64,000 nucleotides of DNA, from IMG/VR virus record IMGVR_UViG_3300025141_016022; one strand, written 5' to 3'. The notes below the pieces were generated by a model. That model was given only the letters and a program-made list of their open reading frames with translations, ran no database searches and had not been told where the DNA came from. A program made the position numbers and the translations under genes. This document shows, piece after piece, positions 1 through 64,000 of this stretch. The DNA is from a virus. Positions within the stretch are counted from its first letter, which is position 1. Each line of letters begins with the position of its first letter.

Positions 1-2
1 CT

Positions 3-2213
3 ATAGCAGAAATAAGAAGATTATCAAGTGAGTTTGACAGGCTAGCTGATCCACAGGTCCTAGATAGAATGCAAGCTCTTCAAAGACAACTAGGAGGTAT
101 TGGAGGAGCTGGCGGAGAAGCATTTAGAGAAGGTGCTGGAATGGTCGGGGATATGCGTGACACATATCTTAGATTTAATGAAGAGCTTGCTGGATCAATA
201 ACATCAGGAAATGATGCTGTTTCTGGTCTCGGGGTAAGTTTACGATCCCTGCTTGGAGATGCAGGAAGAACCTATGATGCATTTGAAATGATGACAATCG
301 GTGCAAGAGGGTCAGCGAATGGATTTAGATTCATGCAAAATGAGACTGATGAGACCATGCTTAGGATGGGTTTATTTGGTCAGCAAATGGATTTACGTGC
401 ATCTGAGATTGCTACATTTCAGGAAAGAGAGATATCTCTAGGGATTGAATCTGGAACAATGCTAGAGAATGCAGCTATTGCTGCAACAAGAGTTGCTGAC
501 GTTTACGGTGATTCTGGCAAAGAAATTATGAATATTATCGAGGAGATAGTATCTGACACACGGAGGTTTGGAAACGTTTCAGAGACAGAGGCAGCAAAGA
601 TAGGTGGAGCTTTAAGACAGCTCGGTCTAGACTATGGCGAGCTTGGCGGCATGACTGATAAGTTCTTTGACTTCGAAGGTGCTGCTAGTAGTGTGTCAGC
701 ACTGACATCAGTGTTTGGTGTTCAAATAGATGCCATGGAGGCAATGAGGCTTGCAAACTCACCTGATAGGCTTGATTTCTTAACTTATATGAGAGATCAG
801 TTTATGGCATCTGGTAGAGCTGTTGAAGATATGACTCTTGCAGAAAAAAGGCTTATTCAGCAACAGCTAGGATTATCAGATATTCAGGCTGTTGAGAGAC
901 TCTTTGATCCAACAGTTGATCTGGAGAATCTAGATGCTATAGATGAGGCAGCAAACAGGGGAACAACATCACTTGAAGGTAGCATAGAAGAACTAGAGAC
1001 ACAAATTAAGAACTTTGGAGACGGAACTGACGATGCTCTTGAAAGAGTGAGGGATGCATCTAGGGATGCATTCACTGCTGGAATGCAAAGAGATATAATG
1101 GCTACAATTACAACTGCTGAAGATCTTATTGGAACGATGGAGCTTGTTGGTCAAGCTGGGGGAAGGGAGCTAGCAGATTCTGATCAGTTTGGATTCCTCC
1201 AGCAGGGACTTAGGGATATGGAAGCTTTTGTAAGCAGCATGGATGGATCTATAGGTGAAATTCAGCAGGGGCTAATTCTTGCATTTACTGGAGACGGTAC
1301 AGAGGCAAATCCTGGAATTACTGCTACAATAATCAAAGAGCTAGGGGACGCATTTGAGGCTCTTCTTAATGATCCAAGGTGGCGATCCAGGTCTCCATCG
1401 CTTGCAGGTCTTGCGATAACTGGCGGAGTTATCAAAGCTCTCCAGGAACTTTCTCCCGAAGCTAGAAAGAGTTTCGATGCCATAGGGAAAGAAGGAGATA
1501 AATTTGCAGCAAAACAACTAGATGGCTGGTCAAAAGAAATTGGAAAACTAGGGATGAAATCTACTGATTTCGGAAAATCAGAGATAGAAAAGCTTGCTAG
1601 TGATTTTGGAACAACGACAGCTAGGGTTGAATCTGCAATAAATGCAAATCTTAAAAATACCAAGCAGAGAGACAAGGCACAAAAAATAGAGACACATCTT
1701 GAGGGAATTATGAACCTCGGAGACAAGCAGCTCGTTCAGAACCGCCTATCTGAACTTGCAAGGTATTACAAAGTTTCAAAAGCATCGCTTGAGTCATATA
1801 CATCTGGAAAGAAAGATCAGGATGCAATTTTTAAAGATATACTGGATACAAAGAAAAAAGATGCTGAGAAGGCAGAGAAAAAGAAAAAAGAAGATGCAGC
1901 TAAAAAAGCAGAGGGCAAAGACAAGCCAGAAGTAAATTCAAAAGCTGATGAATCAAATAAAGAAAGTATTAGAGCAATTAAAGATGCAAAAACTGCGCAG
2001 CTCAAGGCTGAAACAGAGCTAGAAGAACTTAAATCAAAGCTTGAAAGTAAAAAAGGAGAGGATGGTATTATTAATCTTACAATTAACCCTGCTGATGTTA
2101 TACTCGAAGTTTCAGATAGAGAAATTGGAAGGGCAGCCCTCAATGCATTCTCCTCCGGGACACCAGTTTTAAGCGATTCTGGTAAATCTTGGAAAGTTGT
2201 TTTAAAAACATAG
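3..2213 (+). CDS. Tail tape-measure-like protein, 5'-truncated by the window edge
   Basis: Frame is open from position 3, upstream of the ATG at 69. Long helical Ala/Gly/Glu/Leu-rich protein with a Lys/Glu-rich stretch and a C-terminus (INLTINPADVILEVSDREIGRA) of the tape-measure type. Lies directly before baseplate-like genes. Confidence 0.6.
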   Translation: MAEIRRLSSEFDRLADPQVLDRMQALQRQLGGIGGAGGEAFREGAGMVGDMRDTYLRFNEELAGSITSGNDAVSGLGVSLRSLLGDAGRTYDAFEMMTIGARGSANGFRFMQNETDETMLRMGLFGQQMDLRASEIATFQEREISLGIESGTMLENAAIAATRVADVYGDSGKEIMNIIEEIVSDTRRFGNVSETEAAKIGGALRQLGLDYGELGGMTDKFFDFEGAASSVSALTSVFGVQIDAMEAMRLANSPDRLDFLTYMRDQFMASGRAVEDMTLAEKRLIQQQLGLSDIQAVERLFDPTVDLENLDAIDEAANRGTTSLEGSIEELETQIKNFGDGTDDALERVRDASRDAFTAGMQRDIMATITTAEDLIGTMELVGQAGGRELADSDQFGFLQQGLRDMEAFVSSMDGSIGEIQQGLILAFTGDGTEANPGITATIIKELGDAFEALLNDPRWRSRSPSLAGLAITGGVIKALQELSPEARKSFDAIGKEGDKFAAKQLDGWSKEIGKLGMKSTDFGKSEIEKLASDFGTTTARVESAINANLKNTKQRDKAQKIETHLEGIMNLGDKQLVQNRLSELARYYKVSKASLESYTSGKKDQDAIFKDILDTKKKDAEKAEKKKKEDAAKKAEGKDKPEVNSKADESNKESIRAIKDAKTAQLKAETELEELKSKLESKKGEDGIINLTINPADVILEVSDREIGRAALNAFSSGTPVLSDSGKSWKVVLKT

Positions 2214-2225
2214 TATAGGAAAGAT

Positions 2226-2477
2226 ATGAAAAATATAGTAGAAATTGTTATGGAAACAGACATCATGTCTTCACTAGTTGAGGATCTTACAGAAGAAGAG
2301 CAAAAAGATTTTAAAAAATGGGCTTCTGATACACTTTCACCTTTAAATGAGCTTGCGCACATAATAAATGATATGTCATCTACAGTAGAGTCTGCAGAAA
2401 GAATATCTGAGGTTGTTCATAGTATTTTATCACCCGAGGGGTTTGCGGAGGTTGAGAAATGTCTAGAGAAAAGCTAG
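2226..2477 (+). CDS. Hypothetical protein (83 aa) in tail module
   Basis: ORF with AGGA SD-like site; overlaps the next gene. Confidence 0.6.
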   Translation: MKNIVEIVMETDIMSSLVEDLTEEEQKDFKKWASDTLSPLNELAHIINDMSSTVESAERISEVVHSILSPEGFAEVEKCLEKS

Positions 2478-5400
2478 GTGAGTTTTTAGAATCTTATACA
2501 GAGGGATCAACTACAACACCAGGAAAAATATCATATACAAATCGTGATAGAGACGGCCAGGGGCTTGATCCAGGAGTAGATGATCTCGGTATAGATCCAG
2601 GATCTGGTCGACCACTTTTGCAACATAATTCCAAAGGTCCACAGGGTATAAGTCTTGTAAATGATTTTCTTAGCTTTCTTACAAATCACGCACCCAATTA
2701 TTATAAACTTAAACAAGGAGCTACAACTGCACAGTCAGTTAAGCATTTGACAGAAGACGGTTCGCCGGTAGTTCTTAAGGCAGCAGAAAATACAAGTGCT
2801 GAAAATGTCTTTGTTAAGACTGCTGAATCAGCAGGCGATGGATTAGGTGCGACAATGTCACAATATTCCAATAGCGGCTATCTTGATGGGTTAAATAATA
2901 TAGTTTCAAAACTAGGTGATATTACAGATCCATCAATGGATGAAGGGCCTGGCCCGCATTCTGGAAATAAGCTTTTGACATCTATTGAAGGGCAAGATCA
3001 AAATGTAACGGGAAAGACATTTGTAGATACAACAGTTGATGACCTAGAGCAGAACTCACTAAATGCAGTTCAGGGAATGCTTCAAGAAAGAAATAGATTT
3101 AACACTTCTCAAGAAAGAGCATTTGCTCCCTATGATAATAGTCAATTATCAAAAAATATGAAAACGGGAAAAGACGGGCAAGGGTCAAGAACCGCCCAGT
3201 CAGAATATGGATCTTTTGTTAAATCTGCACCCGAGATGGTGAATAATGATCTTGCTCATGTTGGAAGATCAATGATACTTCAAGCTCTTGGTATTGACTG
3301 GTCTGATAGCCCAGGCGGGGCTACAAATCCCAACGAATTTGAATATGATACAGAGTCTGTAATAGTTAATGGCGCAGCTATGGTTCTTAACACACCGACT
3401 AGTGTTCAATTCCCTAGGGCAAAAAATGCATATGGTGCACCGGTTGTCGGAGATGGTGTTGATAGCTCGCCATTGAGTGAAGGAGCATTTGAGACTGATG
3501 GCGAGAGTCACAGCTACGGAGGACACTATACACCTGATTTAGCTTACAGCTCTCCAAAGTCAAGAGCAGTGCTTAGGGCACGAGCAGCTGCAGTAATAAT
3601 TGGAATGGTTATTGCTACAAAGACTGTATCTGACTCTTTGGATATAGCATATAGTACTATAGAGTTAGGAAGAAGTCACGGAAAGTTAGGTGAGGCAAAG
3701 AGATTCGCAGCTAATGCAAAAACCCAGGTCTTTCAAAGGCTTGTTATTCCAGTCACAAGATTCCCGTATTCTGACTGTTTAAACATGGGTCTTACTATGC
3801 TTTTTGGAACAAGTGATATGTCGTTTGACAAAATAAAAAATGTTAGTAATCATCAAACAATATCGGAAGCACCTGGGTTCTGGTATGCAATTGGAAAGTC
3901 TATGCTACAGAAGTTTGCTGCAGCATCTACATCTCTTACAAAAAATCTAGAGTCGTTTGAATCAGATCCCGTAGGTTCTTCCACTGCAATTCTTGCAGAT
4001 GTTACTAGAAGCGGAATAGTAGGCGTTATTAACTCAATAGTTCAAATAGGCGATATAGGACTATTTTCAACAGGGGGAACTGCAAATCTACAAAATGCAG
4101 CAAACGGCGGGGTGCGACCTTGGAATGTAGACTCTCTGGTCGAAGGCCCGCAAACAAGAATTTCAAAGAGTAGGGTAAATACAAATGGTCAAACTTCTGC
4201 TGCACTTGCGTGGAGGGGAATGTCTGCACCTAGTCTCTACCTTCTTCCTAGAAATGTTATAAAAGCAGTTGTAGACTCTAATACTCTAAACTGGGGGCCG
4301 AATCCAATTAAAGCTCATACTGCAACTTCTTTAATTGAGAAATCATATATTGATGTAAACGGATATGGACCCACTGCAGGAATATCAAGAGGTAGAATTC
4401 CAACAGATGTTAGGAGAAAAATGGAGAATACTCTAGATGCAGAGTATGTACCGTTTTATTTTCATGATGTAAGAACCAATGAGATGATAGGATTCCACGC
4501 ATTTTTAACAAATTTGAGTGACTCATTTAGTCCACAATTTTCATCAAACAAGGGGTACGGAAGAATCGATCCTGTCTATATTTACAAGGATACAAAAAGA
4601 ACAGTTACATTTAGTTTCTACGTTGCTGCAACATCAAAGGAAGATTTTGATGAGATGTGGTTTAAGATCAACAAGCTTACAACACTGGTATATCCCCAAT
4701 GGTCAAAAGGAAGCGGCTTAGTAGATGGAGACGACAACAAGATAGTTCAACCATTCAGTCAGGTAATAGGTGCAACACCGCTTGTTAGACTAAGAATTGG
4801 CGACGTTATAAGGGGAAATTATTCAAGATTTAACCTTGGAAGAATGTTTGGAATAGGAACTGATGAGTTTAAGATAGCTGATAATACATTTGGCTTGGGC
4901 GGTGGATCATCTGGTTTCGTTAATATGACAGCACCGTGGACAACAGCAGTTTCTGATTTCATGATTGACTATATATTTTCCACTGCATATGGTTCACCAA
5001 TGGCGCTTCTGCCTTTCAGCGGAGATGCAGGAGCAAGTGTTGCAGATAAACTTGTAAGATCAGTTGTGGGAACTGGAATGGAGGCACTCGGAGGAAGCGG
5101 AATAGTTAATCCAATTGGTGCTGCACTAATACTAGGGGAATTAAGCAATCCCGATTCTGATGAGGCAATAGCTGATTCGCTGGGAACATCAAATGTTGTT
5201 CTAGACGGTGTGGCTGCACTTGCATCTAAAATAGCAACAGGCAGGGCAAAATCAAATCTAGGAACAGGCGGAGGATATACCGGAACAAGCTTTCCATTCC
5301 TTAAGCCATCATCGAATATTGGATATACACTTGTAACTGAATCAGGAGAAACAAAGTTAAGAACTACAATTCCGTACAGGGTTGCAGTAAAGGACAAAAA

Positions 5401-6073
5401 GAAAGTTGCAATTAACTCAATTAAGAATGCAAATAGCGCATATGTCAGTAAGGGTCTTGAGAAGCAAAATCATATGAAGACGAGATATGAAGTACAGTTC
5501 TTTGATTTAGATGCACCAAAGGTTGATGGAAAACTATATGTTTGGCATGAGGATTTAATGCCAAATCCCGATATGCTATTTATGGTTCGAGTAAGTCTTT
5601 TGCTTGATCCCGTTGCTACTGTTGCAGGACTTGGGCAGATGGTAGTTAATGAGACAGCATCTAAATATATGGGATTTCCTGCTGACGCATTAAATATTTT
5701 CACAACTGATGCTGCTGAGTTTATGCATCCTGCAAACAATCCGATAACGAGAGCATTTGAAAATTCTGGCGGGCGGGGTCTAGCAGGTGTCTTGCAAAGT
5801 TTATCATATGACTGGTATGATAATACAATTCCATGGGAGACTGAGTGGGGCTCTAGGGCACCAATGATGGCAAAAGTAAGTGTAACATTTGATGTTATTC
5901 ATGATCTACCTCCGGGAATTGACTCCAGCGGATATAACAGAGCACCTGTATATAACGTAGGAAGGACTATGAATGCAATTTCAGGTGACGAAAATCCAGA
6001 TCATGGGCAAGGCTCTAGGCAATCCTATACACGTGCAGGTATAAAAGCAGTTCAAAAACTTAAGAAGGAGTAG
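2459..6073 (+). CDS. Baseplate / tail-tube-initiator-like structural protein (1204 aa)
   Basis: Segment YVPFYFHD...FHAFLTNLSDSFSPQF...GYGRIDPVYIYKDTKRTVTFSF...PLVRLRIGD and a distal GVLQSLSYDW...PMMAKVSVTFDVIH resemble tube-fold baseplate proteins of contractile tails. Position between tape measure and LysM gene fits. Confidence 0.6.
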   Translation: MSREKLGEFLESYTEGSTTTPGKISYTNRDRDGQGLDPGVDDLGIDPGSGRPLLQHNSKGPQGISLVNDFLSFLTNHAPNYYKLKQGATTAQSVKHLTEDGSPVVLKAAENTSAENVFVKTAESAGDGLGATMSQYSNSGYLDGLNNIVSKLGDITDPSMDEGPGPHSGNKLLTSIEGQDQNVTGKTFVDTTVDDLEQNSLNAVQGMLQERNRFNTSQERAFAPYDNSQLSKNMKTGKDGQGSRTAQSEYGSFVKSAPEMVNNDLAHVGRSMILQALGIDWSDSPGGATNPNEFEYDTESVIVNGAAMVLNTPTSVQFPRAKNAYGAPVVGDGVDSSPLSEGAFETDGESHSYGGHYTPDLAYSSPKSRAVLRARAAAVIIGMVIATKTVSDSLDIAYSTIELGRSHGKLGEAKRFAANAKTQVFQRLVIPVTRFPYSDCLNMGLTMLFGTSDMSFDKIKNVSNHQTISEAPGFWYAIGKSMLQKFAAASTSLTKNLESFESDPVGSSTAILADVTRSGIVGVINSIVQIGDIGLFSTGGTANLQNAANGGVRPWNVDSLVEGPQTRISKSRVNTNGQTSAALAWRGMSAPSLYLLPRNVIKAVVDSNTLNWGPNPIKAHTATSLIEKSYIDVNGYGPTAGISRGRIPTDVRRKMENTLDAEYVPFYFHDVRTNEMIGFHAFLTNLSDSFSPQFSSNKGYGRIDPVYIYKDTKRTVTFSFYVAATSKEDFDEMWFKINKLTTLVYPQWSKGSGLVDGDDNKIVQPFSQVIGATPLVRLRIGDVIRGNYSRFNLGRMFGIGTDEFKIADNTFGLGGGSSGFVNMTAPWTTAVSDFMIDYIFSTAYGSPMALLPFSGDAGASVADKLVRSVVGTGMEALGGSGIVNPIGAALILGELSNPDSDEAIADSLGTSNVVLDGVAALASKIATGRAKSNLGTGGGYTGTSFPFLKPSSNIGYTLVTESGETKLRTTIPYRVAVKDKKKVAINSIKNANSAYVSKGLEKQNHMKTRYEVQFFDLDAPKVDGKLYVWHEDLMPNPDMLFMVRVSLLLDPVATVAGLGQMVVNETASKYMGFPADALNIFTTDAAEFMHPANNPITRAFENSGGRGLAGVLQSLSYDWYDNTIPWETEWGSRAPMMAKVSVTFDVIHDLPPGIDSSGYNRAPVYNVGRTMNAISGDENPDHGQGSRQSYTRAGIKAVQKLKKE

Positions 6074-6078
6074 TATAA

Positions 6079-6375
6079 ATGTCAATAGGAAGATACACAT
6101 TTTCAGTGTCAATTGGTGAGGGAAAGGGAAAGTCAAACCCGAGAGTGTCAAGCAAAATATATACTGCCGTTACAACAGGTGCAATTCCTATATCAATAAG
6201 AAAGCTAGAAAGGGGAGAGAGGCTAGACACAATATCAATGGATGCATATGGATCACCTGTCTATTGGTGGGTTATAGCAGCAGCATCAGGGATAGGCTGG
6301 GGATTACAAGTACCACCTGGTACAACTATTAGAATACCAGTTAATATAGGACAGATATTAGGAATGGTGACATAG
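6079..6375 (+). CDS. LysM-domain baseplate wedge protein (T4 gp53 / P2 gpX-like)
   Basis: GERLDTISMDAYGSPVYWWVIAAASGI...VPPGTTIRIP is a LysM-type pattern; canonical position before the hub. Confidence 0.8.
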   Translation: MSIGRYTFSVSIGEGKGKSNPRVSSKIYTAVTTGAIPISIRKLERGERLDTISMDAYGSPVYWWVIAAASGIGWGLQVPPGTTIRIPVNIGQILGMVT

Positions 6376-9300
6376 ATGGCATTTAAAGATATATTCACAT
6401 CTGACGATACAATGAAAGTACCTCCAGAAAACAGGCTTGACCTAGCAGTGACAGCTCTAAGCAAGTACTATATGTCAACTGCATCCGAAACAGAGTTAAA
6501 AAATTATAAAAGAGGGAATTCAAGTGATGATAAATCTATTGCAGAGGAAAAGCTAAATGCAAGAAAAGAATCATCAGAAGTGAAGAGAAAATTAAGATCA
6601 CTTATTCAAGATACATCCATGGGCGGATTATTTGTTAACGAGATTATCAGGAAGGTTGAGGAAGATACAGTTTTAAAATCCTACAAAGGTATTCAAAATA
6701 TTTTAAAGGTTAAGTTTGAAAGTCATGCGCCAGGAGTTATAAACTCAACAGTTGAAAATGATAACGATAGAGGTATAAATGCACAATGTGGTCAACTAAT
6801 TGTTCAATCACCTGCAGAGTCACCAGATGATAGTGCACAGGCAGCTGCTGATGCAGTATCAGGAGATAGCGACGGAGATGGCGATGAACCAGCGGGAATT
6901 GTTAATTCAGTAGTTGGGGGAAATGCATCGGGAATCCCAGATGCAATAAACAATCCATGGCTTTCTGCAATACTTGTCAACGATAGCACTTTAACACCGG
7001 GAAATAATAGAAATGTAGCTGGTTCATTATTTTTCAATAGCATTCCAACAACTGAGATGTCGCAGTGTTCACCCTTTATCAAGATTACGTTTATCACAGA
7101 AAATGATAATTTTCTAGACGGTGCCAGATCAATGACACTGCAGGGATTTACAAAAGCTTCTGACACATCTATGTGGGATTGGTCAACTGGAAAAAATATA
7201 GATTGGAACACACTTAGCCTAAGAAGGGATGCTGGGTTTGATGTTTCCGGTGAGGTATCAGCAGCAGCAATATCTGAAGAGGCACCAGCAAACTCTGCGC
7301 TTAGAGAGTTCGAGGGGCTGACAATAGATGCTACCAGGGTCATAAGCAGCGGTATTGAACTATTTCAGGCACCACAAACTCTAAACAATCTTGGTGTTGC
7401 TGATGACCCAGCACTGGGAGGAGCTCTTAATCCCTCTGCACCCCTAGCTTCATTGCAAAGATTAAGCATTGATATTAGTGGATTAGGTCTTTCTACACTT
7501 TGTAATAAAACTGCATCCATGGAGTTTATTTTACATGATAGATCTCAAATGAGGCTTATAGCACCCATAGTAGGTGCAAGCTCATTTGCCGGGACACATG
7601 TTGAGATTGAGTATGGCTGGATGCACCCACAGGCATCGTTTGCTCAATCTGGTAATGTCTACGCAAACTTTCTAAACTCACTCAGGTCAAAGTCATTATT
7701 CAATATTCAGGTTGCAGATTTATCAGTTCTAGAGGATGGGCAAGTTAGAGTTAATTTAAAATTAGCCTCTAGGGGTGCAGCAGAAATGAATGCTGTTCCT
7801 GCTGCTAGTGGTGTATCGAAAGTTTCTGCAGCTATGATAGCTCCATTTTTAAATAAAGTTTTATCACAAATGTCTCATATGAAATCTAAGTCATTCCAAG
7901 AGTCACAGCAGGCAGCAGCAGATGCAGAATCAGCATCAGAATATGTTGCTGCTGCAGCTAGAACAGCAGATAGAGAGCTTCTTGACATTCAAAGAGGATT
8001 TTCTGCACAGGCAAACTTCAATACACCGAGAGCTATGATAGATCTTGGTTTGTATAGAGAGCTATTGTCCAATCTAAGGTCTGGAGCATCTTCTGTCGCA
8101 CAATCTGCTGCAATATCATCTGCAATAGAGATAATTAATGATATTATGACAACTGCAGATGAAGATCAGGACTCAAGCGGTGCCAGGGTTACACTAGCAA
8201 GTGAGCTTGAAGCAAAAAGAGCAATGCTTGAAAGGCTTGATATCTTTGATAATGGAACAAATACTCCTGTGCAGGAAGTTGAAGCAGAGGATAGAGCAGC
8301 AGAAGGTGCTGCACCCGTTGATGCAAACGCAGAAGACGCAAGTACAAATAGAGGAACAATATCTCCAACCTTAGGGTCAGTTTTATTGACATATATCGGA
8401 AGGCCCTTGCAGGCAATTGGAAAATGGGATGAAGTTCAAATGATTTTCTATCCGTTTAACTATCAAGCTGGTGCAATGACAATGACAAATATTGCAAACT
8501 TTAGGCTTACTGGATTTCCAGACTTTTTAATGAAAATAATTGATGAAAGACCTTTCTGCTCGACGGCTCAATTTGCAGAAAAGCTATTTAAAGATGCATG
8601 TGGTCCTGAAACTATATCACATCCAAACTACTGGGGTGATGAAGCATACGCAAGAGTTGATCAGGAAGCACTTCGTGAGCTAGGAACAAGAGAAGAAAGG
8701 CTAGAGGCTATACAGGATGTACGACTTGCAAACGAAGCAGCATTATCAAGAATATATAGCACTCGCGGTAGAGAGCTTGCACCAGAGTTTGAAGTTCCAG
8801 ATATTACTATGCTTACTGAGTGTGTTCCTGCAAAATCTTCACCTGAAGGACAGTCTAAATCAATTCTAAGGATTCATGTTTTCGATGCAAAAGCAGGAGT
8901 ACCAATAGAGGCAAATTTACTATCACAAATAGTTCAAGGAAATGAGCTTGCAATTAGAGTCAAACCAGAGGGTATACAACCTAGTTCAGATGCATCTGAG
9001 GAAGACGAGGCTGATCAAGGCACTGTTGCAGAAAGTGAAAGTGATGAAGCAGCAGCAGAGCAACTAGCCGGGATAGTTGCAAATGATGAAGTTGGTCAAG
9101 GAGAGTCTGATGCAACAGATGCTGTTCCCGTGCCTCATACACTTTATATTTCAAAAATATCAGCAGAAATGATTAAAGATGCAATAAAGTCAGTATACCC
9201 ATCAATAACTTTCGGGTCACAATTTACAAATGTATTTAGCTTTGGAATGTCTTCTAATACAGGCGGAGCAGTAAATCAGGTTTTACTGCTTAACGCCATT

Positions 9301-9618
9301 GAACAAAACAGGGATGAAGACTCAGGACCACAAAGAAACTCTAATATAGACGATGTATTTGTCATTCCTACAAATGCAACGTTACAAACAGCTGGGTTTC
9401 CCAATGTTACTTACGGTCAAAAATACTATATTGACATGGGAACAGGAACAACAGCTGATAACTTCTACTATGTAGTTGGAATCAGACACACGTTGACACC
9501 GGGATCGTATGAGACTACTTTAACGCTAACATATAATGGATCAGGAACAAGTAGGTCTTTAAGAACTGCAATGTCAACAGTTGCCGGTGTTGTATACCCG
9601 GGTGATAGTGTAGGATAA
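6376..9618 (+). CDS. Baseplate hub-like protein (gp27/gpD/Mu gp44-like), 1080 aa
   Basis: C-terminal GFPNVTYGQKYYIDMG...YYVVGIRHTLTPGSYETTLTL and internal VEIEYGW are hub-like; follows the LysM gene. Confidence 0.6.
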   Translation: MAFKDIFTSDDTMKVPPENRLDLAVTALSKYYMSTASETELKNYKRGNSSDDKSIAEEKLNARKESSEVKRKLRSLIQDTSMGGLFVNEIIRKVEEDTVLKSYKGIQNILKVKFESHAPGVINSTVENDNDRGINAQCGQLIVQSPAESPDDSAQAAADAVSGDSDGDGDEPAGIVNSVVGGNASGIPDAINNPWLSAILVNDSTLTPGNNRNVAGSLFFNSIPTTEMSQCSPFIKITFITENDNFLDGARSMTLQGFTKASDTSMWDWSTGKNIDWNTLSLRRDAGFDVSGEVSAAAISEEAPANSALREFEGLTIDATRVISSGIELFQAPQTLNNLGVADDPALGGALNPSAPLASLQRLSIDISGLGLSTLCNKTASMEFILHDRSQMRLIAPIVGASSFAGTHVEIEYGWMHPQASFAQSGNVYANFLNSLRSKSLFNIQVADLSVLEDGQVRVNLKLASRGAAEMNAVPAASGVSKVSAAMIAPFLNKVLSQMSHMKSKSFQESQQAAADAESASEYVAAAARTADRELLDIQRGFSAQANFNTPRAMIDLGLYRELLSNLRSGASSVAQSAAISSAIEIINDIMTTADEDQDSSGARVTLASELEAKRAMLERLDIFDNGTNTPVQEVEAEDRAAEGAAPVDANAEDASTNRGTISPTLGSVLLTYIGRPLQAIGKWDEVQMIFYPFNYQAGAMTMTNIANFRLTGFPDFLMKIIDERPFCSTAQFAEKLFKDACGPETISHPNYWGDEAYARVDQEALRELGTREERLEAIQDVRLANEAALSRIYSTRGRELAPEFEVPDITMLTECVPAKSSPEGQSKSILRIHVFDAKAGVPIEANLLSQIVQGNELAIRVKPEGIQPSSDASEEDEADQGTVAESESDEAAAEQLAGIVANDEVGQGESDATDAVPVPHTLYISKISAEMIKDAIKSVYPSITFGSQFTNVFSFGMSSNTGGAVNQVLLLNAIEQNRDEDSGPQRNSNIDDVFVIPTNATLQTAGFPNVTYGQKYYIDMGTGTTADNFYYVVGIRHTLTPGSYETTLTLTYNGSGTSRSLRTAMSTVAGVVYPGDSVG

Positions 9619-9627
9619 AATAACATA

Positions 9628-9656
9628 TTGAAAATACAGGGATTGGATGTTATAAT
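9628..9656 (+). promoter_or_regulatory. Sigma70-type promoter TTGAAA-N17-TATAAT with extended -10 (TGn)
   Basis: TTGAAA 9628-9633, TG 9648-9649, TATAAT 9651-9656; ATG follows at 9663. Confidence 0.75.
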
Positions 9657-9662
9657 CAATCT

Positions 9663-10847
9663 ATGATTTTAGCAATTTCATCTCGAACAATAGGGTCTGA
9701 TCTCAATTTAATCTTCGATGGATCAGAATGGTCATGGTCAAAGAATTTTCCGAAAGAATCTCTTCTCTGGGGTTTTGAAGACTATAGAGATTTAAGAGAT
9801 GCAGCTAGCTCACTAAAGCTAGATATTCCAGAATTTTGGAATACACCGTGGGGAAATGCTCAATCACACGTTCAAAAAAAGTTTTCATATGTAAAGTGGC
9901 AACATGCACTCCCGGTATCACAGTGGAAAGATATAGTAACAAGGCTTGTAGATCAGCTCTGGAGACATTTCTCATGTGAAGATAACAGTTACTATGTTAG
10001 TACTCACATAAGAAATCGTAGAATCACCCAGGGACTCTCTAGGCCTATTGTATCGGACGCTCTGTGTAGGGAGAAGATAGATAGCGCAAAGAACGGAAAA
10101 AGAGGGCTTGTAGAAAGATTTTTGCCTATAGATGATGGAAAGCCAGAAAGGTCGATATACTCATTTTCAAACACAGTTACTGGTAGAATGACAATAAAAA
10201 AAGGTCCAAACATTCTTACTTTAAAAAAAGAAGATAGAAATATTCTTAAATCTAGATTTAAGAATGGAAAACTTATAGAGATAGACCTTCAATCTGCAGA
10301 GCCAAGAGTTGCACTTTCTATGTTTGACAAACATATAGACGGAGACATATACAGTGAGATAATAAAGTCGCTTGGCATGAATATTACAAGAGATATATCA
10401 AAAATTGCAACAATATCAGCACTCTATGGTGCATCACATCATGCTTTGTCATCACATGTTTCAAATAGCTCTGATGCAATGAAAATCATAGATTCAGTAA
10501 AGGAGTACTTTGGAGTCAGGCATTTAGAAAAAATGATTATAGATCAACACAGTGAGAACTCGTATATTACAAATACGCATGGTAGAAAAATCTTTTCAGA
10601 ATCAGCCAGCGTTAATCATTTAATACAGTCATCTACTGTAGATGTTGCATTTGATGTTTTCGAATTGATTATAGGAAAGATAAAAGAGTTGAAAATAGAT
10701 GCAGTTCCAGTGTATATTATACACGATGCTATTATCTTCGATGCTAGAGAAAAAGATCTTGAAAAAATTTATAAAATATGTGAAGATGGGTTTGTATCAA
10801 AAACTGTGAAGACTAGATTTCCAGTTAAAATAAAGGAGATAGAATGA
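9663..10847 (+). CDS. Family A DNA polymerase-like protein; polymerase domain only, divergent
   Basis: TVTGRM; motif A IDLQSAEPR; motif B RDISKIATISALYG; NHLIQSS; motif C IIHDAIIFD. Only 394 aa, no recognisable exonuclease domain. Confidence 0.8.
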   Translation: MILAISSRTIGSDLNLIFDGSEWSWSKNFPKESLLWGFEDYRDLRDAASSLKLDIPEFWNTPWGNAQSHVQKKFSYVKWQHALPVSQWKDIVTRLVDQLWRHFSCEDNSYYVSTHIRNRRITQGLSRPIVSDALCREKIDSAKNGKRGLVERFLPIDDGKPERSIYSFSNTVTGRMTIKKGPNILTLKKEDRNILKSRFKNGKLIEIDLQSAEPRVALSMFDKHIDGDIYSEIIKSLGMNITRDISKIATISALYGASHHALSSHVSNSSDAMKIIDSVKEYFGVRHLEKMIIDQHSENSYITNTHGRKIFSESASVNHLIQSSTVDVAFDVFELIIGKIKELKIDAVPVYIIHDAIIFDAREKDLEKIYKICEDGFVSKTVKTRFPVKIKEIE

Positions 10848-11425
10848 CCTCAAAAATAGAAGAAAAAATAAGATTAAATTGGGAAAAATACCAAATGCTA
10901 TCAGAAAAACTTGGTGACGAAAATATAAATATTTTTCTTGAATTTATGGGTGAAAGGCTTGTCATGTGTCCTGCATCGCTTAAAGAAAATGAGTATAACT
11001 CAAGACCTGGTGGGCTTATTGAACATGCACTAGATGTTGCATTAGCAATGAAATCTATTAATGAAGCTTTAGACCTTGGTGTTTCAACATCATCTATTTT
11101 AAAAGTTGGTCTTTTTCATGAAGTTGGAAAGATAGGAGATGAGGAGAATTCTTGGGTAGTTGAACAAGATTCTGACTGGCATCGCGAAAAGCTTAAGCAA
11201 AATTATAAATATAATGAAAATGCTCCTAAGATGTCTATATCGCATAGAACACTATATCTACTTCAAAAATTTAATATTAATCTTACACAAGATGAGTGGA
11301 TTGCAATTCAGATTGCACCCGGATCACACTATGAAGAGAATAGGTTTTATGTCGGATCAGAACCTCCACTAGGTATCCTTTTACAAAAAGCTAAGTCTTT
11401 AGTAATTCATCAGTCAACAAGCTAG
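10844..11425 (+). CDS. HD-superfamily (YhaM-like) hydrolase with HE in place of HD
   Basis: GGLIEHALDV...GLFHEVGKIG; ATGA overlap with the polymerase gene. Confidence 0.65.
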   Translation: MTSKIEEKIRLNWEKYQMLSEKLGDENINIFLEFMGERLVMCPASLKENEYNSRPGGLIEHALDVALAMKSINEALDLGVSTSSILKVGLFHEVGKIGDEENSWVVEQDSDWHREKLKQNYKYNENAPKMSISHRTLYLLQKFNINLTQDEWIAIQIAPGSHYEENRFYVGSEPPLGILLQKAKSLVIHQSTS

Positions 11426-11445
11426 GAATAGAATATTTATATGAT

Positions 11446-13164
11446 ATGCCTACTAAGAAAGATAATTTTTTAAAAAGATATTTCACACAAAGGTCTGATC
11501 TATCAGGACCAATTTCAAGATCTGGCGATGGCTTCGGTGCTGCTGGTGCTATGGGTAGTGGAGATGGGTATAAAGAAAAAATAGGAAGGGAAAAGATACC
11601 GTGGTATCTAAGCGACTTTAGAGGTCAACCATCTATGGCAGCGGACTCAGGATTCTCTTCAATAGTTATGTCAAGAGTAAATAAGGGAAGAGATGAAATT
11701 CACGATCCTAAGAGAATGTTTCCAGATCAAGATGTGAAAGATTCAGATGAGGAAGATAATTACTTATCAAGGGCTCAGCATAAAATGAAAGAATCATCAC
11801 AAAAATATTTTAATGAAAATCATATAGTAAAAAATTCCCAATATTCCCTATCAGAGTTGTCATCCCTTATGGGTGAAGATATTGACTGGGAAAGGTTTAT
11901 ACCTGATCCCGTTGAAGACTTGGGATCAAGTATTTCAACAGGCATAAGTGATAACTGGAGATCATTAGTTCCCGACTCACTAGAAGATGAGGCCGAAGAT
12001 GCTTACGAGTATGTATCAGATCTTTTATCACAGGCAGCCACCCAGGGAGAAGAGGCGTATGACTTACTTTCAGATAAGATAGATACTCTTACACAAGATT
12101 CTGAAACGTTTAGAGACGTTAAAGATATAGCAATGGAAGTCGGCAGAGACTTTATAGCACTAACTGCTGCTGGGATACCAGTAATCGGAACACCTCTTGC
12201 CGCCGCTTATGTTTTATACAATCTATCAGAGCTAGACGAAGGGCAAGAGCAGGCAAGAAGGTCTATAGATCTACTCTTGACTAATGGATCGTATGAAAAT
12301 CTTGAAAATATGCAAAGAGTATCTGGCGATCTATTTGATGATTACATAGATCTTCTTCAGGCGTCGACATATCTTATTCCGTTTGTTGGAGTTGGAAGGG
12401 GAATTGTTGGGACAGCGGGAAAGCTTTTAAATAGAACAAAAGCTACAACAGCAACTGCTTTTTTAGGCCTAACTGGTTCAAGTGTTCTAAAGTCTGCTAT
12501 AAAATCAGAAATACTGCTTAGTAATGTCTTTAAGATTGCAGCCAGGATGGCAAACTCAGACGTTGCTGACTCCCTAGGTTTAGACAAAACTTACTTTTTT
12601 GATTCAATTGTTAAAATACCATCTACGCTAATAGTCATGGCAGATATTATAGAAGAGGCGATTAAGCAGTATGAATCATGGGAACAGTCAGGATCACATT
12701 CACAATTTAGATTTAATCCCTCACCTCTTTCACTACAAAGAAGTGAAATTCAAAGTTCTGAAGAGAGGTTAGCAAGTGATGACTATTTGACAGGTATCGA
12801 AGAGTGGATAAGGTCTGTTTCTAGAGACGTTACAGATTCAGTCCTGGGATCAGGACCAGATATAACAATTGAGGCAAAAAAAATGAAAGATAATGAGAAG
12901 ATATTAAGAGCATTTATTAGAGAGTCAATCTATCATACTACAAGAACTGAGCTAGAAGCAAAACCAGCCGGATGGGAGTACAGAGTACCACCCACATCAG
13001 ATGAAGATGATACATCTGCAATGGGATCAGGAAAAGATCTTGTTAATTTTAAAACAGACATGGGATATGCAAGCTATCAGTCAAGACCAGAGAATATAAA
13101 AGAACAAGCGCTAAGACGAATTATTAGAAGAAAAATTAGAATTTCTGAGTCTAAAAAAAAGTAG
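11446..13164 (+). CDS. Hypothetical, probably virion-associated protein (572 aa); possible -1 frameshift extension to 13382
   Basis: Hydrophobic IPVIG / LIPFVGVG segments; internal leader-like motifs EKILRAFIRES and EQALRRIIRRKI; ends AAA AAA AAG TAG. Confidence 0.7.
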   Translation: MPTKKDNFLKRYFTQRSDLSGPISRSGDGFGAAGAMGSGDGYKEKIGREKIPWYLSDFRGQPSMAADSGFSSIVMSRVNKGRDEIHDPKRMFPDQDVKDSDEEDNYLSRAQHKMKESSQKYFNENHIVKNSQYSLSELSSLMGEDIDWERFIPDPVEDLGSSISTGISDNWRSLVPDSLEDEAEDAYEYVSDLLSQAATQGEEAYDLLSDKIDTLTQDSETFRDVKDIAMEVGRDFIALTAAGIPVIGTPLAAAYVLYNLSELDEGQEQARRSIDLLLTNGSYENLENMQRVSGDLFDDYIDLLQASTYLIPFVGVGRGIVGTAGKLLNRTKATTATAFLGLTGSSVLKSAIKSEILLSNVFKIAARMANSDVADSLGLDKTYFFDSIVKIPSTLIVMADIIEEAIKQYESWEQSGSHSQFRFNPSPLSLQRSEIQSSEERLASDDYLTGIEEWIRSVSRDVTDSVLGSGPDITIEAKKMKDNEKILRAFIRESIYHTTRTELEAKPAGWEYRVPPTSDEDDTSAMGSGKDLVNFKTDMGYASYQSRPENIKEQALRRIIRRKIRISESKKK

Positions 13165-13382
13165 ATAGTGATAATGAGCCTCTAGATATTGATGAAGATT
13201 GCTCAGCAGAACACATCGACGAATTTAGCTCAATAGGCGGCGGATCAATTTCCGGATACACACTTCCCCTTGGAATGAAAGGCAAGGGAAGCGCAATGGA
13301 TAGTGTCTTTCCCTGGAAGAAAGTAAAAAATAAGTCACAAAGTAAGAAAAAAAGATCAAAAAAGACTTCTAAAAAATCTTGA
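13155..13382 (+). CDS. Start-less -1 frame extension (KKVDSDNEPLDIDE...EFSSIGGGSISGYTLPLG...KKTSKKS)
   Basis: Open frame starts right after TAA 13152-13154, exactly at the A_AAA_AAG heptamer, and runs 75 codons to TGA 13380-13382. It fills the gap before the SSB promoter. Confidence 0.6.
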   Translation, partial: KKVDSDNEPLDIDEDCSAEHIDEFSSIGGGSISGYTLPLGMKGKGSAMDSVFPWKKVKNKSQSKKKRSKKTSKKS

Positions 13383-13407
13383 AAATATTTTCTATTTGCT
13401 GTAATAT
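13379..13407 (+). promoter_or_regulatory. Candidate sigma70-type promoter TTGAAA-N17-TAATAT for the SSB gene
   Basis: TTGAAA 13379-13384, TAATAT 13402-13407. Confidence 0.5.
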
Positions 13408-13479
13408 CATTATGCAATGGCAAATTAAACATTAAAAACTAACACATTGCAATTTAAAAACTAAAAGGAAAAAAATAAC

Positions 13480-14265
13480 ATGGCAATTGATTTTGAAGCA
13501 ATTAGAAAAAAGCTTGATCGGCTTAGTGGAGCAACACGAAATAGATCGGTTATGTGGAAACCAACTGAAGGTGAAGAGCACGTCGTTCGGCTGCTTTCTT
13601 TTCCCGATAATGATGGACAACCATTTAGGGAGATGTGGTTCTACTACGGGATTGGAAACAATAGAGGACTATTGGCACCGAACCAGTTTGGAAAACCTGA
13701 TCCCATTCAGGAGTTAATTACTAATCTTCGAGAGGATGGGTCAAAGGAGTCTTATGAGCTAGCAAAGAAGCTATATCCAAAGATGAGAACATATGCGCCT
13801 GTCATTGTTCGCGGAGAAGAGGACAAAGGTGTTCAAATTTGGGGATTTGGAAAGACTGTTTACCAGGCACTTCTAGGTCTCATGCTTGATGAAGACTATG
13901 GTGATATTACAGATCCAAAGACTGGAAGAGATATAAAGGTGTCATGTGTTAAGCAGCCAGGAAGAAAGTGGGCAATGACTGAAGTTCGACCAAGAGGAAA
14001 GCAGTCAAATCTTGCGACTAGCTCCGAGAAAGCTTCAGAGTGGACTACAACTATTCCGAATCTTGATGACATTTATACATGCAAGACTTACGATGAGCTA
14101 TCAAAGATTGTCAATGATTGGATCTCTGACGAAGAAGATGATGGATTCGGAAGTGATGGTCTAGATAATTCATCTAATACAACAAGTACAAGTAGCACGA
14201 CAGAAGCGTCTAGCAAGTCATACAATAATTTAGACGATGCTTTTGCTGATTTGATGGATGAATAA
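13480..14265 (+). CDS. Single-stranded DNA-binding protein (T4 gp32-like)
   Basis: WKP...VRLLS...PF..WFYY; VQIWGFGKTVYQ; DITDPKTGRDIKV; acidic tail LDDAFADLMDE; upstream of recA; AAGGA SD. Confidence 0.8.
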   Translation: MAIDFEAIRKKLDRLSGATRNRSVMWKPTEGEEHVVRLLSFPDNDGQPFREMWFYYGIGNNRGLLAPNQFGKPDPIQELITNLREDGSKESYELAKKLYPKMRTYAPVIVRGEEDKGVQIWGFGKTVYQALLGLMLDEDYGDITDPKTGRDIKVSCVKQPGRKWAMTEVRPRGKQSNLATSSEKASEWTTTIPNLDDIYTCKTYDELSKIVNDWISDEEDDGFGSDGLDNSSNTTSTSSTTEASSKSYNNLDDAFADLMDE

Positions 14266-14293
14266 GAAATCTTAAAATATTAGAAATATAAAT

Positions 14294-14325
14294 AAGCGGC
14301 ACCAGATTTAATCTGGTGCCGCTTT
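14294..14325 (+). terminator. Perfect 14-bp hairpin, probable intrinsic terminator or attenuator after SSB
   Basis: AAGCGGCACCAGAT-TTA-ATCTGGTGCCGCTT followed by T; U-tract is short. Confidence 0.65.
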
Positions 14326-14352
14326 GAACATATACTGTTTTTACTGTATATT
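14324..14352 (+). promoter_or_regulatory. Candidate sigma70-type promoter TTGAAC-N17-TATATT for recA
   Basis: TTGAAC 14324-14329, TATATT 14347-14352. Confidence 0.55.
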
Positions 14353-14374
14353 AAATCATATTTTAGAGGAAGAA

Positions 14375-15541
14375 ATGGGAAAAGATATCATACCTGAAGA
14401 TTTTACGCAAGACTTGATCAAGTCTCTAAACAAAGATCACGGTCAAAGAGTTGCATATAATTTATCAGTTGATGAATCACCTACACATGTAAAAAGATGG
14501 ATTAGCACTGGTTCAACTCTTCTTGATTATATATGTTCGAATAGAAGAGATGGCGGTCTTCCAGAAGGAAGAATTGTTGAAATATTTGGCCCACCATCAA
14601 TTGGAAAGTCTCACATAGCAACGCAGATTGCAAGAAATACTCAAAAGCTAGGGGGCATAGTTGTTTACATTGACACGGAAAATGCAACCTCAGTAGAAAA
14701 TTTGCAAATGCTTGGTGTAGACGTTTCAAAAAGGTTTGTGTATGTTGATACTCATTGTACAGAAGAGGTTTTTCAAGTTGCAGAATCTACAATTTTAAAG
14801 GCAAAGGGAATGAACAAAGACGTTCCTATTACAATTGTATGGGATTCAGTTGCTGCTTCATCTCCAAAAGCTGAACTTATTGGTGACTACGATAAAGAGT
14901 CAATTGGGCTGCAAGCAAGGGCAATTTCAAAAGGGATGAGAAAAATAACAGGTGTTATTGGTGAGACAAATACGCTTTTTGTAATTTTAAATCAAATAAG
15001 AACAAAGATAGGTGTTATGTTTGGAGATCCTCATACTACTCCGGGTGGTAAAGCTATACCATTTCATGCATCAACAAGAATTAAACTTGGAGCAGGGCAG
15101 CAGATTAAAGATGGGGATGACGTTATAGGAATTAATGTCTCTGCGAAAACAATTAAAAATAAAGTAGCACCACCGTTTAGGAAAGTTAATTTTGAAATTC
15201 ATTTTGGTGTAGGAATAAAAGAACATGAGCAAGTGTTTGACCTGCTAAGAAAAAACGGACCAGAGGAAATAGACGGAAATAAAATTGAAGTATCAGGAAC
15301 GGGCGGATGGAAAAACTTGAGTGTATGTAATTTATCAACTGGAGAAATTCTAGTTGATAAAAAGTTTAGAAAGGCAGAATTTGACACGATTCTTTCGTGC
15401 CCAGACCATTCAAATTATCTAAATGATTTAATTGAGGTTGCTATGGTTAAAAAGTTTAATACTTCACCAGACATAGATGTTGAATCACTTAGTGAAATGG
15501 AAGCAGTTGCAATAGAATTGGAAATGGCCGATCTCAAATAG
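14375..15541 (+). CDS. recA: RecA/UvsX recombinase
   Basis: GGLPEGRIVEIFGPPSIGKS (Walker A), YIDTENA, IVWDSVAA, GLQARAIS, NQIR, TTPGGKAIPF, KNKVAPPF. Start moved to ATG 14375 behind GAGGA. Confidence 0.95.
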   Translation: MGKDIIPEDFTQDLIKSLNKDHGQRVAYNLSVDESPTHVKRWISTGSTLLDYICSNRRDGGLPEGRIVEIFGPPSIGKSHIATQIARNTQKLGGIVVYIDTENATSVENLQMLGVDVSKRFVYVDTHCTEEVFQVAESTILKAKGMNKDVPITIVWDSVAASSPKAELIGDYDKESIGLQARAISKGMRKITGVIGETNTLFVILNQIRTKIGVMFGDPHTTPGGKAIPFHASTRIKLGAGQQIKDGDDVIGINVSAKTIKNKVAPPFRKVNFEIHFGVGIKEHEQVFDLLRKNGPEEIDGNKIEVSGTGGWKNLSVCNLSTGEILVDKKFRKAEFDTILSCPDHSNYLNDLIEVAMVKKFNTSPDIDVESLSEMEAVAIELEMADLK

Positions 15542-15542
15542 A

Positions 15543-16490
15543 ATGGACACATGTATAATTGTTGACGGATTAAACTTATTTACTAGACACTTTGTTGCAA
15601 ATCCATCTACAAATCAGAACGGAGAGAGTGTAGGTGGTATTACTGGTACCGTCACTGCTATATCAAGACTTTCGGAAAGATTTAGCCCAGACAGAATTGT
15701 AGTCGTATGGGAATCTGGTGGGTCCTCGAGAAAGCGTGCAATTTTTCCAAACTATAAGTCAGGTAGAAGACCGCAAAGGCTTAATAGATACTACGGTGAT
15801 GACATACCCGACACAGTTGAAAATAGAGACAACCAGTTAGAAATTCTAATATCAATTTTAAGAAATATGCCCATAGTTCAGATATACATTCCAGACTGCG
15901 AAGCAGATGATGTCATCGGGTATCTTTCAAAGTATACACTAAGAGAAATGAGAAAAGTAATTGTTTCATCAGATAAGGATTTTTATCAGCTTTTAGACAA
16001 GAATACATTAATTTACTCACCTACATGGAAAAAGTTTGTTTCTTTTAAACAAGTTAGAGAAAAATTTGAAATATCTGCACAGAATTTCTGTCTTGGAAAA
16101 TCAATATGCGGCGACGTGTCAGATAATATTGACGGAATCAAAGGCGCAGGATTTAAAACTGTTGCAAAAAGGTTTCCAAGATTTAGGGAGGAAAATTTTT
16201 TTACAATTTCTGAACTTATGGCTGAGTGTAGCAGGAAGATAGAAAGTGGCTCTAAGGTTAAGATATACAAGTCGATAATTGAAAATGAAGATGTCATAAG
16301 GCGAAACTGGAAATTAATTAATCTTGACACTAACAATTTATCACACAGCCAAATTGCTAAAATAGTAAATTCAATTGATACTTTTAGCCCTACACGAAAT
16401 AAAATGAATATATTGAAAATTTTTAAAAATCACGCAATTCAAAATATTGACGTAGATAGATTTTTTTTATCAATGAAATTACTCAAATAA
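15543..16490 (+). CDS. 5'-3' exonuclease / flap endonuclease (T4 RNase H-like)
   Basis: IVDGLN, YKSGR, EADDVIG, SSDKDFYQL, GDVSDNIDGIKGAG. Confidence 0.92.
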   Translation: MDTCIIVDGLNLFTRHFVANPSTNQNGESVGGITGTVTAISRLSERFSPDRIVVVWESGGSSRKRAIFPNYKSGRRPQRLNRYYGDDIPDTVENRDNQLEILISILRNMPIVQIYIPDCEADDVIGYLSKYTLREMRKVIVSSDKDFYQLLDKNTLIYSPTWKKFVSFKQVREKFEISAQNFCLGKSICGDVSDNIDGIKGAGFKTVAKRFPRFREENFFTISELMAECSRKIESGSKVKIYKSIIENEDVIRRNWKLINLDTNNLSHSQIAKIVNSIDTFSPTRNKMNILKIFKNHAIQNIDVDRFFLSMKLLK

Positions 16491-16500
16491 GAGAAGGATA

Positions 16501-17871
16501 ATGAGCGAAGAAGCATACTTTGGAAAGTACGGAAAATCATTTCAGGAAAAAATATTTCAAGCATTTATAGCTGACTCCAACTGGGCAGCACAAATGATAG
16601 AGATAATGACTCCTACATATTTTGAAAAAGAATATTTGAAATATCTTACTAGTAAATATTTCTCCTATTATGAAAAATACAAGTGTTTTCCTACACTTCC
16701 ACTTCTTGTAACGATAGTAAGAGATGATCTAAGAGAGGGAAATGATGTAATATTGAGAGATCAAATAGTAGAATTTCTGCACAGGGTAAAAACAAACCCA
16801 GATGTAGGAGATCTTTGCTTTGTAAAAGAGAAGTCTCTTGATTTTTGCAAAAAACAGTCTCTGAAAGATGCACTTGAACAAGCTGTTGACCTAATTGCAA
16901 CTGAAAAATATGATTCAGTTGTCACTCTTATGAAAGAAGCTATATCAAAGGGTACACCTGCAACACTTGGTCACGACTTCTTTAATGAATATGAAACTAG
17001 ATTTACAAAGATAACAAGATCTACATGTCCGACAGGCCTAGCACAGATAGATAAAAAAGATATTTTAAACGGCGGTCTTGGTCGAGGGGAAATTGGTGTC
17101 ATTACAGCACCAACCGGAGTGGGAAAATCACACTTTCTTGTTCACGTCGGATGTGAGGCGCTAAAGGTTGGGAAAAATGTAATACATTACACATTTGAAT
17201 TATCTGAAAGAGCTGTTGGGATAAGATATGACTCAAATCTTTGTAATATTCCCAGTAATGATATTGTTGAAAGAAAGGATGAGGTTATAAAGAACTACAA
17301 AGATAGTGATTTAGGCAGGCTAATCATTAAAGAATATCCAACGGGATCTGCAACCGTTATGACAATTAGAAATCATATTGAAAAGCTTCTATTGAAAGGT
17401 TTTGTACCAAGCCTGATAGTCATTGATTACGCAGACATTATGAGATCATCAAGGTCTTATGACTCTTTGCGACACGAGTTAAAACTAGTATATGAAGAAT
17501 TGAGAAATCTTGCAATGGATATGAACCTTCCAGTATGGACTGCTTCTCAGGCAAACAGAGAGGCATCAAATGCATCCGTTGTCGGTCTAGAGAATATGTC
17601 AGAAGCATATGGAAAAGCAATGGTTGCAGATGTTGTTCTTTCAATATCAAGAAAGCCAATGGAAAAAGCAACAGGCGAAGGAAGGCTTTTCATAGCAAAG
17701 AACAGGGCAGGAAGAGATGGAATACTATTTCCAATTTATCTCGACACGTCAATGTCAAAGCTTAGAATTGTTCAAGATTCTTCTGAGATGTCACTTTCTG
17801 ATGTAGTAAAGTCAGATGAGTCAGATATGAAGAATCTTTTAAAGAAAAAATGGAGACAGGTCAATTCTTAG
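16501..17871 (+). CDS. dnaB: Replicative DnaB-like helicase (gp41-like)
   Basis: APTGVGKS, FELS, IVIDYADIM, WTASQANR, KNRAG. Confidence 0.92.
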   Translation: MSEEAYFGKYGKSFQEKIFQAFIADSNWAAQMIEIMTPTYFEKEYLKYLTSKYFSYYEKYKCFPTLPLLVTIVRDDLREGNDVILRDQIVEFLHRVKTNPDVGDLCFVKEKSLDFCKKQSLKDALEQAVDLIATEKYDSVVTLMKEAISKGTPATLGHDFFNEYETRFTKITRSTCPTGLAQIDKKDILNGGLGRGEIGVITAPTGVGKSHFLVHVGCEALKVGKNVIHYTFELSERAVGIRYDSNLCNIPSNDIVERKDEVIKNYKDSDLGRLIIKEYPTGSATVMTIRNHIEKLLLKGFVPSLIVIDYADIMRSSRSYDSLRHELKLVYEELRNLAMDMNLPVWTASQANREASNASVVGLENMSEAYGKAMVADVVLSISRKPMEKATGEGRLFIAKNRAGRDGILFPIYLDTSMSKLRIVQDSSEMSLSDVVKSDESDMKNLLKKKWRQVNS

Positions 17872-17900
17872 GTGTAATATTGACTTAAAGGAAAAAATCA

Positions 17901-20417
17901 ATGTTTACTTATGACAACGTATATGAATCAAGTCTAAAATATTTCAAGGGAGATTCTCTGGCTTCAAATGTTTTTTTAACGAAATATGCTTTAACTGGCA
18001 GAGATGGTGATATTCTTGAAGAATGTCCAGAAGATATGCACAAAAGACTTGCAAAAGAGTTTGCTAGAGTAGAGAAAAAATACCCCAATCCTGTATCAGA
18101 AAGAGAAATTTTCTCCCTTTTGAAAGATTTCAAGTATATAATACCGCAGGGTTCACCTATGGCTGGTATTGGAAATAATAATCAGATACAGTCAATATCA
18201 AACTGCTTTGTTGTCGAATCACCTCACGATTCTTATGGTGGAATTCTTAAGACAGACCAAGAGCTAGTTCAGATTGCCAAACGGCGAGGAGGTGTAGGTT
18301 TTGACATATCCAATATTAGACCAAAGGGTATGACAACTGGGAATGCAGCAAGGACAACAGACGGAATTGAAGTTTTCATGGATAGATTTAGCAATTCATG
18401 TCGTGAAGTAGCCCAGGGAGGCAGACGCGGTGCATTAATGCTAACCATATCAGTCCACCATCCGCAGATAAAAGATTTTATAAAGATTAAAAGAGATCTA
18501 TCAAGAGTTACAGGTGCAAATATATCAGTAAGAGTAACAGATGAGTTTATGAATGCTGTAAAAGAAAATGGTGAAGTTGGGCTTAGATGGCCTGTTGACT
18601 CCTCATCACCAAAAGTTACAAAGATCGAACAAGCTTCAGAAATATGGCACCTCTTAATTGAGTCAGCACATTCATCAGCAGAGCCTGGAATATTATTTTG
18701 GGATACTGCTAAGTCAATGACACCTTCTGACATATACGAAAGTGAAGGCTTTGGATCTGTGTCAACAAACCCATGCGGTGAAATTATATTGTCGCCGTAT
18801 GATTCATGCAGGCTTATGCTTGTAAACTTGACTTCTTTTGTAAGAGACCCGTGGTCAGATAATGCTGAGTTTAACTTTGGCGATTTTGCATCAAAAGTTC
18901 AAAAAGCTCAGCGGTTAATGGATGACATGATCGATCTTGAAGTAGAGCAAGTAGACAAGATTATTCAAAAAATAGAGAATGATACTCAGCCTGAAAGTGT
19001 AAAAAAGATTGAGAAAGATCTATGGGAAAATATCAAGCTTCAAGCTGTCAATGGCAGAAGAACCGGTCTCGGGATAACTGGTCTGGGTGATACACTTGCA
19101 ATGTTATCCATACGATACGGATCAAAGGAATCTATCAGAATAACAGAAGAAATATATAAGTGGCTTGCAATTAATTCTTACGAGTCATCTATTATCCTTG
19201 CAAAAGAAAGAGGGTCATTCCCAGCGTGGGATTCAGAAAAAGAAAAAGATCATCCGTTTATTTCAAGAATTGTAAGTGAGCTTCTACCCCACAGACAAGA
19301 AGATTATGAAAAATATGGTAGAAGAAATATTGCAAATACTACAACAGCTCCTGCTGGGTCAGTATCAGTCCTTACACAGACAACATCTGGCATTGAGCCG
19401 GCATTTATGCTTCACTATACACGACGTAAAAAGCTGACAGGTCAAGATTCAAGCGGAAGAGTAGATTTTGTAGATGATAGCGGTGATGAATGGCAAGAAT
19501 ATACTGTGTATCATCATGGGTTTAAAAGATGGATGAAGCACATGTCCGAATCGGATCCTGATATCTTTATGGGTCTTTCAGATGATGAGATGGTATCAAT
19601 GAGTCCATACACAAGGGCAACTGCTAGTGAGATTGACTGGATCTCGAAAGTAAAAATGCAGGCCGCTGCTCAAAAGTGGGTATGTCATGCAATATCAAAT
19701 ACAACAAATCTACCCTCTGATGTTGATGTTGAAACTGTAAAGAAAGTTTATATGACAGGCTGGGAGCTTGGCTGCAAAGGAGTAACAGTATATCGCGATG
19801 GAAGTAGAGCTGGAGTTCTTGTATCTAGTGATAAAACATCGAAAAAGAAAGACCTATCCTTTAAAAGCAATCGTGCACCAAAGCGCCCAGAGATCCTGTC
19901 TTGTGAAATACATCAAGCTTCTGTTTCAGGAGAGCCGTGGACTATAATAGTAGGATTGATGCAAGGAAGGCCATACGAGATATTTGGGGGAAAATCTGAA
20001 TATGTTGAAATACCGAGAAAATATAAATCTGGATTTTTAACAAAAAAATCTAGAAAGACTATGAATTCAAAATATAATCTAAGCTTCGGCGAAGAAGGCG
20101 AAGAAATAATTGTAAGAGATATTGCAACTGTATTCGACAACCCAAATTATTCAGCATTTACAAGAACATTATCACTAGCATTACGACACGGAGCTCCTGT
20201 TAACTATGTCTGTGAGCAACTTCAAAAAGATAGGGATGCAGATTTATTTAGTTTTTCAAAAGTAATAGCAAGATGTCTTAAAAAGTACATAGCAGATGGA
20301 ACAAAGCCTGGAAACGGAACAATAGATTGTAACTGTGATAATGCAGAAGAGTGCGAAGTAGTATATCAAGAGGGATGTGCTACATGCCTTACATGTGGTT
20401 TTGCGAAATGCGGATAA
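17901..20417 (+). CDS. nrdJ: Ribonucleotide reductase, class II (adenosylcobalamin-dependent)
   Basis: SNCF, RRGGVG, GRRGALM, TNPCGEI, RRTGLG, TTAPAGSVS, CKGVTVYRDGSR; C-terminal TSCPD-like region and Cys cluster; no R2 gene adjacent. Confidence 0.88.
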   Translation: MFTYDNVYESSLKYFKGDSLASNVFLTKYALTGRDGDILEECPEDMHKRLAKEFARVEKKYPNPVSEREIFSLLKDFKYIIPQGSPMAGIGNNNQIQSISNCFVVESPHDSYGGILKTDQELVQIAKRRGGVGFDISNIRPKGMTTGNAARTTDGIEVFMDRFSNSCREVAQGGRRGALMLTISVHHPQIKDFIKIKRDLSRVTGANISVRVTDEFMNAVKENGEVGLRWPVDSSSPKVTKIEQASEIWHLLIESAHSSAEPGILFWDTAKSMTPSDIYESEGFGSVSTNPCGEIILSPYDSCRLMLVNLTSFVRDPWSDNAEFNFGDFASKVQKAQRLMDDMIDLEVEQVDKIIQKIENDTQPESVKKIEKDLWENIKLQAVNGRRTGLGITGLGDTLAMLSIRYGSKESIRITEEIYKWLAINSYESSIILAKERGSFPAWDSEKEKDHPFISRIVSELLPHRQEDYEKYGRRNIANTTTAPAGSVSVLTQTTSGIEPAFMLHYTRRKKLTGQDSSGRVDFVDDSGDEWQEYTVYHHGFKRWMKHMSESDPDIFMGLSDDEMVSMSPYTRATASEIDWISKVKMQAAAQKWVCHAISNTTNLPSDVDVETVKKVYMTGWELGCKGVTVYRDGSRAGVLVSSDKTSKKKDLSFKSNRAPKRPEILSCEIHQASVSGEPWTIIVGLMQGRPYEIFGGKSEYVEIPRKYKSGFLTKKSRKTMNSKYNLSFGEEGEEIIVRDIATVFDNPNYSAFTRTLSLALRHGAPVNYVCEQLQKDRDADLFSFSKVIARCLKKYIADGTKPGNGTIDCNCDNAEECEVVYQEGCATCLTCGFAKCG

Positions 20418-20448
20418 TAATTAGTATAAACCCAAGAGGAATTTAAAA

Positions 20449-21051
20449 ATGCATTGGAAAAGTACAATATCACCTTTAATAAAAGAAATAGAGCTAAGAA
20501 AATCTCCTCAAATAATAAGAGTAAATAAGTTCGATGAAAAGTCAGCAAAAGAATTTCAAGATCAAGTATCACTTGCGCACAACACAGGGCAAAAGGTAAT
20601 TCCTGTTATCATCGATTCTTATGGCGGCCAAGTTTATTCGCTTATGGCAATGATAGCTACAATTAATGCATCTGAAATACCAATTGTAACAATTGTAGAG
20701 GGAAAGGCGATGTCTTGCGGTGCAGTCTTATTTTCATTTGGTGAACAGGGTCTAAGATTTATGGATCCCGATGCTACTATTATGATTCATGATGTTTCAT
20801 CTATGGATTTTGGAAAAGTTGAAGAGTTAAAAGCTAGCGCAGCAGAGGCAGATCGTCTAAATGATAAAATTTATACTATGATGGCTAGGAATTGCGGAAA
20901 GAAAGATGACTATTTTTTAAAAATTGTAGATAAGAAAAAGCATGCAGACTGGTTTTTAGATTCTAATGAAGCAAAGAAGCATGGAATGGCAAATCAGATA
21001 AGAGTTCCAAAGCTTTCAATAAGTGTAGATGTGTCAATAGACCTGGAGTAA
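20449..21051 (+). CDS. clpP: ClpP-like serine protease
   Basis: IDSYGGQV, GKAMSCGA (catalytic Ser), IMIHD, DWFLDSNEAKKHG. Confidence 0.85.
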   Translation: MHWKSTISPLIKEIELRKSPQIIRVNKFDEKSAKEFQDQVSLAHNTGQKVIPVIIDSYGGQVYSLMAMIATINASEIPIVTIVEGKAMSCGAVLFSFGEQGLRFMDPDATIMIHDVSSMDFGKVEELKASAAEADRLNDKIYTMMARNCGKKDDYFLKIVDKKKHADWFLDSNEAKKHGMANQIRVPKLSISVDVSIDLE

Positions 21052-21058
21052 ATATAAA

Positions 21059-22012
21059 ATGGATAAAGATTTTTATAACAAGTCTAGCTCCGATAGTTTA
21101 GGCTGGAAGCCTTCTTGGTTTGGATGCGAAGAATTTGACTTTAATTTAGTAAAAGCGGTCCAAAAATGGCAAAAAGCTCATGGATTAACCGGAGACGGTC
21201 TTGTTGGGCCAATGACATATAGAAGGATCTGGACAGAAAGGGAAGTCAGCATTTCAGACTATGAGCCTAGAAAAAACGATTATACTTCTTATGGCAATCA
21301 TCACATTGTTCACAATGGGAACTTTATCCCTATTGAATGGAATAAGGTTGTTCTATGGGATGAAAGAGATGGATTCAAGGCAAGCAAGGGATGCTATACT
21401 GATTATTCTGGAAAACCTGATCGTGAACCGACAATGTTCGTGAACCATTGGGATGTATGTCTTAGTGCTGAGTCTTGTGCGACAGTTTTGAATAGGCGTG
21501 GAATATCTGTCCATTTTCTTATAGACAATGATGGAACAATCTTTCAAATGCTAGATACGCAGCACAAGGCGTGGCATGCCGGAATCCCGAGGTATGAAGG
21601 TGGCAATACGAAGGGGATTGGGGTAGAGATTAGTAACGCGTATTATCCAAAGTACCAGGATTGGTATGTTCGAAAAGGCTTTGGTGAGCGACCACTTCAA
21701 GAACATGGCTATGTTCATGGAAAAACCCTGGACCCATTTTTAGATTTTTATCCTGTCCAGCTTGAAGCTTTAAAAGCGCTATGGAAAGCTATTCATATTG
21801 GTATTGGTATTCCGCTTGAGTATCCAAAGAATTCCAACGGGCATATCGAAACTAGCATCCACAAAGAATGCGAACGAGGAAAATTTCATGGAATATGTAA
21901 CCACTACAACTTTATCAAAACGAAAATTGATTGTGCTGGTCTTGATCTTCCTACTCTTTTAGATGAAGTAAAGAGAACACCGATGTATTGCCTGGATAAA
22001 AATAGTGAATGA
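21059..22012 (+). CDS. N-acetylmuramoyl-L-alanine amidase with peptidoglycan-binding domain (probable endolysin)
   Basis: AVQKWQKAHGLTGDGLVGPMT (PG-binding); VNHWD, SVHFLIDNDGTIFQ, AWHAG, IGVEI, HY...KIDC (Amidase_2). Confidence 0.88.
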   Translation: MDKDFYNKSSSDSLGWKPSWFGCEEFDFNLVKAVQKWQKAHGLTGDGLVGPMTYRRIWTEREVSISDYEPRKNDYTSYGNHHIVHNGNFIPIEWNKVVLWDERDGFKASKGCYTDYSGKPDREPTMFVNHWDVCLSAESCATVLNRRGISVHFLIDNDGTIFQMLDTQHKAWHAGIPRYEGGNTKGIGVEISNAYYPKYQDWYVRKGFGERPLQEHGYVHGKTLDPFLDFYPVQLEALKALWKAIHIGIGIPLEYPKNSNGHIETSIHKECERGKFHGICNHYNFIKTKIDCAGLDLPTLLDEVKRTPMYCLDKNSE

Positions 22013-22872
22013 TAAATAATATGAATCTATCACTAGAAAGAATTATAGGGGATACACCGCTAGTAAAGATCTCAGATAAAATATACGGAAAGCTAGAAAC
22101 ATACAGTCCATCTGGATCTGTAAAAGATAGAATGATTTCATATGTTGTCAAGAAATCAATCGACAGGGGTGAAATATCAGAAAATACTACACTTTGTGAT
22201 GCAACAAGCGGAAACACTGGGATAGCGCTAAGCATGATTGCTGCATCGCTTGGTTTAAAATGCGTTATTTTTATGCCATCTAACATGTCTGAAGAAAGAA
22301 AGAAAATGATGAAAATCTATGGTGCAAGAATTATAGACGCACCTGAAGATGATTTTGAAAGAGCGATTTCAATGAGGGATGAATTCATATCTGCGGGATC
22401 TAATATATGGTCACCCATGCAGTTTAGCAATCTTGAAAACATAGAATGCCATGAGACAATTACAGGTCCGGAAATTCAAAATCAGATAACAAGTCGAGGC
22501 CTAGCATGGTCAGCATTTATTCATGGCTCAGGGACGGGCGGAACAATTGAAGGAGTTCGTAGATTTTTAAAAAATACACCTACAGAAATACACATGGTTG
22601 TTCCAGATGAATCACCGCATGGAATACAAGGGATCGGTGATGGAAAAGATTTCCTAGCCAATCCAGAAGAAATGGATGGTATCATAGTAATAAAAACAGA
22701 AGATGCAATCATGCGAGCAAAAGACTTTGCAAGAGAAACTGGACTTCTAGTGGGTATCAGTTCTGGAGCTAATATACTTGCATCGGAAAAATATGTAGCT
22801 AATAACTCTCCTGATGGGTCAGTTGTTACAATTCTATGTGATCGTGGTGAGCGGTATATGTCAATCTATTAA
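22009..22872 (+). CDS. cysK: Cysteine synthase (PLP-dependent, CysK/CysM family)
   Basis: IGDTPLV, KLE..SPSGSVKDR, ATSGNTG, GSGTGGT, HGIQGIG, GISSGAN, DRGERY. Confidence 0.92.
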   Translation: MINNMNLSLERIIGDTPLVKISDKIYGKLETYSPSGSVKDRMISYVVKKSIDRGEISENTTLCDATSGNTGIALSMIAASLGLKCVIFMPSNMSEERKKMMKIYGARIIDAPEDDFERAISMRDEFISAGSNIWSPMQFSNLENIECHETITGPEIQNQITSRGLAWSAFIHGSGTGGTIEGVRRFLKNTPTEIHMVVPDESPHGIQGIGDGKDFLANPEEMDGIIVIKTEDAIMRAKDFARETGLLVGISSGANILASEKYVANNSPDGSVVTILCDRGERYMSIY

Positions 22873-22901
22873 TTGTAAAGATTAATATTTTTTTATATAA
22901 T
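22873..22901 (+). promoter_or_regulatory. Sigma70-type promoter TTGTAA-N17-TATAAT
   Basis: TTGTAA 22873-22878, TATAAT 22896-22901. Confidence 0.6.
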
Positions 22902-22927
22902 AATAAAAATTACTGTAGTGAGAATAG

Positions 22928-23866
22928 ATGAAAGATTTCATATTTAAAATTAACAAAGCTAGAATTGACAAAGTAGCTAATGAAATAGCAAGGGTAAATC
23001 CCCAGCTATCTGATATAAAAGGATGGGAGGATGATTGCTCTGTTGCTTTAAAGATTCAAGCAGCGATTCTTTTATCAAAAAAAGAAGATTTTGCAGATAT
23101 TGTAGAGAATGAAAAGGGAGCTATTAGTATATCTAAGGTTGTTCCCGTGAGATATTTCAATACAGCCGGTGATCATTGCTATTTTGTAAAATATAAAAGA
23201 TCTTTTATTCACATACCCAAGACTGGGGGTCGACATCTAATATACAAATATTTTGTATTTCAAGTTGGTGGCAACCACATGTTTGCAAAAACTAATAGTG
23301 AAAACTATGGTCAATATACAGAAGATTTTAAAAGATGCTTTACGATTGTAAGAAATCCATTTAGCTGGCTTTATAGCTACTGGGCACATATTTCAGAAGG
23401 CGGGGATCATACGGGTCATCACGGATGCCGACTCATTTCAAATAATAGTACATTTGAAAAATTTATTTTTAATGTCTGCAATCTAGAAAAAGATGAGTAC
23501 TGGTTTCCCTATAATAGTGGAATGACTTCTCAGATTTTTGACATTGATGAAAAAATATGTGTAAGCGATATAATATTTTTTGAAAAATATAGTGAAGGCA
23601 TTATGTCTCTCAATATTGAAGAAAAGTGCGAGCCTTTCTTGTCATTCGAATGTCAGGAAAAACATAGAAGATTTATTGAATTTAGGCAAAGCTCAGACGA
23701 ATATAAGAAACACTATACTGATGAAATGATTGATGCAGTTAGTAGAAAGTTTAAGTTTGACTTAGATTTCTTAGGGTATGACTTTAACGGATTAGTTCAC
23801 AAAAAGTCATCAATTCATATTCCCAAGAAAGTGTTCAAAAGTGAACTATCAAATATTTGGAAATAG
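22928..23866 (+). CDS. Sulfotransferase-family protein
   Basis: FIHIPKTGG, FTIVRNPFSWLYSYW, YKKHY...DLDFLGYDF. Confidence 0.8.
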   Translation: MKDFIFKINKARIDKVANEIARVNPQLSDIKGWEDDCSVALKIQAAILLSKKEDFADIVENEKGAISISKVVPVRYFNTAGDHCYFVKYKRSFIHIPKTGGRHLIYKYFVFQVGGNHMFAKTNSENYGQYTEDFKRCFTIVRNPFSWLYSYWAHISEGGDHTGHHGCRLISNNSTFEKFIFNVCNLEKDEYWFPYNSGMTSQIFDIDEKICVSDIIFFEKYSEGIMSLNIEEKCEPFLSFECQEKHRRFIEFRQSSDEYKKHYTDEMIDAVSRKFKFDLDFLGYDFNGLVHKKSSIHIPKKVFKSELSNIWK

Positions 23867-23954
23867 TATAAAGTGTTGATCCCGCAAAGATCACCTTATA
23901 ATCTAATTCAAGAGAAGTTGTATATTTATGATATATAAATGATGGTGGAGCAGT

Positions 23955-24743
23955 ATGACAAACTATGCTAAGAAAAACGCGTCTTTAATTTTTGAACATA
24001 TTAGGATCGATGAGGCTGAGGCAGAAGATGTAGATGTAGTAGGCTTTGAAATCAATGAAACGTTAGATTCTGATATATGGTCTGAAAGTGAAAAGATGAA
24101 ACCTGAGGTTAGAGAGAAACTTCTTGCTGTCTCTGAAGACTTTATAGCTGGGCTTCCATTCGATGTTGACGCTGAAGATATTAAACTAACTGGATCTCTT
24201 GCGACATATAACTGGTCAAGATTTTCCGATGTTGATCTTCATATTGTAGTTGATTTTACTACTGTTGATGATGATGAACAGCTAGTAAAAGATTATTTTA
24301 ATTCCAAGAAGACTGTGTGGAACTTAAAGCATGAAATTTATATACGAGGATATGAAGTTGAAATATACGTTGAAAATATAAATGATAAACACACAGCACA
24401 AGGCATGTATTCAATTCTTCACGATGAGTGGATAAAGAAACCAAAAAGAGAATTTTTTGAGATAGATGAGGAAGAAGTTAGGAAAAAGGCAGCATCAATA
24501 ATGTCGCAGATAGAGTATATCGAAGAAGTCTCAAGCGATGAGCCAGCAGAAGCAGAAAAACTAGCAGAAAGAACAAAAGAAAAAATTAGAAAGATGAGAC
24601 AGGCAGGTCTTGATTCAGAGAAGGGAATCTATTCAGTTAAAAATGTTGCTTTTAAAGTCCTAAGAAGAAACGGATATCTTGAGAGGCTAAGTAATATAAA
24701 GACTCAGTCATATGACAGGGTAATGTCTCTAGCAGACCTATAA
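23955..24743 (+). CDS. Pol-beta-superfamily nucleotidyltransferase-like protein
   Basis: LTGSLATYNW...SDVDLHI and VEIYVE. Confidence 0.7.
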   Translation: MTNYAKKNASLIFEHIRIDEAEAEDVDVVGFEINETLDSDIWSESEKMKPEVREKLLAVSEDFIAGLPFDVDAEDIKLTGSLATYNWSRFSDVDLHIVVDFTTVDDDEQLVKDYFNSKKTVWNLKHEIYIRGYEVEIYVENINDKHTAQGMYSILHDEWIKKPKREFFEIDEEEVRKKAASIMSQIEYIEEVSSDEPAEAEKLAERTKEKIRKMRQAGLDSEKGIYSVKNVAFKVLRRNGYLERLSNIKTQSYDRVMSLADL

Positions 24744-24751
24744 TTAGATAC

Positions 24752-25387
24752 ATGATTATTACAGAGAAAAGGATAAGAGAAATTGTTCTCGAAGAAATTA
24801 TAAGAGAGCAAGAAGAAGTCAATCAAGATTGTCCAATTCCATTTCTTGCTGCCATATTAGCCTCTGAAGCTCCCAATAGTGAAAGAGAGATGAGTGCCGT
24901 ATATGATGTTATTATGAAACGAGCAGAAATAGGCTTTAAAGAAGTAAATACGGTCGATGGACAATTAAGAGTTCCCAGGCAATTCTCTGGATATACAAGA
25001 TTTAGACCAGACGATACTGCATTTATTGCATACTATAGTGGTACTGCTCCAGATTCTGAATATTCAGTTTCAGCAGATAGAGTAGAAACAGAGAAGCTTA
25101 TAAGAAGAAATCAATTTAAAAGAGCATGTGGTGTAATAGTCTCAGATTTTCAAGATCCCGGTAACCCAGATGCACCTACATATGGAGCAACTCATTTTGT
25201 AAATCCAAGAGCAGCATCGACAGATAACAAGTGGTGGGAACTAGATACGTTTAGACCGATTCCGATTAATAATGGATATATAGGTGATCATCTTTTTGGG
25301 TGGGACTTGACAACAAGACAGTCAAGAGAATCATATTTACAGTTTAGATCTAGCCATCCAGAATTTAGCAGTCTCTATCCGGATTAA
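24752..25387 (+). CDS. SleB-like cell-wall hydrolase with shared leader (MIITEKRIREIVLEE)
   Basis: ILASEA..AVYDVIMKR, RQFSGY, GATHFVNP, IGDHLF. Confidence 0.7.
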   Translation: MIITEKRIREIVLEEIIREQEEVNQDCPIPFLAAILASEAPNSEREMSAVYDVIMKRAEIGFKEVNTVDGQLRVPRQFSGYTRFRPDDTAFIAYYSGTAPDSEYSVSADRVETEKLIRRNQFKRACGVIVSDFQDPGNPDAPTYGATHFVNPRAASTDNKWWELDTFRPIPINNGYIGDHLFGWDLTTRQSRESYLQFRSSHPEFSSLYPD

Positions 25388-25390
25388 GCT

Positions 25391-26050
25391 TTAATCTTCA
25401 AATTTTCTCAGCCTGGCAACACCATCTGTCACAGTAACATACGTCTGGTGTGTAACCCAGTCGCCTGCATTGATATATGTTTTAATATTCTGATCTTCGT
25501 CAACCCATATTAAAGCTTCTGGTATGTGTGTATGACCCATAATAAACACATCAACTTTGGGATGGTGTCTAAGAATATTTATAATTGATCTTAGCTTGTG
25601 CTTCTTAATTTGAATTTCCGTCCACCATGTTGTAAAGTCAAAGTTAAAAGTGAATTCAAGTATATTTTGAATAACAGATAGAAATTTAACAAATACTCTA
25701 TTTGCAAGAGCACCCTTGTCGTAAGAATCGCCGTGTTCAACTCTAAACACTCGGCCTTCATCTTCAAAGTCATACCTTTTAACAAATTCAACACCCATTA
25801 TTTTTTTACCAACAACTCCCATTAAACCTTCGTCATGATTTCCAACTACATAGATAATTCTTTTTGCATCACCCATTTTTTCAAGTATCTGAAGACATCT
25901 TTCTGTAAAGACAGGTATCTTTATAAAATCTATAATATCACCAGCGAGAACAAGCTCATCACAATCCTCAGACTCTAAAAATGATAAAAGCTCGAGAGAC
26001 TTATAGAACCTAGTCCCAATATGTGTATCAGATATAATAACTCTTTTCAT
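25391..26050 (-). CDS. Calcineurin-like metallophosphoesterase (LpxH-like)
   Basis: ISDTHIG, AGDIID, GNHD, HGD, GHTH, NAGDW. Confidence 0.85.
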   Translation of the reverse strand: MKRVIISDTHIGTRFYKSLELLSFLESEDCDELVLAGDIIDFIKIPVFTERCLQILEKMGDAKRIIYVVGNHDEGLMGVVGKKIMGVEFVKRYDFEDEGRVFRVEHGDSYDKGALANRVFVKFLSVIQNILEFTFNFDFTTWWTEIQIKKHKLRSIINILRHHPKVDVFIMGHTHIPEALIWVDEDQNIKTYINAGDWVTHQTYVTVTDGVARLRKFED

Positions 26051-26143
26051 TGAACAGTTTGCTAACCTTATATTAATATTATATACAGAACTACAAGGTG
26101 TACTATACTTGTGTTACTGAAGTTTAAAAATAAAGGAAAAAAA

Positions 26144-26386
26144 ATGACAGATACAAAAAACACATCAATGGCTTTTAGCGATGAGGTAATTGGACAAATT
26201 GCAAAACTAGTCCAACTAGCAATTATTACAGGGACAGATATTGTTGATAATTTAAGGATGATGCGTGTAACTCTTGATGGAGAAACTGATGTTCTTACAC
26301 TAACTGAAGAATATCGTGAAATATCAGAGGCTCAGGTTGAAAAGCTTATGCAAGAAGTAGAGGCACTTCAATCAGAAGAGGTGTAA
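26144..26386 (+). CDS. Hypothetical protein
   Basis: ATG at 26144 behind AAGGA preferred over GTG 26111. Confidence 0.7.
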   Translation: MTDTKNTSMAFSDEVIGQIAKLVQLAIITGTDIVDNLRMMRVTLDGETDVLTLTEEYREISEAQVEKLMQEVEALQSEEV

Positions 26387-26389
26387 GCT

Positions 26390-26761
26390 ATGGAAGATAG
26401 ACTCTTAGAAATATTTAGGAGAAGAGAATCTTTTATGAAGAGCCTTGGTGATTCTTCCGGAGAATCTATGAACTGGCCACTTGATTTATCAAAAAAAGAA
26501 AATCAGCAACATGTCAGGGATATGGCACTAAGAGGTGTCGAAGAGATGTTTGAAGCACTTCAGCATTTAAAAAACTGGAAACCTCATCGGAAAACAGAAA
26601 TAACTGAATTTGATAGAGAAGAATTTCTTGAAGAGATTGTAGATGCATTTAATTATTTTCTATCGATTCTTGTCCTTACAGGATTTGATGATAATGATTT
26701 AATTGATGCATACAGAAGAAAAGACAAGATTATAAATGAAAGATTGAGGACTGGATATTGA
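26390..26761 (+). CDS. All-alpha NTP pyrophosphatase (dimeric dUTPase/dCTPase/MazG-like)
   Basis: EEMFEALQHLKNWKPH...EEIVDAFNYFL...YRRKDKIINER. Confidence 0.8.
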   Translation: MEDRLLEIFRRRESFMKSLGDSSGESMNWPLDLSKKENQQHVRDMALRGVEEMFEALQHLKNWKPHRKTEITEFDREEFLEEIVDAFNYFLSILVLTGFDDNDLIDAYRRKDKIINERLRTGY

Positions 26762-27669
26762 AAGTTAAAAAGCTATTTGAAGATCAGAATTATTTTTCAA
26801 AGATGATAGGTACTGTGTGTAACACATCAGAAGATCTTGATAACTTTACAAAAACCCTATCTCTTGCACTTCATAAAGAAGTAAGTGATCTTGTATCTGC
26901 TACTAACTATAGATCTCACACTGATGATAGTATGGTTCCAGATGCAGACAAGATACTTTTTGAATCAGTAGATGTAATTAGATATGCAGTAGCTATAATG
27001 AATGCGTGGAGCATAACTCCTGAAAAATTTCAAAAAGCATGGATACTAAAGGACAAGTATCTTTCACTTTCAAGAAAGATTGAAGGAAATACTTGGAAAG
27101 GGGAAAAAGTTGCAATTGTTGATATGGACGATGTTCTTTGTGAGTTTAGAGTAGGATTTTCAAATTGGCTAAATAAAAACTACAGCGTTATAACTGATGT
27201 AGAATCAAAAGAGTATTATTTTATTAATGCTCTTGAAAAAGCAGGTATAAACCCAGAGGGAATATTTTTAAAATTTGTATCTGAAGATGGATTCTCATCT
27301 TTAAAGCCAGCATCCGGTGCAATAGATTTTATTAAATCTCTTCAGGAGAAAGGTTATTTTATTCATATATTGACTGCAAGGCCAGGAGATAATCTAAGAT
27401 GTCTTTATAATACACTTGACTGGCTTGACTCAAACAATGTCTGCTTTGACAAGGTTAGCTTCTCATCAGAAAAACTGAGATGGTGCATGCAATCAGAATA
27501 CTGGTCATCAGGTGCAATAGAGTTTGCAATAGATGATTCACCTAAACATGCAGCAGAATATGCAAAACATGATATAAGAGTTCTTTTGCCAAGAAAGACT
27601 TATAATACAGAGGTTCAAAGTCTTTCAAATGTAATTGTCTATGATTCTTTCCTAGATATTGATATTTAA
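26758..27669 (+). CDS. Fusion of a dUTPase/MazG-like domain and a HAD 5'(3')-deoxyribonucleotidase
   Basis: N-terminal KEVSDL...FESVDVIRY; C-terminal DMDDVL, ILTAR, IDDSP. Confidence 0.72.
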   Translation: MKVKKLFEDQNYFSKMIGTVCNTSEDLDNFTKTLSLALHKEVSDLVSATNYRSHTDDSMVPDADKILFESVDVIRYAVAIMNAWSITPEKFQKAWILKDKYLSLSRKIEGNTWKGEKVAIVDMDDVLCEFRVGFSNWLNKNYSVITDVESKEYYFINALEKAGINPEGIFLKFVSEDGFSSLKPASGAIDFIKSLQEKGYFIHILTARPGDNLRCLYNTLDWLDSNNVCFDKVSFSSEKLRWCMQSEYWSSGAIEFAIDDSPKHAAEYAKHDIRVLLPRKTYNTEVQSLSNVIVYDSFLDIDI

Positions 27670-27768
27670 TTTATCCAATGATTAAGAATTTTCTGCAGCA
27701 GTTGAATAATTAAACATGTTAACTGCTATAATTGTAGAAATAAATTTATTAACGAAATAGAGGAAAAG

Positions 27769-28701
27769 ATGAAGCTAACTCAAAAATCTTTAAAGAAAAT
27801 TATTCTTAGCGAGCTTAGAAGGTCCATATCAGAACAAGCACGAGATGCGGGTGACGTCCCCGGGGGCCAGGCACCAGCACGAGGCACCCAAGCCTATGCT
27901 GACAGCCAGAGAGAAATATGGGGTGTCTCTGATGAAGATCTCGAAAGAGAGCGCATCCAGAAACAGGCAGACGAGCGAGGAATATCTTTTGAAGAAATGG
28001 AGGCTATTCTTGCTCATATGGATTCCCCAGAGTACCGCAGAGAACAATACCTAAGACAGCAAGAACAGGCACGTGCCCATGCACGGGATGAAGGAAACTG
28101 GCCTGAGCCAAGGACTGGCAATATGTATGAAATCATTGGTGATCCACACAGCGTTGATATTCAAAACGGATTGAAGTGGTTGTGGCTTGGTGCAGTCCGG
28201 GACTCTAAGGTTTTGGAAGGTGTTGCTAAACAGTTCACCCCTAGAGTTCCAGCTGAGGGTGAGTACTTGGCAGGTTTTTCTTCTCCGATGTGGGCATTGG
28301 TTGATCACAGGGACGAAAATGGTGTATATACACAGCTTGTCACTCAGCCCGTGGGTGAGAGGCGAAGAGGCGCAGAGATATGCAGAATCACCGTCGAATA
28401 CATTATGAAAGTATCGGGCGATCAAGTAGATTGTGAAATGGCATGGAACAGTGATATGGTTAGACCAGGTAGCCAGCTTGCGCGAATGATGGACGCAGCA
28501 GTTCAGGCAGTAAATGGTTCATCAGCTTCTTTCCCTGCATCGCTAAAATTCTTTCCTGATGGACGAACTGAGGGAGCAAACGCAGAAGTTCCAGCCTCAG
28601 AAGACGAAGTACCGGTTGCAATTCTTGAATTCACAGGAGGCGAGGTTGTGGCGCTGGTCAACATGGACTTCGGTTTTCGCGTTAGCCCATATGCTCGATA
28701 A
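27769..28701 (+). CDS. Hypothetical protein with shared leader (MKLTQKSLKKIILSEL)
   Basis: GAGGA SD; leader motif; cargo not recognised. Confidence 0.75.
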   Translation: MKLTQKSLKKIILSELRRSISEQARDAGDVPGGQAPARGTQAYADSQREIWGVSDEDLERERIQKQADERGISFEEMEAILAHMDSPEYRREQYLRQQEQARAHARDEGNWPEPRTGNMYEIIGDPHSVDIQNGLKWLWLGAVRDSKVLEGVAKQFTPRVPAEGEYLAGFSSPMWALVDHRDENGVYTQLVTQPVGERRRGAEICRITVEYIMKVSGDQVDCEMAWNSDMVRPGSQLARMMDAAVQAVNGSSASFPASLKFFPDGRTEGANAEVPASEDEVPVAILEFTGGEVVALVNMDFGFRVSPYAR

Positions 28702-28813
28702 TAGACTGACAAATTATGAACACTTCGCATTGTTTTTTTCATAGTTGAGTTTTTTTATATTGTAAACTTTAATTTCTTGCTGTATTGTATAAATGTAAAG
28801 CACAGGAGGAAAT

Positions 28814-29242
28814 ATGTTTCGTTTTACCCTACTCACGCCCCTACTTTTTTCACTCTCAGCATACGGAGATATTCCACCAGATAATATTCGCATTGAATCT
28901 ACTCTGGTTGGAAATGCTCCTATAGAGATTCCTGAGAGTGATTGCTCTTCTCCCATTTCAAACTCTATTGTTAAGTTTTTAGATACGGGATCAATGTGCA
29001 TTGAAGGTGTTCGTGCCCATATTGATGGAAGAGGTTGTAATACAATTTTCTGGGAAAGGGGTTCTGATAATGAATATATCTTCTTTTGCAAGACAAGAGA
29101 TACATGTGATATTACTCATGTAGGAAGATTTATTGCATACCCGACTTCACTTCCCGCACCTGAGATTTATTCTAGAAATCCTGCTATTTGCGAAGATTCA
29201 AATTATATTATTTTTCATGAACAAAATAATGTTAGTGAATAA
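28814..29242 (+). CDS. Hypothetical secreted Cys-containing protein
   Basis: AGGAGG SD; signal-peptide-like N-terminus MFRFTLLTPLLFSLSAYG. Confidence 0.65.
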   Translation: MFRFTLLTPLLFSLSAYGDIPPDNIRIESTLVGNAPIEIPESDCSSPISNSIVKFLDTGSMCIEGVRAHIDGRGCNTIFWERGSDNEYIFFCKTRDTCDITHVGRFIAYPTSLPAPEIYSRNPAICEDSNYIIFHEQNNVSE

Positions 29243-29272
29243 AATTAACTAGCGTTAAATATAGGAATACAG

Positions 29273-30259
29273 ATGCCAAAAAATAAAAACTTAGAACCAG
29301 TTACTTTTCCAATGAAGATTAGATTTGACGAGGATCCGAGCACTGAGTTTAAGAATGATCTTGAATCAATTAATATTTCACTACTAGACCATCCCGACCC
29401 GCTTAGGGCAAGAAGGATGGTGTACCAATTTATTAATGCAACATGGGAAGATGAGCCCGGTCTTCACAATCCAGACGATGTAGATGACTGGAAGCTTTTT
29501 CAAGCACTAGAAGCTGCGCTTCAGTTCAAAGCTTTGCCTACAGTCTTGGAGACGCTTGATTTTACATTTAGAATTGAAGGAATCGATGTCCAGACAGTTA
29601 CACATTTAATTCGGCATAGAACAGGATCTTTCTCTGCTCAGTGTACAGGAGACAGGTGGCAATCTCATGCAAATGCATTAGTTCCCGGTCCCATTCAGAA
29701 TAGTCCTGAGATTTATGAAAGATGGAAAAGTCTAGTTGTTGAGTCAAAGAAGCTTTATTGTGACATGATTGATACAAGGAAGATTTCGATTATGGATGCA
29801 CGAACAATTCTTCCAAAGTGTCTCGAGACACATTATTACGCACGCTTTAATATGAAAGATCTTCTAAACTTTATTAGACAAAGAATGGATAAGCAAATTC
29901 AGCCAACAACTGACAATATTATTGCATATCAGATGTACTTAGCCGTTGCAAGAATATTTCCAGAAGTTACAACAGTCGTGAATATGCACTCACCTTCGAG
30001 ACATTATGTTGCTACTGCAAGAACCGGAAAGGCAACAAATCTTTATTTTCCAGATAAAGATTCTGATTCGTTTGACTGGCACCCTAATGACTTTATCTAC
30101 TCAGCATATCGCGATGAAGTAAATGGTACAGACCCAGATCTCGGCGGAAGAGAAAACTTTAAATTTTCAGAATTGGCATCAATGTACGATAGACAGGTCA
30201 ATGACCTTGTAGAAAAGTACAATGAGTGGAAAGAAACTGTCGGATTTGAATCACCATAG
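29273..30259 (+). CDS. thyX: Flavin-dependent thymidylate synthase-like protein (divergent ThyX)
   Basis: VLETLDFTFRIEGI, HLIRHRTGSFSAQC, DARTILP, NMKDLLNFIRQR. Confidence 0.78.
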   Translation: MPKNKNLEPVTFPMKIRFDEDPSTEFKNDLESINISLLDHPDPLRARRMVYQFINATWEDEPGLHNPDDVDDWKLFQALEAALQFKALPTVLETLDFTFRIEGIDVQTVTHLIRHRTGSFSAQCTGDRWQSHANALVPGPIQNSPEIYERWKSLVVESKKLYCDMIDTRKISIMDARTILPKCLETHYYARFNMKDLLNFIRQRMDKQIQPTTDNIIAYQMYLAVARIFPEVTTVVNMHSPSRHYVATARTGKATNLYFPDKDSDSFDWHPNDFIYSAYRDEVNGTDPDLGGRENFKFSELASMYDRQVNDLVEKYNEWKETVGFESP

Positions 30260-30267
30260 GCGAAAAA

Positions 30268-30684
30268 ATGTCTTTTTCAGATTCATTTAGCATGATTGAA
30301 TCATGGCTTTTTGAAAAGGATTATGAAGTCTTGTACGAGACTGATGGTCAAGATGCTGTTTATTTTGGCTGTAAGCAAATTATTCTTAACAGTAGAAACC
30401 ATATTGAAAAGAGACTATATATACTTTTGCACGAATGTGGTCACATACTAATAAATAGCAACTCTTTCGACAGGGTATTTTCCCTTAGCAGCGAAACAGA
30501 AGCTATAATGGGCGGTAGAAAAGTTTCTAGAAAAAGAAGAGTTGCAAAGCTAACAGAGGAAATTGAAGCCTGGAAACGAGGTGAGAATCTTGCAAGAAGG
30601 CTTGGGATAGAAATAAATGAAGAAAAGTTTGATAGAATACGTGCGAATGCTATTATGAGCTATATCGAATGGGCAAGAGATTAG
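30268..30684 (+). CDS. Small zincin-like (HExxH) protein, ImmA/IrrE-like
   Basis: LLHECGH followed by EEIEAW. Confidence 0.6.
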   Translation: MSFSDSFSMIESWLFEKDYEVLYETDGQDAVYFGCKQIILNSRNHIEKRLYILLHECGHILINSNSFDRVFSLSSETEAIMGGRKVSRKRRVAKLTEEIEAWKRGENLARRLGIEINEEKFDRIRANAIMSYIEWARD

Positions 30685-31493
30685 CTCACTGAATGTTTAA
30701 TATTTGTGTAGAGCTTAGTTAGAAATTTCTCTAGAGATTTTCTATCATTCTTTAATGTTTCTTTATATCTGGAAACTATTCCAGCAAGATCAGAGTCTTG
30801 CCTTTTGATAAGTGAAAGCGCTTCTTCTTGCGTGTATTTATCTAAAAGCTGCTCAGATGCTTCATATGCAAATGCATCAATTTCATTATGAAGGCTAAGG
30901 TAGTCTTCCTGCGTTCCGCCTTTTGACAACTGCTTGGGATCGTTCTGTAGTTCTTCCCATGCCTCTTCTTCACTAATCCCTTTGCTTTCTGCCTGTTTCT
31001 TAAGTTGATTATAGTGAACTAGTTCATGGTTGATAGTTCGTGATATTATCTTTGATAGCTCTGTAGAGTCTAAGTCATCCATATCATACTCATCAGAGTA
31101 GGGTCTAAACTCAAGCCATATAATGTGTTTCCCATTTTCAGGACCTCTGTATTGACCTCTCATCATCCAGTTGCTAGGATATCCTCCATATTCATCTCCC
31201 GGTCCTAAAGTATATAGCTCATTATCTGTAACACTGAGGAAAAAATATAGATCTGTACCAAGATCACTAGCAGATGTATTTAGTGCATCCATAAGAGTTT
31301 CAATTGCAGGAGTTGACCAGGTCGACTCATCAACAAGATCTACATCATTTTCATTGTGAGCCATTTCCCAAAACTTAGAATCGACAATTCCTTGAAAAAT
31401 AGCTGATGTCAATTCTTTATCAGGTGCTGTTGATTCACACAGCAAGATCTCTTCCTTGATGATCTGTCTTAATTGCCTGCGTGTGATTTTCAT
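30681..31493 (-). CDS. Zincin-like (HExxH) protein with shared leader (MKITRRQLRQIIKEE)
   Basis: NHELVHYNQ...EIDAFAYE; leader motif. Confidence 0.75.
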   Translation of the reverse strand: MKITRRQLRQIIKEEILLCESTAPDKELTSAIFQGIVDSKFWEMAHNENDVDLVDESTWSTPAIETLMDALNTSASDLGTDLYFFLSVTDNELYTLGPGDEYGGYPSNWMMRGQYRGPENGKHIIWLEFRPYSDEYDMDDLDSTELSKIISRTINHELVHYNQLKKQAESKGISEEEAWEELQNDPKQLSKGGTQEDYLSLHNEIDAFAYEASEQLLDKYTQEEALSLIKRQDSDLAGIVSRYKETLKNDRKSLEKFLTKLYTNIKHSVS

Positions 31494-31540
31494 GTTTAAA
31501 CCCTGTTAGATAATAATTATTTCACTTTTTCTAATTTATT

Positions 31541-31569
31541 TTAAAAACTACTTGCGACAAAGTTATAAT
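31541..31569 (+). promoter_or_regulatory. Candidate sigma70-type promoter TTAAAA-N17-TATAAT
   Basis: TTAAAA 31541-31546, TATAAT 31564-31569. Confidence 0.5.
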
Positions 31570-31599
31570 CATCTATACTATAAACAAGGAGAAATAGTA

Positions 31600-32040
31600 A
31601 TGAAAGCGTATCTTGCAAGTTCATGGTTTAACCCTGTTGCAAATCAAGAGGTTGATGATATTATCTCATCACTTGAGAACAATAACTTTGAGGTATTTTC
31701 ACCTCGTGATTTTTTTGTTTGTCCGCCAACTGCTGACCTGGCAACACAAAAGTCAACCTATGAGGGAAATCTTGAACATCTTCACAAGTGTGATTTTATG
31801 GTTTGTAATACTCATGGAAAAGATATGGGTTCAATTTTTGAAGCTGGATATTTTAAAGCACTTGAAAAGCCTATCGTTTATTTCTGCGCTGGGCTGCCCG
31901 CAGGGGCGGCATTCAACTTAATGTTGGCACAGAGCGGAGTAAAAGTATGCACATCTATTGATGAGCTTAATGACTACATGGCACGCTGTAACTCAGAGGG
32001 TAAGCTTCTTTTCGAGCCATACTATGGAAATATTGAGTAG
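31600..32040 (+). CDS. Nucleoside 2-deoxyribosyltransferase / nucleotide N-glycosidase family (NDT/MilB/DNPH1-like)
   Basis: YLASSWF, VFSPRD, DMGSIFEAGY, NLMLA; ATG 31600 behind AAGGAG. Confidence 0.82.
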   Translation: MKAYLASSWFNPVANQEVDDIISSLENNNFEVFSPRDFFVCPPTADLATQKSTYEGNLEHLHKCDFMVCNTHGKDMGSIFEAGYFKALEKPIVYFCAGLPAGAAFNLMLAQSGVKVCTSIDELNDYMARCNSEGKLLFEPYYGNIE

Positions 32041-32059
32041 AATTTAATAACATCGTTGC

Positions 32060-32088
32060 GTGTAAATTTGGCTAATTTATTTTATAAT
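32060..32088 (+). promoter_or_regulatory. Candidate sigma70-type promoter GTGTAA-N17-TATAAT for dnaE
   Basis: GTGTAA 32060-32065, TATAAT 32083-32088. Confidence 0.5.
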
Positions 32089-32104
32089 AAATTGAGGAAT
32101 ATAA

Positions 32105-35100
32105 ATGTCATCTATTATTAAACCCAAGAAGTTTGTCGGTCTACATGCACATTCTGGAACAGGTAGTCCGTATGACGGTCTTGGATATCCAAACCAGCAT
32201 ATTGACTTTGTCTTGTCAAATGAAATGAATGCATGGGCACTGACTGATCACGGTAACGGTAACGGTCTTGCCCATGCACATGCTTATGCAAAGAAGCTAA
32301 AGAAGAAAGGTAGGGATTATCGACAGATTTATGGTGTTGAGTTTTACTTTGTACCTTCATTGCTTGAATGGCGTGAATCTTACGAAGCACATCGTGAAGA
32401 AGTTCGTGCAGCAAGGTCTGAAAAGAAGTTAAAAGAGTCAACAGATATTAACTCTGAAGATGAGATTTCTGGAGGTCTTATAATTGAAAATGAAGATGAG
32501 ACAAAAAATGATTTCGAGAAAAACGATTGGAAGAGGCGATATCACCTAGTTGTCATCGCAAAGAATCAAATTGGTCTACAGAATCTTTTCACTCTTGTCA
32601 AGAAGTCTTATACAGATGGTTTCTACAGATTCCCTAGAATTGATTACAATCTTCTCAAGATGCACGGTGAGGGTCTTGTAGTAAGTACAGCATGCATTGG
32701 TGGCTATCCCTCATCTTTAATTGCTAGAGGGGAGGCAACAGGCAAGTCTGATAGTGATATTATTCTAGATTTAGAAAACATGTCTGATAGATTTATTGAT
32801 GCCGTAGGCAGGAAAAACTTTAATCTAGAAGTTCAATTTAACTCTCTATCAATGCAACATAAAACCAATAAGCATCTTATTTCTCTACATGAGAAAACAG
32901 GTATACCGCTTGTCGCTACTGCTGATAGTCACTACTATGGTAGAAATATGTGGGAAGCACGAGAATTGTATAGAAAACTCGGCCGCATGGGTGCAAGAGG
33001 AGATGCAATGCCGTCACTTCCAGCTTTTGAAGACTTGAAGTGTGAGCTCTATCCCAAGAATGCTGAACAAATGTGGGATGAGTATAAACAGCATGCTTCA
33101 AGCTATGATTTCTACAAGGGTAAAGATCAGCTAATAGCTGATGCAATTGAAAGATCTTACGATATTGCATGGGAACAATGCGAAGATGTCTGGTTTGATG
33201 AGGAGGCAAAGCTTCCAAGATTTGGTACACCGACAGACTCAGCATTCAATCAGCTAGCACGAAGAGTTAAAGAGGCACTAGTTAAAGAAGACCTTCATAA
33301 AGATCAAGAATATGTTGATCGTGCAAAGATGGAGCTAGATGATATCAAGTATCTTGGATTTGAAAACTATTTCCTAACTATGACAAAGGTTTTTGACCTA
33401 GCATCACAAAGCACTATTATCGGCCCAGGTCGCGGCTCTGGCGCTGGATCACTAGTTAACTACTTGCTAGGAATTACAACAACAGACCCGATTAAATATG
33501 GGCTTCTATGGGAGAGATTTCTTCACAGGGCAAAGGCAGGATGGCCAGACATTGATACAGATGCTGGTGATAGAGATGTCCTGATCAATGCTTCAAGAGA
33601 ACTTTTCGGAGAAGAGTCTGTTGTTCCAGTTTCCAATTTTAATACACTTAAGCTTAAGTCCCTTGTTAAGGATGTTTCAAAGTTTTATGGTATTGACTTT
33701 GGCGAAGTTAACGCAATGACAAATACTTTAGAAAAAGATGTTATGCATAAAGCTATGGGTGATCATGAAGAAAGATCAACATATGTTCTTACACATGAAG
33801 ATTGTATGAAGTACTCGCAGAAGTATTCTGATTTTATGGATGAATACCCGAAGGTAAGTGAACATGTCCAGAATCTTTTTATGGAGTCTAGATCAATTGG
33901 TAGACATGCTGGGGGTGTTTTAATCTGCCCGAATCTCGAGAAGCATATGCCCGTTATTAAGGTAAGGGGCGAATTGCAAACACCATGGTCTGAAGGTATG
34001 AACTTTAGACATCTTGAAACAAACGGATTTCTTAAGTTTGATTTTCTCGGTCTAACAACACTTAAGATGGTCGAAGATTGTACAAGACTTATTCTTAGAA
34101 AGCAAGGCAATCTATCACCTACGTTTGCTGATATTCAAAAGTTCTTTGATGAAAAGATGAATTGTAGATATAATGATCTTGATGATCAAAATGTATGGGA
34201 GCATGTTTACCATAAGGGTCGGTTTGTACAGGTATTCCAGTTTACCCAGCAAGGCGCAAGAAACTTTTGCACTTCTGCAAAGCCAAGTACTATTGAAGAA
34301 TTAGCAACAATTACAGCAATCTATCGGCCAGGACCTCTTTCTGCTGGTGTTCATAGAAAGTACGTAAAAGCTAAGAAGTCAGTTGAGGATGGTAAACCTA
34401 TTGAGTATGATCACCCTGTTATCGAAGAGATTCTAAGCGAAACTTACGGCTTTATCTCGTTCCAAGAGCAGTTCATGCTCTTAGCACAGAAGCTAGCTAA
34501 TTTTGACAAGGGTGCATCAGATAAGATGCGTAAGACACTAGTTAAGAAATCACTCGATTCAAATGCTGCAAAGGTTCAAGAAAGAATTGACCTTCACAAG
34601 AAGTTTGTCAACGGTGCAGTTGAGATATCTGGGATGGATAAGGACAAGGCTGAGAAGCTCTATGAGACAATTGAATTCTTCTCTGGGTATGGCTTCAATA
34701 AGTCGCATGCAGTGTCCTACGCCATTGATTCCTATTACTCTGCATGGCTTCACACATACTATGAAAAAGAATGGCTTGCAACATGCTTGCAAACACAAAA
34801 TGGCTCTAGTAAGTTTGGAAAGGTCATCTCTGAGATTAAATCACTAGGATATACAATTTTACCGCCTGACATCAACGCCTCTTCTGATGTCTGGGTTTAC
34901 AGTGATGAGAGGGGAGGCTTTGTCCCACCTCTAACAGCAATCAAGGGTGTTGGCGACGCTGCCGTTGCAGAGATTATGGAAAGGAGACCATTCTCCAGTC
35001 TTGATGAGATGATGTTTACTGAGGATGGCAAGTGGCGACCATCAAAGATGAACAAGACATGTTTTAGCTCACTTTCTTTGGTCGAGGCTTTTGGAAGCCT

Positions 35101-35662
35101 AGATGAGTTCAAAACTGGAAAGGTACTAAATCACAGACAACTTTACACTGTTATCATTGACAACTATGACCTCCTTAAGAAGGGCAGACATGGAATGACA
35201 AAGACTGCTGTTAAGAAATTGTTAAAGGAACAGGACTACATTCCAAACTTTATCGATATCAAGCTTAACGAGGTTGATGGAATGCCTGACTGGAATCGTG
35301 CAGAGAAGATTGGAAACAGTGTTGAATTAATGGCAAGTGCAGATGAGACTCTTGTATTCCCGCCAAGAATTATGGCAAAGATTGAAAAGGCAGATGTTCG
35401 CCCAGTCACTGCACTCTCGGGAAAAGAAAGAGATATTGTCTGGTTCTGTATTCAAACAATGGAAGAGAGAACAACAAAGAACAACAAGAAGTTCTATCGG
35501 ATGAAGGTCATGGATAATAACTCTGAGAGCTGCTGGCTCCGTGTCTGGGGTAGGTTTGATGATCCCCCTGACCTATATACCATGTGGCTGGCTGAAGTAG
35601 CTTCTACAGAGTCCTGGGGTTGTTCTACATCATCATATAAGATGAAGAAGCTAGAGGTTTAG
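32105..35662 (+). CDS. dnaE: DNA polymerase III alpha subunit (family C)
   Basis: PHP domain LHAHS, LTDHG, GVE, ADSHY; GPGRGSGAGSL; PDIDTD; GRHAGG; LKFDFLGL; YRPGP; YGFNKSHA. Confidence 0.96.
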   Translation: MSSIIKPKKFVGLHAHSGTGSPYDGLGYPNQHIDFVLSNEMNAWALTDHGNGNGLAHAHAYAKKLKKKGRDYRQIYGVEFYFVPSLLEWRESYEAHREEVRAARSEKKLKESTDINSEDEISGGLIIENEDETKNDFEKNDWKRRYHLVVIAKNQIGLQNLFTLVKKSYTDGFYRFPRIDYNLLKMHGEGLVVSTACIGGYPSSLIARGEATGKSDSDIILDLENMSDRFIDAVGRKNFNLEVQFNSLSMQHKTNKHLISLHEKTGIPLVATADSHYYGRNMWEARELYRKLGRMGARGDAMPSLPAFEDLKCELYPKNAEQMWDEYKQHASSYDFYKGKDQLIADAIERSYDIAWEQCEDVWFDEEAKLPRFGTPTDSAFNQLARRVKEALVKEDLHKDQEYVDRAKMELDDIKYLGFENYFLTMTKVFDLASQSTIIGPGRGSGAGSLVNYLLGITTTDPIKYGLLWERFLHRAKAGWPDIDTDAGDRDVLINASRELFGEESVVPVSNFNTLKLKSLVKDVSKFYGIDFGEVNAMTNTLEKDVMHKAMGDHEERSTYVLTHEDCMKYSQKYSDFMDEYPKVSEHVQNLFMESRSIGRHAGGVLICPNLEKHMPVIKVRGELQTPWSEGMNFRHLETNGFLKFDFLGLTTLKMVEDCTRLILRKQGNLSPTFADIQKFFDEKMNCRYNDLDDQNVWEHVYHKGRFVQVFQFTQQGARNFCTSAKPSTIEELATITAIYRPGPLSAGVHRKYVKAKKSVEDGKPIEYDHPVIEEILSETYGFISFQEQFMLLAQKLANFDKGASDKMRKTLVKKSLDSNAAKVQERIDLHKKFVNGAVEISGMDKDKAEKLYETIEFFSGYGFNKSHAVSYAIDSYYSAWLHTYYEKEWLATCLQTQNGSSKFGKVISEIKSLGYTILPPDINASSDVWVYSDERGGFVPPLTAIKGVGDAAVAEIMERRPFSSLDEMMFTEDGKWRPSKMNKTCFSSLSLVEAFGSLDEFKTGKVLNHRQLYTVIIDNYDLLKKGRHGMTKTAVKKLLKEQDYIPNFIDIKLNEVDGMPDWNRAEKIGNSVELMASADETLVFPPRIMAKIEKADVRPVTALSGKERDIVWFCIQTMEERTTKNNKKFYRMKVMDNNSESCWLRVWGRFDDPPDLYTMWLAEVASTESWGCSTSSYKMKKLEV

Positions 35663-35693
35663 CCAGATATATATTATCTGAGTGTGACACAGC

Positions 35694-37025
35694 ATGAAGA
35701 TAACAGAGTCAAGAATCAGAAGAATTATAAGAGAAGAGCTTCTTCAGGAATCTAGTGACTTTAGATTTGACATTAACAAAAGTGTATATGTACTTCCTGA
35801 TGCGCAGGTAGAGATTGAAAAAGCGGGGGATGGCTGGCTATTAAAGATCAGGAATTTACAAGCAGGACAATTTGGTTCAGTTCCTTTGAACATCTACGGA
35901 CCATCCTACATGCTTGATTCGCTTGTACCACACGGAGCAGAGCCGGGCGATAAGCATCATAGGTTCTTGCAATCTGTAGGCTTTCCATTTGATGATCATC
36001 CTCCCTACGAAACCTGGGAGAATGAATTTCCCGGGGGCGCCAGAAGATTTATCACTGATGGTGACTACCTTGATCAGTACCTTGAAAGATTTCACAAAGA
36101 TGAGGAATTTACTAGTGAGTTCAGGCTAAGCTACTTTGGCTACGCTCAGGATGTCTTACAGGGAATTCGCTTAACGCTTGATAGAATTGACAGCTATATA
36201 CATAGCAATAGGGTTCAAAATATCATAGCTAGGGATCATGATGATTTTAAAGATAAGCTTGCAAAATTTTTCTCAATAAGTGAAATAAACATTGTTGATA
36301 AGACAGCACGAGATACGGCTGGTTTCTATATGCCATCTGAACACAGTATCACAATTGCAGTTGCAAGAAACCCGCGTAAGGTGACAAGGGAAACAACCTA
36401 TCATGAATTTCTTCATCACTGGCAAGAAATTTTTGATGAACCTGAAAATTTTGATTGGAAGTTTCGTCCACTTGAACGTGAAGATGAGACAGGCTTAGGG
36501 CAAGAAGATGAAACATATGAAGCTCTTTATTCACAACTAATGGCTGCCTCAAATATTCCAGTAAGAAGGTGGCTTAGGAACCTCGGAGCAAGCTATCTTA
36601 ATCTTCCTACTAATTTTGACAGATATACTGTTAGAGAGTCAATGAGAAAAGCTGAAAGCTTTGAGATGTCATTAAGCGCTGATGATAAGGGGGAGTGGAG
36701 TGGTTTTGATTCAGTCTTTAAGGCATTTTACCAGTTTCAGGAAAACCACTTTACAATGTCCCTAAGACGACTCTTTATGATCTTAAATAACTTAGGATAT
36801 GATTTAGATTTAACTAGTGATAATAGCATTGAAAGATTTAAAGAGGGATTAAATTTATTTTTAAGATTTGGATTTCCACACAGCGTATATCTTAAAAACA
36901 GGGATTTGATTGCGTTACCTTTGTTTCTTAAGCCTACACCAAAGAATATAAATTTAATCACAAGAATAGGTGATACTCTTGCTTCTAATGAAATACATTC
37001 TGACAGTGGTACTGAAACTGTATAA
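35694..37025 (+). CDS. Leader-bearing zincin-like protein (MKITESRIRRIIREE; HEFLH)
   Basis: Leader motif; TAGFY...ITIA...TYHEFLHHWQ. Confidence 0.75.
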   Translation: MKITESRIRRIIREELLQESSDFRFDINKSVYVLPDAQVEIEKAGDGWLLKIRNLQAGQFGSVPLNIYGPSYMLDSLVPHGAEPGDKHHRFLQSVGFPFDDHPPYETWENEFPGGARRFITDGDYLDQYLERFHKDEEFTSEFRLSYFGYAQDVLQGIRLTLDRIDSYIHSNRVQNIIARDHDDFKDKLAKFFSISEINIVDKTARDTAGFYMPSEHSITIAVARNPRKVTRETTYHEFLHHWQEIFDEPENFDWKFRPLEREDETGLGQEDETYEALYSQLMAASNIPVRRWLRNLGASYLNLPTNFDRYTVRESMRKAESFEMSLSADDKGEWSGFDSVFKAFYQFQENHFTMSLRRLFMILNNLGYDLDLTSDNSIERFKEGLNLFLRFGFPHSVYLKNRDLIALPLFLKPTPKNINLITRIGDTLASNEIHSDSGTETV

Positions 37026-37065
37026 AACAATTATTAAGAATAATTATATTAAGAGCAAAGTTATT

Positions 37066-37998
37066 ATGAAAATCACACACAAGCGGCTAAAAAGAATTAT
37101 AAGAGAAGAGCTTCTACGTGAGGCCAGTGGAGCTGCAGGTCCGGGCACAGTTCCAGGATACAATTATATTGAGGTATCTGAGTACAGAGGTAAACCTGCT
37201 CACATGATAAATGCTAAGCATCTCAAAAGAACTTTGAAAGAGACATTGGGTATAAAGCAACATGGAACGGCTGACGACCACTTCCACCAGGCGGGCTTGG
37301 GAGGTATTATTTCTGGTTGGGGAAGCCTAAGTAAGAAACTAACAAAAATCTGGAGCGATCGAATCCCCCAGGGACAAGGCGGTCATGGAACGGGATGCCA
37401 AAGCTGCTGGGCAGACTTCTTTATTCTTGTAGATCTTGGAAAATGTGGAGCATCTCAGGCATACTTGATCCCTGGTGTTAGCGTTGTTGAAGATATTCCA
37501 ATTATAGTATTTGGAGATATTAGTCTTGAGCCTCTAATTGATCACATAGCAGATGAAGCAGGCTTGGCGATAATTGGGAAAGGCGAAAAAAGAGATGATG
37601 CTGAACAACAGACTGTTGAAAATGAGTGGGCAGAATGGACAGGTAGACAGTATGAGCTTATTAGTAAATTTCATAATAAGGTGTATTATGGAGGCGAGAT
37701 GCTTTCCGACCTATTACACGATGCATTTGTTTTCCGGACACCAGTAATTGTTGTGCTCCCAAGGTCATCGCTAATTAAAGATATTGATCCGTGTGTCATT
37801 GCTAAAAATTATCAACTTCTTAGAGCGCCACCGGTGACACCGGTGGCTCCAGCTGTTAAGGATGAAGTAGAGCTTGATCCTGCAAGCGTGGAGATAGATC
37901 CCCAGGGCCAGCAAATAGATATTGATTCTGAGATATATGATGCGCCTCTTGAGCCGTATAAATCTCCCTTTAGAACTCCAATAGGTAAGCAAGATTAA
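37066..37998 (+). CDS. Leader-bearing hypothetical protein (MKITHKRLKRIIREE)
   Basis: In-frame ATG at 37066 starts the shared leader; preceded by AATAATTA. Confidence 0.75.
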   Translation: MKITHKRLKRIIREELLREASGAAGPGTVPGYNYIEVSEYRGKPAHMINAKHLKRTLKETLGIKQHGTADDHFHQAGLGGIISGWGSLSKKLTKIWSDRIPQGQGGHGTGCQSCWADFFILVDLGKCGASQAYLIPGVSVVEDIPIIVFGDISLEPLIDHIADEAGLAIIGKGEKRDDAEQQTVENEWAEWTGRQYELISKFHNKVYYGGEMLSDLLHDAFVFRTPVIVVLPRSSLIKDIDPCVIAKNYQLLRAPPVTPVAPAVKDEVELDPASVEIDPQGQQIDIDSEIYDAPLEPYKSPFRTPIGKQD

Positions 37999-37999
37999 A

Positions 38000-40900
38000 A
38001 TGAAGATAACAGAATCCAGAATCAGAAGAATCATAAGAGAAGAGCTTCTTAAAGAAGATAGCGAAGATACCGTTCTAGGAAAAATGAGCTGGCCCATGGC
38101 GCCTGGTGTCTCAGACCCGTTTGGTGAACTACGATCCTCAAATCCCCCACCAGTTCTTTCAACATCAATGTGGTATGACCTCGATGGTGACGCAATGCTA
38201 TCGAGTCATAAGATTGAATCAAAGAAATTTATTGAACACCTTATGGATACTATAGAGCACAGAGGTGGAGTTGCAAACTCTGTTGCAAATGCTGGACACA
38301 TCGCAGCTGTCTACAAGGAAATGGGTGTTGAGACGCGAATAGCTCCATACCCTGGGCCTAAGCATTGGGGTGCAGGAGATTATGAGTCATGGGGAGAGTT
38401 TCCAGGATCAGCAAGAAGTTTTTTTAAAAAGTATGACCCATGGGTTCTTGATGCGGACGAGATATTTCTCGTAACAGTTGATAATACTTCTTACAGGGCT
38501 CCTGGCCAAAAAGTTACAGAGATTGAACCTGAAGATATGGAGATGGGAGTTGAATACGGAGGAACAACTGATCCCGCAGCTGGCAAGATTAAGCGAGCAC
38601 TTAGCTCTCTACTTGGTGACCTTACGCTTCCTGCCCATTACGATCCTTCACCAGTTCAACTGACCGCTGCTAAATCATGGCTGTCTCAATGGCTTCCAGG
38701 AGGAAATCCATCTCCTGAAATGGCTAGGGCAATGGCAGCTACAAATCCATACAATGCTGTCTGGGAAACATTTCTAGGTCCAATAAAAGAGTGTCTAAGC
38801 GGTCAAGCAGCTGCCAAAGAAGAAGCTACTCGAAGAGCATCAAAGCAGGATGATTTCTATTCTAGAGAAGGGGCAGACATAACCTTTGCTGGAGGAGCAA
38901 CGTCAGAGGATACCCAGGCTGTTCTCAAACAAATGCAAAAAACTGGGGAGGCAGAAAAGATATCAGATGAATCAATTGGGACTTCTTCTGCTGGTCTGTG
39001 TGCATCAGCCAGAGCATCAGAGCTTATAGCATTGTTAGTTTTGCCATCTGGACAGTTTACTTTAGCCGGAAGGATTGCGCTAGCAGCTGGTCTCGTTCAT
39101 CTTGCAAGAGGCTCTCACAGAGAGGCTATGTTTGAACTACTGCTTGGTGCATTTGAGATTGTAGCAGCAACCAAAGCGATTGTAAGATATACCGCAGTAG
39201 TTAAAAGTGCACTTAGGTCAGGAAAGCTTCCGGCAGATGACATTCTCGAAGAAATGATTAAAGCTGGAGTATTTGAAGAGCATGCTGATATAATAAGGCG
39301 GTTAGCAAGACAGCCAAAGATGGAGGAAGAAGTTCAAGCTATGCGCCAAGAGATGGCAAGAGTAATCGAGACAATGGATAGTACAGATCCCTTGAAGCCT
39401 TATCTGGATGCATATGTTAGAGGAGCCAGTTCAGATGAGCTTAGGGGAATATACAAGGCTGCCAAGGCTGAGATTGAGTCTGGAGCTCGCTGGGACATTC
39501 ACACGTCAACTAGACGTGCAGCTGATATTGATCCAGATGAGCTCGATGCGTGGCTAGAAAGACTTGAGGACTTACCGCTTACATCATCTCCTGGATCTAG
39601 AAAAGCTGTAATAGACAAGTATATAGAATCTCAGATCAGTATAAATAGAGCTCTGGAAGCTGAACAGGCAACAGCAAGAGGTGCAGGTCGAGGGAAATCG
39701 ACTCCGGAAAATCCATGGGGAAAGGGTCCTGAGCCTAAAGCAATTAGACCCGCAGGATCTAAGGCGCCATTAGCACAAACAGCCAATATGGGAAGACAGA
39801 TTATTGATTTAGCATATGCCAAATTACGATCGATACCTGATGGTAAAATTTATAAGATTGCAAAATTCGAAAGAGGTCACTTCAGCGACGTTGATAGAAT
39901 TGAAATTAGACTGGATGGTTTGTTTGATGTTGATGATATTGAAAAAATTGTTGACGACTCTCTCGGTGACTATCTAAACACGCTCACACCCCCGCAGGCA
40001 TCAAGGTATAAGCAAGATGTTATTGAAGAAATCCAAAACCTTGACTTTGTAGTAGGACCAAGGACTCCTGACAGGGTGGGACAATATGTCCAATCCGGAC
40101 CTGGTCAAAGAGGCCAAGTCTGGGTTGAACCGTTTGACAAAGAAGAGTGGAAGGCTATAGTAGGAACCAATAGAGATCGACCAGATTTTGAAGAAGCCGT
40201 TAAAAAAGCTTTTATCGACGCTCTAGATTCTGGAACAAAATTTGATTTGCCAGAGCAGGTGAGAAATACACTTTCTCATGAACTTGGTCACTGGATAGAC
40301 CTCACTATCGAGGGAAATAAATATGATCACCTTATTGTAGATTCAAATGGAATTCCCATGAGGGAAATCGATGGCAAGCAGATGACATTTGATCAAGCTG
40401 TCAAAGAAAGAAAAGTTAAAACAATAGAAGAATGGCTACAGGACCCGCCGGATATCTTTGGAGATTTCGTAACGCAACCCTGGCATGGAAGAATTGGGGA
40501 GCTAGATGCTGAAATAACAAGAGGCGTAACAGATTTTCAAGATTCCCTAGAGGCATCAATTAAAAGAATTCGTGACCTTGATGATCAATATAAGCTTCCC
40601 TGGGATATCTCTCCCAGAAAGCCGCCGCGAGATCAACAGCCAGTAGCATCTGATAGTCCGTCAGCATGGGATAGAAGAAGTACTACCAAACACCCATCAC
40701 AGACTACTCGCAGACAAGAGCCGAAAAAATGGGATGATGCAGAGACAAAGTCAGCAATGCACAAAGAAGAGATGGCAGAGATCGGCTTGGACGAACTAGA
40801 TTATACATATCAAATATTGACTGATAAAGATCTATTTAGGGATATATTTGTCGGAGACTACTTTCCTATTGAGCCTAACCGTGGGTATCTTGATGATTAT

Positions 40901-41077
40901 GGATGGGTAGGAAGTGCAGAAAATATCGTAGATCAAAAGATTGATGACGTTCTTTTCGAACCTGGCGGATTATGGGACTGGGCTAGAAAGGAAGCAGGAA
41001 TAAACGTTGAGTACATTGACATGCAGGAGTCAGTTGTATATGTGTCTCGGTGGATGAAACTTGCAGGTATAACTTAA
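38000..41077 (+). CDS. Leader-bearing multidomain protein (1025 aa) with hydrophobic hairpin and zincin-like domain
   Basis: MKITESRIRRIIREE; hydrophobic LIALLVL...IALAAGLV; LSHELGHW...ELDAE; C-terminal RWMKLAGIT. Confidence 0.75.
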   Translation: MKITESRIRRIIREELLKEDSEDTVLGKMSWPMAPGVSDPFGELRSSNPPPVLSTSMWYDLDGDAMLSSHKIESKKFIEHLMDTIEHRGGVANSVANAGHIAAVYKEMGVETRIAPYPGPKHWGAGDYESWGEFPGSARSFFKKYDPWVLDADEIFLVTVDNTSYRAPGQKVTEIEPEDMEMGVEYGGTTDPAAGKIKRALSSLLGDLTLPAHYDPSPVQLTAAKSWLSQWLPGGNPSPEMARAMAATNPYNAVWETFLGPIKECLSGQAAAKEEATRRASKQDDFYSREGADITFAGGATSEDTQAVLKQMQKTGEAEKISDESIGTSSAGLCASARASELIALLVLPSGQFTLAGRIALAAGLVHLARGSHREAMFELLLGAFEIVAATKAIVRYTAVVKSALRSGKLPADDILEEMIKAGVFEEHADIIRRLARQPKMEEEVQAMRQEMARVIETMDSTDPLKPYLDAYVRGASSDELRGIYKAAKAEIESGARWDIHTSTRRAADIDPDELDAWLERLEDLPLTSSPGSRKAVIDKYIESQISINRALEAEQATARGAGRGKSTPENPWGKGPEPKAIRPAGSKAPLAQTANMGRQIIDLAYAKLRSIPDGKIYKIAKFERGHFSDVDRIEIRLDGLFDVDDIEKIVDDSLGDYLNTLTPPQASRYKQDVIEEIQNLDFVVGPRTPDRVGQYVQSGPGQRGQVWVEPFDKEEWKAIVGTNRDRPDFEEAVKKAFIDALDSGTKFDLPEQVRNTLSHELGHWIDLTIEGNKYDHLIVDSNGIPMREIDGKQMTFDQAVKERKVKTIEEWLQDPPDIFGDFVTQPWHGRIGELDAEITRGVTDFQDSLEASIKRIRDLDDQYKLPWDISPRKPPRDQQPVASDSPSAWDRRSTTKHPSQTTRRQEPKKWDDAETKSAMHKEEMAEIGLDELDYTYQILTDKDLFRDIFVGDYFPIEPNRGYLDDYGWVGSAENIVDQKIDDVLFEPGGLWDWARKEAGINVEYIDMQESVVYVSRWMKLAGIT

Positions 41078-41078
41078 A

Positions 41079-43934
41079 ATGAAAATAACAGAGTCAAAAA
41101 TAAGAGAGATTATAAGAGAAGAAGTAGAGTTTGTCTTCTCTGAGGCTATAGATCAATCTAAACTTTCACCTATTTCTATGGGAGGAAAAGAGAAGAAGCC
41201 TGCTCGCAATCGAGAGGATGAGGAGGGGGGTGCTCCGATAACCACTACAGGAGACGAAAGCGACGAAGAAAGTGAAGGGGAGCCCGAGGAATCATTTAAA
41301 GATGCATTTAACAGGGCGCGTGAAGAAGGAAGGGATACGTTTGAGTATGATGGTGATGGAGACGGCAAGGCAGAGACATATCACACTAAGCATCCAGAAG
41401 AAATGTCCCAAGGGCCAGGCAAAGCCCCGGTCACTGAGCCCCCAAGAACTGATCATGATTTTAGTGCTCAGCCTACTGACCTTAGTAAGCCAGAAGATGT
41501 TGTCTACGCAGATCAGCATGCAAAAGGAGGTGATAGTCAACTTATTCTACACAATGACCGAAAGAAAAGACATGGCGGTCTGTGCTTTATATTCAATCCA
41601 GTTTATGAAGATACCGGAGAAGAGGCACAGACTCGAAATCCGCTTGACTTTGAGCCAATAGCATATATAGATGGCAAACCAGCTAAAGAGCGCCCCAAGA
41701 CTCTTGCTGGTGGCAAGTGGACAATGTCAGAAATGTGGTGGTTTGAAATATCAACTGGAAGGAGGGTAGTATCAAATCCGAAATGCAATGAAGTTACACC
41801 AGGGTGGGAGAGTACAGTTATTAATTGGGAGGAATGGGATCGAGATGAGCACAATGCTCTTATGGACAAGCTAGACTTGGTACTGCTCAGTATTGCAATA
41901 TTTGTTGGAGGATCTACTTATGGTATTGGAGATATTCTTACTGATACTGCATCTGCTGGATTAATGCTCCTAAAAGATCCTCCTGATTATGTTTCTGCCG
42001 GGATTATCTTAGGTGTTACTGCAACTATTGTCGGAAATGGTCAGATTGCTAACAGATTAAGAAAAGCCGGCGGTGCGGGTGCCCGTGTTGTAGATGATGC
42101 GCTTTCTGAGGGAACATCCATAGGTAGCAAAGAGTTCAGCGATGCTATTTCAGATCATGTTTCACCTGAAGATATCACAGCTGGTAGAAAATCTGCGCAA
42201 GAGTATTTAGATAAATCTACAGATACAATTTATCTTCACATAAGAGATAGAGTCCCACCAGCCCGAGCAAGTGAAGCACGTGAAGTAGTTGATAGTGCTA
42301 AGAAAAGAGCAATGCAAGAAACAAACAGACTGTCACCTCAGCGCACCTCTCCTGGATCAGTAGGAACGCCAGTTGTTAAACAGACAACTACAGCTACAAT
42401 CTCAAAAAAGATTGATGAACCGGCGAAGTTATCTTACTATCAAAGTCCCGAAATGTCCAAAGAGTTTGGAGCTGATATAACTGACTTTGTACGGGATTGG
42501 GATGGGAAGCTTCCCCTTTCTGCAGAAGGCACAGTCTTTCTTGCAAAATCTCGAATCTGGCCTACAGATGTAGCAATTAAGATTATAGATAAGCCTGGCG
42601 GTGTTGCTGATGCTGGTGTCTTATCCTCACCTGCCTGGATTCTTAGAAATAGAGATAAGCTACCATCTGATCTTGCTGAATCACTTCCTCGCGTCTATAA
42701 GATCGGAAGCACAGTAGGACCAGACGGGAAAGCATATGACTATATTGTGATGGAGAAATTAGTTTCCGGACCAGCAAAAGATACTATAGGAAATATTAAT
42801 ACGCAACTTAATCCTGGTATTATTGATCATTACTATGTCGGACGCGGATCTGAAATGGCACCTGATATTATGAAGAACCCGGATCAATTACATAGCTTTG
42901 CAAAGAGATATGATGCAGGATTTAAATCTCAACAAGATATCCTCAAGCTTTATGATCCACGACATCCAATTAGGGCAGGAGAAAATTTAGGAAAATCAGT
43001 CACACCGGAAACTGATGCTGTCATTAGTAGAATAAAGAGCGATAGATTTTCTCAAGAGTTCGCATCAGATGTGATAAAATATACTGGAGACACAAGTAGA
43101 ATCACTGGGCCAGTTAAACAACGTCTGGATAATGTAGACTGGAAAAGCGATGACATATACGGATTTGCTGGGGGATACAGCTTAAGCACGACTGAGATAA
43201 ACATGCTTAAATCAATTTCTGCAGCTAGAGTAAATAAACTAGACAATGTTATCTCACATCTTCAACAAGCAAGAAGAAATCCTGATCTTATTCCTACAAT
43301 GACAAAAGATGAAATTTCTAGATCACTAGCAATTGTTAAGAGTGAAAGAAAGAAAGTAATACAAGACATTGGAGATACATCTTATCACGCACGAGAAGCA
43401 GAACGCATGGAGTATGCTCTCGATTATAATCCGGCAATTACTCGAGATTATGTATCTACAAGAAAAGCAGCTGATAGTGATACCTTTGTCGGACGACAGA
43501 GCAAAAGAAGCGGTGATATCATAGATATTAAAGCAGCAGATGCTCCTTTTGATCCTGATCTCGACCCTGTGGTTGCACGTGCAGAATATATTGACAAAGA
43601 ACTGGCAAGGAGAGGTTTTTTTAGAGTAGATGTTAGGGACCCTAATAAGATGTTTAGAGCAGATGTCCAATCCCCGAACCCAGTTCAAGCCGATATTACT
43701 CTCAACTATGTCTTACAACCAGGTCAAAAAATAATGTATAAAGGAGAGCCAATGACAATAGTTGATCCTAGCACTCCCTTAGACAGGACTTTAGAAATGC
43801 CGAAACTGGATCCTACTCTAAGACCAAATCCGCAGTTTGACGAAGAAGATATTATCAAAGGGACAAAATATAACCCGCTTGAAGAAGGAATAGACTTAGA
43901 TAGGTGGCTTTTGATTGCTGGGATTTTAGAATAA
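41079..43934 (+). CDS. Leader-bearing multidomain protein (951 aa) with hydrophobic hairpin and protein-kinase-like domain
   Basis: MKITESKIREIIREE; hydrophobic LVLLSIAIFVGG...AGIILGV; VAIKII, LPRVYKIG, YIVMEKL, DVRDPN; C-terminal RWLLIAGILE. Confidence 0.7.
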   Translation: MKITESKIREIIREEVEFVFSEAIDQSKLSPISMGGKEKKPARNREDEEGGAPITTTGDESDEESEGEPEESFKDAFNRAREEGRDTFEYDGDGDGKAETYHTKHPEEMSQGPGKAPVTEPPRTDHDFSAQPTDLSKPEDVVYADQHAKGGDSQLILHNDRKKRHGGLCFIFNPVYEDTGEEAQTRNPLDFEPIAYIDGKPAKERPKTLAGGKWTMSEMWWFEISTGRRVVSNPKCNEVTPGWESTVINWEEWDRDEHNALMDKLDLVLLSIAIFVGGSTYGIGDILTDTASAGLMLLKDPPDYVSAGIILGVTATIVGNGQIANRLRKAGGAGARVVDDALSEGTSIGSKEFSDAISDHVSPEDITAGRKSAQEYLDKSTDTIYLHIRDRVPPARASEAREVVDSAKKRAMQETNRLSPQRTSPGSVGTPVVKQTTTATISKKIDEPAKLSYYQSPEMSKEFGADITDFVRDWDGKLPLSAEGTVFLAKSRIWPTDVAIKIIDKPGGVADAGVLSSPAWILRNRDKLPSDLAESLPRVYKIGSTVGPDGKAYDYIVMEKLVSGPAKDTIGNINTQLNPGIIDHYYVGRGSEMAPDIMKNPDQLHSFAKRYDAGFKSQQDILKLYDPRHPIRAGENLGKSVTPETDAVISRIKSDRFSQEFASDVIKYTGDTSRITGPVKQRLDNVDWKSDDIYGFAGGYSLSTTEINMLKSISAARVNKLDNVISHLQQARRNPDLIPTMTKDEISRSLAIVKSERKKVIQDIGDTSYHAREAERMEYALDYNPAITRDYVSTRKAADSDTFVGRQSKRSGDIIDIKAADAPFDPDLDPVVARAEYIDKELARRGFFRVDVRDPNKMFRADVQSPNPVQADITLNYVLQPGQKIMYKGEPMTIVDPSTPLDRTLEMPKLDPTLRPNPQFDEEDIIKGTKYNPLEEGIDLDRWLLIAGILE

Positions 43935-43999
43935 AAGTAAAAGCATCAAGAATTAGAAGAAAGGTAACTCTCTTATTATAAATTTAATACTTCACTAGC

Positions 44000-44028
44000 T
44001 TAAAAATTTAAATTTTTCATGTTATAAT
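44000..44028 (+). promoter_or_regulatory. Sigma70-type promoter TTAAAA-N17-TATAAT with extended -10
   Basis: TTAAAA 44000-44005, TG 44020-44021, TATAAT 44023-44028. Confidence 0.6.
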
Positions 44029-44031
44029 AAC

Positions 44032-44940
44032 ATGATGCTAATATTTCCAACAAAAAATCTATTTATTGAAGGTCCTGATTGTTCCGGTAAGACAACTCTT
44101 GTCAGCAATATTCATAAATTAACAAGATATAAATGGCATATTCACGACAGATCTCAGGTATCTAGAAAGATTTTTCAAAAGATGTATGATAGAAATCTTC
44201 CATATCTATGCGATGATTTTCATACAGAGCTTTTTAATCTTAATAATAGATTTATTTTTCTACTACCTCCGTTTAAAATAATATCAGAAAGATTTGATGA
44301 AAGGGGCGATGATATTCATAGAAATATTGATGAGATTAAAAATGTCTATAGTAATTTTGAAAAAGAGTTTTCATTGATTTCAAGACTCCCGAATATTCTT
44401 CCCGTTCTCGGAGTTGCAACACCAAGAGCTGTTGAAGCACTCTGTACAACAATCTCGCTAACAGAAAGATCAATGCTTAGAGAAGTTTCAGATCAAGTTT
44501 TAACAACTGTTAGTCACTGTAAAGGAGAATGCTTTCCTTTACAGTTTACACTTTACGATGATGGAAAGTTTGAAGAGGCAAATAAAGAATCTATGGACCA
44601 TGATCCTGAAAAGGAGTATTATGAAAAAATATATCGAAGACTTCACTGCAAGATCGATAATGAGATATTGGGAAAAAATGAATACAGTAGAGTTGAATCA
44701 TCTTCTTCTAGGAGATTTATTTACACCGACGATAGTTGTATATCATTTATTCAATTGTCAATAAGAAAAAGAGTAATGGACTTTCATGTAGTAATAAGAT
44801 CATCAGATGTTAAAAATGTTTTTCCATATGATTTAAAGTTTTTATACTATCTTGCTTCTACATGTTATAAAAAATTTGAAGAGAGCTGTGATTCAGCGAG
44901 ACTTCGTTTTAACTTAAACTCTGCACACATAGTTAGTTAA
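44032..44940 (+). CDS. dNMP (thymidylate-type) kinase fused to a minimal thymidylate-synthase-fold domain; candidate dCMP-modifying enzyme
   Basis: N-terminal FIEGPDCSGKTT, IHDRS, ERGDD; C-terminal SRRFI, SCISFIQL, RSSDVKNVFPYD, SAHI. Confidence 0.75.
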   Translation: MMLIFPTKNLFIEGPDCSGKTTLVSNIHKLTRYKWHIHDRSQVSRKIFQKMYDRNLPYLCDDFHTELFNLNNRFIFLLPPFKIISERFDERGDDIHRNIDEIKNVYSNFEKEFSLISRLPNILPVLGVATPRAVEALCTTISLTERSMLREVSDQVLTTVSHCKGECFPLQFTLYDDGKFEEANKESMDHDPEKEYYEKIYRRLHCKIDNEILGKNEYSRVESSSSRRFIYTDDSCISFIQLSIRKRVMDFHVVIRSSDVKNVFPYDLKFLYYLASTCYKKFEESCDSARLRFNLNSAHIVS

Positions 44941-44966
44941 AATAAACACAAGAGGAATTTTTAAAT

Positions 44967-45983
44967 ATGAATGTATTGATTACAGGCGGTTGCGGCTTTA
45001 TCGGATCAAATCTAGCAAAGCATCTTGTTAAGCTAGGATGGACAGTTGATGTCGTAGACAATATGTCAGGAGGAGATATTCAGTCTCTCGTAGGGGAGAA
45101 AATACGACATCTTCCAAACGGATCTTTTCTCCCGCACTTCTACCAAAGTATTAAGGAGAAGAATATAGCAAGAAATCAAGAGGAAATACTTGTAATACCT
45201 GATGATCTTATTTCTGATGGGGTTCTTTTATCCATTAAAAATAAACAGTATGATATTGTTTTCCATCAGGCAGCAGTTCCTAGAGTTTCATATTCTGTTG
45301 AGAATCCAGGGGAGACAACTTATGAAAATATTTCAAAAACTGTTACCTTGTTTGAAGCATGCGCTGACAATGTTGATAGGGTTGTATGGGCGTCTTCTTC
45401 ATCTGTTTACGGAGGGGCTTTAAATCTTCCAACAGTAGAAGAAGAAAGGGGAAAAATTATTCCCAAATCACCGTATGCATGGCAAAAATTTGCAGTAGAA
45501 GATTATGCTAAAATTTGTGCAGATCTCTATGACCTTGATATTGTATGTCTAAGATATTTTAATGTCTTTGGTCCGGGCCAGCTTGGAGATTCTCCATATG
45601 CGACTGCGGTTTCTGCATGGTGCTATGCAACTAAAAACGGTCTTGCCCTTAGAAGTGATGGCGATGGTGAACAGACAAGAGATATGTGCTACATAGACAA
45701 TGTAGTCCAGGCAAATATTTTAGCAGCCACAGCTTCAAGACCAGAGGGGTTTAGAGGAAGGTGCTATAATATTGCTTGTGGGGGTTCTGTTTCTAATAAT
45801 GAAATACTAGAGCTCTTCAGCAAAAGATTTGATATTACCATAAAGCATGCTCATGAAAGACCTGGAGATGTTAAACATACCTTGGCAGATATAAGCAGGG
45901 CAACATCTGAGCTTGGCTATGATCCAAAAGTTTTATTTTGGGAAGGTTTGAATAGAACTCTAGAGTGGTGGGGTCTTGAATAA
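44967..45983 (+). CDS. NAD-dependent nucleotide-sugar epimerase/dehydratase
   Basis: ITGGCGFIGS, HQAA, ASSSSVYG, SPYAWQK (YxxxK), LRYFNVFGP, GDGEQTRD, RPGDV. Confidence 0.92.
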   Translation: MNVLITGGCGFIGSNLAKHLVKLGWTVDVVDNMSGGDIQSLVGEKIRHLPNGSFLPHFYQSIKEKNIARNQEEILVIPDDLISDGVLLSIKNKQYDIVFHQAAVPRVSYSVENPGETTYENISKTVTLFEACADNVDRVVWASSSSVYGGALNLPTVEEERGKIIPKSPYAWQKFAVEDYAKICADLYDLDIVCLRYFNVFGPGQLGDSPYATAVSAWCYATKNGLALRSDGDGEQTRDMCYIDNVVQANILAATASRPEGFRGRCYNIACGGSVSNNEILELFSKRFDITIKHAHERPGDVKHTLADISRATSELGYDPKVLFWEGLNRTLEWWGLE

Positions 45984-46405
45984 TGTACGTAGATAAAAAG
46001 CATGCAAAGTCTGCATGGATTTCTTCTAGTGCAACAACTGAGGAAAAGCCCTGGGGCTTTGAAACAAGATGGTCTGGGTTTAGTGGAATTCACGGAAAGA
46101 CACTATTCATTAGAAAAGGTGGCAGAACAAGCTTAAAGTATAACACTGCAAAGACAGAAGTCTTAATGTTAAGATCAGGCTCTGCAGAAGCTTTGTTTGG
46201 AGATGAGCTTTCACTAAATGATCCTATAGGGCATCCTATGAAAAAAGAAAAAATGTTATCTGGAGATACTCTATTAATACAATCTATGTGCCCATATAGA
46301 ATTACTGCTCTTGAAGATTGTGAAATATTTGAAATAGGCGACAATGCATCAGACAAAGTAGTAAGGCTAGAGGACGATTACGGGAGGGCTGAAAATAATG
46401 AATAG
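45983..46405 (+). CDS. Cupin-fold protein (mannose-6-phosphate isomerase type II C-terminal-like)
   Basis: EKPWG, RTSLKY...KTE, DKVVRLEDDYGR. Confidence 0.75.
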   Translation: MYVDKKHAKSAWISSSATTEEKPWGFETRWSGFSGIHGKTLFIRKGGRTSLKYNTAKTEVLMLRSGSAEALFGDELSLNDPIGHPMKKEKMLSGDTLLIQSMCPYRITALEDCEIFEIGDNASDKVVRLEDDYGRAENNE

Positions 46406-46967
46406 AATGCCTGAGTTTATAATATTTACAGGACCAATGTTTGGAGCAAAGACTAGTCGATTGCTTTCAGTTATAGATAGATTCTCTTATCAAAATCGAA
46501 GAGTTCTTTCTTTCAAACCTAAAATAGATAGAAGATATTCTGATTCTGACATTACAACACATAACGGTCATGCAGTTGAGGCAATTTCAGTTAAAACAGG
46601 TAGTGATATATATAATGTGGTGTGCGACAGAATAGCAGATGTTGATGTTATTGCTGTAGATGAGGCATTTATGATAGATGGATGTGCAGAATCTCTAGTT
46701 TCTTTATTCAGGATGGGAAAAACAATTGTTGTTTCATCACTTCAACTTTCTGCTTCGGGAAATGTTTTTACAGAAATTAGAGATATGATGCCTTGGGCTA
46801 CTAAAATTGAAGTATGCCCAGCAGTTTGTACTGTGAGTGGTCTTGATGCATACTATACACATAAGAAAGTTGATAGCCTTGCTGAAATTACTGTCGGGGG
46901 ATCAGAGCTTTATGAGCCAAGAGCTTGGATGCATCACTCTTTTATGAACCAAAGCCCTAAAGATTGA
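46398..46967 (+). CDS. tdk: Thymidine kinase
   Basis: TGPMFGAKTSRL, KPKIDRRY, IAVDEAF, AVC, VGGSELYEP. Confidence 0.9.
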   Translation: MNRMPEFIIFTGPMFGAKTSRLLSVIDRFSYQNRRVLSFKPKIDRRYSDSDITTHNGHAVEAISVKTGSDIYNVVCDRIADVDVIAVDEAFMIDGCAESLVSLFRMGKTIVVSSLQLSASGNVFTEIRDMMPWATKIEVCPAVCTVSGLDAYYTHKKVDSLAEITVGGSELYEPRAWMHHSFMNQSPKD

Positions 46968-46974
46968 GAGAAAA

Positions 46975-47901
46975 ATGGTTGAACCTACTAGTGTTAATTG
47001 TGTAATTTATCATGCAGACTGTACCGATGGTTTTGGTGCAGCTTATTCTGCGTGGAAGCAGCTCGGCAATAGGGCAGAGTATTTTGCATGTAAGCATGGC
47101 ACACCCCCTCCAGATGTCAAGGGTAAGAATGTTGTTATACTGGATTTTTCTTTTGATAATTCAACAACAAAGAAGATGATAGAGGTTTCAAACTCTCTTC
47201 TTGTCATTGATCATCATAAGTCTGCAATGGTTGAGCTTCATGATATTACTAATACAAAGTTCGATATGACTAAAAGCGGTGCAATGCTAGCATGGGAATT
47301 TTTTCATCCTGGAAAAGAGCCGCCAAAGTTTATCAAATACATTCAAGATAGAGACCTCTGGAAATGGGAGCTTGAATATTCTAAAGAGTTTAGCGCTGCA
47401 TTTGACATGGTGCCCTTTGAATTTGAAGAATTTGAAAAATTCGAAGATGACTCAGTTTTTGATGATGCATGCAAGCGCGGATCATATATTTTAGCATATA
47501 GTAAAACAGTAGTTAAGAAAGTTTGCGAAAAAGCTTCTCTTCGTAAAATGGACGGAAAGGATGTAATGGTTGTAAATGCATCTCACTGGATGTCTGAAAT
47601 CGGTGCCAGATTAGCACCAGATTGTGACTTTGCAATGATTTGGTTTTGGGATCATGAAGAAAAGCATACAAAAGTTTCGCTTAGAGCATTTCATGATACA
47701 GTAGATGTTGCGGAAATAAGCAAGAGATTTGGCGGCGGCGGCCACAAGAAAGCTGCAGGATTTCAGTTAGCAGCAAAAAAACATGTTGAAGATCTTTTTG
47801 ACAAACCAAAGAGAGCACGAACTAGTAGGTCAAAGTCAACAGCAAAACCTAAATTAAAATCATTTGAACCTTCAAATTCAAAATCCAGTAAGGATTCCTA
47901 A
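46975..47901 (+). CDS. DHH/DHHA1 phosphoesterase
   Basis: YHADCTDG, ILDF, IDHH, DRDLW, GGGGHKKAAGF. Confidence 0.88.
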   Translation: MVEPTSVNCVIYHADCTDGFGAAYSAWKQLGNRAEYFACKHGTPPPDVKGKNVVILDFSFDNSTTKKMIEVSNSLLVIDHHKSAMVELHDITNTKFDMTKSGAMLAWEFFHPGKEPPKFIKYIQDRDLWKWELEYSKEFSAAFDMVPFEFEEFEKFEDDSVFDDACKRGSYILAYSKTVVKKVCEKASLRKMDGKDVMVVNASHWMSEIGARLAPDCDFAMIWFWDHEEKHTKVSLRAFHDTVDVAEISKRFGGGGHKKAAGFQLAAKKHVEDLFDKPKRARTSRSKSTAKPKLKSFEPSNSKSSKDS

Positions 47902-47905
47902 ATAG

Positions 47906-48646
47906 ATGTCTTACCTTGGTTATATTAAAACAATTTTTGATGGATATCCGCTTCCTAGTTTGCCAGTTGTTATAGAAATTGGAGTAGATCAGGGCCATAG
48001 CACACTTCCAATTATTCAAAATCTAGCTTCAAGATTTAAAAGCTCTGTATACCTATGTTGCGATATTAAATTTAAACAAATTGTAGGTGAGCAGTTTATT
48101 AATTTTAACAATGTATACGTAAAGGGAGTTGATAATCTTAAAGAGATTGGAGAGTCAGGTTGTCATGTTTTTCCATATGAGCTTAATAGTCTAGACTGGT
48201 TAGCGAACATGACTAATTATAGGTCAGATATTGACAAGGGTTTTGTAGACATTGCCTTTGTAGATGGTGATCACAATTATTACACTGTATCAAATGAGCT
48301 GAAGATGATAAAAAAATTATTAAAACCAGAAGGCCTTATAGTTTGCGATGACTATAACGGTAAGTGGGCCAATAGAGACGGGTTTTATTCAGAAGCTGAA
48401 TCGCACAAAGATATTGCAATAGCAACAAAAAGAGTTAAGTCAAAAAAAGAAGGAATAATGTCTGCAGTCCAGGACTTTCTTGCCGAAAATAAAAGCTGGT
48501 CTTTATGGACACATTCAAAAGTAGATCCGGCAATATTATACAATCTAGATGTTTGGGAGCCGCTTACACTCCCTAGGAATAATTTTGAAATTTTTGCAAG
48601 ATGCAAGTTTAAATTTGTCAAAAGATCTCAAAGCTATACATCGTAA
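47906..48646 (+). CDS. Class I SAM-dependent methyltransferase (Methyltransf_24-like)
   Basis: VIEIGVDQGHST, AFVDGDHNY, LKPEGLIVCDDY. Confidence 0.8.
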   Translation: MSYLGYIKTIFDGYPLPSLPVVIEIGVDQGHSTLPIIQNLASRFKSSVYLCCDIKFKQIVGEQFINFNNVYVKGVDNLKEIGESGCHVFPYELNSLDWLANMTNYRSDIDKGFVDIAFVDGDHNYYTVSNELKMIKKLLKPEGLIVCDDYNGKWANRDGFYSEAESHKDIAIATKRVKSKKEGIMSAVQDFLAENKSWSLWTHSKVDPAILYNLDVWEPLTLPRNNFEIFARCKFKFVKRSQSYTS

Positions 48647-48681
48647 GCAGTAATTTTTAAATAACTAGATGGGAGATTTGA

Positions 48682-49095
48682 ATGTCTAGGCCTACATGGG
48701 ATAAAATATGGATGGAGTTTGCACATTCTATATCTAAGAGATCATATGATCCAAGATATAGAGTTGGAGCGGTAATTATAACTAATGATAATACTCAGGT
48801 ACTGTCTGTAGGCTATAATGGAAATTATGCTGGCGGTCCTAACGAAGTAGAGTCAGAAACACCAGGCAAGTCTGGTATGCTGCATGCTGAAATTAATGCT
48901 CTTCTTAAAATGGACTATAACAATCCTAAGGATAAAAAATTATATCTTACACTGTCTCCATGCAGAATGTGTGCAAAAGCAATAGTCAATTCTGGAATAT
49001 CTGAAGTTTTTTATTCTGAAGTGTATAGAGATGATTCATCTTTTAAAATACTAGATGATGCTAAAATAAAACATAAGCTAATTGATTTCAAGTAA
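48682..49095 (+). CDS. dCMP deaminase
   Basis: VGAVI, GYNG, HAEINAL, LSPCRMC. Confidence 0.9.
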   Translation: MSRPTWDKIWMEFAHSISKRSYDPRYRVGAVIITNDNTQVLSVGYNGNYAGGPNEVESETPGKSGMLHAEINALLKMDYNNPKDKKLYLTLSPCRMCAKAIVNSGISEVFYSEVYRDDSSFKILDDAKIKHKLIDFK

Positions 49096-49113
49096 ATAAT
49101 TAATAGTAGTACC

Positions 49114-49401
49114 ATGCACACATTAAATTCAAAATCTATTGACGACCTTGTTTCTTTTATTCTAGAAAATATTACTATGTCTGGGAAAGATGGTAGAATT
49201 CTTATAAAACCAGGTTTAAAATTGACACATATAGGAAATAAAAAAATACAAGGTTCAGGCCTGAACTATACGGTGACTAAGTTAGTGAATCGTGATAATG
49301 GTCTTTTGGTTAAATGTAAAAGACACGGATCATCGCCCGATAACGACGTGAATCTTTTTTTAACAATTGATGAACTAGAACAACAGTTTGAGAGAACATA
49401 A
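49114..49401 (+). CDS. Hypothetical protein
   Basis: ORF preceded by AATAATTA; coupled to the next gene. Confidence 0.65.
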   Translation: MHTLNSKSIDDLVSFILENITMSGKDGRILIKPGLKLTHIGNKKIQGSGLNYTVTKLVNRDNGLLVKCKRHGSSPDNDVNLFLTIDELEQQFERT

Positions 49402-50102
49402 TGACAATAGATAAGAAAAAACTACTAGCACAAATTAGAAGTGATCTAAAGATAGAAGGGACACTTGATGAATCAATTGTCGCTATTCCAAAAAAATTTA
49501 GACTAGCTACAGAATTGCTAAGCAATGCTAATAAAGAAAATCATGTTGAACTATATGATCAATATGTTAAAGATTTTAATCAGATAAGCGCAGAGTTAGA
49601 TGCTGTAAGCAGAGAAAATGTTAGCTCGAACGGATCTATATATAGACAGCTTAAGATAGACGAGGTTTACAATTTAAACTCAGTATACTTACATGAGCTT
49701 TATTTTAATAATATAAGTGATTTACATAGTCAAATTAAAATGGATTCAATTTCTTATATGAGACTATCTAGAGATTTTGGAACTTTTGATGCGTGGCAAC
49801 AAGACTTTATAGCATGCTGTATGGCCTCTAGGTGCGGATGGGCAGTAACATATTATAATATGTATACCCAGTCTTATATGAATTGTGTCGTTGATCTTCA
49901 CTCTTTAAATGTTCCATTTGGTGCATATCCAGTTATAGTAATGGATGTATGGCAGCATGCATACTATAGAGATTATCTCAAAGATGTTAAGTCATATGTA
50001 TACGGAATGATGAAGCAACTTAACTGGCCAGCCATAGAAAAGAGATTTAATAAGGCTGACGAAATATCAAATGTTCTTGGTGGAGGATTCAAACATGTCT
50101 AG
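49401..50102 (+). CDS. sod: Fe/Mn superoxide dismutase-like protein
   Basis: NHVELYDQYV, LHELYF, RDFGTFDAW, CGWAV, MDVWQHAYYRDY; the four metal ligands H,H,D,H are identifiable. Confidence 0.85.
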   Translation: MTIDKKKLLAQIRSDLKIEGTLDESIVAIPKKFRLATELLSNANKENHVELYDQYVKDFNQISAELDAVSRENVSSNGSIYRQLKIDEVYNLNSVYLHELYFNNISDLHSQIKMDSISYMRLSRDFGTFDAWQQDFIACCMASRCGWAVTYYNMYTQSYMNCVVDLHSLNVPFGAYPVIVMDVWQHAYYRDYLKDVKSYVYGMMKQLNWPAIEKRFNKADEISNVLGGGFKHV

Positions 50103-50706
50103 TTTAAAAGATATTACATTATTTTTAGAAGATGCAGAGAAAGAACTTTATGCTGAGCCGATGGAATCAACATCATCTGCTAGAAACGCATCAGACTCTG
50201 TAGACGATCAGATAGATTCTTTTTTAATTAATTTTGAAAATGAGTCTCTAGTGAGCAAGGAAGATCTTGTCATGGAGTCTTTAAAAGATATGAGTCTAAA
50301 AATTCTAATTGAGCAAGGTGCATCAGAAGAAGCTGAAGAAACCGAATCTGATTCTGTAATTGAAGACCCAGAGGAAGAAGAGGCTGAACCGCCAACAGGA
50401 AGCGAAAGAATAAAATCAGACGAACCTATTGAGGATGCACCTAGACTTCCCCTAGATGTTGATGCTTTTGGAAAAAGAGTTGCACGTCTAGTTCTAAATG
50501 GTCCTACTCTTCTTGATTTAAAAACTGTAATTGTTAACAGGGCATTAAATTATCTCTCTGAGAATTATGATGAGCAGCATGCCAAATCTCTTTTGCAAAT
50601 TCTTGATGAGCAGTTTGATTTCAATATTGATGATGCTGGTGCACCAACAGAAGACCATTATGCAGTTGGTGCATATGCCGGGGGAGCCAGTGCCACACCG
50701 GGATAG
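50095..50706 (+). CDS. Acidic hypothetical protein
   Basis: ATG 50095 behind GGAGGA. Confidence 0.7.
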   Translation: MSSLKDITLFLEDAEKELYAEPMESTSSARNASDSVDDQIDSFLINFENESLVSKEDLVMESLKDMSLKILIEQGASEEAEETESDSVIEDPEEEEAEPPTGSERIKSDEPIEDAPRLPLDVDAFGKRVARLVLNGPTLLDLKTVIVNRALNYLSENYDEQHAKSLLQILDEQFDFNIDDAGAPTEDHYAVGAYAGGASATPG

Positions 50707-50707
50707 A

Positions 50708-50986
50708 ATGGATATATTAAAAGAAATTGAGAGAAGAAAGTCCCTTCATTTTAATATTACAACATCAGCCCATAGTGCAGTTCGAATAAAGTGTTTTCAG
50801 CATGGTATTACCATGCAAGATTTTTTTGAAGAAATGTCTCAGCTCGTAGAATCAGACTCTCCGCTTACAAATACTATAATGGAAAATATTGCTGAGAAGA
50901 AAAAGAATAGAAAAATTAAAAAACTAACGGAAACAGATGTAGACTCTTTATATACAATGATAGAAAGAGAAATAAGTGAGAAATAG
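50708..50986 (+). CDS. Small ribbon-helix-helix-like DNA-binding protein
   Basis: KSLHFNITTSAHSAVRIKCFQHGITMQDFFEE; ATG 50708 follows the previous stop. Confidence 0.5.
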   Translation: MDILKEIERRKSLHFNITTSAHSAVRIKCFQHGITMQDFFEEMSQLVESDSPLTNTIMENIAEKKKNRKIKKLTETDVDSLYTMIEREISEK

Positions 50987-51272
50987 ATTGAAATTAAAAT
51001 TTTTCAAACTTGTAGATAAAGTTAGAAATATATTTGTAAGAATTTTACTGGGAAAGTCTGCTCAAAATTCACTGGGAGAAATTGAAAATATGAAATCTCA
51101 AATAGAGTTTATGTCTGGAATTTTATCTGAGCAGTCAAGATTAATTGCATCAGTAGCACTAATTCAGAGCGATTTAGCCAAAAGTATCTCAGACTCTAAG
51201 TCTACAACAAGTGAATCATCAGATTATCTTCTTTTAAAAATACCTATAGCTAGCGATGATTTTTTAAACTAG
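50976..51272 (+). CDS. Hypothetical protein
   Basis: ORF continuing the operon. Confidence 0.55.
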   Translation: MRNRLKLKFFKLVDKVRNIFVRILLGKSAQNSLGEIENMKSQIEFMSGILSEQSRLIASVALIQSDLAKSISDSKSTTSESSDYLLLKIPIASDDFLN

Positions 51273-51293
51273 TTCTTTGGGGTATATTTATAT

Positions 51294-51551
51294 ATGAAAC
51301 CGGAGATAGATATGGGCGACAATGAGATTGACATTAAAGAGGCAAAAGCCTTTATCGAGGGAGAGAGGCTCGGCCTGGTTGATAGAATTGTAGGAAGGCT
51401 TATTTCAAGAAAGTTTTTTGTTTTTTTAACTGCCACAGCACTTCTAATCTGGAGCAATTTAGATCCAGATACCTGGGGAATGATAGCAATGATTTACATT
51501 GGAGGCCAGACAGTAATTGATGCAGCAATTTCCTGGAAACATGGCAAATGA
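51294..51551 (+). CDS. Small two-TM membrane protein, holin-like
   Basis: SRKFFVFLTATALLIW and WGMIAMIYIGGQTVID hydrophobic helices; 85 aa. Confidence 0.55.
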   Translation: MKPEIDMGDNEIDIKEAKAFIEGERLGLVDRIVGRLISRKFFVFLTATALLIWSNLDPDTWGMIAMIYIGGQTVIDAAISWKHGK

Positions 51552-51952
51552 TTGAGATGATTACTATGGCTGCAATAAAAGAGTTTTTTAGTAAACTATA
51601 TTCATTTTGTAAGAAGTACTGGCAGCTTCTTGCAGGAATGTCTATTGGTATTATTTTATTCCTTATCTCTAGAGACATGTCAGGAATGAAAAAAACAATG
51701 AAGAAATTTAAAGAATCATCAAGTGAAGAAAGAGATAGGTCACTTGAAATTGAGAGAGAGAAGAATACTAAAGTTGATGAAGCAATTAATAAGTTTGAAA
51801 AAGATATTAAAGATGCTGCAACATCACTAGTTGAAAGAGATGAAAGAATAAAAGCTGAAAAAGACAAAGAGGTAGATGACCTTCTTCAAAAAGAAAGTGA
51901 TGAAAGAGGGGCAATAGCAGAAGAGATACAAAAAAAGATAGACAGTATTTAA
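51548..51952 (+). CDS. N-anchored coiled-coil membrane protein, i-spanin-like
   Basis: Single TM (WQLLAGMSIGIILFLI) then a charged coiled coil; overlaps the holin-like gene. Confidence 0.5.
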   Translation: MIEMITMAAIKEFFSKLYSFCKKYWQLLAGMSIGIILFLISRDMSGMKKTMKKFKESSSEERDRSLEIEREKNTKVDEAINKFEKDIKDAATSLVERDERIKAEKDKEVDDLLQKESDERGAIAEEIQKKIDSI

Positions 51953-51984
51953 CCTCATACAAGAGATTGTGTAATATTATCATC

Positions 51985-52446
51985 ATGTCTTTATTTTCAT
52001 TTCTATGTAAGCAGATAATTTTTATCAGTATTTCTACACAAATTATCCTTTTTCCATCAATATCATATGGGCAAGATGCAGTACCAATAGATGAAGGAGT
52101 GCCAGCTCCGTTTTCTGGAACTCTTTTGACAAATGAGGCGGCAGCTTCTCTTCTTGCAGAGATAAATTCTTGCCACGATAGAACTGATTCATCTCTTGCA
52201 TTTGAGCTTGAGAGTGAGAGAGCAAGATGCGAGTTAAATACATCTCTTCTCCAGATTAATCTCGATAGTCAGCAAGAAAGGTATAATAGTATTATAAGAT
52301 CTCAAGATGAACAGCTTGAATATCTCTTAAAGGCTAATAATCCGAAGATATCTAGAGAGGTTTTATTTATTATAGGGGTTACTTCTGGTATTCTAGCAAC
52401 TGTCGGAGCGGGCTATGGTGTTCATCTAGTTTCTAATTCAAGATAA
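51985..52446 (+). CDS. Exported coiled-coil protein with C-terminal TM (spanin partner candidate)
   Basis: Signal-like N-terminus, GVPAPFSGTLL, coiled coil, C-terminal hydrophobic helix. Confidence 0.45.
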   Translation: MSLFSFLCKQIIFISISTQIILFPSISYGQDAVPIDEGVPAPFSGTLLTNEAAASLLAEINSCHDRTDSSLAFELESERARCELNTSLLQINLDSQQERYNSIIRSQDEQLEYLLKANNPKISREVLFIIGVTSGILATVGAGYGVHLVSNSR

Positions 52447-52491
52447 ATAACTTCTTTTTGCATAATAATTACATCTAGGAGATGTGTTGAC

Positions 52492-54669
52492 ATGAATGTC
52501 GTTGTAAATAAAAAGGCACTATTTAAAGCACTGGTTGAAACTTTAGCTAGTGAAGAGCCAGAACCAGAATTTGATAGAATTTCTATGGGGGATGATGAGC
52601 CAATTACCCCTTCTGAATTAATGTCAACTCAGCTATCTGAAGAAATGCCCCCAGTGGAAGATGAAGATTTTATTCCATCTTCTCTTGAAGAGCTAGCTAG
52701 ATCAGCGTATGTAATAGCTAAAGAGACACCGCCTACTGAGATAGAATATTTCTATAGAAAGCTTCATGAGCTTTTAGACAGCGCTCTTGATAGAGAGGCT
52801 GAAAGACATATGAAGGTTGAAAGGTTTGAAAAAATTATTGGAAATATTCTCTTAGAGTCAAATGATATGAGAGATCTTTTACTAAGAAAAATATCAGATC
52901 GAGTTGCAAATGGTGAAATTGATTCTTATTCAGCTGCTTTGGAGCTATCTGATACATATGATGAATTCGATGGCGACAGCCCAGAAGATATTCAAATGGA
53001 AATTGAAAGTATTGGAATCGAAGAGTTTGAACCAGATAAGCCTGATGATTCTACAGATGCTGAAGTTTTAAGTACTCCTGAGAAATCTGATTCAAAAAAA
53101 TCAACACCCCAGGATATAACAGACCAGGATGATGATTCATTTGAATATTCAGATGAAGATTACAATAAAGATCTTGAAAGAGAGGTGCAGGAAGACTCTG
53201 CAGAATCCATTGCCGCTGATATTGTTGGCTTAATTATGAAAAAAGGCTTGCACACTACAGTCCTAAGAGATCCTGAAACAGGAGTCGCTGAGATGGTTCC
53301 TGTAGTTATAGTTGATCCCAATACAGGTGATTTTAAATTATCTGAAAAAGAAATGAGGGTTCTTGCATCTGAGTCATATGGTTTCGAAATTATAAAGACT
53401 GCACTTGAAATGTCTGACATATCTAGGTTATTTGATAAATTAAAAGGCGCAGCTGGAAGTGATAAAGGAGCTTATCTATGGCTATATTCAAATTTAAGTG
53501 AAATTCTTGGAAAAGAGGGAAATCCAGTATCATCAGAGCTTGGTGCTGAGATGTATGCAAATCAAATTGCAGATACAATTGGAAAATATGGCGAAGCTGT
53601 TAGGGATCAACTTTTAGCAATGGCTGATCAGGTAGAGGAAAAAACTGAAGATATAGCAACACAAATTGGTCGAGGAAGTGATTCATTATCAATAGTTGTC
53701 CCTCCTGGTGAAATGTCTTCTGCTTTAAGAATGGTTGCAGATCAAAGGCTTGAAGTTCCAAAGAAAGGACGCCCAAGACTTTATGATGAAGATGAACCTC
53801 GTGAGGCTATGACACCCGAAATGAGAAAGCAAATTAGAGCAGAAAGAAGAAAGGCAGAGCTTGATCTAGAGTTTGAACCAGGAAAGATGCATCTCTCGCC
53901 TAAGGCATTGAGGGCAATGATGGATGATATTTCAAATAGTCTCGGTGTTTCTCTAGGAAATGTTAGAAATGTTATATATGATGACCTTAAAGTATATGGA
54001 TTGCCAGCAGAAGATTTAAGAAAGATGGTTCAGGTCGATAAGATTCCAGGCGGAAGAGAAAAAATTCCATTTACATATGACCCGCTTAGAGTTCAGGCAA
54101 AAGAAGATATTGTAGAAAAACTATATGACATGTATACAGGAGCAATGAAATCATACGTTCAAGAAGTTATTGATAGCGGAGACGAAGATGATAAAGATGT
54201 AGGAAGATCTTATATGGAACTTTTCTTTGCTGACGATGGCCTATATCAGCCAGGACTCGATGGCTATATAAGATTACAATCTCAGGTAGGCGGTCCTACA
54301 CTGGATGATCCAGACTCTGTTGATATTAATGATTCTGCATTTAGAGTGAAGAGAAAGGCATATGACTTTATTCAAGAGTTCATTGACCAGGTTGCAAGGG
54401 AGTGGCTAGATCCGACATCACCTGAATACAAACAGGCGAAAGAAGGCGGAATGAGAGCATTCTTAAGTTCAATGGTTAATGATAAAGTATTTAGTGATGT
54501 AAGCTCTAGAGGGGATATGGAAAAAATTATAAAGTCAGAAACTGACGGTATAGAAAATATGTTTGATGAAGAAAAGCTTAAAAATATTATAGATGTTGTA
54601 TTTGACAAGGCACCAAGAAGAACAAAGAAATATATCGCCAGAGTTGAAAAAGAGCTAGGGGGAAAATAA
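52492..54669 (+). CDS. Large acidic hypothetical protein (725 aa)
   Basis: AGGAG SD; AATAATTA upstream; Asp/Glu-rich. Confidence 0.75.
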   Translation: MNVVVNKKALFKALVETLASEEPEPEFDRISMGDDEPITPSELMSTQLSEEMPPVEDEDFIPSSLEELARSAYVIAKETPPTEIEYFYRKLHELLDSALDREAERHMKVERFEKIIGNILLESNDMRDLLLRKISDRVANGEIDSYSAALELSDTYDEFDGDSPEDIQMEIESIGIEEFEPDKPDDSTDAEVLSTPEKSDSKKSTPQDITDQDDDSFEYSDEDYNKDLEREVQEDSAESIAADIVGLIMKKGLHTTVLRDPETGVAEMVPVVIVDPNTGDFKLSEKEMRVLASESYGFEIIKTALEMSDISRLFDKLKGAAGSDKGAYLWLYSNLSEILGKEGNPVSSELGAEMYANQIADTIGKYGEAVRDQLLAMADQVEEKTEDIATQIGRGSDSLSIVVPPGEMSSALRMVADQRLEVPKKGRPRLYDEDEPREAMTPEMRKQIRAERRKAELDLEFEPGKMHLSPKALRAMMDDISNSLGVSLGNVRNVIYDDLKVYGLPAEDLRKMVQVDKIPGGREKIPFTYDPLRVQAKEDIVEKLYDMYTGAMKSYVQEVIDSGDEDDKDVGRSYMELFFADDGLYQPGLDGYIRLQSQVGGPTLDDPDSVDINDSAFRVKRKAYDFIQEFIDQVAREWLDPTSPEYKQAKEGGMRAFLSSMVNDKVFSDVSSRGDMEKIIKSETDGIENMFDEEKLKNIIDVVFDKAPRRTKKYIARVEKELGGK

Positions 54670-54670
54670 A

Positions 54671-55060
54671 ATGAGGCTATCAGAGCTTTTAGTCAATACT
54701 CAAAAAAGATCATCGACGGGTTCGACGACTATTGATAATATGTTGTCTGAAGCTTTTGAAAGCACAGTCGGCTCTGAGTCACTACCTGTTGATGTTGAAT
54801 CTTCTGTATGGGAAAATTTTGAAAATCCAAGAAGGCTCGTAAGGTCTTTTCAGTTTAACTCTTCTGGCAAGCAAAGATATTTTATAAATGAAATATTGAG
54901 CTACCAAGATAGAGAGAAGCATCATTGTAAAATGACAATAGAGGGGAATAGTATCTTAATAGAGGTTTGTACACATTATTTAAATGACGTTACCTCACTC
55001 GATCTAAAGCTAGCAAAATTTGCCGATGAGATATATCATGATACACAGTTTTTTAAATGA
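54671..55060 (+). CDS. phhB: Pterin-4-alpha-carbinolamine dehydratase-like protein
   Basis: W...LVRSFQF, EKHHCKM, CTHYLNDVTSLDLKLAKFAD. Confidence 0.75.
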   Translation: MRLSELLVNTQKRSSTGSTTIDNMLSEAFESTVGSESLPVDVESSVWENFENPRRLVRSFQFNSSGKQRYFINEILSYQDREKHHCKMTIEGNSILIEVCTHYLNDVTSLDLKLAKFADEIYHDTQFFK

Positions 55061-55401
55061 TAGATAGTGTATTTGTAAGTAACGAGATTGAATCTCGCGT
55101 AGATAAAGAAAACTTATTTGGCCATGAAAATGCCAAAATGATACCTGTATGTTTATATTTTAAAAATGAAAATATCTCTGGTGATCTTTATTGTTTTTCA
55201 GAAGAAGATGGGCTCATTTCTTTAAAATTAAAAATAATATCTAGCCCATTAGGAATATTAATCTTGCAGAAAAAAATAGAAAAGCTTATCATCGGTAGCG
55301 AAGATAGTCACTGTATTGTTTTTGACAATCCTACAATAGAATCGACTTCGCTAATAGTTGAAGAAGATATGTACATTTGTCAGATTATTATGAACAATTA
55401 G
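55057..55401 (+). CDS. Hypothetical protein
   Basis: ATGA-coupled ORF. Confidence 0.6.
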   Translation: MIDSVFVSNEIESRVDKENLFGHENAKMIPVCLYFKNENISGDLYCFSEEDGLISLKLKIISSPLGILILQKKIEKLIIGSEDSHCIVFDNPTIESTSLIVEEDMYICQIIMNN

Positions 55402-55430
55402 TAATAATTATAAATTAGCGGAGATCACCT

Positions 55431-55613
55431 ATGAAACATAAAGACGCAGAGTTCTCTTTTGACAAGTTTGTAAAAGACATAGAAATTAGAGAAGACAAGG
55501 CAAGAAAAAAAATAGAAGAGCATCAAAAAGGTCAGGATGAGCATCCTGTTAGAAAATACAATAGGCTATACAGAGAGCTATGGCAAAATAGAATTAGATT
55601 TGGGAGAAAATAA
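55431..55613 (+). CDS. Hypothetical protein (60 aa)
   Basis: GGAG SD; AATAATTA upstream. Confidence 0.65.
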   Translation: MKHKDAEFSFDKFVKDIEIREDKARKKIEEHQKGQDEHPVRKYNRLYRELWQNRIRFGRK

Positions 55614-56386
55614 TGTCTTTGATTAAGCTAAAAACAAAAGAAGAGATAAAAGATTTCTTTAGAATACTTGCTGAAGAAAGTATTAAAGAGGCTAAAAAAG
55701 AAGTTTTCTCTGATGACCCAATGGCTTCTCGTATTTCTCGACTTGCAGCAGAAGATAAAAAAGCATATGGGATAAAAGAGCAAGGTGCATCTTCTCAACC
55801 GTCAGTAACGATTTCTAGATCACAGCCTGAGGAAGATGTATCACCTGATATTAATATTGATGTCGATAATGATTTAGAATCAAATGAAGAATCAGAAGAT
55901 GTAGAAGATGTAAGTGTAGTAACAACTGATGATGTAGATATAGAAGATGTATCACTAGACGCAATAGAGAAAAAAATAAATGCACTTAGGGGCGGAAGAT
56001 CTCTTAAAGATAGAGATACTGCAGATGACTTAGGGAGATATTTTGACCTATTGAGTCAGGCAGAAAGAAAAGCCCTGTATGCTTTCTTGACTGCATTATC
56101 ATCGATGATGACCGGTGCTAGTTCTGGTGATGATGCAGATGATCCAAGTGAACCACCATACAATGTAACAATGACAACGGGTACTGATATAGAGGTTGAA
56201 GATTCAGTTTCAACAGAATTCATTGACAATTCTCTTGCCGATGAAACTGAAGAGTTTGAAGAAGATGCTTTAGAACCTGAAGATCAAGAAGATGAAGATG
56301 TTCCAATTAGAGTAGGTGCAGTTCAAGAAGGTAGATCAATTTCAAATATAAGAAATAAAGTTCAGGAGCTTCTAAAGAGATCATGA
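55613..56386 (+). CDS. Acidic hypothetical protein
   Basis: TAATG-coupled ORF. Confidence 0.7.
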   Translation: MSLIKLKTKEEIKDFFRILAEESIKEAKKEVFSDDPMASRISRLAAEDKKAYGIKEQGASSQPSVTISRSQPEEDVSPDINIDVDNDLESNEESEDVEDVSVVTTDDVDIEDVSLDAIEKKINALRGGRSLKDRDTADDLGRYFDLLSQAERKALYAFLTALSSMMTGASSGDDADDPSEPPYNVTMTTGTDIEVEDSVSTEFIDNSLADETEEFEEDALEPEDQEDEDVPIRVGAVQEGRSISNIRNKVQELLKRS

Positions 56387-56571
56387 AAATACAAAATCCA
56401 AAAATAGCAAGAGTTCTAGATCTTTCTGATAATACAAAAATGTCTGTTGAGCTAGATGATAAGATTATCAATAAGATAAAAGAAGCATACAGTATTGATC
56501 ATATTGAAGATGTACACATTGAAAGATTTTTTGAAGAAATTTTAGAAGACGCTATCAAAAGATCGCAGTAG
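56383..56571 (+). CDS. Hypothetical protein (62 aa)
   Basis: ATGA-coupled ORF. Confidence 0.55.
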   Translation: MKIQNPKIARVLDLSDNTKMSVELDDKIINKIKEAYSIDHIEDVHIERFFEEILEDAIKRSQ

Positions 56572-56579
56572 GCAATAGA

Positions 56580-57851
56580 GTGAATCTAGATCTTGAAAGA
56601 TTTGAAAGTATTCTTCTGGCAGAAGGTACAATTATGTCTGAAAAGGATAGTGAGGAATATATTCTTGAGCTTGATGATTTAATTATGTCAATGAAGTCTC
56701 TCAAAGATACGCTGGGAAGAGGCAAAGATAGGCTAATGCACAGAAAGGAAAGACACCGCCTTCAGGGTGCAATTGAAGCTGTTCGGTATCTAAAAAGAAA
56801 ATCTAAAAGAAAAAGGGAGCGAATGCTCTCTGAGGGCGGGAAGAAAATTCAGCACCTTCCAAATGAAAGCAAGGCTGTCCTATCTCCCACAGTAGTTACG
56901 CAAGCAGTTACTCTCTATAAAGAACTCTTGGACAGTTTTAATAATCATCTTGAAAGAAAAGGGATTGATCCCGTATCGCCAGATCGTCCAGTAGGATCTA
57001 CTGCATATTACCAAGAAGATCTTGCTGATGGATCTGAAACTATATACGGTGACATTGACTACCTTGTTGTCTTTCCAAGAGCTGATGGATCTACTCTCCG
57101 CGATGCCAGGCAGTCTCAGGCTCACGCTGAAAAAAACTATAAAGATGAATTTTTAAATTTTTTAAATGATTCCCCGCCATCGTTTGTTGATGTACAATTG
57201 ACAGGAGATGTATCTCCCACTATGGTAATTCTCACCCTTTCAGATGGAAAGAAAGTTCAAGTTGATATGATATCAACTATTCCTAGATATCAAGAATGGA
57301 TGAACTCAAGATGGGTTCCAGAAAGAGGGGTAAAGGGATATGTAGGGGGAAATCTATATCGGGCAATAGGTGATTCACTTCTTTTAACTTTAGGTGCGCA
57401 AGGCGTTCTTGCAAGAGTTAAGGACGGAAAAAGAGTTACATCAAGGGACAGGGGGAAAGATGTTGAGTTTGTTCAAGTTTCTGTAAATCCAAAAACTTTC
57501 TTTAGAGATATCGTGCTTTATCTGGCTGGTAAATCTTCAAAAATCTCTCCGGAGCTCGAGAGTCATCAAGGTGTTGATCCTGATCAAATCTCTATTGGAA
57601 GCATTGCAAAAGGCGCTAGAGTTGTTGCTGAAAATCTTGCTACAAACAATGCATTGCCTGAAAAGTTTGGTTCTGCAGAAGAACTCCTTGCAGAGATTCT
57701 TGCTCGATTCAAAATACTCCTTGATGCATCTGTTGCTAAAAAAATAGCTCCAGGGAAAGATGGATCTAAAATTTCTACAGAAAAAGCAAATAATCTAGTA
57801 AAGATGAACTCTGAACAGTATAATAATGTTAAAAATGAATTTAACTTATAA
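56580..57851 (+). CDS. Pol-beta-superfamily nucleotidyltransferase-like protein
   Basis: LSEGG...PVGSTA...YGDIDYLV...VQVDMI...GVKGY; paralogous to the third domain of 58513..63081. Confidence 0.65.
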   Translation: MNLDLERFESILLAEGTIMSEKDSEEYILELDDLIMSMKSLKDTLGRGKDRLMHRKERHRLQGAIEAVRYLKRKSKRKRERMLSEGGKKIQHLPNESKAVLSPTVVTQAVTLYKELLDSFNNHLERKGIDPVSPDRPVGSTAYYQEDLADGSETIYGDIDYLVVFPRADGSTLRDARQSQAHAEKNYKDEFLNFLNDSPPSFVDVQLTGDVSPTMVILTLSDGKKVQVDMISTIPRYQEWMNSRWVPERGVKGYVGGNLYRAIGDSLLLTLGAQGVLARVKDGKRVTSRDRGKDVEFVQVSVNPKTFFRDIVLYLAGKSSKISPELESHQGVDPDQISIGSIAKGARVVAENLATNNALPEKFGSAEELLAEILARFKILLDASVAKKIAPGKDGSKISTEKANNLVKMNSEQYNNVKNEFNL

Positions 57852-57862
57852 TATGATGTGTA

Positions 57863-58516
57863 ATGGATTTCTTTATATCTGATTGTCACTTTGGGCACAA
57901 GAACATAATAAAATATATGAATCGGCCATTTGAATCTGTTGAGGATATGGATAATTCAATGATTGATTCGTGGAACAGTGTTGTTTCACATTCTGATAGA
58001 GTCTTTTTAGTAGGAGACGCTTTTTTGTGTGATGAGAATCGTGCAGCAGATATAATGGACAGGATGAATGGATATAAGATTCTTATAGCAGGAAATCATG
58101 ATAGGTCTAAGAAAACAATGCTATCTATGGGATTTAATGAGTATCATAGAGAGCTGTCTTATGATTTTGGTGATATGGGTGTTGCACTTATGAATCACTA
58201 TCCACTACCTGATACTGTGATTAAAGAGAAAGGTTTCGACTTTCTTATACATGGTCATCTTCACCATCCGCCTCATGTTCAAGGTCTTAAGGTTAATGTT
58301 GCAGCAGATCTTATTAACTTTATTCCAAAAGATTCTAATTATATAAGAGACATGCTAGCGTGTGCTAGTTCAAACGAAGAAAAAGAAAAGATAGATTTTA
58401 AAATTCAAGATAATAAGATTAGCCTGAATTTAGAAATTAGAATTGAAGATTTTTCTGGAAGTGTAGACCATATTTATAGTATACTGAGAAAGCATTGGGC
58501 TGAGGAAGAAAAATGA
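57863..58516 (+). CDS. Calcineurin-like metallophosphoesterase
   Basis: SDCHFGH, VGD, GNHD, HYP, HGHLH. Confidence 0.88.
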   Translation: MDFFISDCHFGHKNIIKYMNRPFESVEDMDNSMIDSWNSVVSHSDRVFLVGDAFLCDENRAADIMDRMNGYKILIAGNHDRSKKTMLSMGFNEYHRELSYDFGDMGVALMNHYPLPDTVIKEKGFDFLIHGHLHHPPHVQGLKVNVAADLINFIPKDSNYIRDMLACASSNEEKEKIDFKIQDNKISLNLEIRIEDFSGSVDHIYSILRKHWAEEEK

Positions 58517-61500
58517 AATTAGGGCTTTATGGCGGTGGATTTAAACCGTTTCACACAGGACATTTTGCAAAACTACTTCTTGCTTTAGACGAGAGCGATA
58601 GAGTTCTTTCGTTTTTTGGGATAAAAAAGCAAAAGGTAAGTAAGAAAACAGGAAAGAACTTAAAGACACACTTTAGAAAGTTTGGAGATTCAGGTAGATC
58701 TTTTGATCAAGAAATGCAAGAGAAGGTTGTCGCTATCTACGAGAAAGCTTTGCAAGATGCATATCCTGGAATATTAGATGTTGTACCTTCTGTAGATATT
58801 ACACCAATATCTCACGTTCATAGCATGCTAGATAGATTTGCTTATTCAAAAATGACTGATGAAGAAAAGAGTCTTGTAAGTGGTGAAAACATACCAGATC
58901 TTATTTACCAAAGCGGCGATCCTAGTACTGGATCTATTGACTTTAATAAAGTTGATGAGATAACTGTTGTTGCTGGGGAAGAGGAGTTATTAGGGCACAC
59001 TTATATGGGGGCAATAAATAGAAGGGCAGAGCGAGGAGATTCTCCAATAGGCAAAAAAGTCAAAGAACTTATTGATACAGGCAAGATAAAATTAAACTCC
59101 GGTGGGGCTGATGAAGGCAGGCTTGTAAATCTTTTACGACAATATCACCCAGATGCTTCAGATGAAATGGTAACTGTAAGAGGTACTGGAGTTAGAGATT
59201 TTGCCGGTACAGGGGATATAGAATCACTATCTAGATATTTGCCCAATATACTCCCCCAAGATCAGAAAGATGAGATAATTAAAATACTAGTAGGTGAAAA
59301 TGAAACACCTAAACTTGAGTCTTTTATTATGCCAATTATTACCGACAGTACTGTTCTAAGGGCAGCAGCAAAATTTACAGCAAAAAGAGATATCAAAGAA
59401 GCAACATCCAAAAGAAAGAAAGGAGAGGATCACATTCTTGGTTTGACTGAGGATATGTCTCTTACATTTGACAATTTAAGATCACTAATTAGTGATGTTC
59501 TTCACGGTAGGGTGGACCATATAGAAGAAAAGATGGATGGTCAAAATTTTACGTTTACTATTCTTGACAACGGAGAGCTTAGGATATTTGGAAAAGGTGT
59601 CTCTGCTACAGCGCTTGAGAAGGGCGGAAAATCAAGGTCTGATATCGAAGATGCATATAGGGATAATGATAAGGTTAGAGATGCATTTCTTTCAGCATAC
59701 GATGTAACACAAGATTACCTGCTAGGTAAAGATTCTGATCTAGTAAAAAATCTTTTTCAGAATGGAAAGGTTGTCATAGAGGGGCAGATAATGACACCTA
59801 TCAATCCAAATACAATACCTTATACTGAAAATCATGTAAGATTTGTTAGACCGTTTACCCCTTATGATAATATTAATATTAATCTAGATGCCTATAGAGA
59901 TACATTTGAAAATAGAGATGTAGAGATTCAAGATGGAAAAGATAGATCTTGGTCATTTGGTCCCGTTCCAAAGCTTTCACAAACAAAAGTTGATGCATCA
60001 GACATACAGTCAAAGATTTCAGAGCTTGAGAAAGATATTGAAAATCTTCTAGTAGGGATAACTCCAGTACCAAAGACAGTGGGAGACTATGCTGCACATG
60101 CTATGGAATCCTATGTAGAAAAATTTGCCCCTGGTATCGAGCTAGGGAACCTAAGCCCAGATCAAAAAAGACGAGCCCTTGAAAGACTTGGAACTGGAAA
60201 TAAAAAACTAATAAGTAAAAAAGAAATAGGCAATTCCTGGCCTGAATTTCAAAAATTTGAAAGGCTAAGAACTGCTCATGTTGCTGCAGCAATAGCTGAT
60301 CTTGAGAAGATAGTTCAAAAGCTAGGAACTTATTTCTTCGATACTTTAGAATTTGCTCTTGCAACTAATGAAGGTGTTGTTTCTGATCTTGCAGCAGAAG
60401 TTGAAAAGATTAAAAAGGCTAGAGAGTTAGATCAGATATCTATTAAAAATATCGATTCTGGAGAGATATCTGATCTAGTTGATACTTCATGGGCAACAAA
60501 GCTAGATTCATCTCTTTCTCGTGTAGAGCAAATGGGGATGTTTAAGAAAGCTGTTGAAGGTGTTGTTCTTAGAATGCCTGGCCCTCAGGGAGAAAGCATT
60601 GTAAGAAAGCTTACCGGTATGTTTACACCTGTTCACAGGTTAGTCTCTCTCTTTAAATACCCTGATCGATATTCTAAAGAAATTCTTTTTGTCAGTGATG
60701 AAAGCGGCGAAGAGAGTGAGCTTACAGATAGTGAAATTGATGCTATAAATGAAGCACTTCGCCGCTTTGCAAAAAATCTAGGGTTTGAAACACTTCTTTC
60801 AGAAGGGGGAGAAGCATTTAAGAATACAAGCGGTCACCACCTGACTGGGGAAATTGATCTCGAAAATGTAGAACCTACACTTAATCATTTTTTCCAAAAC
60901 CATTTATCAAAAGCAGATATTGAAATGTATCGAATGATTGGAAGCACGGGAAAGAAATCTAGCTCAGGTGATATAGATATCGCTATCTCTTCTCCGCCTG
61001 AGATAGATCAAAAGAGTTTTAAGAATAGTCTTGCTGAAAAGCTCAATAGATCAATTACAAACGGAAGCGCAAAAGTGCAAGGTCAGAATATTGCTGTAAT
61101 GTACCCAATTCAGGGTGGTCAGCCTAATGAATATGTTCAAATAGATATTATGATATCTCCTTGCCTAGAAGACACATGCTGGCTTATGTCTGGAACGGGA
61201 GATGAGGGTATCAAGGGAGTGTATAGAAATCTAATGCTTTCCTACATAGCTTCAAGAAGAAGCAGCAGCGGAGATACATCTGTAAAGTATACAATATCTT
61301 TTCCAGGAGGATTGCAGGCAAAAGTGATGCCAGACGGACTAGACCCAGAAGATCCCAAAAATAAAAGAAAGTGGAAAACTGTCGGTTCAAAAGTTACAGA
61401 TCCTGGAAAAATATTGGAATATCTTGGAGTTAATGCAAAACCAGGTGACGTTGAAACATTTCAGGAGCTTGTCGATGTTATGAGCAAAGATGATATACTT

Positions 61501-63081
61501 TCTTCATATTTGCATGATTTTGAATCTTATATTGCAAGATACTTACAGAATGAAAAAACTTCTAGTGAAGCTCAAAAATCACTAGGGTATATTAATCTAG
61601 TACTAAATAGATCTAAAAATATTACAGAAAGAATGGTATTTGACATAGTTAAAAAAATTATACTAGAGAGTGAAAAGGCTGGATCTTCAAACTTTCCTTT
61701 TGTTAAAATATCATGGTCAGATAAGCTTAAGATGTTTTCTTCAGGTGCATGGAATCTTTGGGATGAAAGGGCATCTGCAACTGCTGATGGCGGTAAAGAT
61801 CCGGAAGGTGCAGAGAAAGCTGTTGCAGCAATGGAAAACTTAATATACCTTGGCCAGAACGGCTATAGAGTAGCCCAGGATGCTGATGGAGACATTCTAG
61901 TGCAAGGCAAAGGTGTTAATGCCAAGCTTGATCCAGAAGAAGCTGTGCAGTATATTATAGGCATTAGAACAAGTGAAGATGAAGGTGAGTATAAGTTGCC
62001 TAGAGTTAGAATACGGCATGTAGCAGGGACAAAACCCTATGATTTAGAGTTGGCATCAGATGGCCAGGCACTAGAAGTTAAAAAAATGGGCGGAAGAAAC
62101 AAGCTTTCAAAGCTGGGATCTGCAACAGGCCGATTGTTTGACAGACATGTTTCTATTATAAGACCCCTAAGAGATGCTGGTCAAATTGCTCAAAGATTTA
62201 TTGAATCTGGAAATATTGTTAGTGATGATGGTCAAGCATCCATAAGGGATATTTCTAACCCGCCTGAATCCCTTGAGGTGGAAAAAGTTGCTCAAGCTGT
62301 TGAGTTAATAGATTATTTTTTCAACAAGATAAGATTTGGAAGATCGCAGAAGGAGCTTCCCGGTGTTATGATTAAAGTTGAAGGTGGTCAAGTTGGAGCA
62401 GGAATGATTAGAAAAATCAAGATGGGCGAGCTTCTCGACATCGAAGACAGGGGTAATCTCTTCAGTGTATGTAAAATAGCTCTCAATAGCACTCTTGGCG
62501 ATTATTCACCTGGAAAAGAAAGAGAGGGAGACGATGCCAAGGATGTTGTTAGCATAAAAGCATCAACGGGAACAGTAGAATATGATGGCAAAGTAACTCT
62601 TGACTATTTTTATGATGAACTAATTTATAAACTTTTCGATAGTGATGAAGACAATACACGAATAGATGAATCATTATTAGCATCTTACGGACAATCAATA
62701 GAGCTTCTTTCTGAGATATATACATCACTGGCAAAAATTAACAAAAATCAGGGTGAAGATGTTTTTAATGAATTTATTGATGATTTACACTATGGCGGAT
62801 TTTATGGAGTAGAAAGAGATTATTATTACTCAATACCATGTGACTCTAACCACCTAGATGTGTATGGCACGACACAGGGATTTAGAGCCATACTTGAAAT
62901 AAAAGAATCACCTCCGGACGGACCAGGAATACCTGATGTCAAGATTGATAAACCTAGCGATAAGCAAGAGGTTGATCTTGAAATAGATATCAGCAGTGAA
63001 GAAAAAGATTCAGATGAGATAGATCAAACGGCGGTGGAAACTGAAGATGTCGAAGATAGCGATACCTCAGAAAATAATTGA
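58513..63081 (+). CDS. Multidomain 1522-aa protein: HxGH nucleotidyltransferase + KxDG ligase-like + Pol-beta NTase + unknown C-terminal domain
   Basis: GGGFKPFHTGH; EEKMDGQN...IEGQI...EGVVLR..RKL; IGSTGK..SGDIDI...QIDIM; PYDLE...LEVKK. Confidence 0.7.
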   Translation: MKLGLYGGGFKPFHTGHFAKLLLALDESDRVLSFFGIKKQKVSKKTGKNLKTHFRKFGDSGRSFDQEMQEKVVAIYEKALQDAYPGILDVVPSVDITPISHVHSMLDRFAYSKMTDEEKSLVSGENIPDLIYQSGDPSTGSIDFNKVDEITVVAGEEELLGHTYMGAINRRAERGDSPIGKKVKELIDTGKIKLNSGGADEGRLVNLLRQYHPDASDEMVTVRGTGVRDFAGTGDIESLSRYLPNILPQDQKDEIIKILVGENETPKLESFIMPIITDSTVLRAAAKFTAKRDIKEATSKRKKGEDHILGLTEDMSLTFDNLRSLISDVLHGRVDHIEEKMDGQNFTFTILDNGELRIFGKGVSATALEKGGKSRSDIEDAYRDNDKVRDAFLSAYDVTQDYLLGKDSDLVKNLFQNGKVVIEGQIMTPINPNTIPYTENHVRFVRPFTPYDNININLDAYRDTFENRDVEIQDGKDRSWSFGPVPKLSQTKVDASDIQSKISELEKDIENLLVGITPVPKTVGDYAAHAMESYVEKFAPGIELGNLSPDQKRRALERLGTGNKKLISKKEIGNSWPEFQKFERLRTAHVAAAIADLEKIVQKLGTYFFDTLEFALATNEGVVSDLAAEVEKIKKARELDQISIKNIDSGEISDLVDTSWATKLDSSLSRVEQMGMFKKAVEGVVLRMPGPQGESIVRKLTGMFTPVHRLVSLFKYPDRYSKEILFVSDESGEESELTDSEIDAINEALRRFAKNLGFETLLSEGGEAFKNTSGHHLTGEIDLENVEPTLNHFFQNHLSKADIEMYRMIGSTGKKSSSGDIDIAISSPPEIDQKSFKNSLAEKLNRSITNGSAKVQGQNIAVMYPIQGGQPNEYVQIDIMISPCLEDTCWLMSGTGDEGIKGVYRNLMLSYIASRRSSSGDTSVKYTISFPGGLQAKVMPDGLDPEDPKNKRKWKTVGSKVTDPGKILEYLGVNAKPGDVETFQELVDVMSKDDILSSYLHDFESYIARYLQNEKTSSEAQKSLGYINLVLNRSKNITERMVFDIVKKIILESEKAGSSNFPFVKISWSDKLKMFSSGAWNLWDERASATADGGKDPEGAEKAVAAMENLIYLGQNGYRVAQDADGDILVQGKGVNAKLDPEEAVQYIIGIRTSEDEGEYKLPRVRIRHVAGTKPYDLELASDGQALEVKKMGGRNKLSKLGSATGRLFDRHVSIIRPLRDAGQIAQRFIESGNIVSDDGQASIRDISNPPESLEVEKVAQAVELIDYFFNKIRFGRSQKELPGVMIKVEGGQVGAGMIRKIKMGELLDIEDRGNLFSVCKIALNSTLGDYSPGKEREGDDAKDVVSIKASTGTVEYDGKVTLDYFYDELIYKLFDSDEDNTRIDESLLASYGQSIELLSEIYTSLAKINKNQGEDVFNEFIDDLHYGGFYGVERDYYYSIPCDSNHLDVYGTTQGFRAILEIKESPPDGPGIPDVKIDKPSDKQEVDLEIDISSEEKDSDEIDQTAVETEDVEDSDTSENN

Positions 63082-63319
63082 ACAACTTAGAGAAATTTCT
63101 CAATATGCTGGCGACTGTGATGACTGGATGACAATTAAGAAAGAAGTTATGAAGAGTATTCCATCGGACCTTAGATCTCTATTTTCAAGAAGGGATCCAA
63201 TAACAAAAGAGCAAATTCCCAATAATTTTGATAAAAATATAATTGAATACTATTATAGCCTTACGGGTATTACATTGAAAATTAGAACACTCGAAGAAAG
63301 AAGAAAATTAAACGATTAA
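63047..63319 (+). CDS. Hypothetical protein
   Basis: ORF overlapping the end of the previous gene. Confidence 0.55.
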   Translation: MSKIAIPQKIIEQLREISQYAGDCDDWMTIKKEVMKSIPSDLRSLFSRRDPITKEQIPNNFDKNIIEYYYSLTGITLKIRTLEERRKLND

Positions 63320-63363
63320 CATTTCACAATATTATTCTATAGTTTTTTAACAGGAGATTTTTT

Positions 63364-63708
63364 ATGAGTCAAAATTGGATTCCAGAAATAATGTATGAAG
63401 AAACAGAGGATGGGCAGACATCTGCAATCCCTTTTATTATGGTTCCAAGTGACCAAAAGATGCCTAGTCTGCTATATATGTTTGAAAGTAGAGAGACCGA
63501 AGAGACTGAGCCAGGTCCAGAAGGTGAAGAGCTTCCTATTGTTGAGTGGGACCTTCATCAGTATGCAGATATGTCTATTCTCAAGTCAGGTCTTGATCAT
63601 GAGACTTATGATAGTGTTAGAAAATGTCTAGGTCTTGAACCAATGGATGTTGCTACTGCAAAGGGAAAAGATATTACTAGTACAGTTCGCAGTAATCTAT
63701 CTGAGTAA
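63364..63708 (+). CDS. Hypothetical protein
   Basis: AGGAG SD; 114-aa ORF. Confidence 0.7.
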   Translation: MSQNWIPEIMYEETEDGQTSAIPFIMVPSDQKMPSLLYMFESRETEETEPGPEGEELPIVEWDLHQYADMSILKSGLDHETYDSVRKCLGLEPMDVATAKGKDITSTVRSNLSE

Positions 63709-63755
63709 AAACAGTTTGTGCGTAATAATTAAATAGTAATTGGAGGCATTTTAAA

Positions 63756-64000
63756 ATGAACCTAGACGCTGATAGACTCGCTAAGCTTGCTGGATTGCCA
63801 GTGGCGAAGAAGAGAAACCTTAACGAAGCTTCAAACAGAAGCATGCATGACGATGCATCACTTTCAGGTGAAGACGAACATCGGTTTGGCAAAGGGCAAC
63901 TTGCTGAAAGGGGAGAAAGCCACGGTGATAAGTCAGATACCCGCCCAGGTGAAAAAGACTACACATGGAAAGCTGGTGATAAGTCAAAAACTGACAAGGG
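63756..64000 (+). CDS. 3'-truncated hypothetical protein (MNLDADRLAKLAGL...), absent from the ORF track
   Basis: GGAGG SD, AATAATTA at 63724-63731, frame open to the window end; has RLAKLAGL and a repeated GDKS. Confidence 0.75.
   Translation, partial: MNLDADRLAKLAGLPVAKKRNLNEASNRSMHDDASLSGEDEHRFGKGQLAERGESHGDKSDTRPGEKDYTWKAGDKSKTDK

Follow-up and report, generated by a model that had tools for sequence, protein, structure and literature searches.

Portable N-terminal tags on unrelated proteins of uncultured marine T4-related phages: a probable analogue of the T4 capsid-targeting sequence

In a 64,000-nucleotide stretch of viral DNA (IMG/VR record IMGVR_UViG_3300025141_016022; hereafter the window), seven genes encoding otherwise unrelated proteins open with one short peptide tag. 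The tag is modular, conserved at the level of the peptide and widespread; the genome that carries it also holds genes for a Peptidase_S77 and a T4-type core, and tag genes are linked to S77 genes. On sequence grounds, the tag is probably a much expanded analogue of the T4 capsid-targeting sequence (CTS) in an uncultured lineage of marine T4-related myoviruses. The support for reading it as a head-targeting propeptide is strong but circumstantial.

The leader core, MKIT-x3-[LI][RK]-x-I[IV]-x-[ES]E, opens exactly seven open reading frames (ORFs) of the window; in a regular-expression search of all six frames, 7/7 matches were ORF starts and none lay elsewhere. These are the seven leader genes named in the first-pass annotation, with starts at 24752+, 27769+, 31493-, 35694+, 37066+, 38000+ and 41079+:

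24752..25387, plus strand: leader gene 1, 211 aa; divergent leader MIITEKRIREIVLEE, 33.6 bits; cell-wall-hydrolase-like body
27769..28701, plus strand: leader gene 2, 310 aa; leader MKLTQKSLKKIILSE, 34.5 bits; body matches no known family
30681..31493, minus strand: leader gene 3, 270 aa; leader MKITRRQLRQIIKEE; HELVH body, large marine family
35694..37025, plus strand: leader gene 4, 443 aa; leader MKITESRIRRIIREE; HEFLH body
37066..37998, plus strand: leader gene 5, 310 aa; leader MKITHKRLKRIIREE, 39.4 bits; body without assignment
38000..41077, plus strand: leader gene 6, 1025 aa; leader MKITESRIRRIIREE; hydrophobic hairpin, HELGH, C-terminal scaffold-type tail
41045..41074, plus strand: gene 6 C-terminal tail SRWMKLAGIT, with the motif that also ends the phage's gp22-like scaffold
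41079..43934, plus strand: leader gene 7, 951 aa; leader MKITESKIREIIREE; hydrophobic segments, kinase-like at about 445-800, C-terminal scaffold-type tail
43899..43931, plus strand: gene 7 C-terminal tail DRWLLIAGILE, a scaffold-type tail motif

With 14-22 residues, the leader forms an amphipathic helix at the N-terminus; its consensus is MKITK-x-QLK-x-IIKEE-L-x-x-h-L-x-E, of which the leaders of 24752 and 27769 are divergent copies. The hydrophobic-x-Glu ending described earlier is present at residues 17-22 in each of the seven, and each has an additional [IL]-x-E at residues 12-15. A leader profile, built from 87 leaders and scored on the proteins of the window and the upstream contig, gave the seven 32-39 bits; outside these and the head-module protein p80 (19.8 bits), the best score was 5 bits. 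Such a scan had been proposed in the first-pass annotation, and relatives were found far beyond the window. The start of the 37066 gene is an internal ATG within a longer, GTG-started frame (36970).

Past the leader the proteins diverge, as had been claimed: the bodies (residue 25 to the end) are unrelated, the best pairwise BLASTP E value being 0.05. None of the seven proteins has a Pfam or PHROGs family assignment above threshold, and the functional labels first given to the bodies held in part. The three bodies labelled as zincins (31493-, 35694 and 38000) do contain HExxH, but the 31493- protein resembles a zincin in fold weakly at best. Among 60 homologues of this protein, E157 and H160 never vary and H156 hardly does. 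Its AF2 model has a pLDDT of 90.7, and the leader forms a helix of its own (residues 5-19, pLDDT 58-72); in this prediction, the lower-confidence helix lying apart from a confident body counts for a separable tag. The model has no Foldseek match at E <= 0.001, and its VIA-align Z scores of 4.4-5.3 to DUF885, an HExxH domain and M1 aminopeptidases are within the noise range. The SleB-like label of the 24752 protein falls short by its own Pfam Hydrolase_2 score (PF07486, 18.1 bits where the cut-off is 27) but gains from two homologues, at 45-49% identity, with precomputed PF07486; the homologues carry the canonical leader MKITRGDLRSIIRE. In the 41079 protein, residues 445-800 look kinase-like by ESM Atlas features and structure only, which is as far as the kinase label extends. 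Some tag-protein cargos resemble ordinary cytoplasmic enzymes (HAD-like, AAA_33 kinase), which counts against a capsid-cargo reading.

The variety of bodies extends beyond the window, as 55 long tag proteins from IMG/VR match 17 different Pfam families, each represented by a single protein. In a relative, L099, the orthologue of leader gene 6 has a C-terminus that is 85% identical, and the slot of gene 7 holds an unrelated 259-aa protein behind the same leader. At this syntenic position the tag has thus been kept while the cargo behind it was exchanged. The exchange also runs the other way. Besides the MKITK..IIKEE leader (type A) there is a second tag, type B, MKLLLENWRKYLNE, of 14 residues, and the two have the skeleton MK-h-x4-h-[RK]-x-h-[LI]-x-E in common. 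The cargo family of leader gene 3 comprises 120 homologous clusters with a type-A, degenerate type-A or type-B tag, so that tags have been swapped on one cargo family. Conservation of type A falls to background beyond position 22 and that of type B stops exactly after Glu14; judged by the [IL]-x-E pattern, the tag ends at the position where a T4-type prohead protease would cut.

A degenerate DNA pattern for the tag matches at least 120 IMG/VR stretches, where the chance expectation in IMG/VR is far below 1, and in five genomes the reversed pattern gave 0 matches against 51 for the real one; chance is therefore excluded as the source of the pattern. Among 1.84 billion proteins, 12,617 clusters match the tag (30-position profile, E <= 0.001; counted at 50% identity, for the type-A tag alone). 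Large marine phage genomes hold 4-17 copies each, with nine tag genes in G006 (100% complete) and 17 in G007 (96% complete).

The shared 5' end could in principle be a feature of the nucleic acid, such as the edge of a recombination unit or cassette or an enhancer of translation initiation, with the peptide as a by-product. Tag genes do act as swappable cassettes, and the tag codons are rich in A, a common trait just after start codons. However, the codons for Ile, Leu, Lys and Arg vary freely among 169 tag copies (Ile3 is ATC in 87, ATT in 55 and ATA in 27; Leu8 uses six codons), the DNA 5' of the tag genes has an ordinary Shine-Dalgarno sequence and no other conserved stretch, and in-frame internal copies occur without a start codon. 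The synonymous variation indicates that selection acts on the peptide, and a nucleic-acid feature is a very improbable explanation.

Most carriers of the tag are short, with a median of 107 aa, and directly after it their sequence is acidic or of low complexity. Many of the representative tag proteins have 2-4 internal tag copies, about 130 aa apart, and a third of these copies do not start with Met. The internal copies count against a plain head-targeting leader, since they imply that the tag does not have to stand at the N-terminus and that its main use may be in processing or as a linker.

Among cultured phages, the type-A pattern had 0 matches in nine genomes, including P-SSM2, HTVC008M, HTVC010P, Syn9, P-SSP7, Flavobacterium phage immuto and Microcystis phage Mel-JY01, and the type-B pattern had 0 matches in five of these nine. 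A tblastn search of 50,697 phage records with the 1025-aa protein, the consensus 22-mer and a 119-aa tag protein gave no match, in which the low-complexity filter may mask the tag. P-TIM68 was rejected as a cultured carrier; its 45-nt blastn match falls inside the 3' part of a gene and the rest is noise. The leader peptide strings were not found in a phage context in the papers searched. The PhCOG173/DUF680 family of cyanophages appears unrelated to the tag: the papers covering it describe no such leader, and the strict tag pattern is missing from the cyanophages tested.

The window lies on ENA contig k141_647373, with 0 mismatches over 25.6 kb; about 60 kb of this 123-kb contig was read, up to the terminase. 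The contig was identified by an exact protein match in ENA, whereas IMG/VR gave no match at the protein level and the JGI metagenome contigs none to an exact 50-mer. A T4-type head module lies about 19 kb upstream of the window and comprises TerL, Portal_T4 (gp20), Peptidase_S77 (gp21-type), p135, p80, the scaffold and Gp23 (Pfam identifications PF03420, PF07230 and PF07068). The window tag genes sit among nucleotide-metabolism and replication genes, at least 43 kb from this module, which counts against a head role; the T4 ip genes are likewise outside the head cluster. Late expression could not be argued from TATAAAT-like boxes, which occur upstream of 38000, 24752, 37066 and two structural genes, because the AT-rich window predicts about 20 such 7-mers per strand; no claim on timing is made.

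Several components of the module resemble the tag proteins. The N-termini of p80 (SKLKQIIKEEKKAL) and p135 (SDLKAIVKECLVEILKEG) are tag-like, and T4 gp67 contains IDLIKEEKIA, which resembles the tag (LIKEEK). The contig scaffold has 24 [LI]xE sites against 9.6 +/- 2.6 in shuffles. The motif RW..LAGI ends the gp22-like scaffolds of the clade (DRWAVLAGIKN in contig k141_647373, SRWQKLAGIIK in Flavobacterium phage immuto) as well as window leader proteins 6 and 7; the C-terminus of T4 gp22 differs from it. When the C-terminal 70 residues of the 38000 protein were modelled in complex with the gp23-like capsid protein, the score was 0.01 against a mark of 0.32, a value that speaks neither for binding nor against it.

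These likenesses also fit a different role, in which the tag would label protease sites and components of the prohead core or of scaffold type. Its carriers would enter the prohead but be mostly degraded and expelled, or be cut up as polyproteins, and would not be delivered as effectors. Prohead proteins gp22, gp67 and gp68 of T4 are mostly degraded and expelled at maturation. Along with the tag-like p80 and p135 and the two scaffold tails, the small size of most tag proteins, their acidic or low-complexity sequence just past the tag and the spacing of the internal copies, suggestive of cleavable linkers, would agree with such a role. Against this, several cargos are large and well folded, as in the confident 31493- model with its invariant or nearly invariant HExxH, and a kinase-like region and a cell-wall-hydrolase family are found among them. 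The free replacement of bodies fits accessory cargo better than a structural scaffold, and we consider a purely core role unlikely.

Capsid targeting is further favoured by the position of tag genes relative to S77, which was found in 5/5 large tag-bearing genomes. S77 has a tag gene on its own strand, at most 1 kb away, in 17/23 type-A loci holding S77, and the two abut in 13 of those 17; among type-B loci holding S77 the figure is 8/8. The expectation for a random gene is about 1-2% (genome of 150-300 kb).

The tag might, on the other hand, signal to another machine, as a degron or adaptor for a ClpP-like protease or through a chaperone, a modifying enzyme or localisation in the cell, and have no capsid role. 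A ClpP-like gene is present in the window (20449-21051) and a ClpP-like protease in 5/5 large tag-bearing genomes, a co-occurrence that counts against capsid targeting, and metabolic genes surround the window tag genes. ClpP, however, has a tag gene at most 1 kb away in only 1/120 loci among the matches listed, against 17 for S77, and signalling of this kind does not account for a tag that ends in [IL]-x-E, for tag-like core proteins or for the scaffold tails. We judge it improbable, somewhat more so than a core role. A RiPP-like leader for a radical-SAM maturase was considered and rejected: radical-SAM (PF04055) was not found in either near-complete genome, G006 or G007, despite their 9 and 17 tag genes.

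If the tag targets the capsid, its helix would make the carrier protein bind to the scaffolding core that the prohead shell is built on, and the gp21-type Peptidase_S77 inside the prohead would cut after the Glu of [IL]-x-E (Glu14 and/or Glu19-22). The freed cargo would stay within the head alongside the DNA and might, as a further step, enter the host cell. Much of the original proposal of a portable, T4-CTS-like head tag served by a gp21-type protease agrees with these results: S77 stands in a T4-type head module of the same genome, related phages have tag genes grouped next to S77, core proteins are tag-like, two tag proteins are scaffold-tailed, and cargo and tags are both swapped. More tentatively, tagged proteins may be loaded, matured and injected as effectors. 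The cost in capsid volume of up to 17 different proteins, some of more than 100 kDa, counts against loading.

It is conceivable, though we would not put it at even chances, that marine T4-related phages, including jumbo genomes of 270-290 kb, use interchangeable tags of 14-22 residues to load and deliver dozens of enzymes per lineage. With similar reserve, the set delivered by several tags could include kinase-like, HExxH, cell-wall-hydrolase and phosphatase-like proteins and many without assignment, amounting to thousands of ocean families. The T4 CTS is a classic but narrow case, with three or four small internal proteins. If the tag works in the same way, abundant ocean phages would have a general and heavily used cargo system, and the 'injected proteome' of uncultured phages would be readable directly from sequence. 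The proteins so listed would be likely counter-defence and host-takeover factors, and the tags natural loading signals for engineering T4-like capsids. The tag proteins are also candidate gp21-type substrates for studies of prohead core assembly.

The closest known system is that of T4, where the CTS is found on IPI, IPII, IPIII and Alt and is removed by the prohead protease gp21 (PMC3012670, PMC9026906). The T4 CTS is MKTYQEFIAE, and gp21 cleaves with L/I-x-E specificity (PMC9026906). In both cases a short conserved N-terminal peptide, ending in [IL]-x-E, is carried by otherwise unrelated, fast-evolving proteins; the present genome has the gp21-type Peptidase_S77, gp20 portal, gp22-like scaffold and gp23, and some tag genes adjoin the protease while others are scattered. 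The tag differs in its length of 14-22 residues against 10 and has no significant sequence similarity to the CTS, which counts against the analogy; only the pattern MK...h-[IL]-x-E is common, in a peptide too short for statistics. There are 4-17 or more tag genes per genome against 3-4 in T4, at least two tag types, cargos that include 100-kDa multidomain proteins, and some proteins with internal tag copies; the tag system, unlike that of T4, is known here from sequence alone.

In phiKZ, 201phi2-1 and SPN3US, propeptides and inner-body or ejection proteins are cleaved after S/A/G-x-E by a gp21 homologue (PMC9026906). These are likewise large phages with many head-internal proteins processed after Glu and with redundant propeptide cleavage sites (PMC9026906). 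Their propeptides are, by contrast, long, with no one stereotyped tag, and the motif is S/A-x-E rather than the [IL]-x-E of the tag. The RW..LAGI motif, at the extreme C-terminus of the clade's scaffolds and of two tag proteins, is putatively capsid-binding. C-terminal capsid-binding scaffold tails are found in P22 and 80alpha, and in herpesviruses the protease and scaffold share such a tail. Encapsulin cargo-loading peptides, also short and terminal, bring a variety of enzymes into an HK97-fold shell; they are C-terminal, uncleaved and belong to non-viral shells, so that the likeness to the phage tag is one of analogy only.

Seven ORFs with a common leader had been described in the first-pass annotation, and exactly seven were found, starting at positions 24752, 27769, 35694, 37066, 38000 and 41079 on the plus strand and at 31493 on the minus strand. 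They follow the pattern M-[KI]-[IL]-T-x3-[IL]-[RK]-x-I-[IV]-x-[ES]-E, and a regular-expression search for the core in all six frames revealed no eighth copy in the window. With a profile of 87 leaders the seven score 32-39 bits; next comes p80 (19.8 bits), a protein of the upstream head module (where proteins are named by length in amino acids), and then 5 bits. The ORFs diverge after the shared start, as had been claimed: the bodies past residue 24 are unrelated (best pairwise E 0.05), and none of the seven reaches a Pfam or PHROG threshold. Synonymous sites differ between the leaders within the window, and the upstream regions are dissimilar. The gene at 36970-37998 has its longest frame from a GTG at 36970, with the leader beginning at an internal ATG at 37066; the 37066 start is the likelier.

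Degenerate back-translation of this leader (type A) matched at least 120 IMG/VR stretches (contigs of 4-293 kb), which carry 176 type-A ORFs, often two to four adjoining, encoding proteins with a median length of 107 aa. The sequence logo reads MKITK-x-Q-L-[KR]-x-I-I-K-E-E-[LI]-x-x-h-L-x-E, with information at background level from position 23, and positions left free in the search pattern were nevertheless conserved (K5 0.80, Q7 0.68, L/I16 0.67, E22 0.41). Copies number 4, 9, 9, 17 and 13 in five large genomes of IMG/VR (185-293 kb, 82-100% complete), and the reversed pattern gave no matches in any of the five. At E <= 0.001, a 30-position profile run against 1.84 billion representative proteins matched 12,617 clusters. 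Most of the 55 longest tag proteins had no Pfam match; the others fell into 17 different families, one member apiece. The profile search of this genome and related phages proposed in the first-pass annotation gives a widespread family with diverse cargo domains. The leader family is real and very widespread; it was absent from the cultured phages tested, no mention of the motif was found in the papers searched, and the family has apparently not been described before.

A shared 5' end could also be a DNA-level element. Ile3 is encoded by ATC (87 copies), ATT (55) and ATA (27), all six codons are in use for Leu8, and Lys and Arg interchange; since synonymous codon use varies, selection acts on the tag peptide. 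This variation, together with internal tag copies that have no Met, disfavours a DNA-level element. No conserved DNA was found 5' of the type-A tags beyond the Shine-Dalgarno sequence.

Among related loci exchange goes both ways, with new cargo placed behind a tag and a new tag placed on a cargo. In one related stretch (L099), synteny with the window spans the 3' end of the 38000 orthologue through to the orthologue of 44032; where the window has the 951-aa kinase-like protein, L099 has one of 259 aa with only the first 16-17 residues in common. Conversely, the family of the 270-aa HELVH protein (at least 120 clusters, 40-100% identical) has N-termini that are type A, degenerate type A or a second, 14-residue tag (type B), MKLL[LMF]ENWRK[YF]LNE. 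Type B thereby takes the place of MKITK on orthologues of this window protein (30681-31493; homologues P0046-P0132). Like type A, it occurs in at least 120 IMG/VR stretches (L138-L253); its conservation ends exactly at Glu14, and the bodies behind it are larger, at a median of 221 aa, and in many cases resemble enzymes. Four contigs carry both types.

The 270-aa protein (31493, minus strand) was modelled with AF2 from a 60-sequence alignment (pLDDT 90.7). A helix at residues 5-19 (pLDDT 58-72) is joined by a loop (20-25) to the body, which exceeds 90 from residue 26 onward. That the leader might belong to a folded domain had been raised as one point against a tag; the model has a separate helix, which fits a leader lying outside the folded domain. 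The enzymatic labels assigned earlier were upheld in part. Since no PDB structure clearly matches the fold (weak matches to DUF885, an HExxH domain and M1 aminopeptidases, Z 4.4-5.3), 'zincin' here denotes the conserved HExxH only. The putative SleB-like hydrolase at 24752 counts as Hydrolase_2-like through its homologues, the window protein itself lying below the Pfam threshold. The 41079 protein is tentatively kinase-like, by Atlas features (0.92) and structure (TM 0.34-0.41).

The window encodes replication proteins (a PolA fragment, a gp32-like protein, RecA, a 5'-3' exonuclease, DnaB and DnaE), ribonucleotide reductase, ThyX, a ClpP-like protease and an amidase. By exact protein match it belongs to ENA contig ERZ27249081 k141_647373 (123 kb), to which it is identical across the 25.6 kb compared; about 60 kb of this contig outside the window was read. 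Toward the window, the upstream genes are, in order:

TerL
Portal_T4 (PF07230)
284-aa protein
Peptidase_S77 (PF03420, T4 gp21 family; L136:5882-6496; S77 below)
p135
p80
p199
p192
483-aa scaffold
Gp23 (PF07068)
gp13
two giant sheath proteins
T4_baseplate, followed by the window

From this T4-type head and tail gene order the phage is a T4-related myovirus. Its nearest cultured relatives in the portal family are Microcystis phage Mel-JY01, Flavobacterium phage immuto and Rhodothermus phage RM378, in which the head-gene order is identical.

Several further features of these phages were observed. The sheath genes (L135:6748-13126) are adjacent Phage_sheath_1 paralogues of 1072 and 1041 aa; most myoviruses have one sheath gene, typically much shorter, and T4 gp18 has about 660 aa. 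The conserved protein of ~280 aa between portal and prohead protease (L136:5028-5882) belongs to no known family, has homologues in about 30 loci, including cultured immuto and Mel-JY01, and is a candidate assembly factor or core component; T4 has no counterpart of equal size there. A ribosomal protein S21 gene lies inside the head-morphogenesis module of an uncultured relative (L024:8757-9002), directly past the prohead protease region, and is annotated at the equivalent place in Mel-JY01 (16746-16973). Two window proteins, one of 85 aa with a C-terminal hydrophobic segment (51294-51551) and one of 159 aa with a signal-like N-terminus (51967-52446), are represented by homologues in some 27 and 12 leader-bearing IMG/VR loci, respectively, usually between terminase and leader genes, and might be lysis or membrane proteins.

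The tag genes are linked to S77. Among 120 type-A loci examined, about 40 have the TerL/portal pair and 23 an S77 gene (large neighbours, 97 scanned, include 23 portals and 10 terminases). In 17 of the 23, a tag gene lies <1 kb from S77 on the same strand, abutting or overlapping it in 13; about 1-2% would be expected for a gene placed at random in a genome of this kind, against the 17/120 observed. All eight S77-holding type-B loci likewise have a tag gene within 1 kb. From locus to locus a different gene abuts S77 (104, 217, 180, 239 and 341 aa, one being an AAA_33 kinase), which makes this a variable slot.

The tag could instead be a ClpP-related signal, given that a ClpP-like protease co-occurs in all five large tag-bearing genomes; S77 is also found in all five, and ClpP is near a tag gene in one of 120 loci as against 17 for S77. 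Because its homologues accompany a gp21-type protease in all five, the ClpP-like enzyme is probably not the head-maturation protease of this phage. Its gene (20449-21051) sits among nucleotide-metabolism genes. A radical-SAM recognition tag was also considered and rejected, as no such enzyme is encoded in two near-complete genomes that carry 9 and 17 tag genes.

Some head proteins of the same genome resemble tag proteins at the N- or C-terminus. The p80 gene, directly past S77 and p135, encodes the N-terminus MSSLTVSKLKQIIKEEKKAL, and the p80 body is similar to that of a tag protein in another locus (L101). The p135 family is conserved adjoining S77, and p135 contains SDLKAIVKECLVEILKEG. The gp22-like scaffold ends in DRWAVLAGIKN (L136:9926-9958), with similar C-termini in related loci, immuto (SRWQKLAGIIK) and Mel-JY01 (ERMKKLAGIVK). 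The same tail closes the two longest tag proteins of the window (SRWMKLAGIT, 41045-41074; DRWLLIAGILE, 43899-43931) and the L099 orthologue; p135-type core proteins have a weaker form of RW..LAGI (NWAALAFGNK in p135). The motif may be a second prohead-anchoring signal.

The most serious alternative is that the tag marks core components or processing sites and that the proteins are not delivered cargo. Many top profile matches have 2-4 tag copies per polypeptide, spaced about 130 aa, and one third of the internal copies are without Met. Such in-frame multi-leader polypeptides (P0147, P0004, P0148, P0149, P0152 and P0158) may have arisen by recent gene fusion, or they may be polyproteins in which every leader is a cutting site. 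The portable head-packaging tag proposed in the first-pass annotation is partly supported, by the T4-type head module, the S77 linkage and the tag/cargo exchange; the cargo proteins would be candidate injected effectors.

The best reading, which we consider somewhat favoured, is that the leader represents the capsid-targeting and propeptide system of T4 in an expanded form. Type A, type B and the T4 capsid targeting sequence have a common skeleton of MK, a hydrophobic face and h-[IL]-x-E, and the 80-aa T4 core protein gp67 holds IDLIKEEKIA. T4 gp22, which gp21 cuts at L/I-x-E (PMC9026906), has 16 [LI]xE sites in 269 aa, paralleled by 24 in the 483-aa scaffold (9.6 +/- 2.6 in composition-preserving shuffles). 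The tag genes flanking S77 occupy the positions where T4 carries its core genes 67, 68 and 22.

What the first reader, a model, noticed from the sequence alone, without database searches (positions are those of the whole stretch)
44032..44940. dNMP kinase fused to a stripped-down thymidylate synthase with the dCMP-specificity Asp: candidate cytosine-modification enzyme
Seen: a P-loop kinase (GPDCSGKT, DRS) joined to a short domain with SRR, SC, IQL, RSSDVKNVFPYD and SAH. Established: E. coli ThyA reads RSCDVFLGLPFN, where Asn177 selects dUMP, and T4 dCMP hydroxymethylase has Asp at that position. Here the aligned residue is Asp. The loop between RR and the catalytic Cys is much shorter than in ThyA, and the N-terminal folate-contacting part seems missing. 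The genome has a separate ThyX, so this domain is not needed for dTMP. Inference: a bifunctional enzyme that modifies dCMP at C5, possibly without folate, and phosphorylates the product.
Basis: partly seen in the sequence, partly recalled or inferred. Interest (0 to 1): 0.82.

Follow-up and report, generated by a model that had tools for sequence, protein, structure and literature searches.

The report
Kinase fused to minimal thymidylate-synthase-like enzyme
An uncultured marine phage, like hundreds of relatives, encodes right after its DNA polymerase a protein joining a small nucleotide kinase to a 155-residue thymidylate-synthase-like enzyme built for cytosine nucleotides, so it probably makes an altered cytosine for its DNA, but the chemistry is not known.

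Summary
ORF 44032-44940 (+, 302 aa) has two domains. Residues 1-146 form a P-loop kinase of the YorR/dNK/TMPK type. Residues 147-302 form a cut-down thymidylate synthase (TS) fold.

The TS-like domain keeps Cys236 (ThyA C146), Arg227/228 (R126/R127), Arg256-Ser257 (R166/S167), His299 (H207) and Asp267 at the Asn177 specificity position. It lacks ThyA 66-90 (W80, W83), 98-123 and everything after residue 210.

The nearest solved relatives are cytosine-nucleotide enzymes: phage HY126 dCMP hydroxylase AfhB, T4 dCMP hydroxymethylase and MilA.

The fusion is conserved down to 29% identity in 79 IMG/VR loci, always behind dnaE and usually with thymidine kinase, dCMP deaminase and ThyX. A homodimer with cross-subunit Arg-Arg contacts is predicted.

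- Split forms exist, with kinase and mini-TS as adjacent genes.
- Standalone mini-TS genes often sit beside a second, full-size Asp-type TS homologue, so the domain may not be the primary dCMP modifier.

The published D169N marker of 5-hydroxy-dCMP synthases varies (N/D/E) among orthologues and is Asp here.

The most likely function is C5 chemistry on dCMP coupled to phosphorylation. The product and cofactor are unknown, and DNA modification is unproven.

This scan has found and followed up the same family on other genomes (e1-5335440, e1-5410215, e1-5388500, e1-5325676, e1-5335431).

The parts
44032..44940 (+). Whole ORF, 302 aa: kinase plus minimal TS-fold fusion. Relatives begin ML.FPT, so the real start may be the second ATG at 44035.
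44032..44469 (+). N-terminal P-loop nucleotide kinase domain (aa 1-146), YorR/dNK/TMPK-like
   Evidence: VIA Z 13.1 to YorR 3kb2, 12.8 to M. mycoides dAK, about 11 to TMPKs. Profile hit to YorR at E 9e-6. phrog_761 'thymidylate kinase' at 3e-8.
44068..44094 (+). P-loop EGPDCSGKT. E13, G14, D16, G19 and K20 are invariant.
44146..44154 (+). DRS motif. D39 and R40 are invariant.
44290..44310 (+). Lid-like RFDERGD. R87, G92 and D93 are invariant and R91 is 98% conserved. It aligns with YorR RLRVRGDE.
44470..44937 (+). C-terminal minimal thymidylate-synthase-fold domain (aa 147-302)
44608..44622 (+). EKEYY. E193 is invariant and Y197 is kept in fused and standalone forms. It is proposed to correspond to ThyA E58-L-L-W-F and T4 gp42 E60-L-E-W-Y. 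This rests on motif reading; hhalign is not confident in this stretch.
   Evidence: low-confidence region
44662..44685 (+). EILGKNEY. Y218 aligns with ThyA Y94.
   Evidence: conservation
44707..44715 (+). SRR, equivalent to ThyA S125-R126-R127. In the predicted dimer it touches R256, S257 and S297 of the other subunit.
44737..44739 (+). Cys236, equivalent to the ThyA C146 and T4 gp42 C148 nucleophile. Conserved in 77 of 77 sequences.
44764..44766 (+). Arg245, 98% conserved. Shared with the 'IRD' of T4 gp42 and RB69 gp48/AfhB; ThyA has Ala155 here.
44797..44808 (+). RSSD, equivalent to ThyA R166-S167-C168-D169. The last position is Asp here but N 37, D 28, E 11 among orthologues.
44830..44832 (+). 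Asp267, at the position of ThyA N177 and T4 gp42 D179 (base specificity). Conserved in 76 of 77 sequences.
44926..44928 (+). His299, equivalent to ThyA H207. The protein ends 3 residues later.
32105..35662 (+). DnaE-type DNA polymerase. It lies upstream of the fusion in 79 of 79 related loci. In this window four unrelated large genes are inserted between them.
29273..30259 (+). ThyX (flavin-dependent thymidylate synthase)
46398..46967 (+). Thymidine kinase. Present in 66 of 79 related loci.
48682..49095 (+). dCMP deaminase. Present in 67 of 79 related loci.
44967..45983 (+). NDP-sugar 4-epimerase/dehydratase-type SDR directly downstream. Present in 52 of 79 loci, so it is not an obligatory partner.
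26390..27669 (+). All-alpha NTP pyrophosphatase (26390-26761), followed by a dUTPase_2-like domain fused to a HAD/NT5C 5'-deoxynucleotidase (26758-27669). Homologues accompany mini-TS and kinase in other phage lineages.

Best explanation
The protein is a homodimeric, two-activity nucleotide enzyme.

The C-terminal 155-residue TS-fold domain binds a cytosine deoxynucleoside 5'-monophosphate. The phosphate is held by Arg256, Ser257 and Arg227'/228' of the partner subunit. His299 contacts the 3'-OH, and Asp267 reads N3/N4. Cys236 adds to C6, which makes C5 reactive so that a substituent is installed or exchanged there.

The folate-clamping parts of ThyA are deleted, so the chemistry is probably not classical methylene-folate transfer. 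The nearest solved relative is the flavin/O2-dependent dCMP 5-hydroxylase AfhB.

The N-terminal kinase then phosphorylates the dNMP to the diphosphate, feeding the adjacent DnaE replicase. The phage DNA would then carry a modified cytosine.

Shown here: the fold, the residue conservation, the predicted dimer, the fusion and split gene architecture, and the genomic context. Inferred: the substrate, catalysis, the product, the kinase specificity and the DNA modification.
For: Fold and register:
- AF2 pLDDT 95.3.
- Foldseek top hits are AfhB 9iqu/9iqc and T4 dCH, probability 1.00.
- VIA Z 12.2 to MilA, 11.4 to AfhB and 11.0 to L. casei TS for aa 147-302.
- The domain profile against PDB finds only T4 dCH (2.9e-4) and AfhB (6e-3), and no ThyA.
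- hhalign gives 96.6%, E 6e-10, placing C236=C146, R227/228=R126/127, R256/S257=R166/167, D267=N177, H299=H207 and Y218=Y94.

Conservation: all these residues, and the P-loop, DR and lid residues, are 97-100% conserved in 77 distinct sequences down to 29% identity.

Shared derived features with cytosine-type TS homologues: R245 ('IRD') and E166 ('TIEIIG'/'CNEIGS').

Dimer:
- Score 0.89 against a best control of 0.12.
- The mark was reached by 20 of 30 proteins solved as pairs of one chain and by 1 of 23 solved as single chains.
- Runs agree in at least 98% of contacts, and partner pLDDT is at least 90.
- Contacts include 227/228 with 256/257/297 of the other chain.
- TS dimers are solved, so this pass shows likeness to them and may come from memory.

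Functional link of the two halves: the kinase and mini-TS occur as adjacent, overlapping genes in L087, L098 and L099 and within two genes of each other in L096. The kinase HMM scores about 1e-15 (8e-16 to 1.3e-15 between runs).

Context: it mirrors the T4 modified-dC toolkit, with NTP pyrophosphatase, dCMP deaminase, a thymidylate synthase (ThyX) and a kinase. In published work (PMC13326640) Asp-type TS homologues with a dNMP kinase suffice to put 5hodC into DNA.

Folate site: ThyA 66-90 (W80, W83) and 211-264 are absent. The flavin-dependent RB69 gp48 has also lost those Trp residues.
Against: - No assay or DNA chemistry exists for any member.
- The published D169N marker of 5hodCMP synthases is Asp in this protein and varies N/D/E among orthologues in the same gene context. 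So the marker either does not apply or the family is not uniform.
- Standalone mini-TS genes sit beside a second, canonical-size Asp-type TS homologue in L087, L096, L097, L098 and L099. That would make a primary dCMP-modifying role redundant there.
- No flavoprotein partner is present in this lineage.
- Five large relatives have no other TMPK, so the kinase may simply serve dTMP.
- No DNA glycosyltransferase was recognised in the window.
- The sugar epimerase next door is missing in 27 of 79 loci.
Confidence: 0.5

Rival explanations
1. Housekeeping kinase with an accessory TS-like module. The N-terminal half is the phage's thymidylate or general dNMP kinase, completing the TK, dCMP deaminase and ThyX route to dTTP. 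The TS-like half binds dCMP as a sensor, a regulator, a dimerisation scaffold or a pool-depleting enzyme. No modified base ends up in DNA.
For: - No PF02223 hit above cut-off and no ThyA-family gene in five large relatives, one of them 100% complete.
- The fusion always sits in a thymidine-centred operon with TK, dCMP deaminase and ThyX.
- The P-loop has the EG-x-D-x-x-GK spacing typical of TMPKs (own knowledge applied).
- JGI and PHROG labels say 'thymidylate kinase'.
- The kinase domains contribute to the predicted dimer interface.
Against: - Pseudo-enzymes and sensors usually lose the nucleophile. Here Cys236 and the Glu, Tyr, Arg, Ser, Asp and His set are 97-100% conserved across 29% identity and in standalone forms.
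- The mini-TS also exists as a separate gene, so it is not merely a scaffold for the kinase.
Confidence: 0.2
2. Second-step or salvage enzyme. The mini-TS acts on an already C5-substituted cytosine nucleotide, for example 5-hydroxymethyl- or 5-hydroxy-dCMP. Cys addition at C6 lets it exchange, remove or elaborate the substituent without folate, and the kinase handles the result.
For: - In L097 the order is kinase, then a T4 gp42-like dCH that keeps W, Y, D171 and D179, then mini-TS.
- In L087, L098 and L099 the order is dUTPase_2, short Asp-type TS, ThyX, FAD-Rossmann protein, HAD, kinase, mini-TS, dCMP deaminase. L096 is similar.
- The open, cofactor-site-less architecture suits a cofactor-independent reaction.
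Against: - The window's lineage has no other ThyA-family enzyme to make the first substituent.
- No precedent is known for such a mononucleotide enzyme.
- The argument rests on gene neighbourhood only.
Confidence: 0.15
3. Classical folate-dependent dCMP hydroxymethylase or methylase in miniature. The domain still uses methylene-tetrahydrofolate, as T4 gp42 or XP12-type dCMP methylases do.
For: - The best sequence-profile hit in PDB is T4 dCH.
- The D169-equivalent is Asp in this protein, as in folate users.
- E193, Y218 and H299 are compatible with the TS proton-relay set.
Against: - The segments carrying W80/W83 and the C-terminal lid are deleted.
- Positions equivalent to L172 and F176 are not conserved, and D169 varies N/D/E among orthologues.
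Confidence: 0.1

Closest known systems
5-hydroxy-dCMP synthases / dCMP hydroxylases of the TS superfamily (phage HY126 AfhB, PDB 9iqu/9iqc; RB69 gp48; DLP3 gp80), which work with a separate phage dNMP kinase (PMC13326640)
   Same: - TS fold, Cys nucleophile, Asp at the N177 position, an acidic residue three positions before the Cys, and the 'IRD' Arg after the Cys strand.
- Loss of the folate-clamping Trp residues.
- It is the best Foldseek hit.
- It needs a dNMP kinase to reach DNA.
   Different: - The domain here has 155 residues, against 217-238.
- The RR-to-Cys loop has 8 residues, against about 22.
- There is nothing after the His.
- It is fused to the kinase.
- The diagnostic D169N is Asp here and varies among orthologues.
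- No flavin evidence exists.
T4 gp42 dCMP hydroxymethylase with gp1 dNMP kinase (PDB 1b5d, 6a9a)
   Same: - Best sequence-profile hit.
- C148, R168-S169, D171, D179 and H216 align with C236, R256-S257, D259, D267 and H299.
- Same pathway logic of a dCMP modifier followed by a kinase, alongside a dCTPase-like enzyme, dCMP deaminase and a TS.
   Different: - gp42 has 246 residues, binds tetrahydrofolate and keeps the Trp/Tyr wall.
- Its kinase is a separate, unrelated-size protein (gp1).
- Pfam PF00303 does not recognise the present domain.
Full-size thymidylate kinase / thymidylate synthase fusion proteins of phages (ESM Atlas cluster, 437 aa, PF00303 100% and PF02223 39%)
   Same: Kinase at the N-terminus and TS fold at the C-terminus in one polypeptide, found in Uroviricota.
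   Different: - Those carry a complete, Pfam-recognisable TS domain.
- TM-score to this model is only 0.44.
- Their base specificity was not examined here.
Bacillus prophage SPbeta YorR (PDB 2axp/3kb2), an uncharacterised minimal dNK/TMPK-like kinase
   Same: - Best structural and sequence match of the kinase half: Z 13.1 and E 9e-6, with a shared EGPDC P-loop, DR and RxRGD(E) lid.
- From my own knowledge, it is also encoded near a DnaE-type polymerase in its phage.
   Different: YorR is a single-domain protein of unknown substrate.
MilA CMP hydroxymethylase (PDB 5b6e/5jnh)
   Same: Highest VIA Z for the TS-like half (12.2, 142 residues aligned). It is a cytosine-nucleotide-specific TS homologue with Asp at the N177 position (PMC13326640).
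   Different: MilA has 318 residues, is folate-dependent, acts on the ribonucleotide and belongs to an antibiotic pathway.

Membership tests
Thymidylate synthase superfamily (ThyA/dCH fold) | Alpha/beta TS fold | tested here: met
   Foldseek probability 1.00 to many TS, dCH and AfhB chains. VIA Z 11-12.2 with 141-145 residues aligned for aa 147-302. hhalign 96.6%.
Thymidylate synthase superfamily (ThyA/dCH fold) | Catalytic Cys followed 20 residues later by Arg-Ser, an Arg-Arg pair before it, and His near the end of the core | tested here: met
   C236, R256-S257, R227-R228 and H299 are 98-100% conserved.
Thymidylate synthase superfamily (ThyA/dCH fold) | Obligate homodimer with Arg-Arg donated to the partner's active site | tested here: met
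   This is a prediction only. Score 0.89 against a best control of 0.12. The mark was reached by 20 of 30 solved one-chain pairs and 1 of 23 single chains. Contacts are 227/228 with 256/257/297'. The result may reflect memory of solved TS dimers.
Thymidylate synthase superfamily (ThyA/dCH fold) | Recognised by the curated family model PF00303 | tested here: not met
   No PF00303 hit even at E 10. Only phrog_160 at E 0.0018.
Folate-dependent TS / dCMP hydroxymethylase (ThyA, T4 gp42) | Folate-contacting elements: the W80/W83 segment, conserved D169, L172 and F176, and the C-terminal lid | tested here: not met
   ThyA 66-90 and 211-264 have no counterpart. Position 259 is N/D/E, and positions 262-266 are variable.
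Cytosine-nucleotide-specific TS homologues | Asp at the position of ThyA N177 | tested here: met
   D267 in 76 of 77 sequences. It aligns with T4 gp42 D179.
5hodCMP synthase (AfhB / RB69 gp48 type) | D169N signature (PMC13326640) | tested here: not met
   This protein has Asp259. Orthologues have N 37, D 28 and E 11.
5hodCMP synthase (AfhB / RB69 gp48 type) | Acidic residue at the ThyA L143 position | tested here: inconclusive
   D233 here. The family has D 42, S 12, N 7, Q 7 and G 4. The register is uncertain because the loop is 11 residues shorter.
5hodCMP synthase (AfhB / RB69 gp48 type) | Flavin cofactor and O2-dependent hydroxylation of dCMP | not testable with these tools
   This needs a purified protein spectrum and an 18O2 / LC-MS assay.
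TMPK / dNK-type P-loop nucleotide kinases | P-loop, DR motif, Arg-rich lid and the kinase fold | tested here: met
   G14, D16, G19, K20, D39, R40, R87 and G92-D93 are invariant and R91 is 98% conserved. Z 11-13 to YorR, dAK, TMPK, GMPK and dCK.
Thymidylate kinase (PF02223) | Score above the curated cut-off | tested here: not met
   13.8 bits against a cut-off of 27, and only the P-loop is matched.
Thymidylate kinase / dNMP kinase | Phosphorylates a dNMP (which one?) | not testable with these tools
   Structural neighbours include both nucleoside and nucleotide kinases at equal Z.

The most novel reading that the evidence does not exclude
[quoted passage not shown] It performs folate-independent C5 chemistry on cytosine mononucleotides. 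This could be O2-dependent hydroxylation with a diffusible reduced flavin or pterin, or exchange of an existing C5 substituent through the Cys-C6 adduct. Fused or paired with its own kinase, it would give a widespread clade of marine jumbo phages a so far undescribed modified cytosine in their DNA.
Probability: 0.3. Interest if true: 0.85.

Novelty: new variant of a known kind. Interest (0 to 1): 0.66.

Why it matters
TS-superfamily enzymes are the entry points of nearly all known phage pyrimidine hypermodifications. Each new branch has revealed a new DNA base: 5hmC, 5hmU, 5mC and, in 2025-26, 5hoC.

This branch has these properties:
- It is the smallest TS fold seen so far, at about 155 residues.
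- It has no recognisable folate site.
- It escapes Pfam.
- It is absent from cultured phages.
- It is abundant in marine metagenomes: 447 clusters at 50% identity and more than 130 IMG/VR loci.

If active, it would mark a large uncultured jumbo-phage group as carrying non-canonical cytosine. That would affect restriction and CRISPR evasion and sequencing bias in viromes, and it could supply a compact enzyme for making modified dNTPs.

If it is not a modifier, it is still an unexplained, strictly conserved partner of the phage's only TMPK-like kinase.

Tried and rejected
Searches that found nothing or could not run:
- tblastn of the fusion and of standalone mini-TS proteins against 50,697 cultured phage records found no true homologue.
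- Pfam and NCBIfam give no TS hit.
- A search for longer fused forms (547 aa or more) found none. The tool rates this as weak evidence.
- No whole genome is held for the window.
- The He et al. AfhB paper is not in the library, so flavin-site residues could not be compared.
- Literature searches for a described kinase plus mini-TS fusion found nothing.

Ideas tested and dropped:
- The D169N marker cannot be used to call the product, because it varies N/D/E among orthologues.
- The adjacent sugar epimerase and cupin are not obligatory partners. The epimerase is missing from 27 of 79 loci, including most of the divergent clade L067-L086, where TK usually follows directly.
- The FAD-Rossmann protein lies next to or two genes from standalone mini-TS genes but has no homologue in the window or in fusion-bearing loci.
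- Palindrome and restriction-site avoidance in the 64-kb window shows only mild deviations (GATC 0.84, GGCC 0.75, CTAG 1.21). This says nothing either way about modification.
- The ThyX looked 'odd' because it falls below the NCBIfam cut-off and has Cys in place of the Ser of the RHR-x7-S motif. It keeps the RHR and ARxxLP motifs, so it was not pursued as a partner enzyme.
Full report
**1. The observation**

The ORF listing gives one ORF at 44032-44940 on the plus strand, 302 aa.

E. coli ThyA and T4 gp42 were fetched from annotated records and read RSCDVFLGLPFN and RSNDVVFGFRND. Cys236 to Arg256 spans 20 residues, as from C146 to R166. Asp267 falls on Asn177 of ThyA and Asp179 of gp42. The Arg-Arg to Cys distance is 8 residues, against 19 in ThyA.

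**2. What the protein is**

Curated libraries barely see it. Pfam gives only sub-threshold P-loop hits. PHROGs gives 'thymidylate kinase' for the N-terminus (3e-8) and a weak 'thymidylate synthase' for aa 236-300 (0.0018). NCBIfam gives nothing.

A model built on 39 homologues is very confident, with pLDDT 95.3 and pTM 0.91. Foldseek against PDB ranks phage HY126 dCMP hydroxylase AfhB (9iqu, 9iqc) first. It then lists T4 dCMP hydroxymethylase and a long run of ThyA structures and MilA, all at probability 1.00.

VIA-align splits the model into two domains:
- aa 5-147 match YorR of prophage SPbeta (Z 13.1), Mycoplasma deoxyadenosine kinase (12.8) and thymidylate, guanylate and deoxycytidine kinases (about 11).
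- aa 147-302 match MilA (Z 12.2, 142 aligned), AfhB (11.4) and L. casei TS residues 1-262 (11.0).

A profile of the C-terminal domain alone (75 sequences, A2) finds only T4 dCH (2.9e-4) and AfhB (6e-3) in PDB. It aligns globally to four TS-family sequences with 96.6% probability, E 6e-10.

That alignment keeps the following:
- the first helix and the first strand;
- the Tyr94 loop, as Y218;
- Ser-Arg-Arg, the Cys strand, Arg-Ser-x-Asp, the specificity position and His207.

It has no counterpart for ThyA 66-90 (W80, W83), 98-123 or 211-264. By motif, the invariant E193-x-x-Y-Y looks like E58-L-L-W-F of ThyA and E60-L-E-W-Y of gp42, but hhalign is not confident in that stretch.

Two further conserved residues are shared with gp42 and RB69 gp48 but not with ThyA. 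These are Arg245 (the 'IRD' motif) and Glu166 (the 'TIEIIG' / 'CNEIGS' motif). This places the domain on the cytosine-nucleotide side of the superfamily.

**3. Conservation and distribution**

The word-index search found 443 proteins of about 300 aa in marine and other metagenomes, on contigs up to 280 kb, almost all unnamed.

IMG/VR yielded 79 distinct loci with the full-length fusion, from 80% down to 29% identity. In 77 distinct sequences the conserved positions are as follows:
- Kinase half: G14, D16, G19, K20, D39, R40, R87, G92 and D93.
- TS-like half: E193, R227, R228, C236, R245, R256, S257, D267 and H299.

All of these are 97-100% conserved.

The exhaustive profile search with the TS-like domain alone gave 447 clusters at E 1e-3 or better and 179 at 1e-10 or better. 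None of the cultured phages in INPHARED has it. ESM Atlas clusters of the same architecture are all viral and labelled 'hypothetical'.

**4. Context**

The window is part of a large uncultured phage. It encodes DnaE, DnaB, RecA, gp32-like SSB, FEN, class II RNR, ClpP and a peptidoglycan amidase.

In all 79 loci dnaE lies upstream of the fusion. Other genes within 10 kb are:
- dCMP deaminase: 67 loci
- thymidine kinase: 66 loci
- an SOD-like gene: 55 loci
- the NDP-sugar epimerase: 52 loci
- a DHH phosphoesterase: 49 loci
- ThyX: 38 loci

The epimerase is missing from most of the divergent clade, so it is not an obligatory partner.

The window also has an all-alpha NTP pyrophosphatase, a dUTPase_2-like domain fused to a HAD/NT5C nucleotidase, and a nucleoside deoxyribosyltransferase-like gene.

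Five large relatives, one judged complete at 284 kb, have no ThyA-family gene and no thymidylate kinase above cut-off.

**5. Points I did not see in the retrieved summaries of earlier follow-ups**

(a) Standalone and split forms. The profile search recovered complete standalone mini-TS proteins of 165-200 aa. They keep the same invariant set, and many retain the His-x-Tyr of ThyA H207/Y209. In L087, L098 and L099 the gene just upstream, overlapping the mini-TS start, is a 155-162 aa kinase homologous to the fusion's N-terminal half (HMM E about 1e-15). L096, L097 and L088 have such a kinase within a few genes. So the fusion is a Rosetta-stone version of a conserved gene pair. A FastTree of the domain puts all fused forms in one clade, sister to the standalone forms and apart from canonical TS homologues (support values were not examined).

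(b) A recurrent cassette. Those other phages carry the order dUTPase_2, a short (214-248 aa) Asp-type TS homologue, ThyX, an FAD-Rossmann protein, a HAD nucleotidase, the kinase, the mini-TS and dCMP deaminase. In L097 the order is kinase, a gp42-like dCH and then mini-TS, followed by sugar-activation-type genes. A second cytosine-type TS homologue beside the mini-TS argues that the mini-TS does something different from, or additional to, the primary C5 modification in those phages.

(c) The D169N marker. This is the published marker of 5-hydroxy-dCMP synthases (PMC13326640). In this family the position is N in 37, D in 28 and E in 11 orthologues within the same gene context, and it is Asp here. 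The marker cannot be used to name the product.

(d) The predicted homodimer. The score is 0.89 against a best control of 0.12. The mark was reached by 20 of 30 proteins solved as one-chain pairs and by 1 of 23 solved as single chains. Runs agree in at least 98% of contacts, and pLDDT is at least 90. R227/R228 of one chain touch R256/S257/S297 of the other, as in ThyA, and the kinase domains also touch. TS dimers are solved, so this shows likeness and may come from memory.

**6. Mechanism**

The conserved set is what a TS-family enzyme needs to hold a pyrimidine 5'-mononucleotide, add Cys to C6 and run proton transfers at C5. Asp at the specificity position is the hallmark of every known cytosine-nucleotide member: gp42, MilA and the 5hodCMP synthases (PMC13326640).

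The parts that clamp the p-aminobenzoyl-glutamate tail and close over folate are gone. The positions that contact the pterin are not conserved. A classical methylene-folate reaction is therefore unlikely.

My best reading (0.5) is C5 chemistry on dCMP coupled to phosphorylation by the fused kinase, with AfhB-like oxygen chemistry as the leading guess for the reaction.

The rivals are:
- a housekeeping TMPK with an accessory dCMP-binding module (0.2);
- a second-step or salvage enzyme acting on already substituted dCMP (0.15);
- a miniature folate-dependent hydroxymethylase or methylase (0.1).

Nothing here shows catalysis, the product or modified DNA.

**7. Comparison and novelty**

It works like the gp42/gp1 and gp48/gp159 pairs. 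It is not a member of Pfam's Thymidylat_synt family as curated, and it fails the folate-site and D169N tests.

Full-size kinase-TS fusions exist in phages (earlier finding e1-1067945). The minimal domain, its standalone form and its cassette are not described in any paper I could find.

The scan has met this family before on other genomes and reached the same reading. That is not independent evidence. I rate it a new variant of a known kind.

Noticed in passing
L087:3485-8980, L099:3535-9058, L098:4039-8471, L096:4832-9074: A recurrent cassette in unrelated uncultured phages. Its order is dUTPase_2, a short Asp-type TS homologue (214-248 aa), ThyX, an unannotated FAD-Rossmann protein (about 300-336 aa, amine-oxidase-like by Atlas features), a HAD nucleotidase, a minimal kinase, the mini-TS and dCMP deaminase. 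It looks like a compact pyrimidine-modification operon with two TS-fold enzymes.
   Followed up: partly
L097:2583-7737: Gene order: kinase, a T4 gp42-like dCMP hydroxymethylase (221 aa), mini-TS, a HAD plus APH-like kinase (336 aa, HGDxxxxN motif), a cytidylyltransferase-like protein, a 299-aa unknown and an NDP-sugar epimerase. This is a candidate hydroxymethyl-C hypermodification cluster.
   Followed up: partly
window 26390-27669: Two adjacent nucleotide-pool genes. The first is a 123-aa all-alpha NTP pyrophosphatase. The second is a 303-aa protein joining a dUTPase_2-like N-terminus to a HAD/NT5C 5'-deoxynucleotidase. It could act as a dCTPase/dUTPase analogue of T4 gp56, but the nucleotidase fusion is unusual.
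   Followed up: partly
window 29273-30259: The ThyX is 328 aa, with long N- and C-terminal extensions. It scores below the NCBIfam thyX cut-off (56.6 against 87.9 bits). It has Cys where the RHR-x7-Ser motif has Ser, and it keeps RHR and ARxxLP.
   Followed up: partly
window 31552-32040: A nucleoside 2-deoxyribosyltransferase-family protein (PF05014, 5e-16) lies directly upstream of dnaE. Relatives place it right after ThyX. Members of this family (MilB, DNPH1) hydrolyse C5-modified pyrimidine nucleotides.
   Followed up: no
window 54671-55060 and 49401-50102: A pterin-4a-carbinolamine dehydratase and an Fe/Mn-SOD-like protein are conserved downstream in the same gene array, within 10 kb in 22 and 55 of 79 loci respectively. 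Both would fit oxygen/pterin or flavin chemistry, but no link was tested.
   Followed up: no
window 44000-44035: A sigma-70-like promoter match (TTAAAA, 17-nt spacer, TG-TATAAT; 10 of 12) ends 3 nt before the first ATG. There is no Shine-Dalgarno sequence, so the transcript may be leaderless and start at the second ATG. Promoter-like matches are no more frequent here than in shuffles (8 against 6.9).
   Followed up: no
window 35694-43934: Between dnaE and the fusion this phage has four large genes without Pfam hits (443, 342, 1025 and 951 aa). In most relatives the fusion follows dnaE directly, by 3-100 nt. This looks like an insertion hotspot.
   Followed up: no
window 9663-10847: A 394-aa ORF matches only the C-terminal part of family A DNA polymerase (PF00476 positions 112-371), in a genome that also has DnaE.
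   Followed up: no
window 45983-46405: A 140-aa cupin-like protein (phrog_7851 'cysteine dioxygenase', 6e-12) lies between the epimerase and thymidine kinase. It was detected by tblastn in 25 of 79 loci.
   Followed up: no
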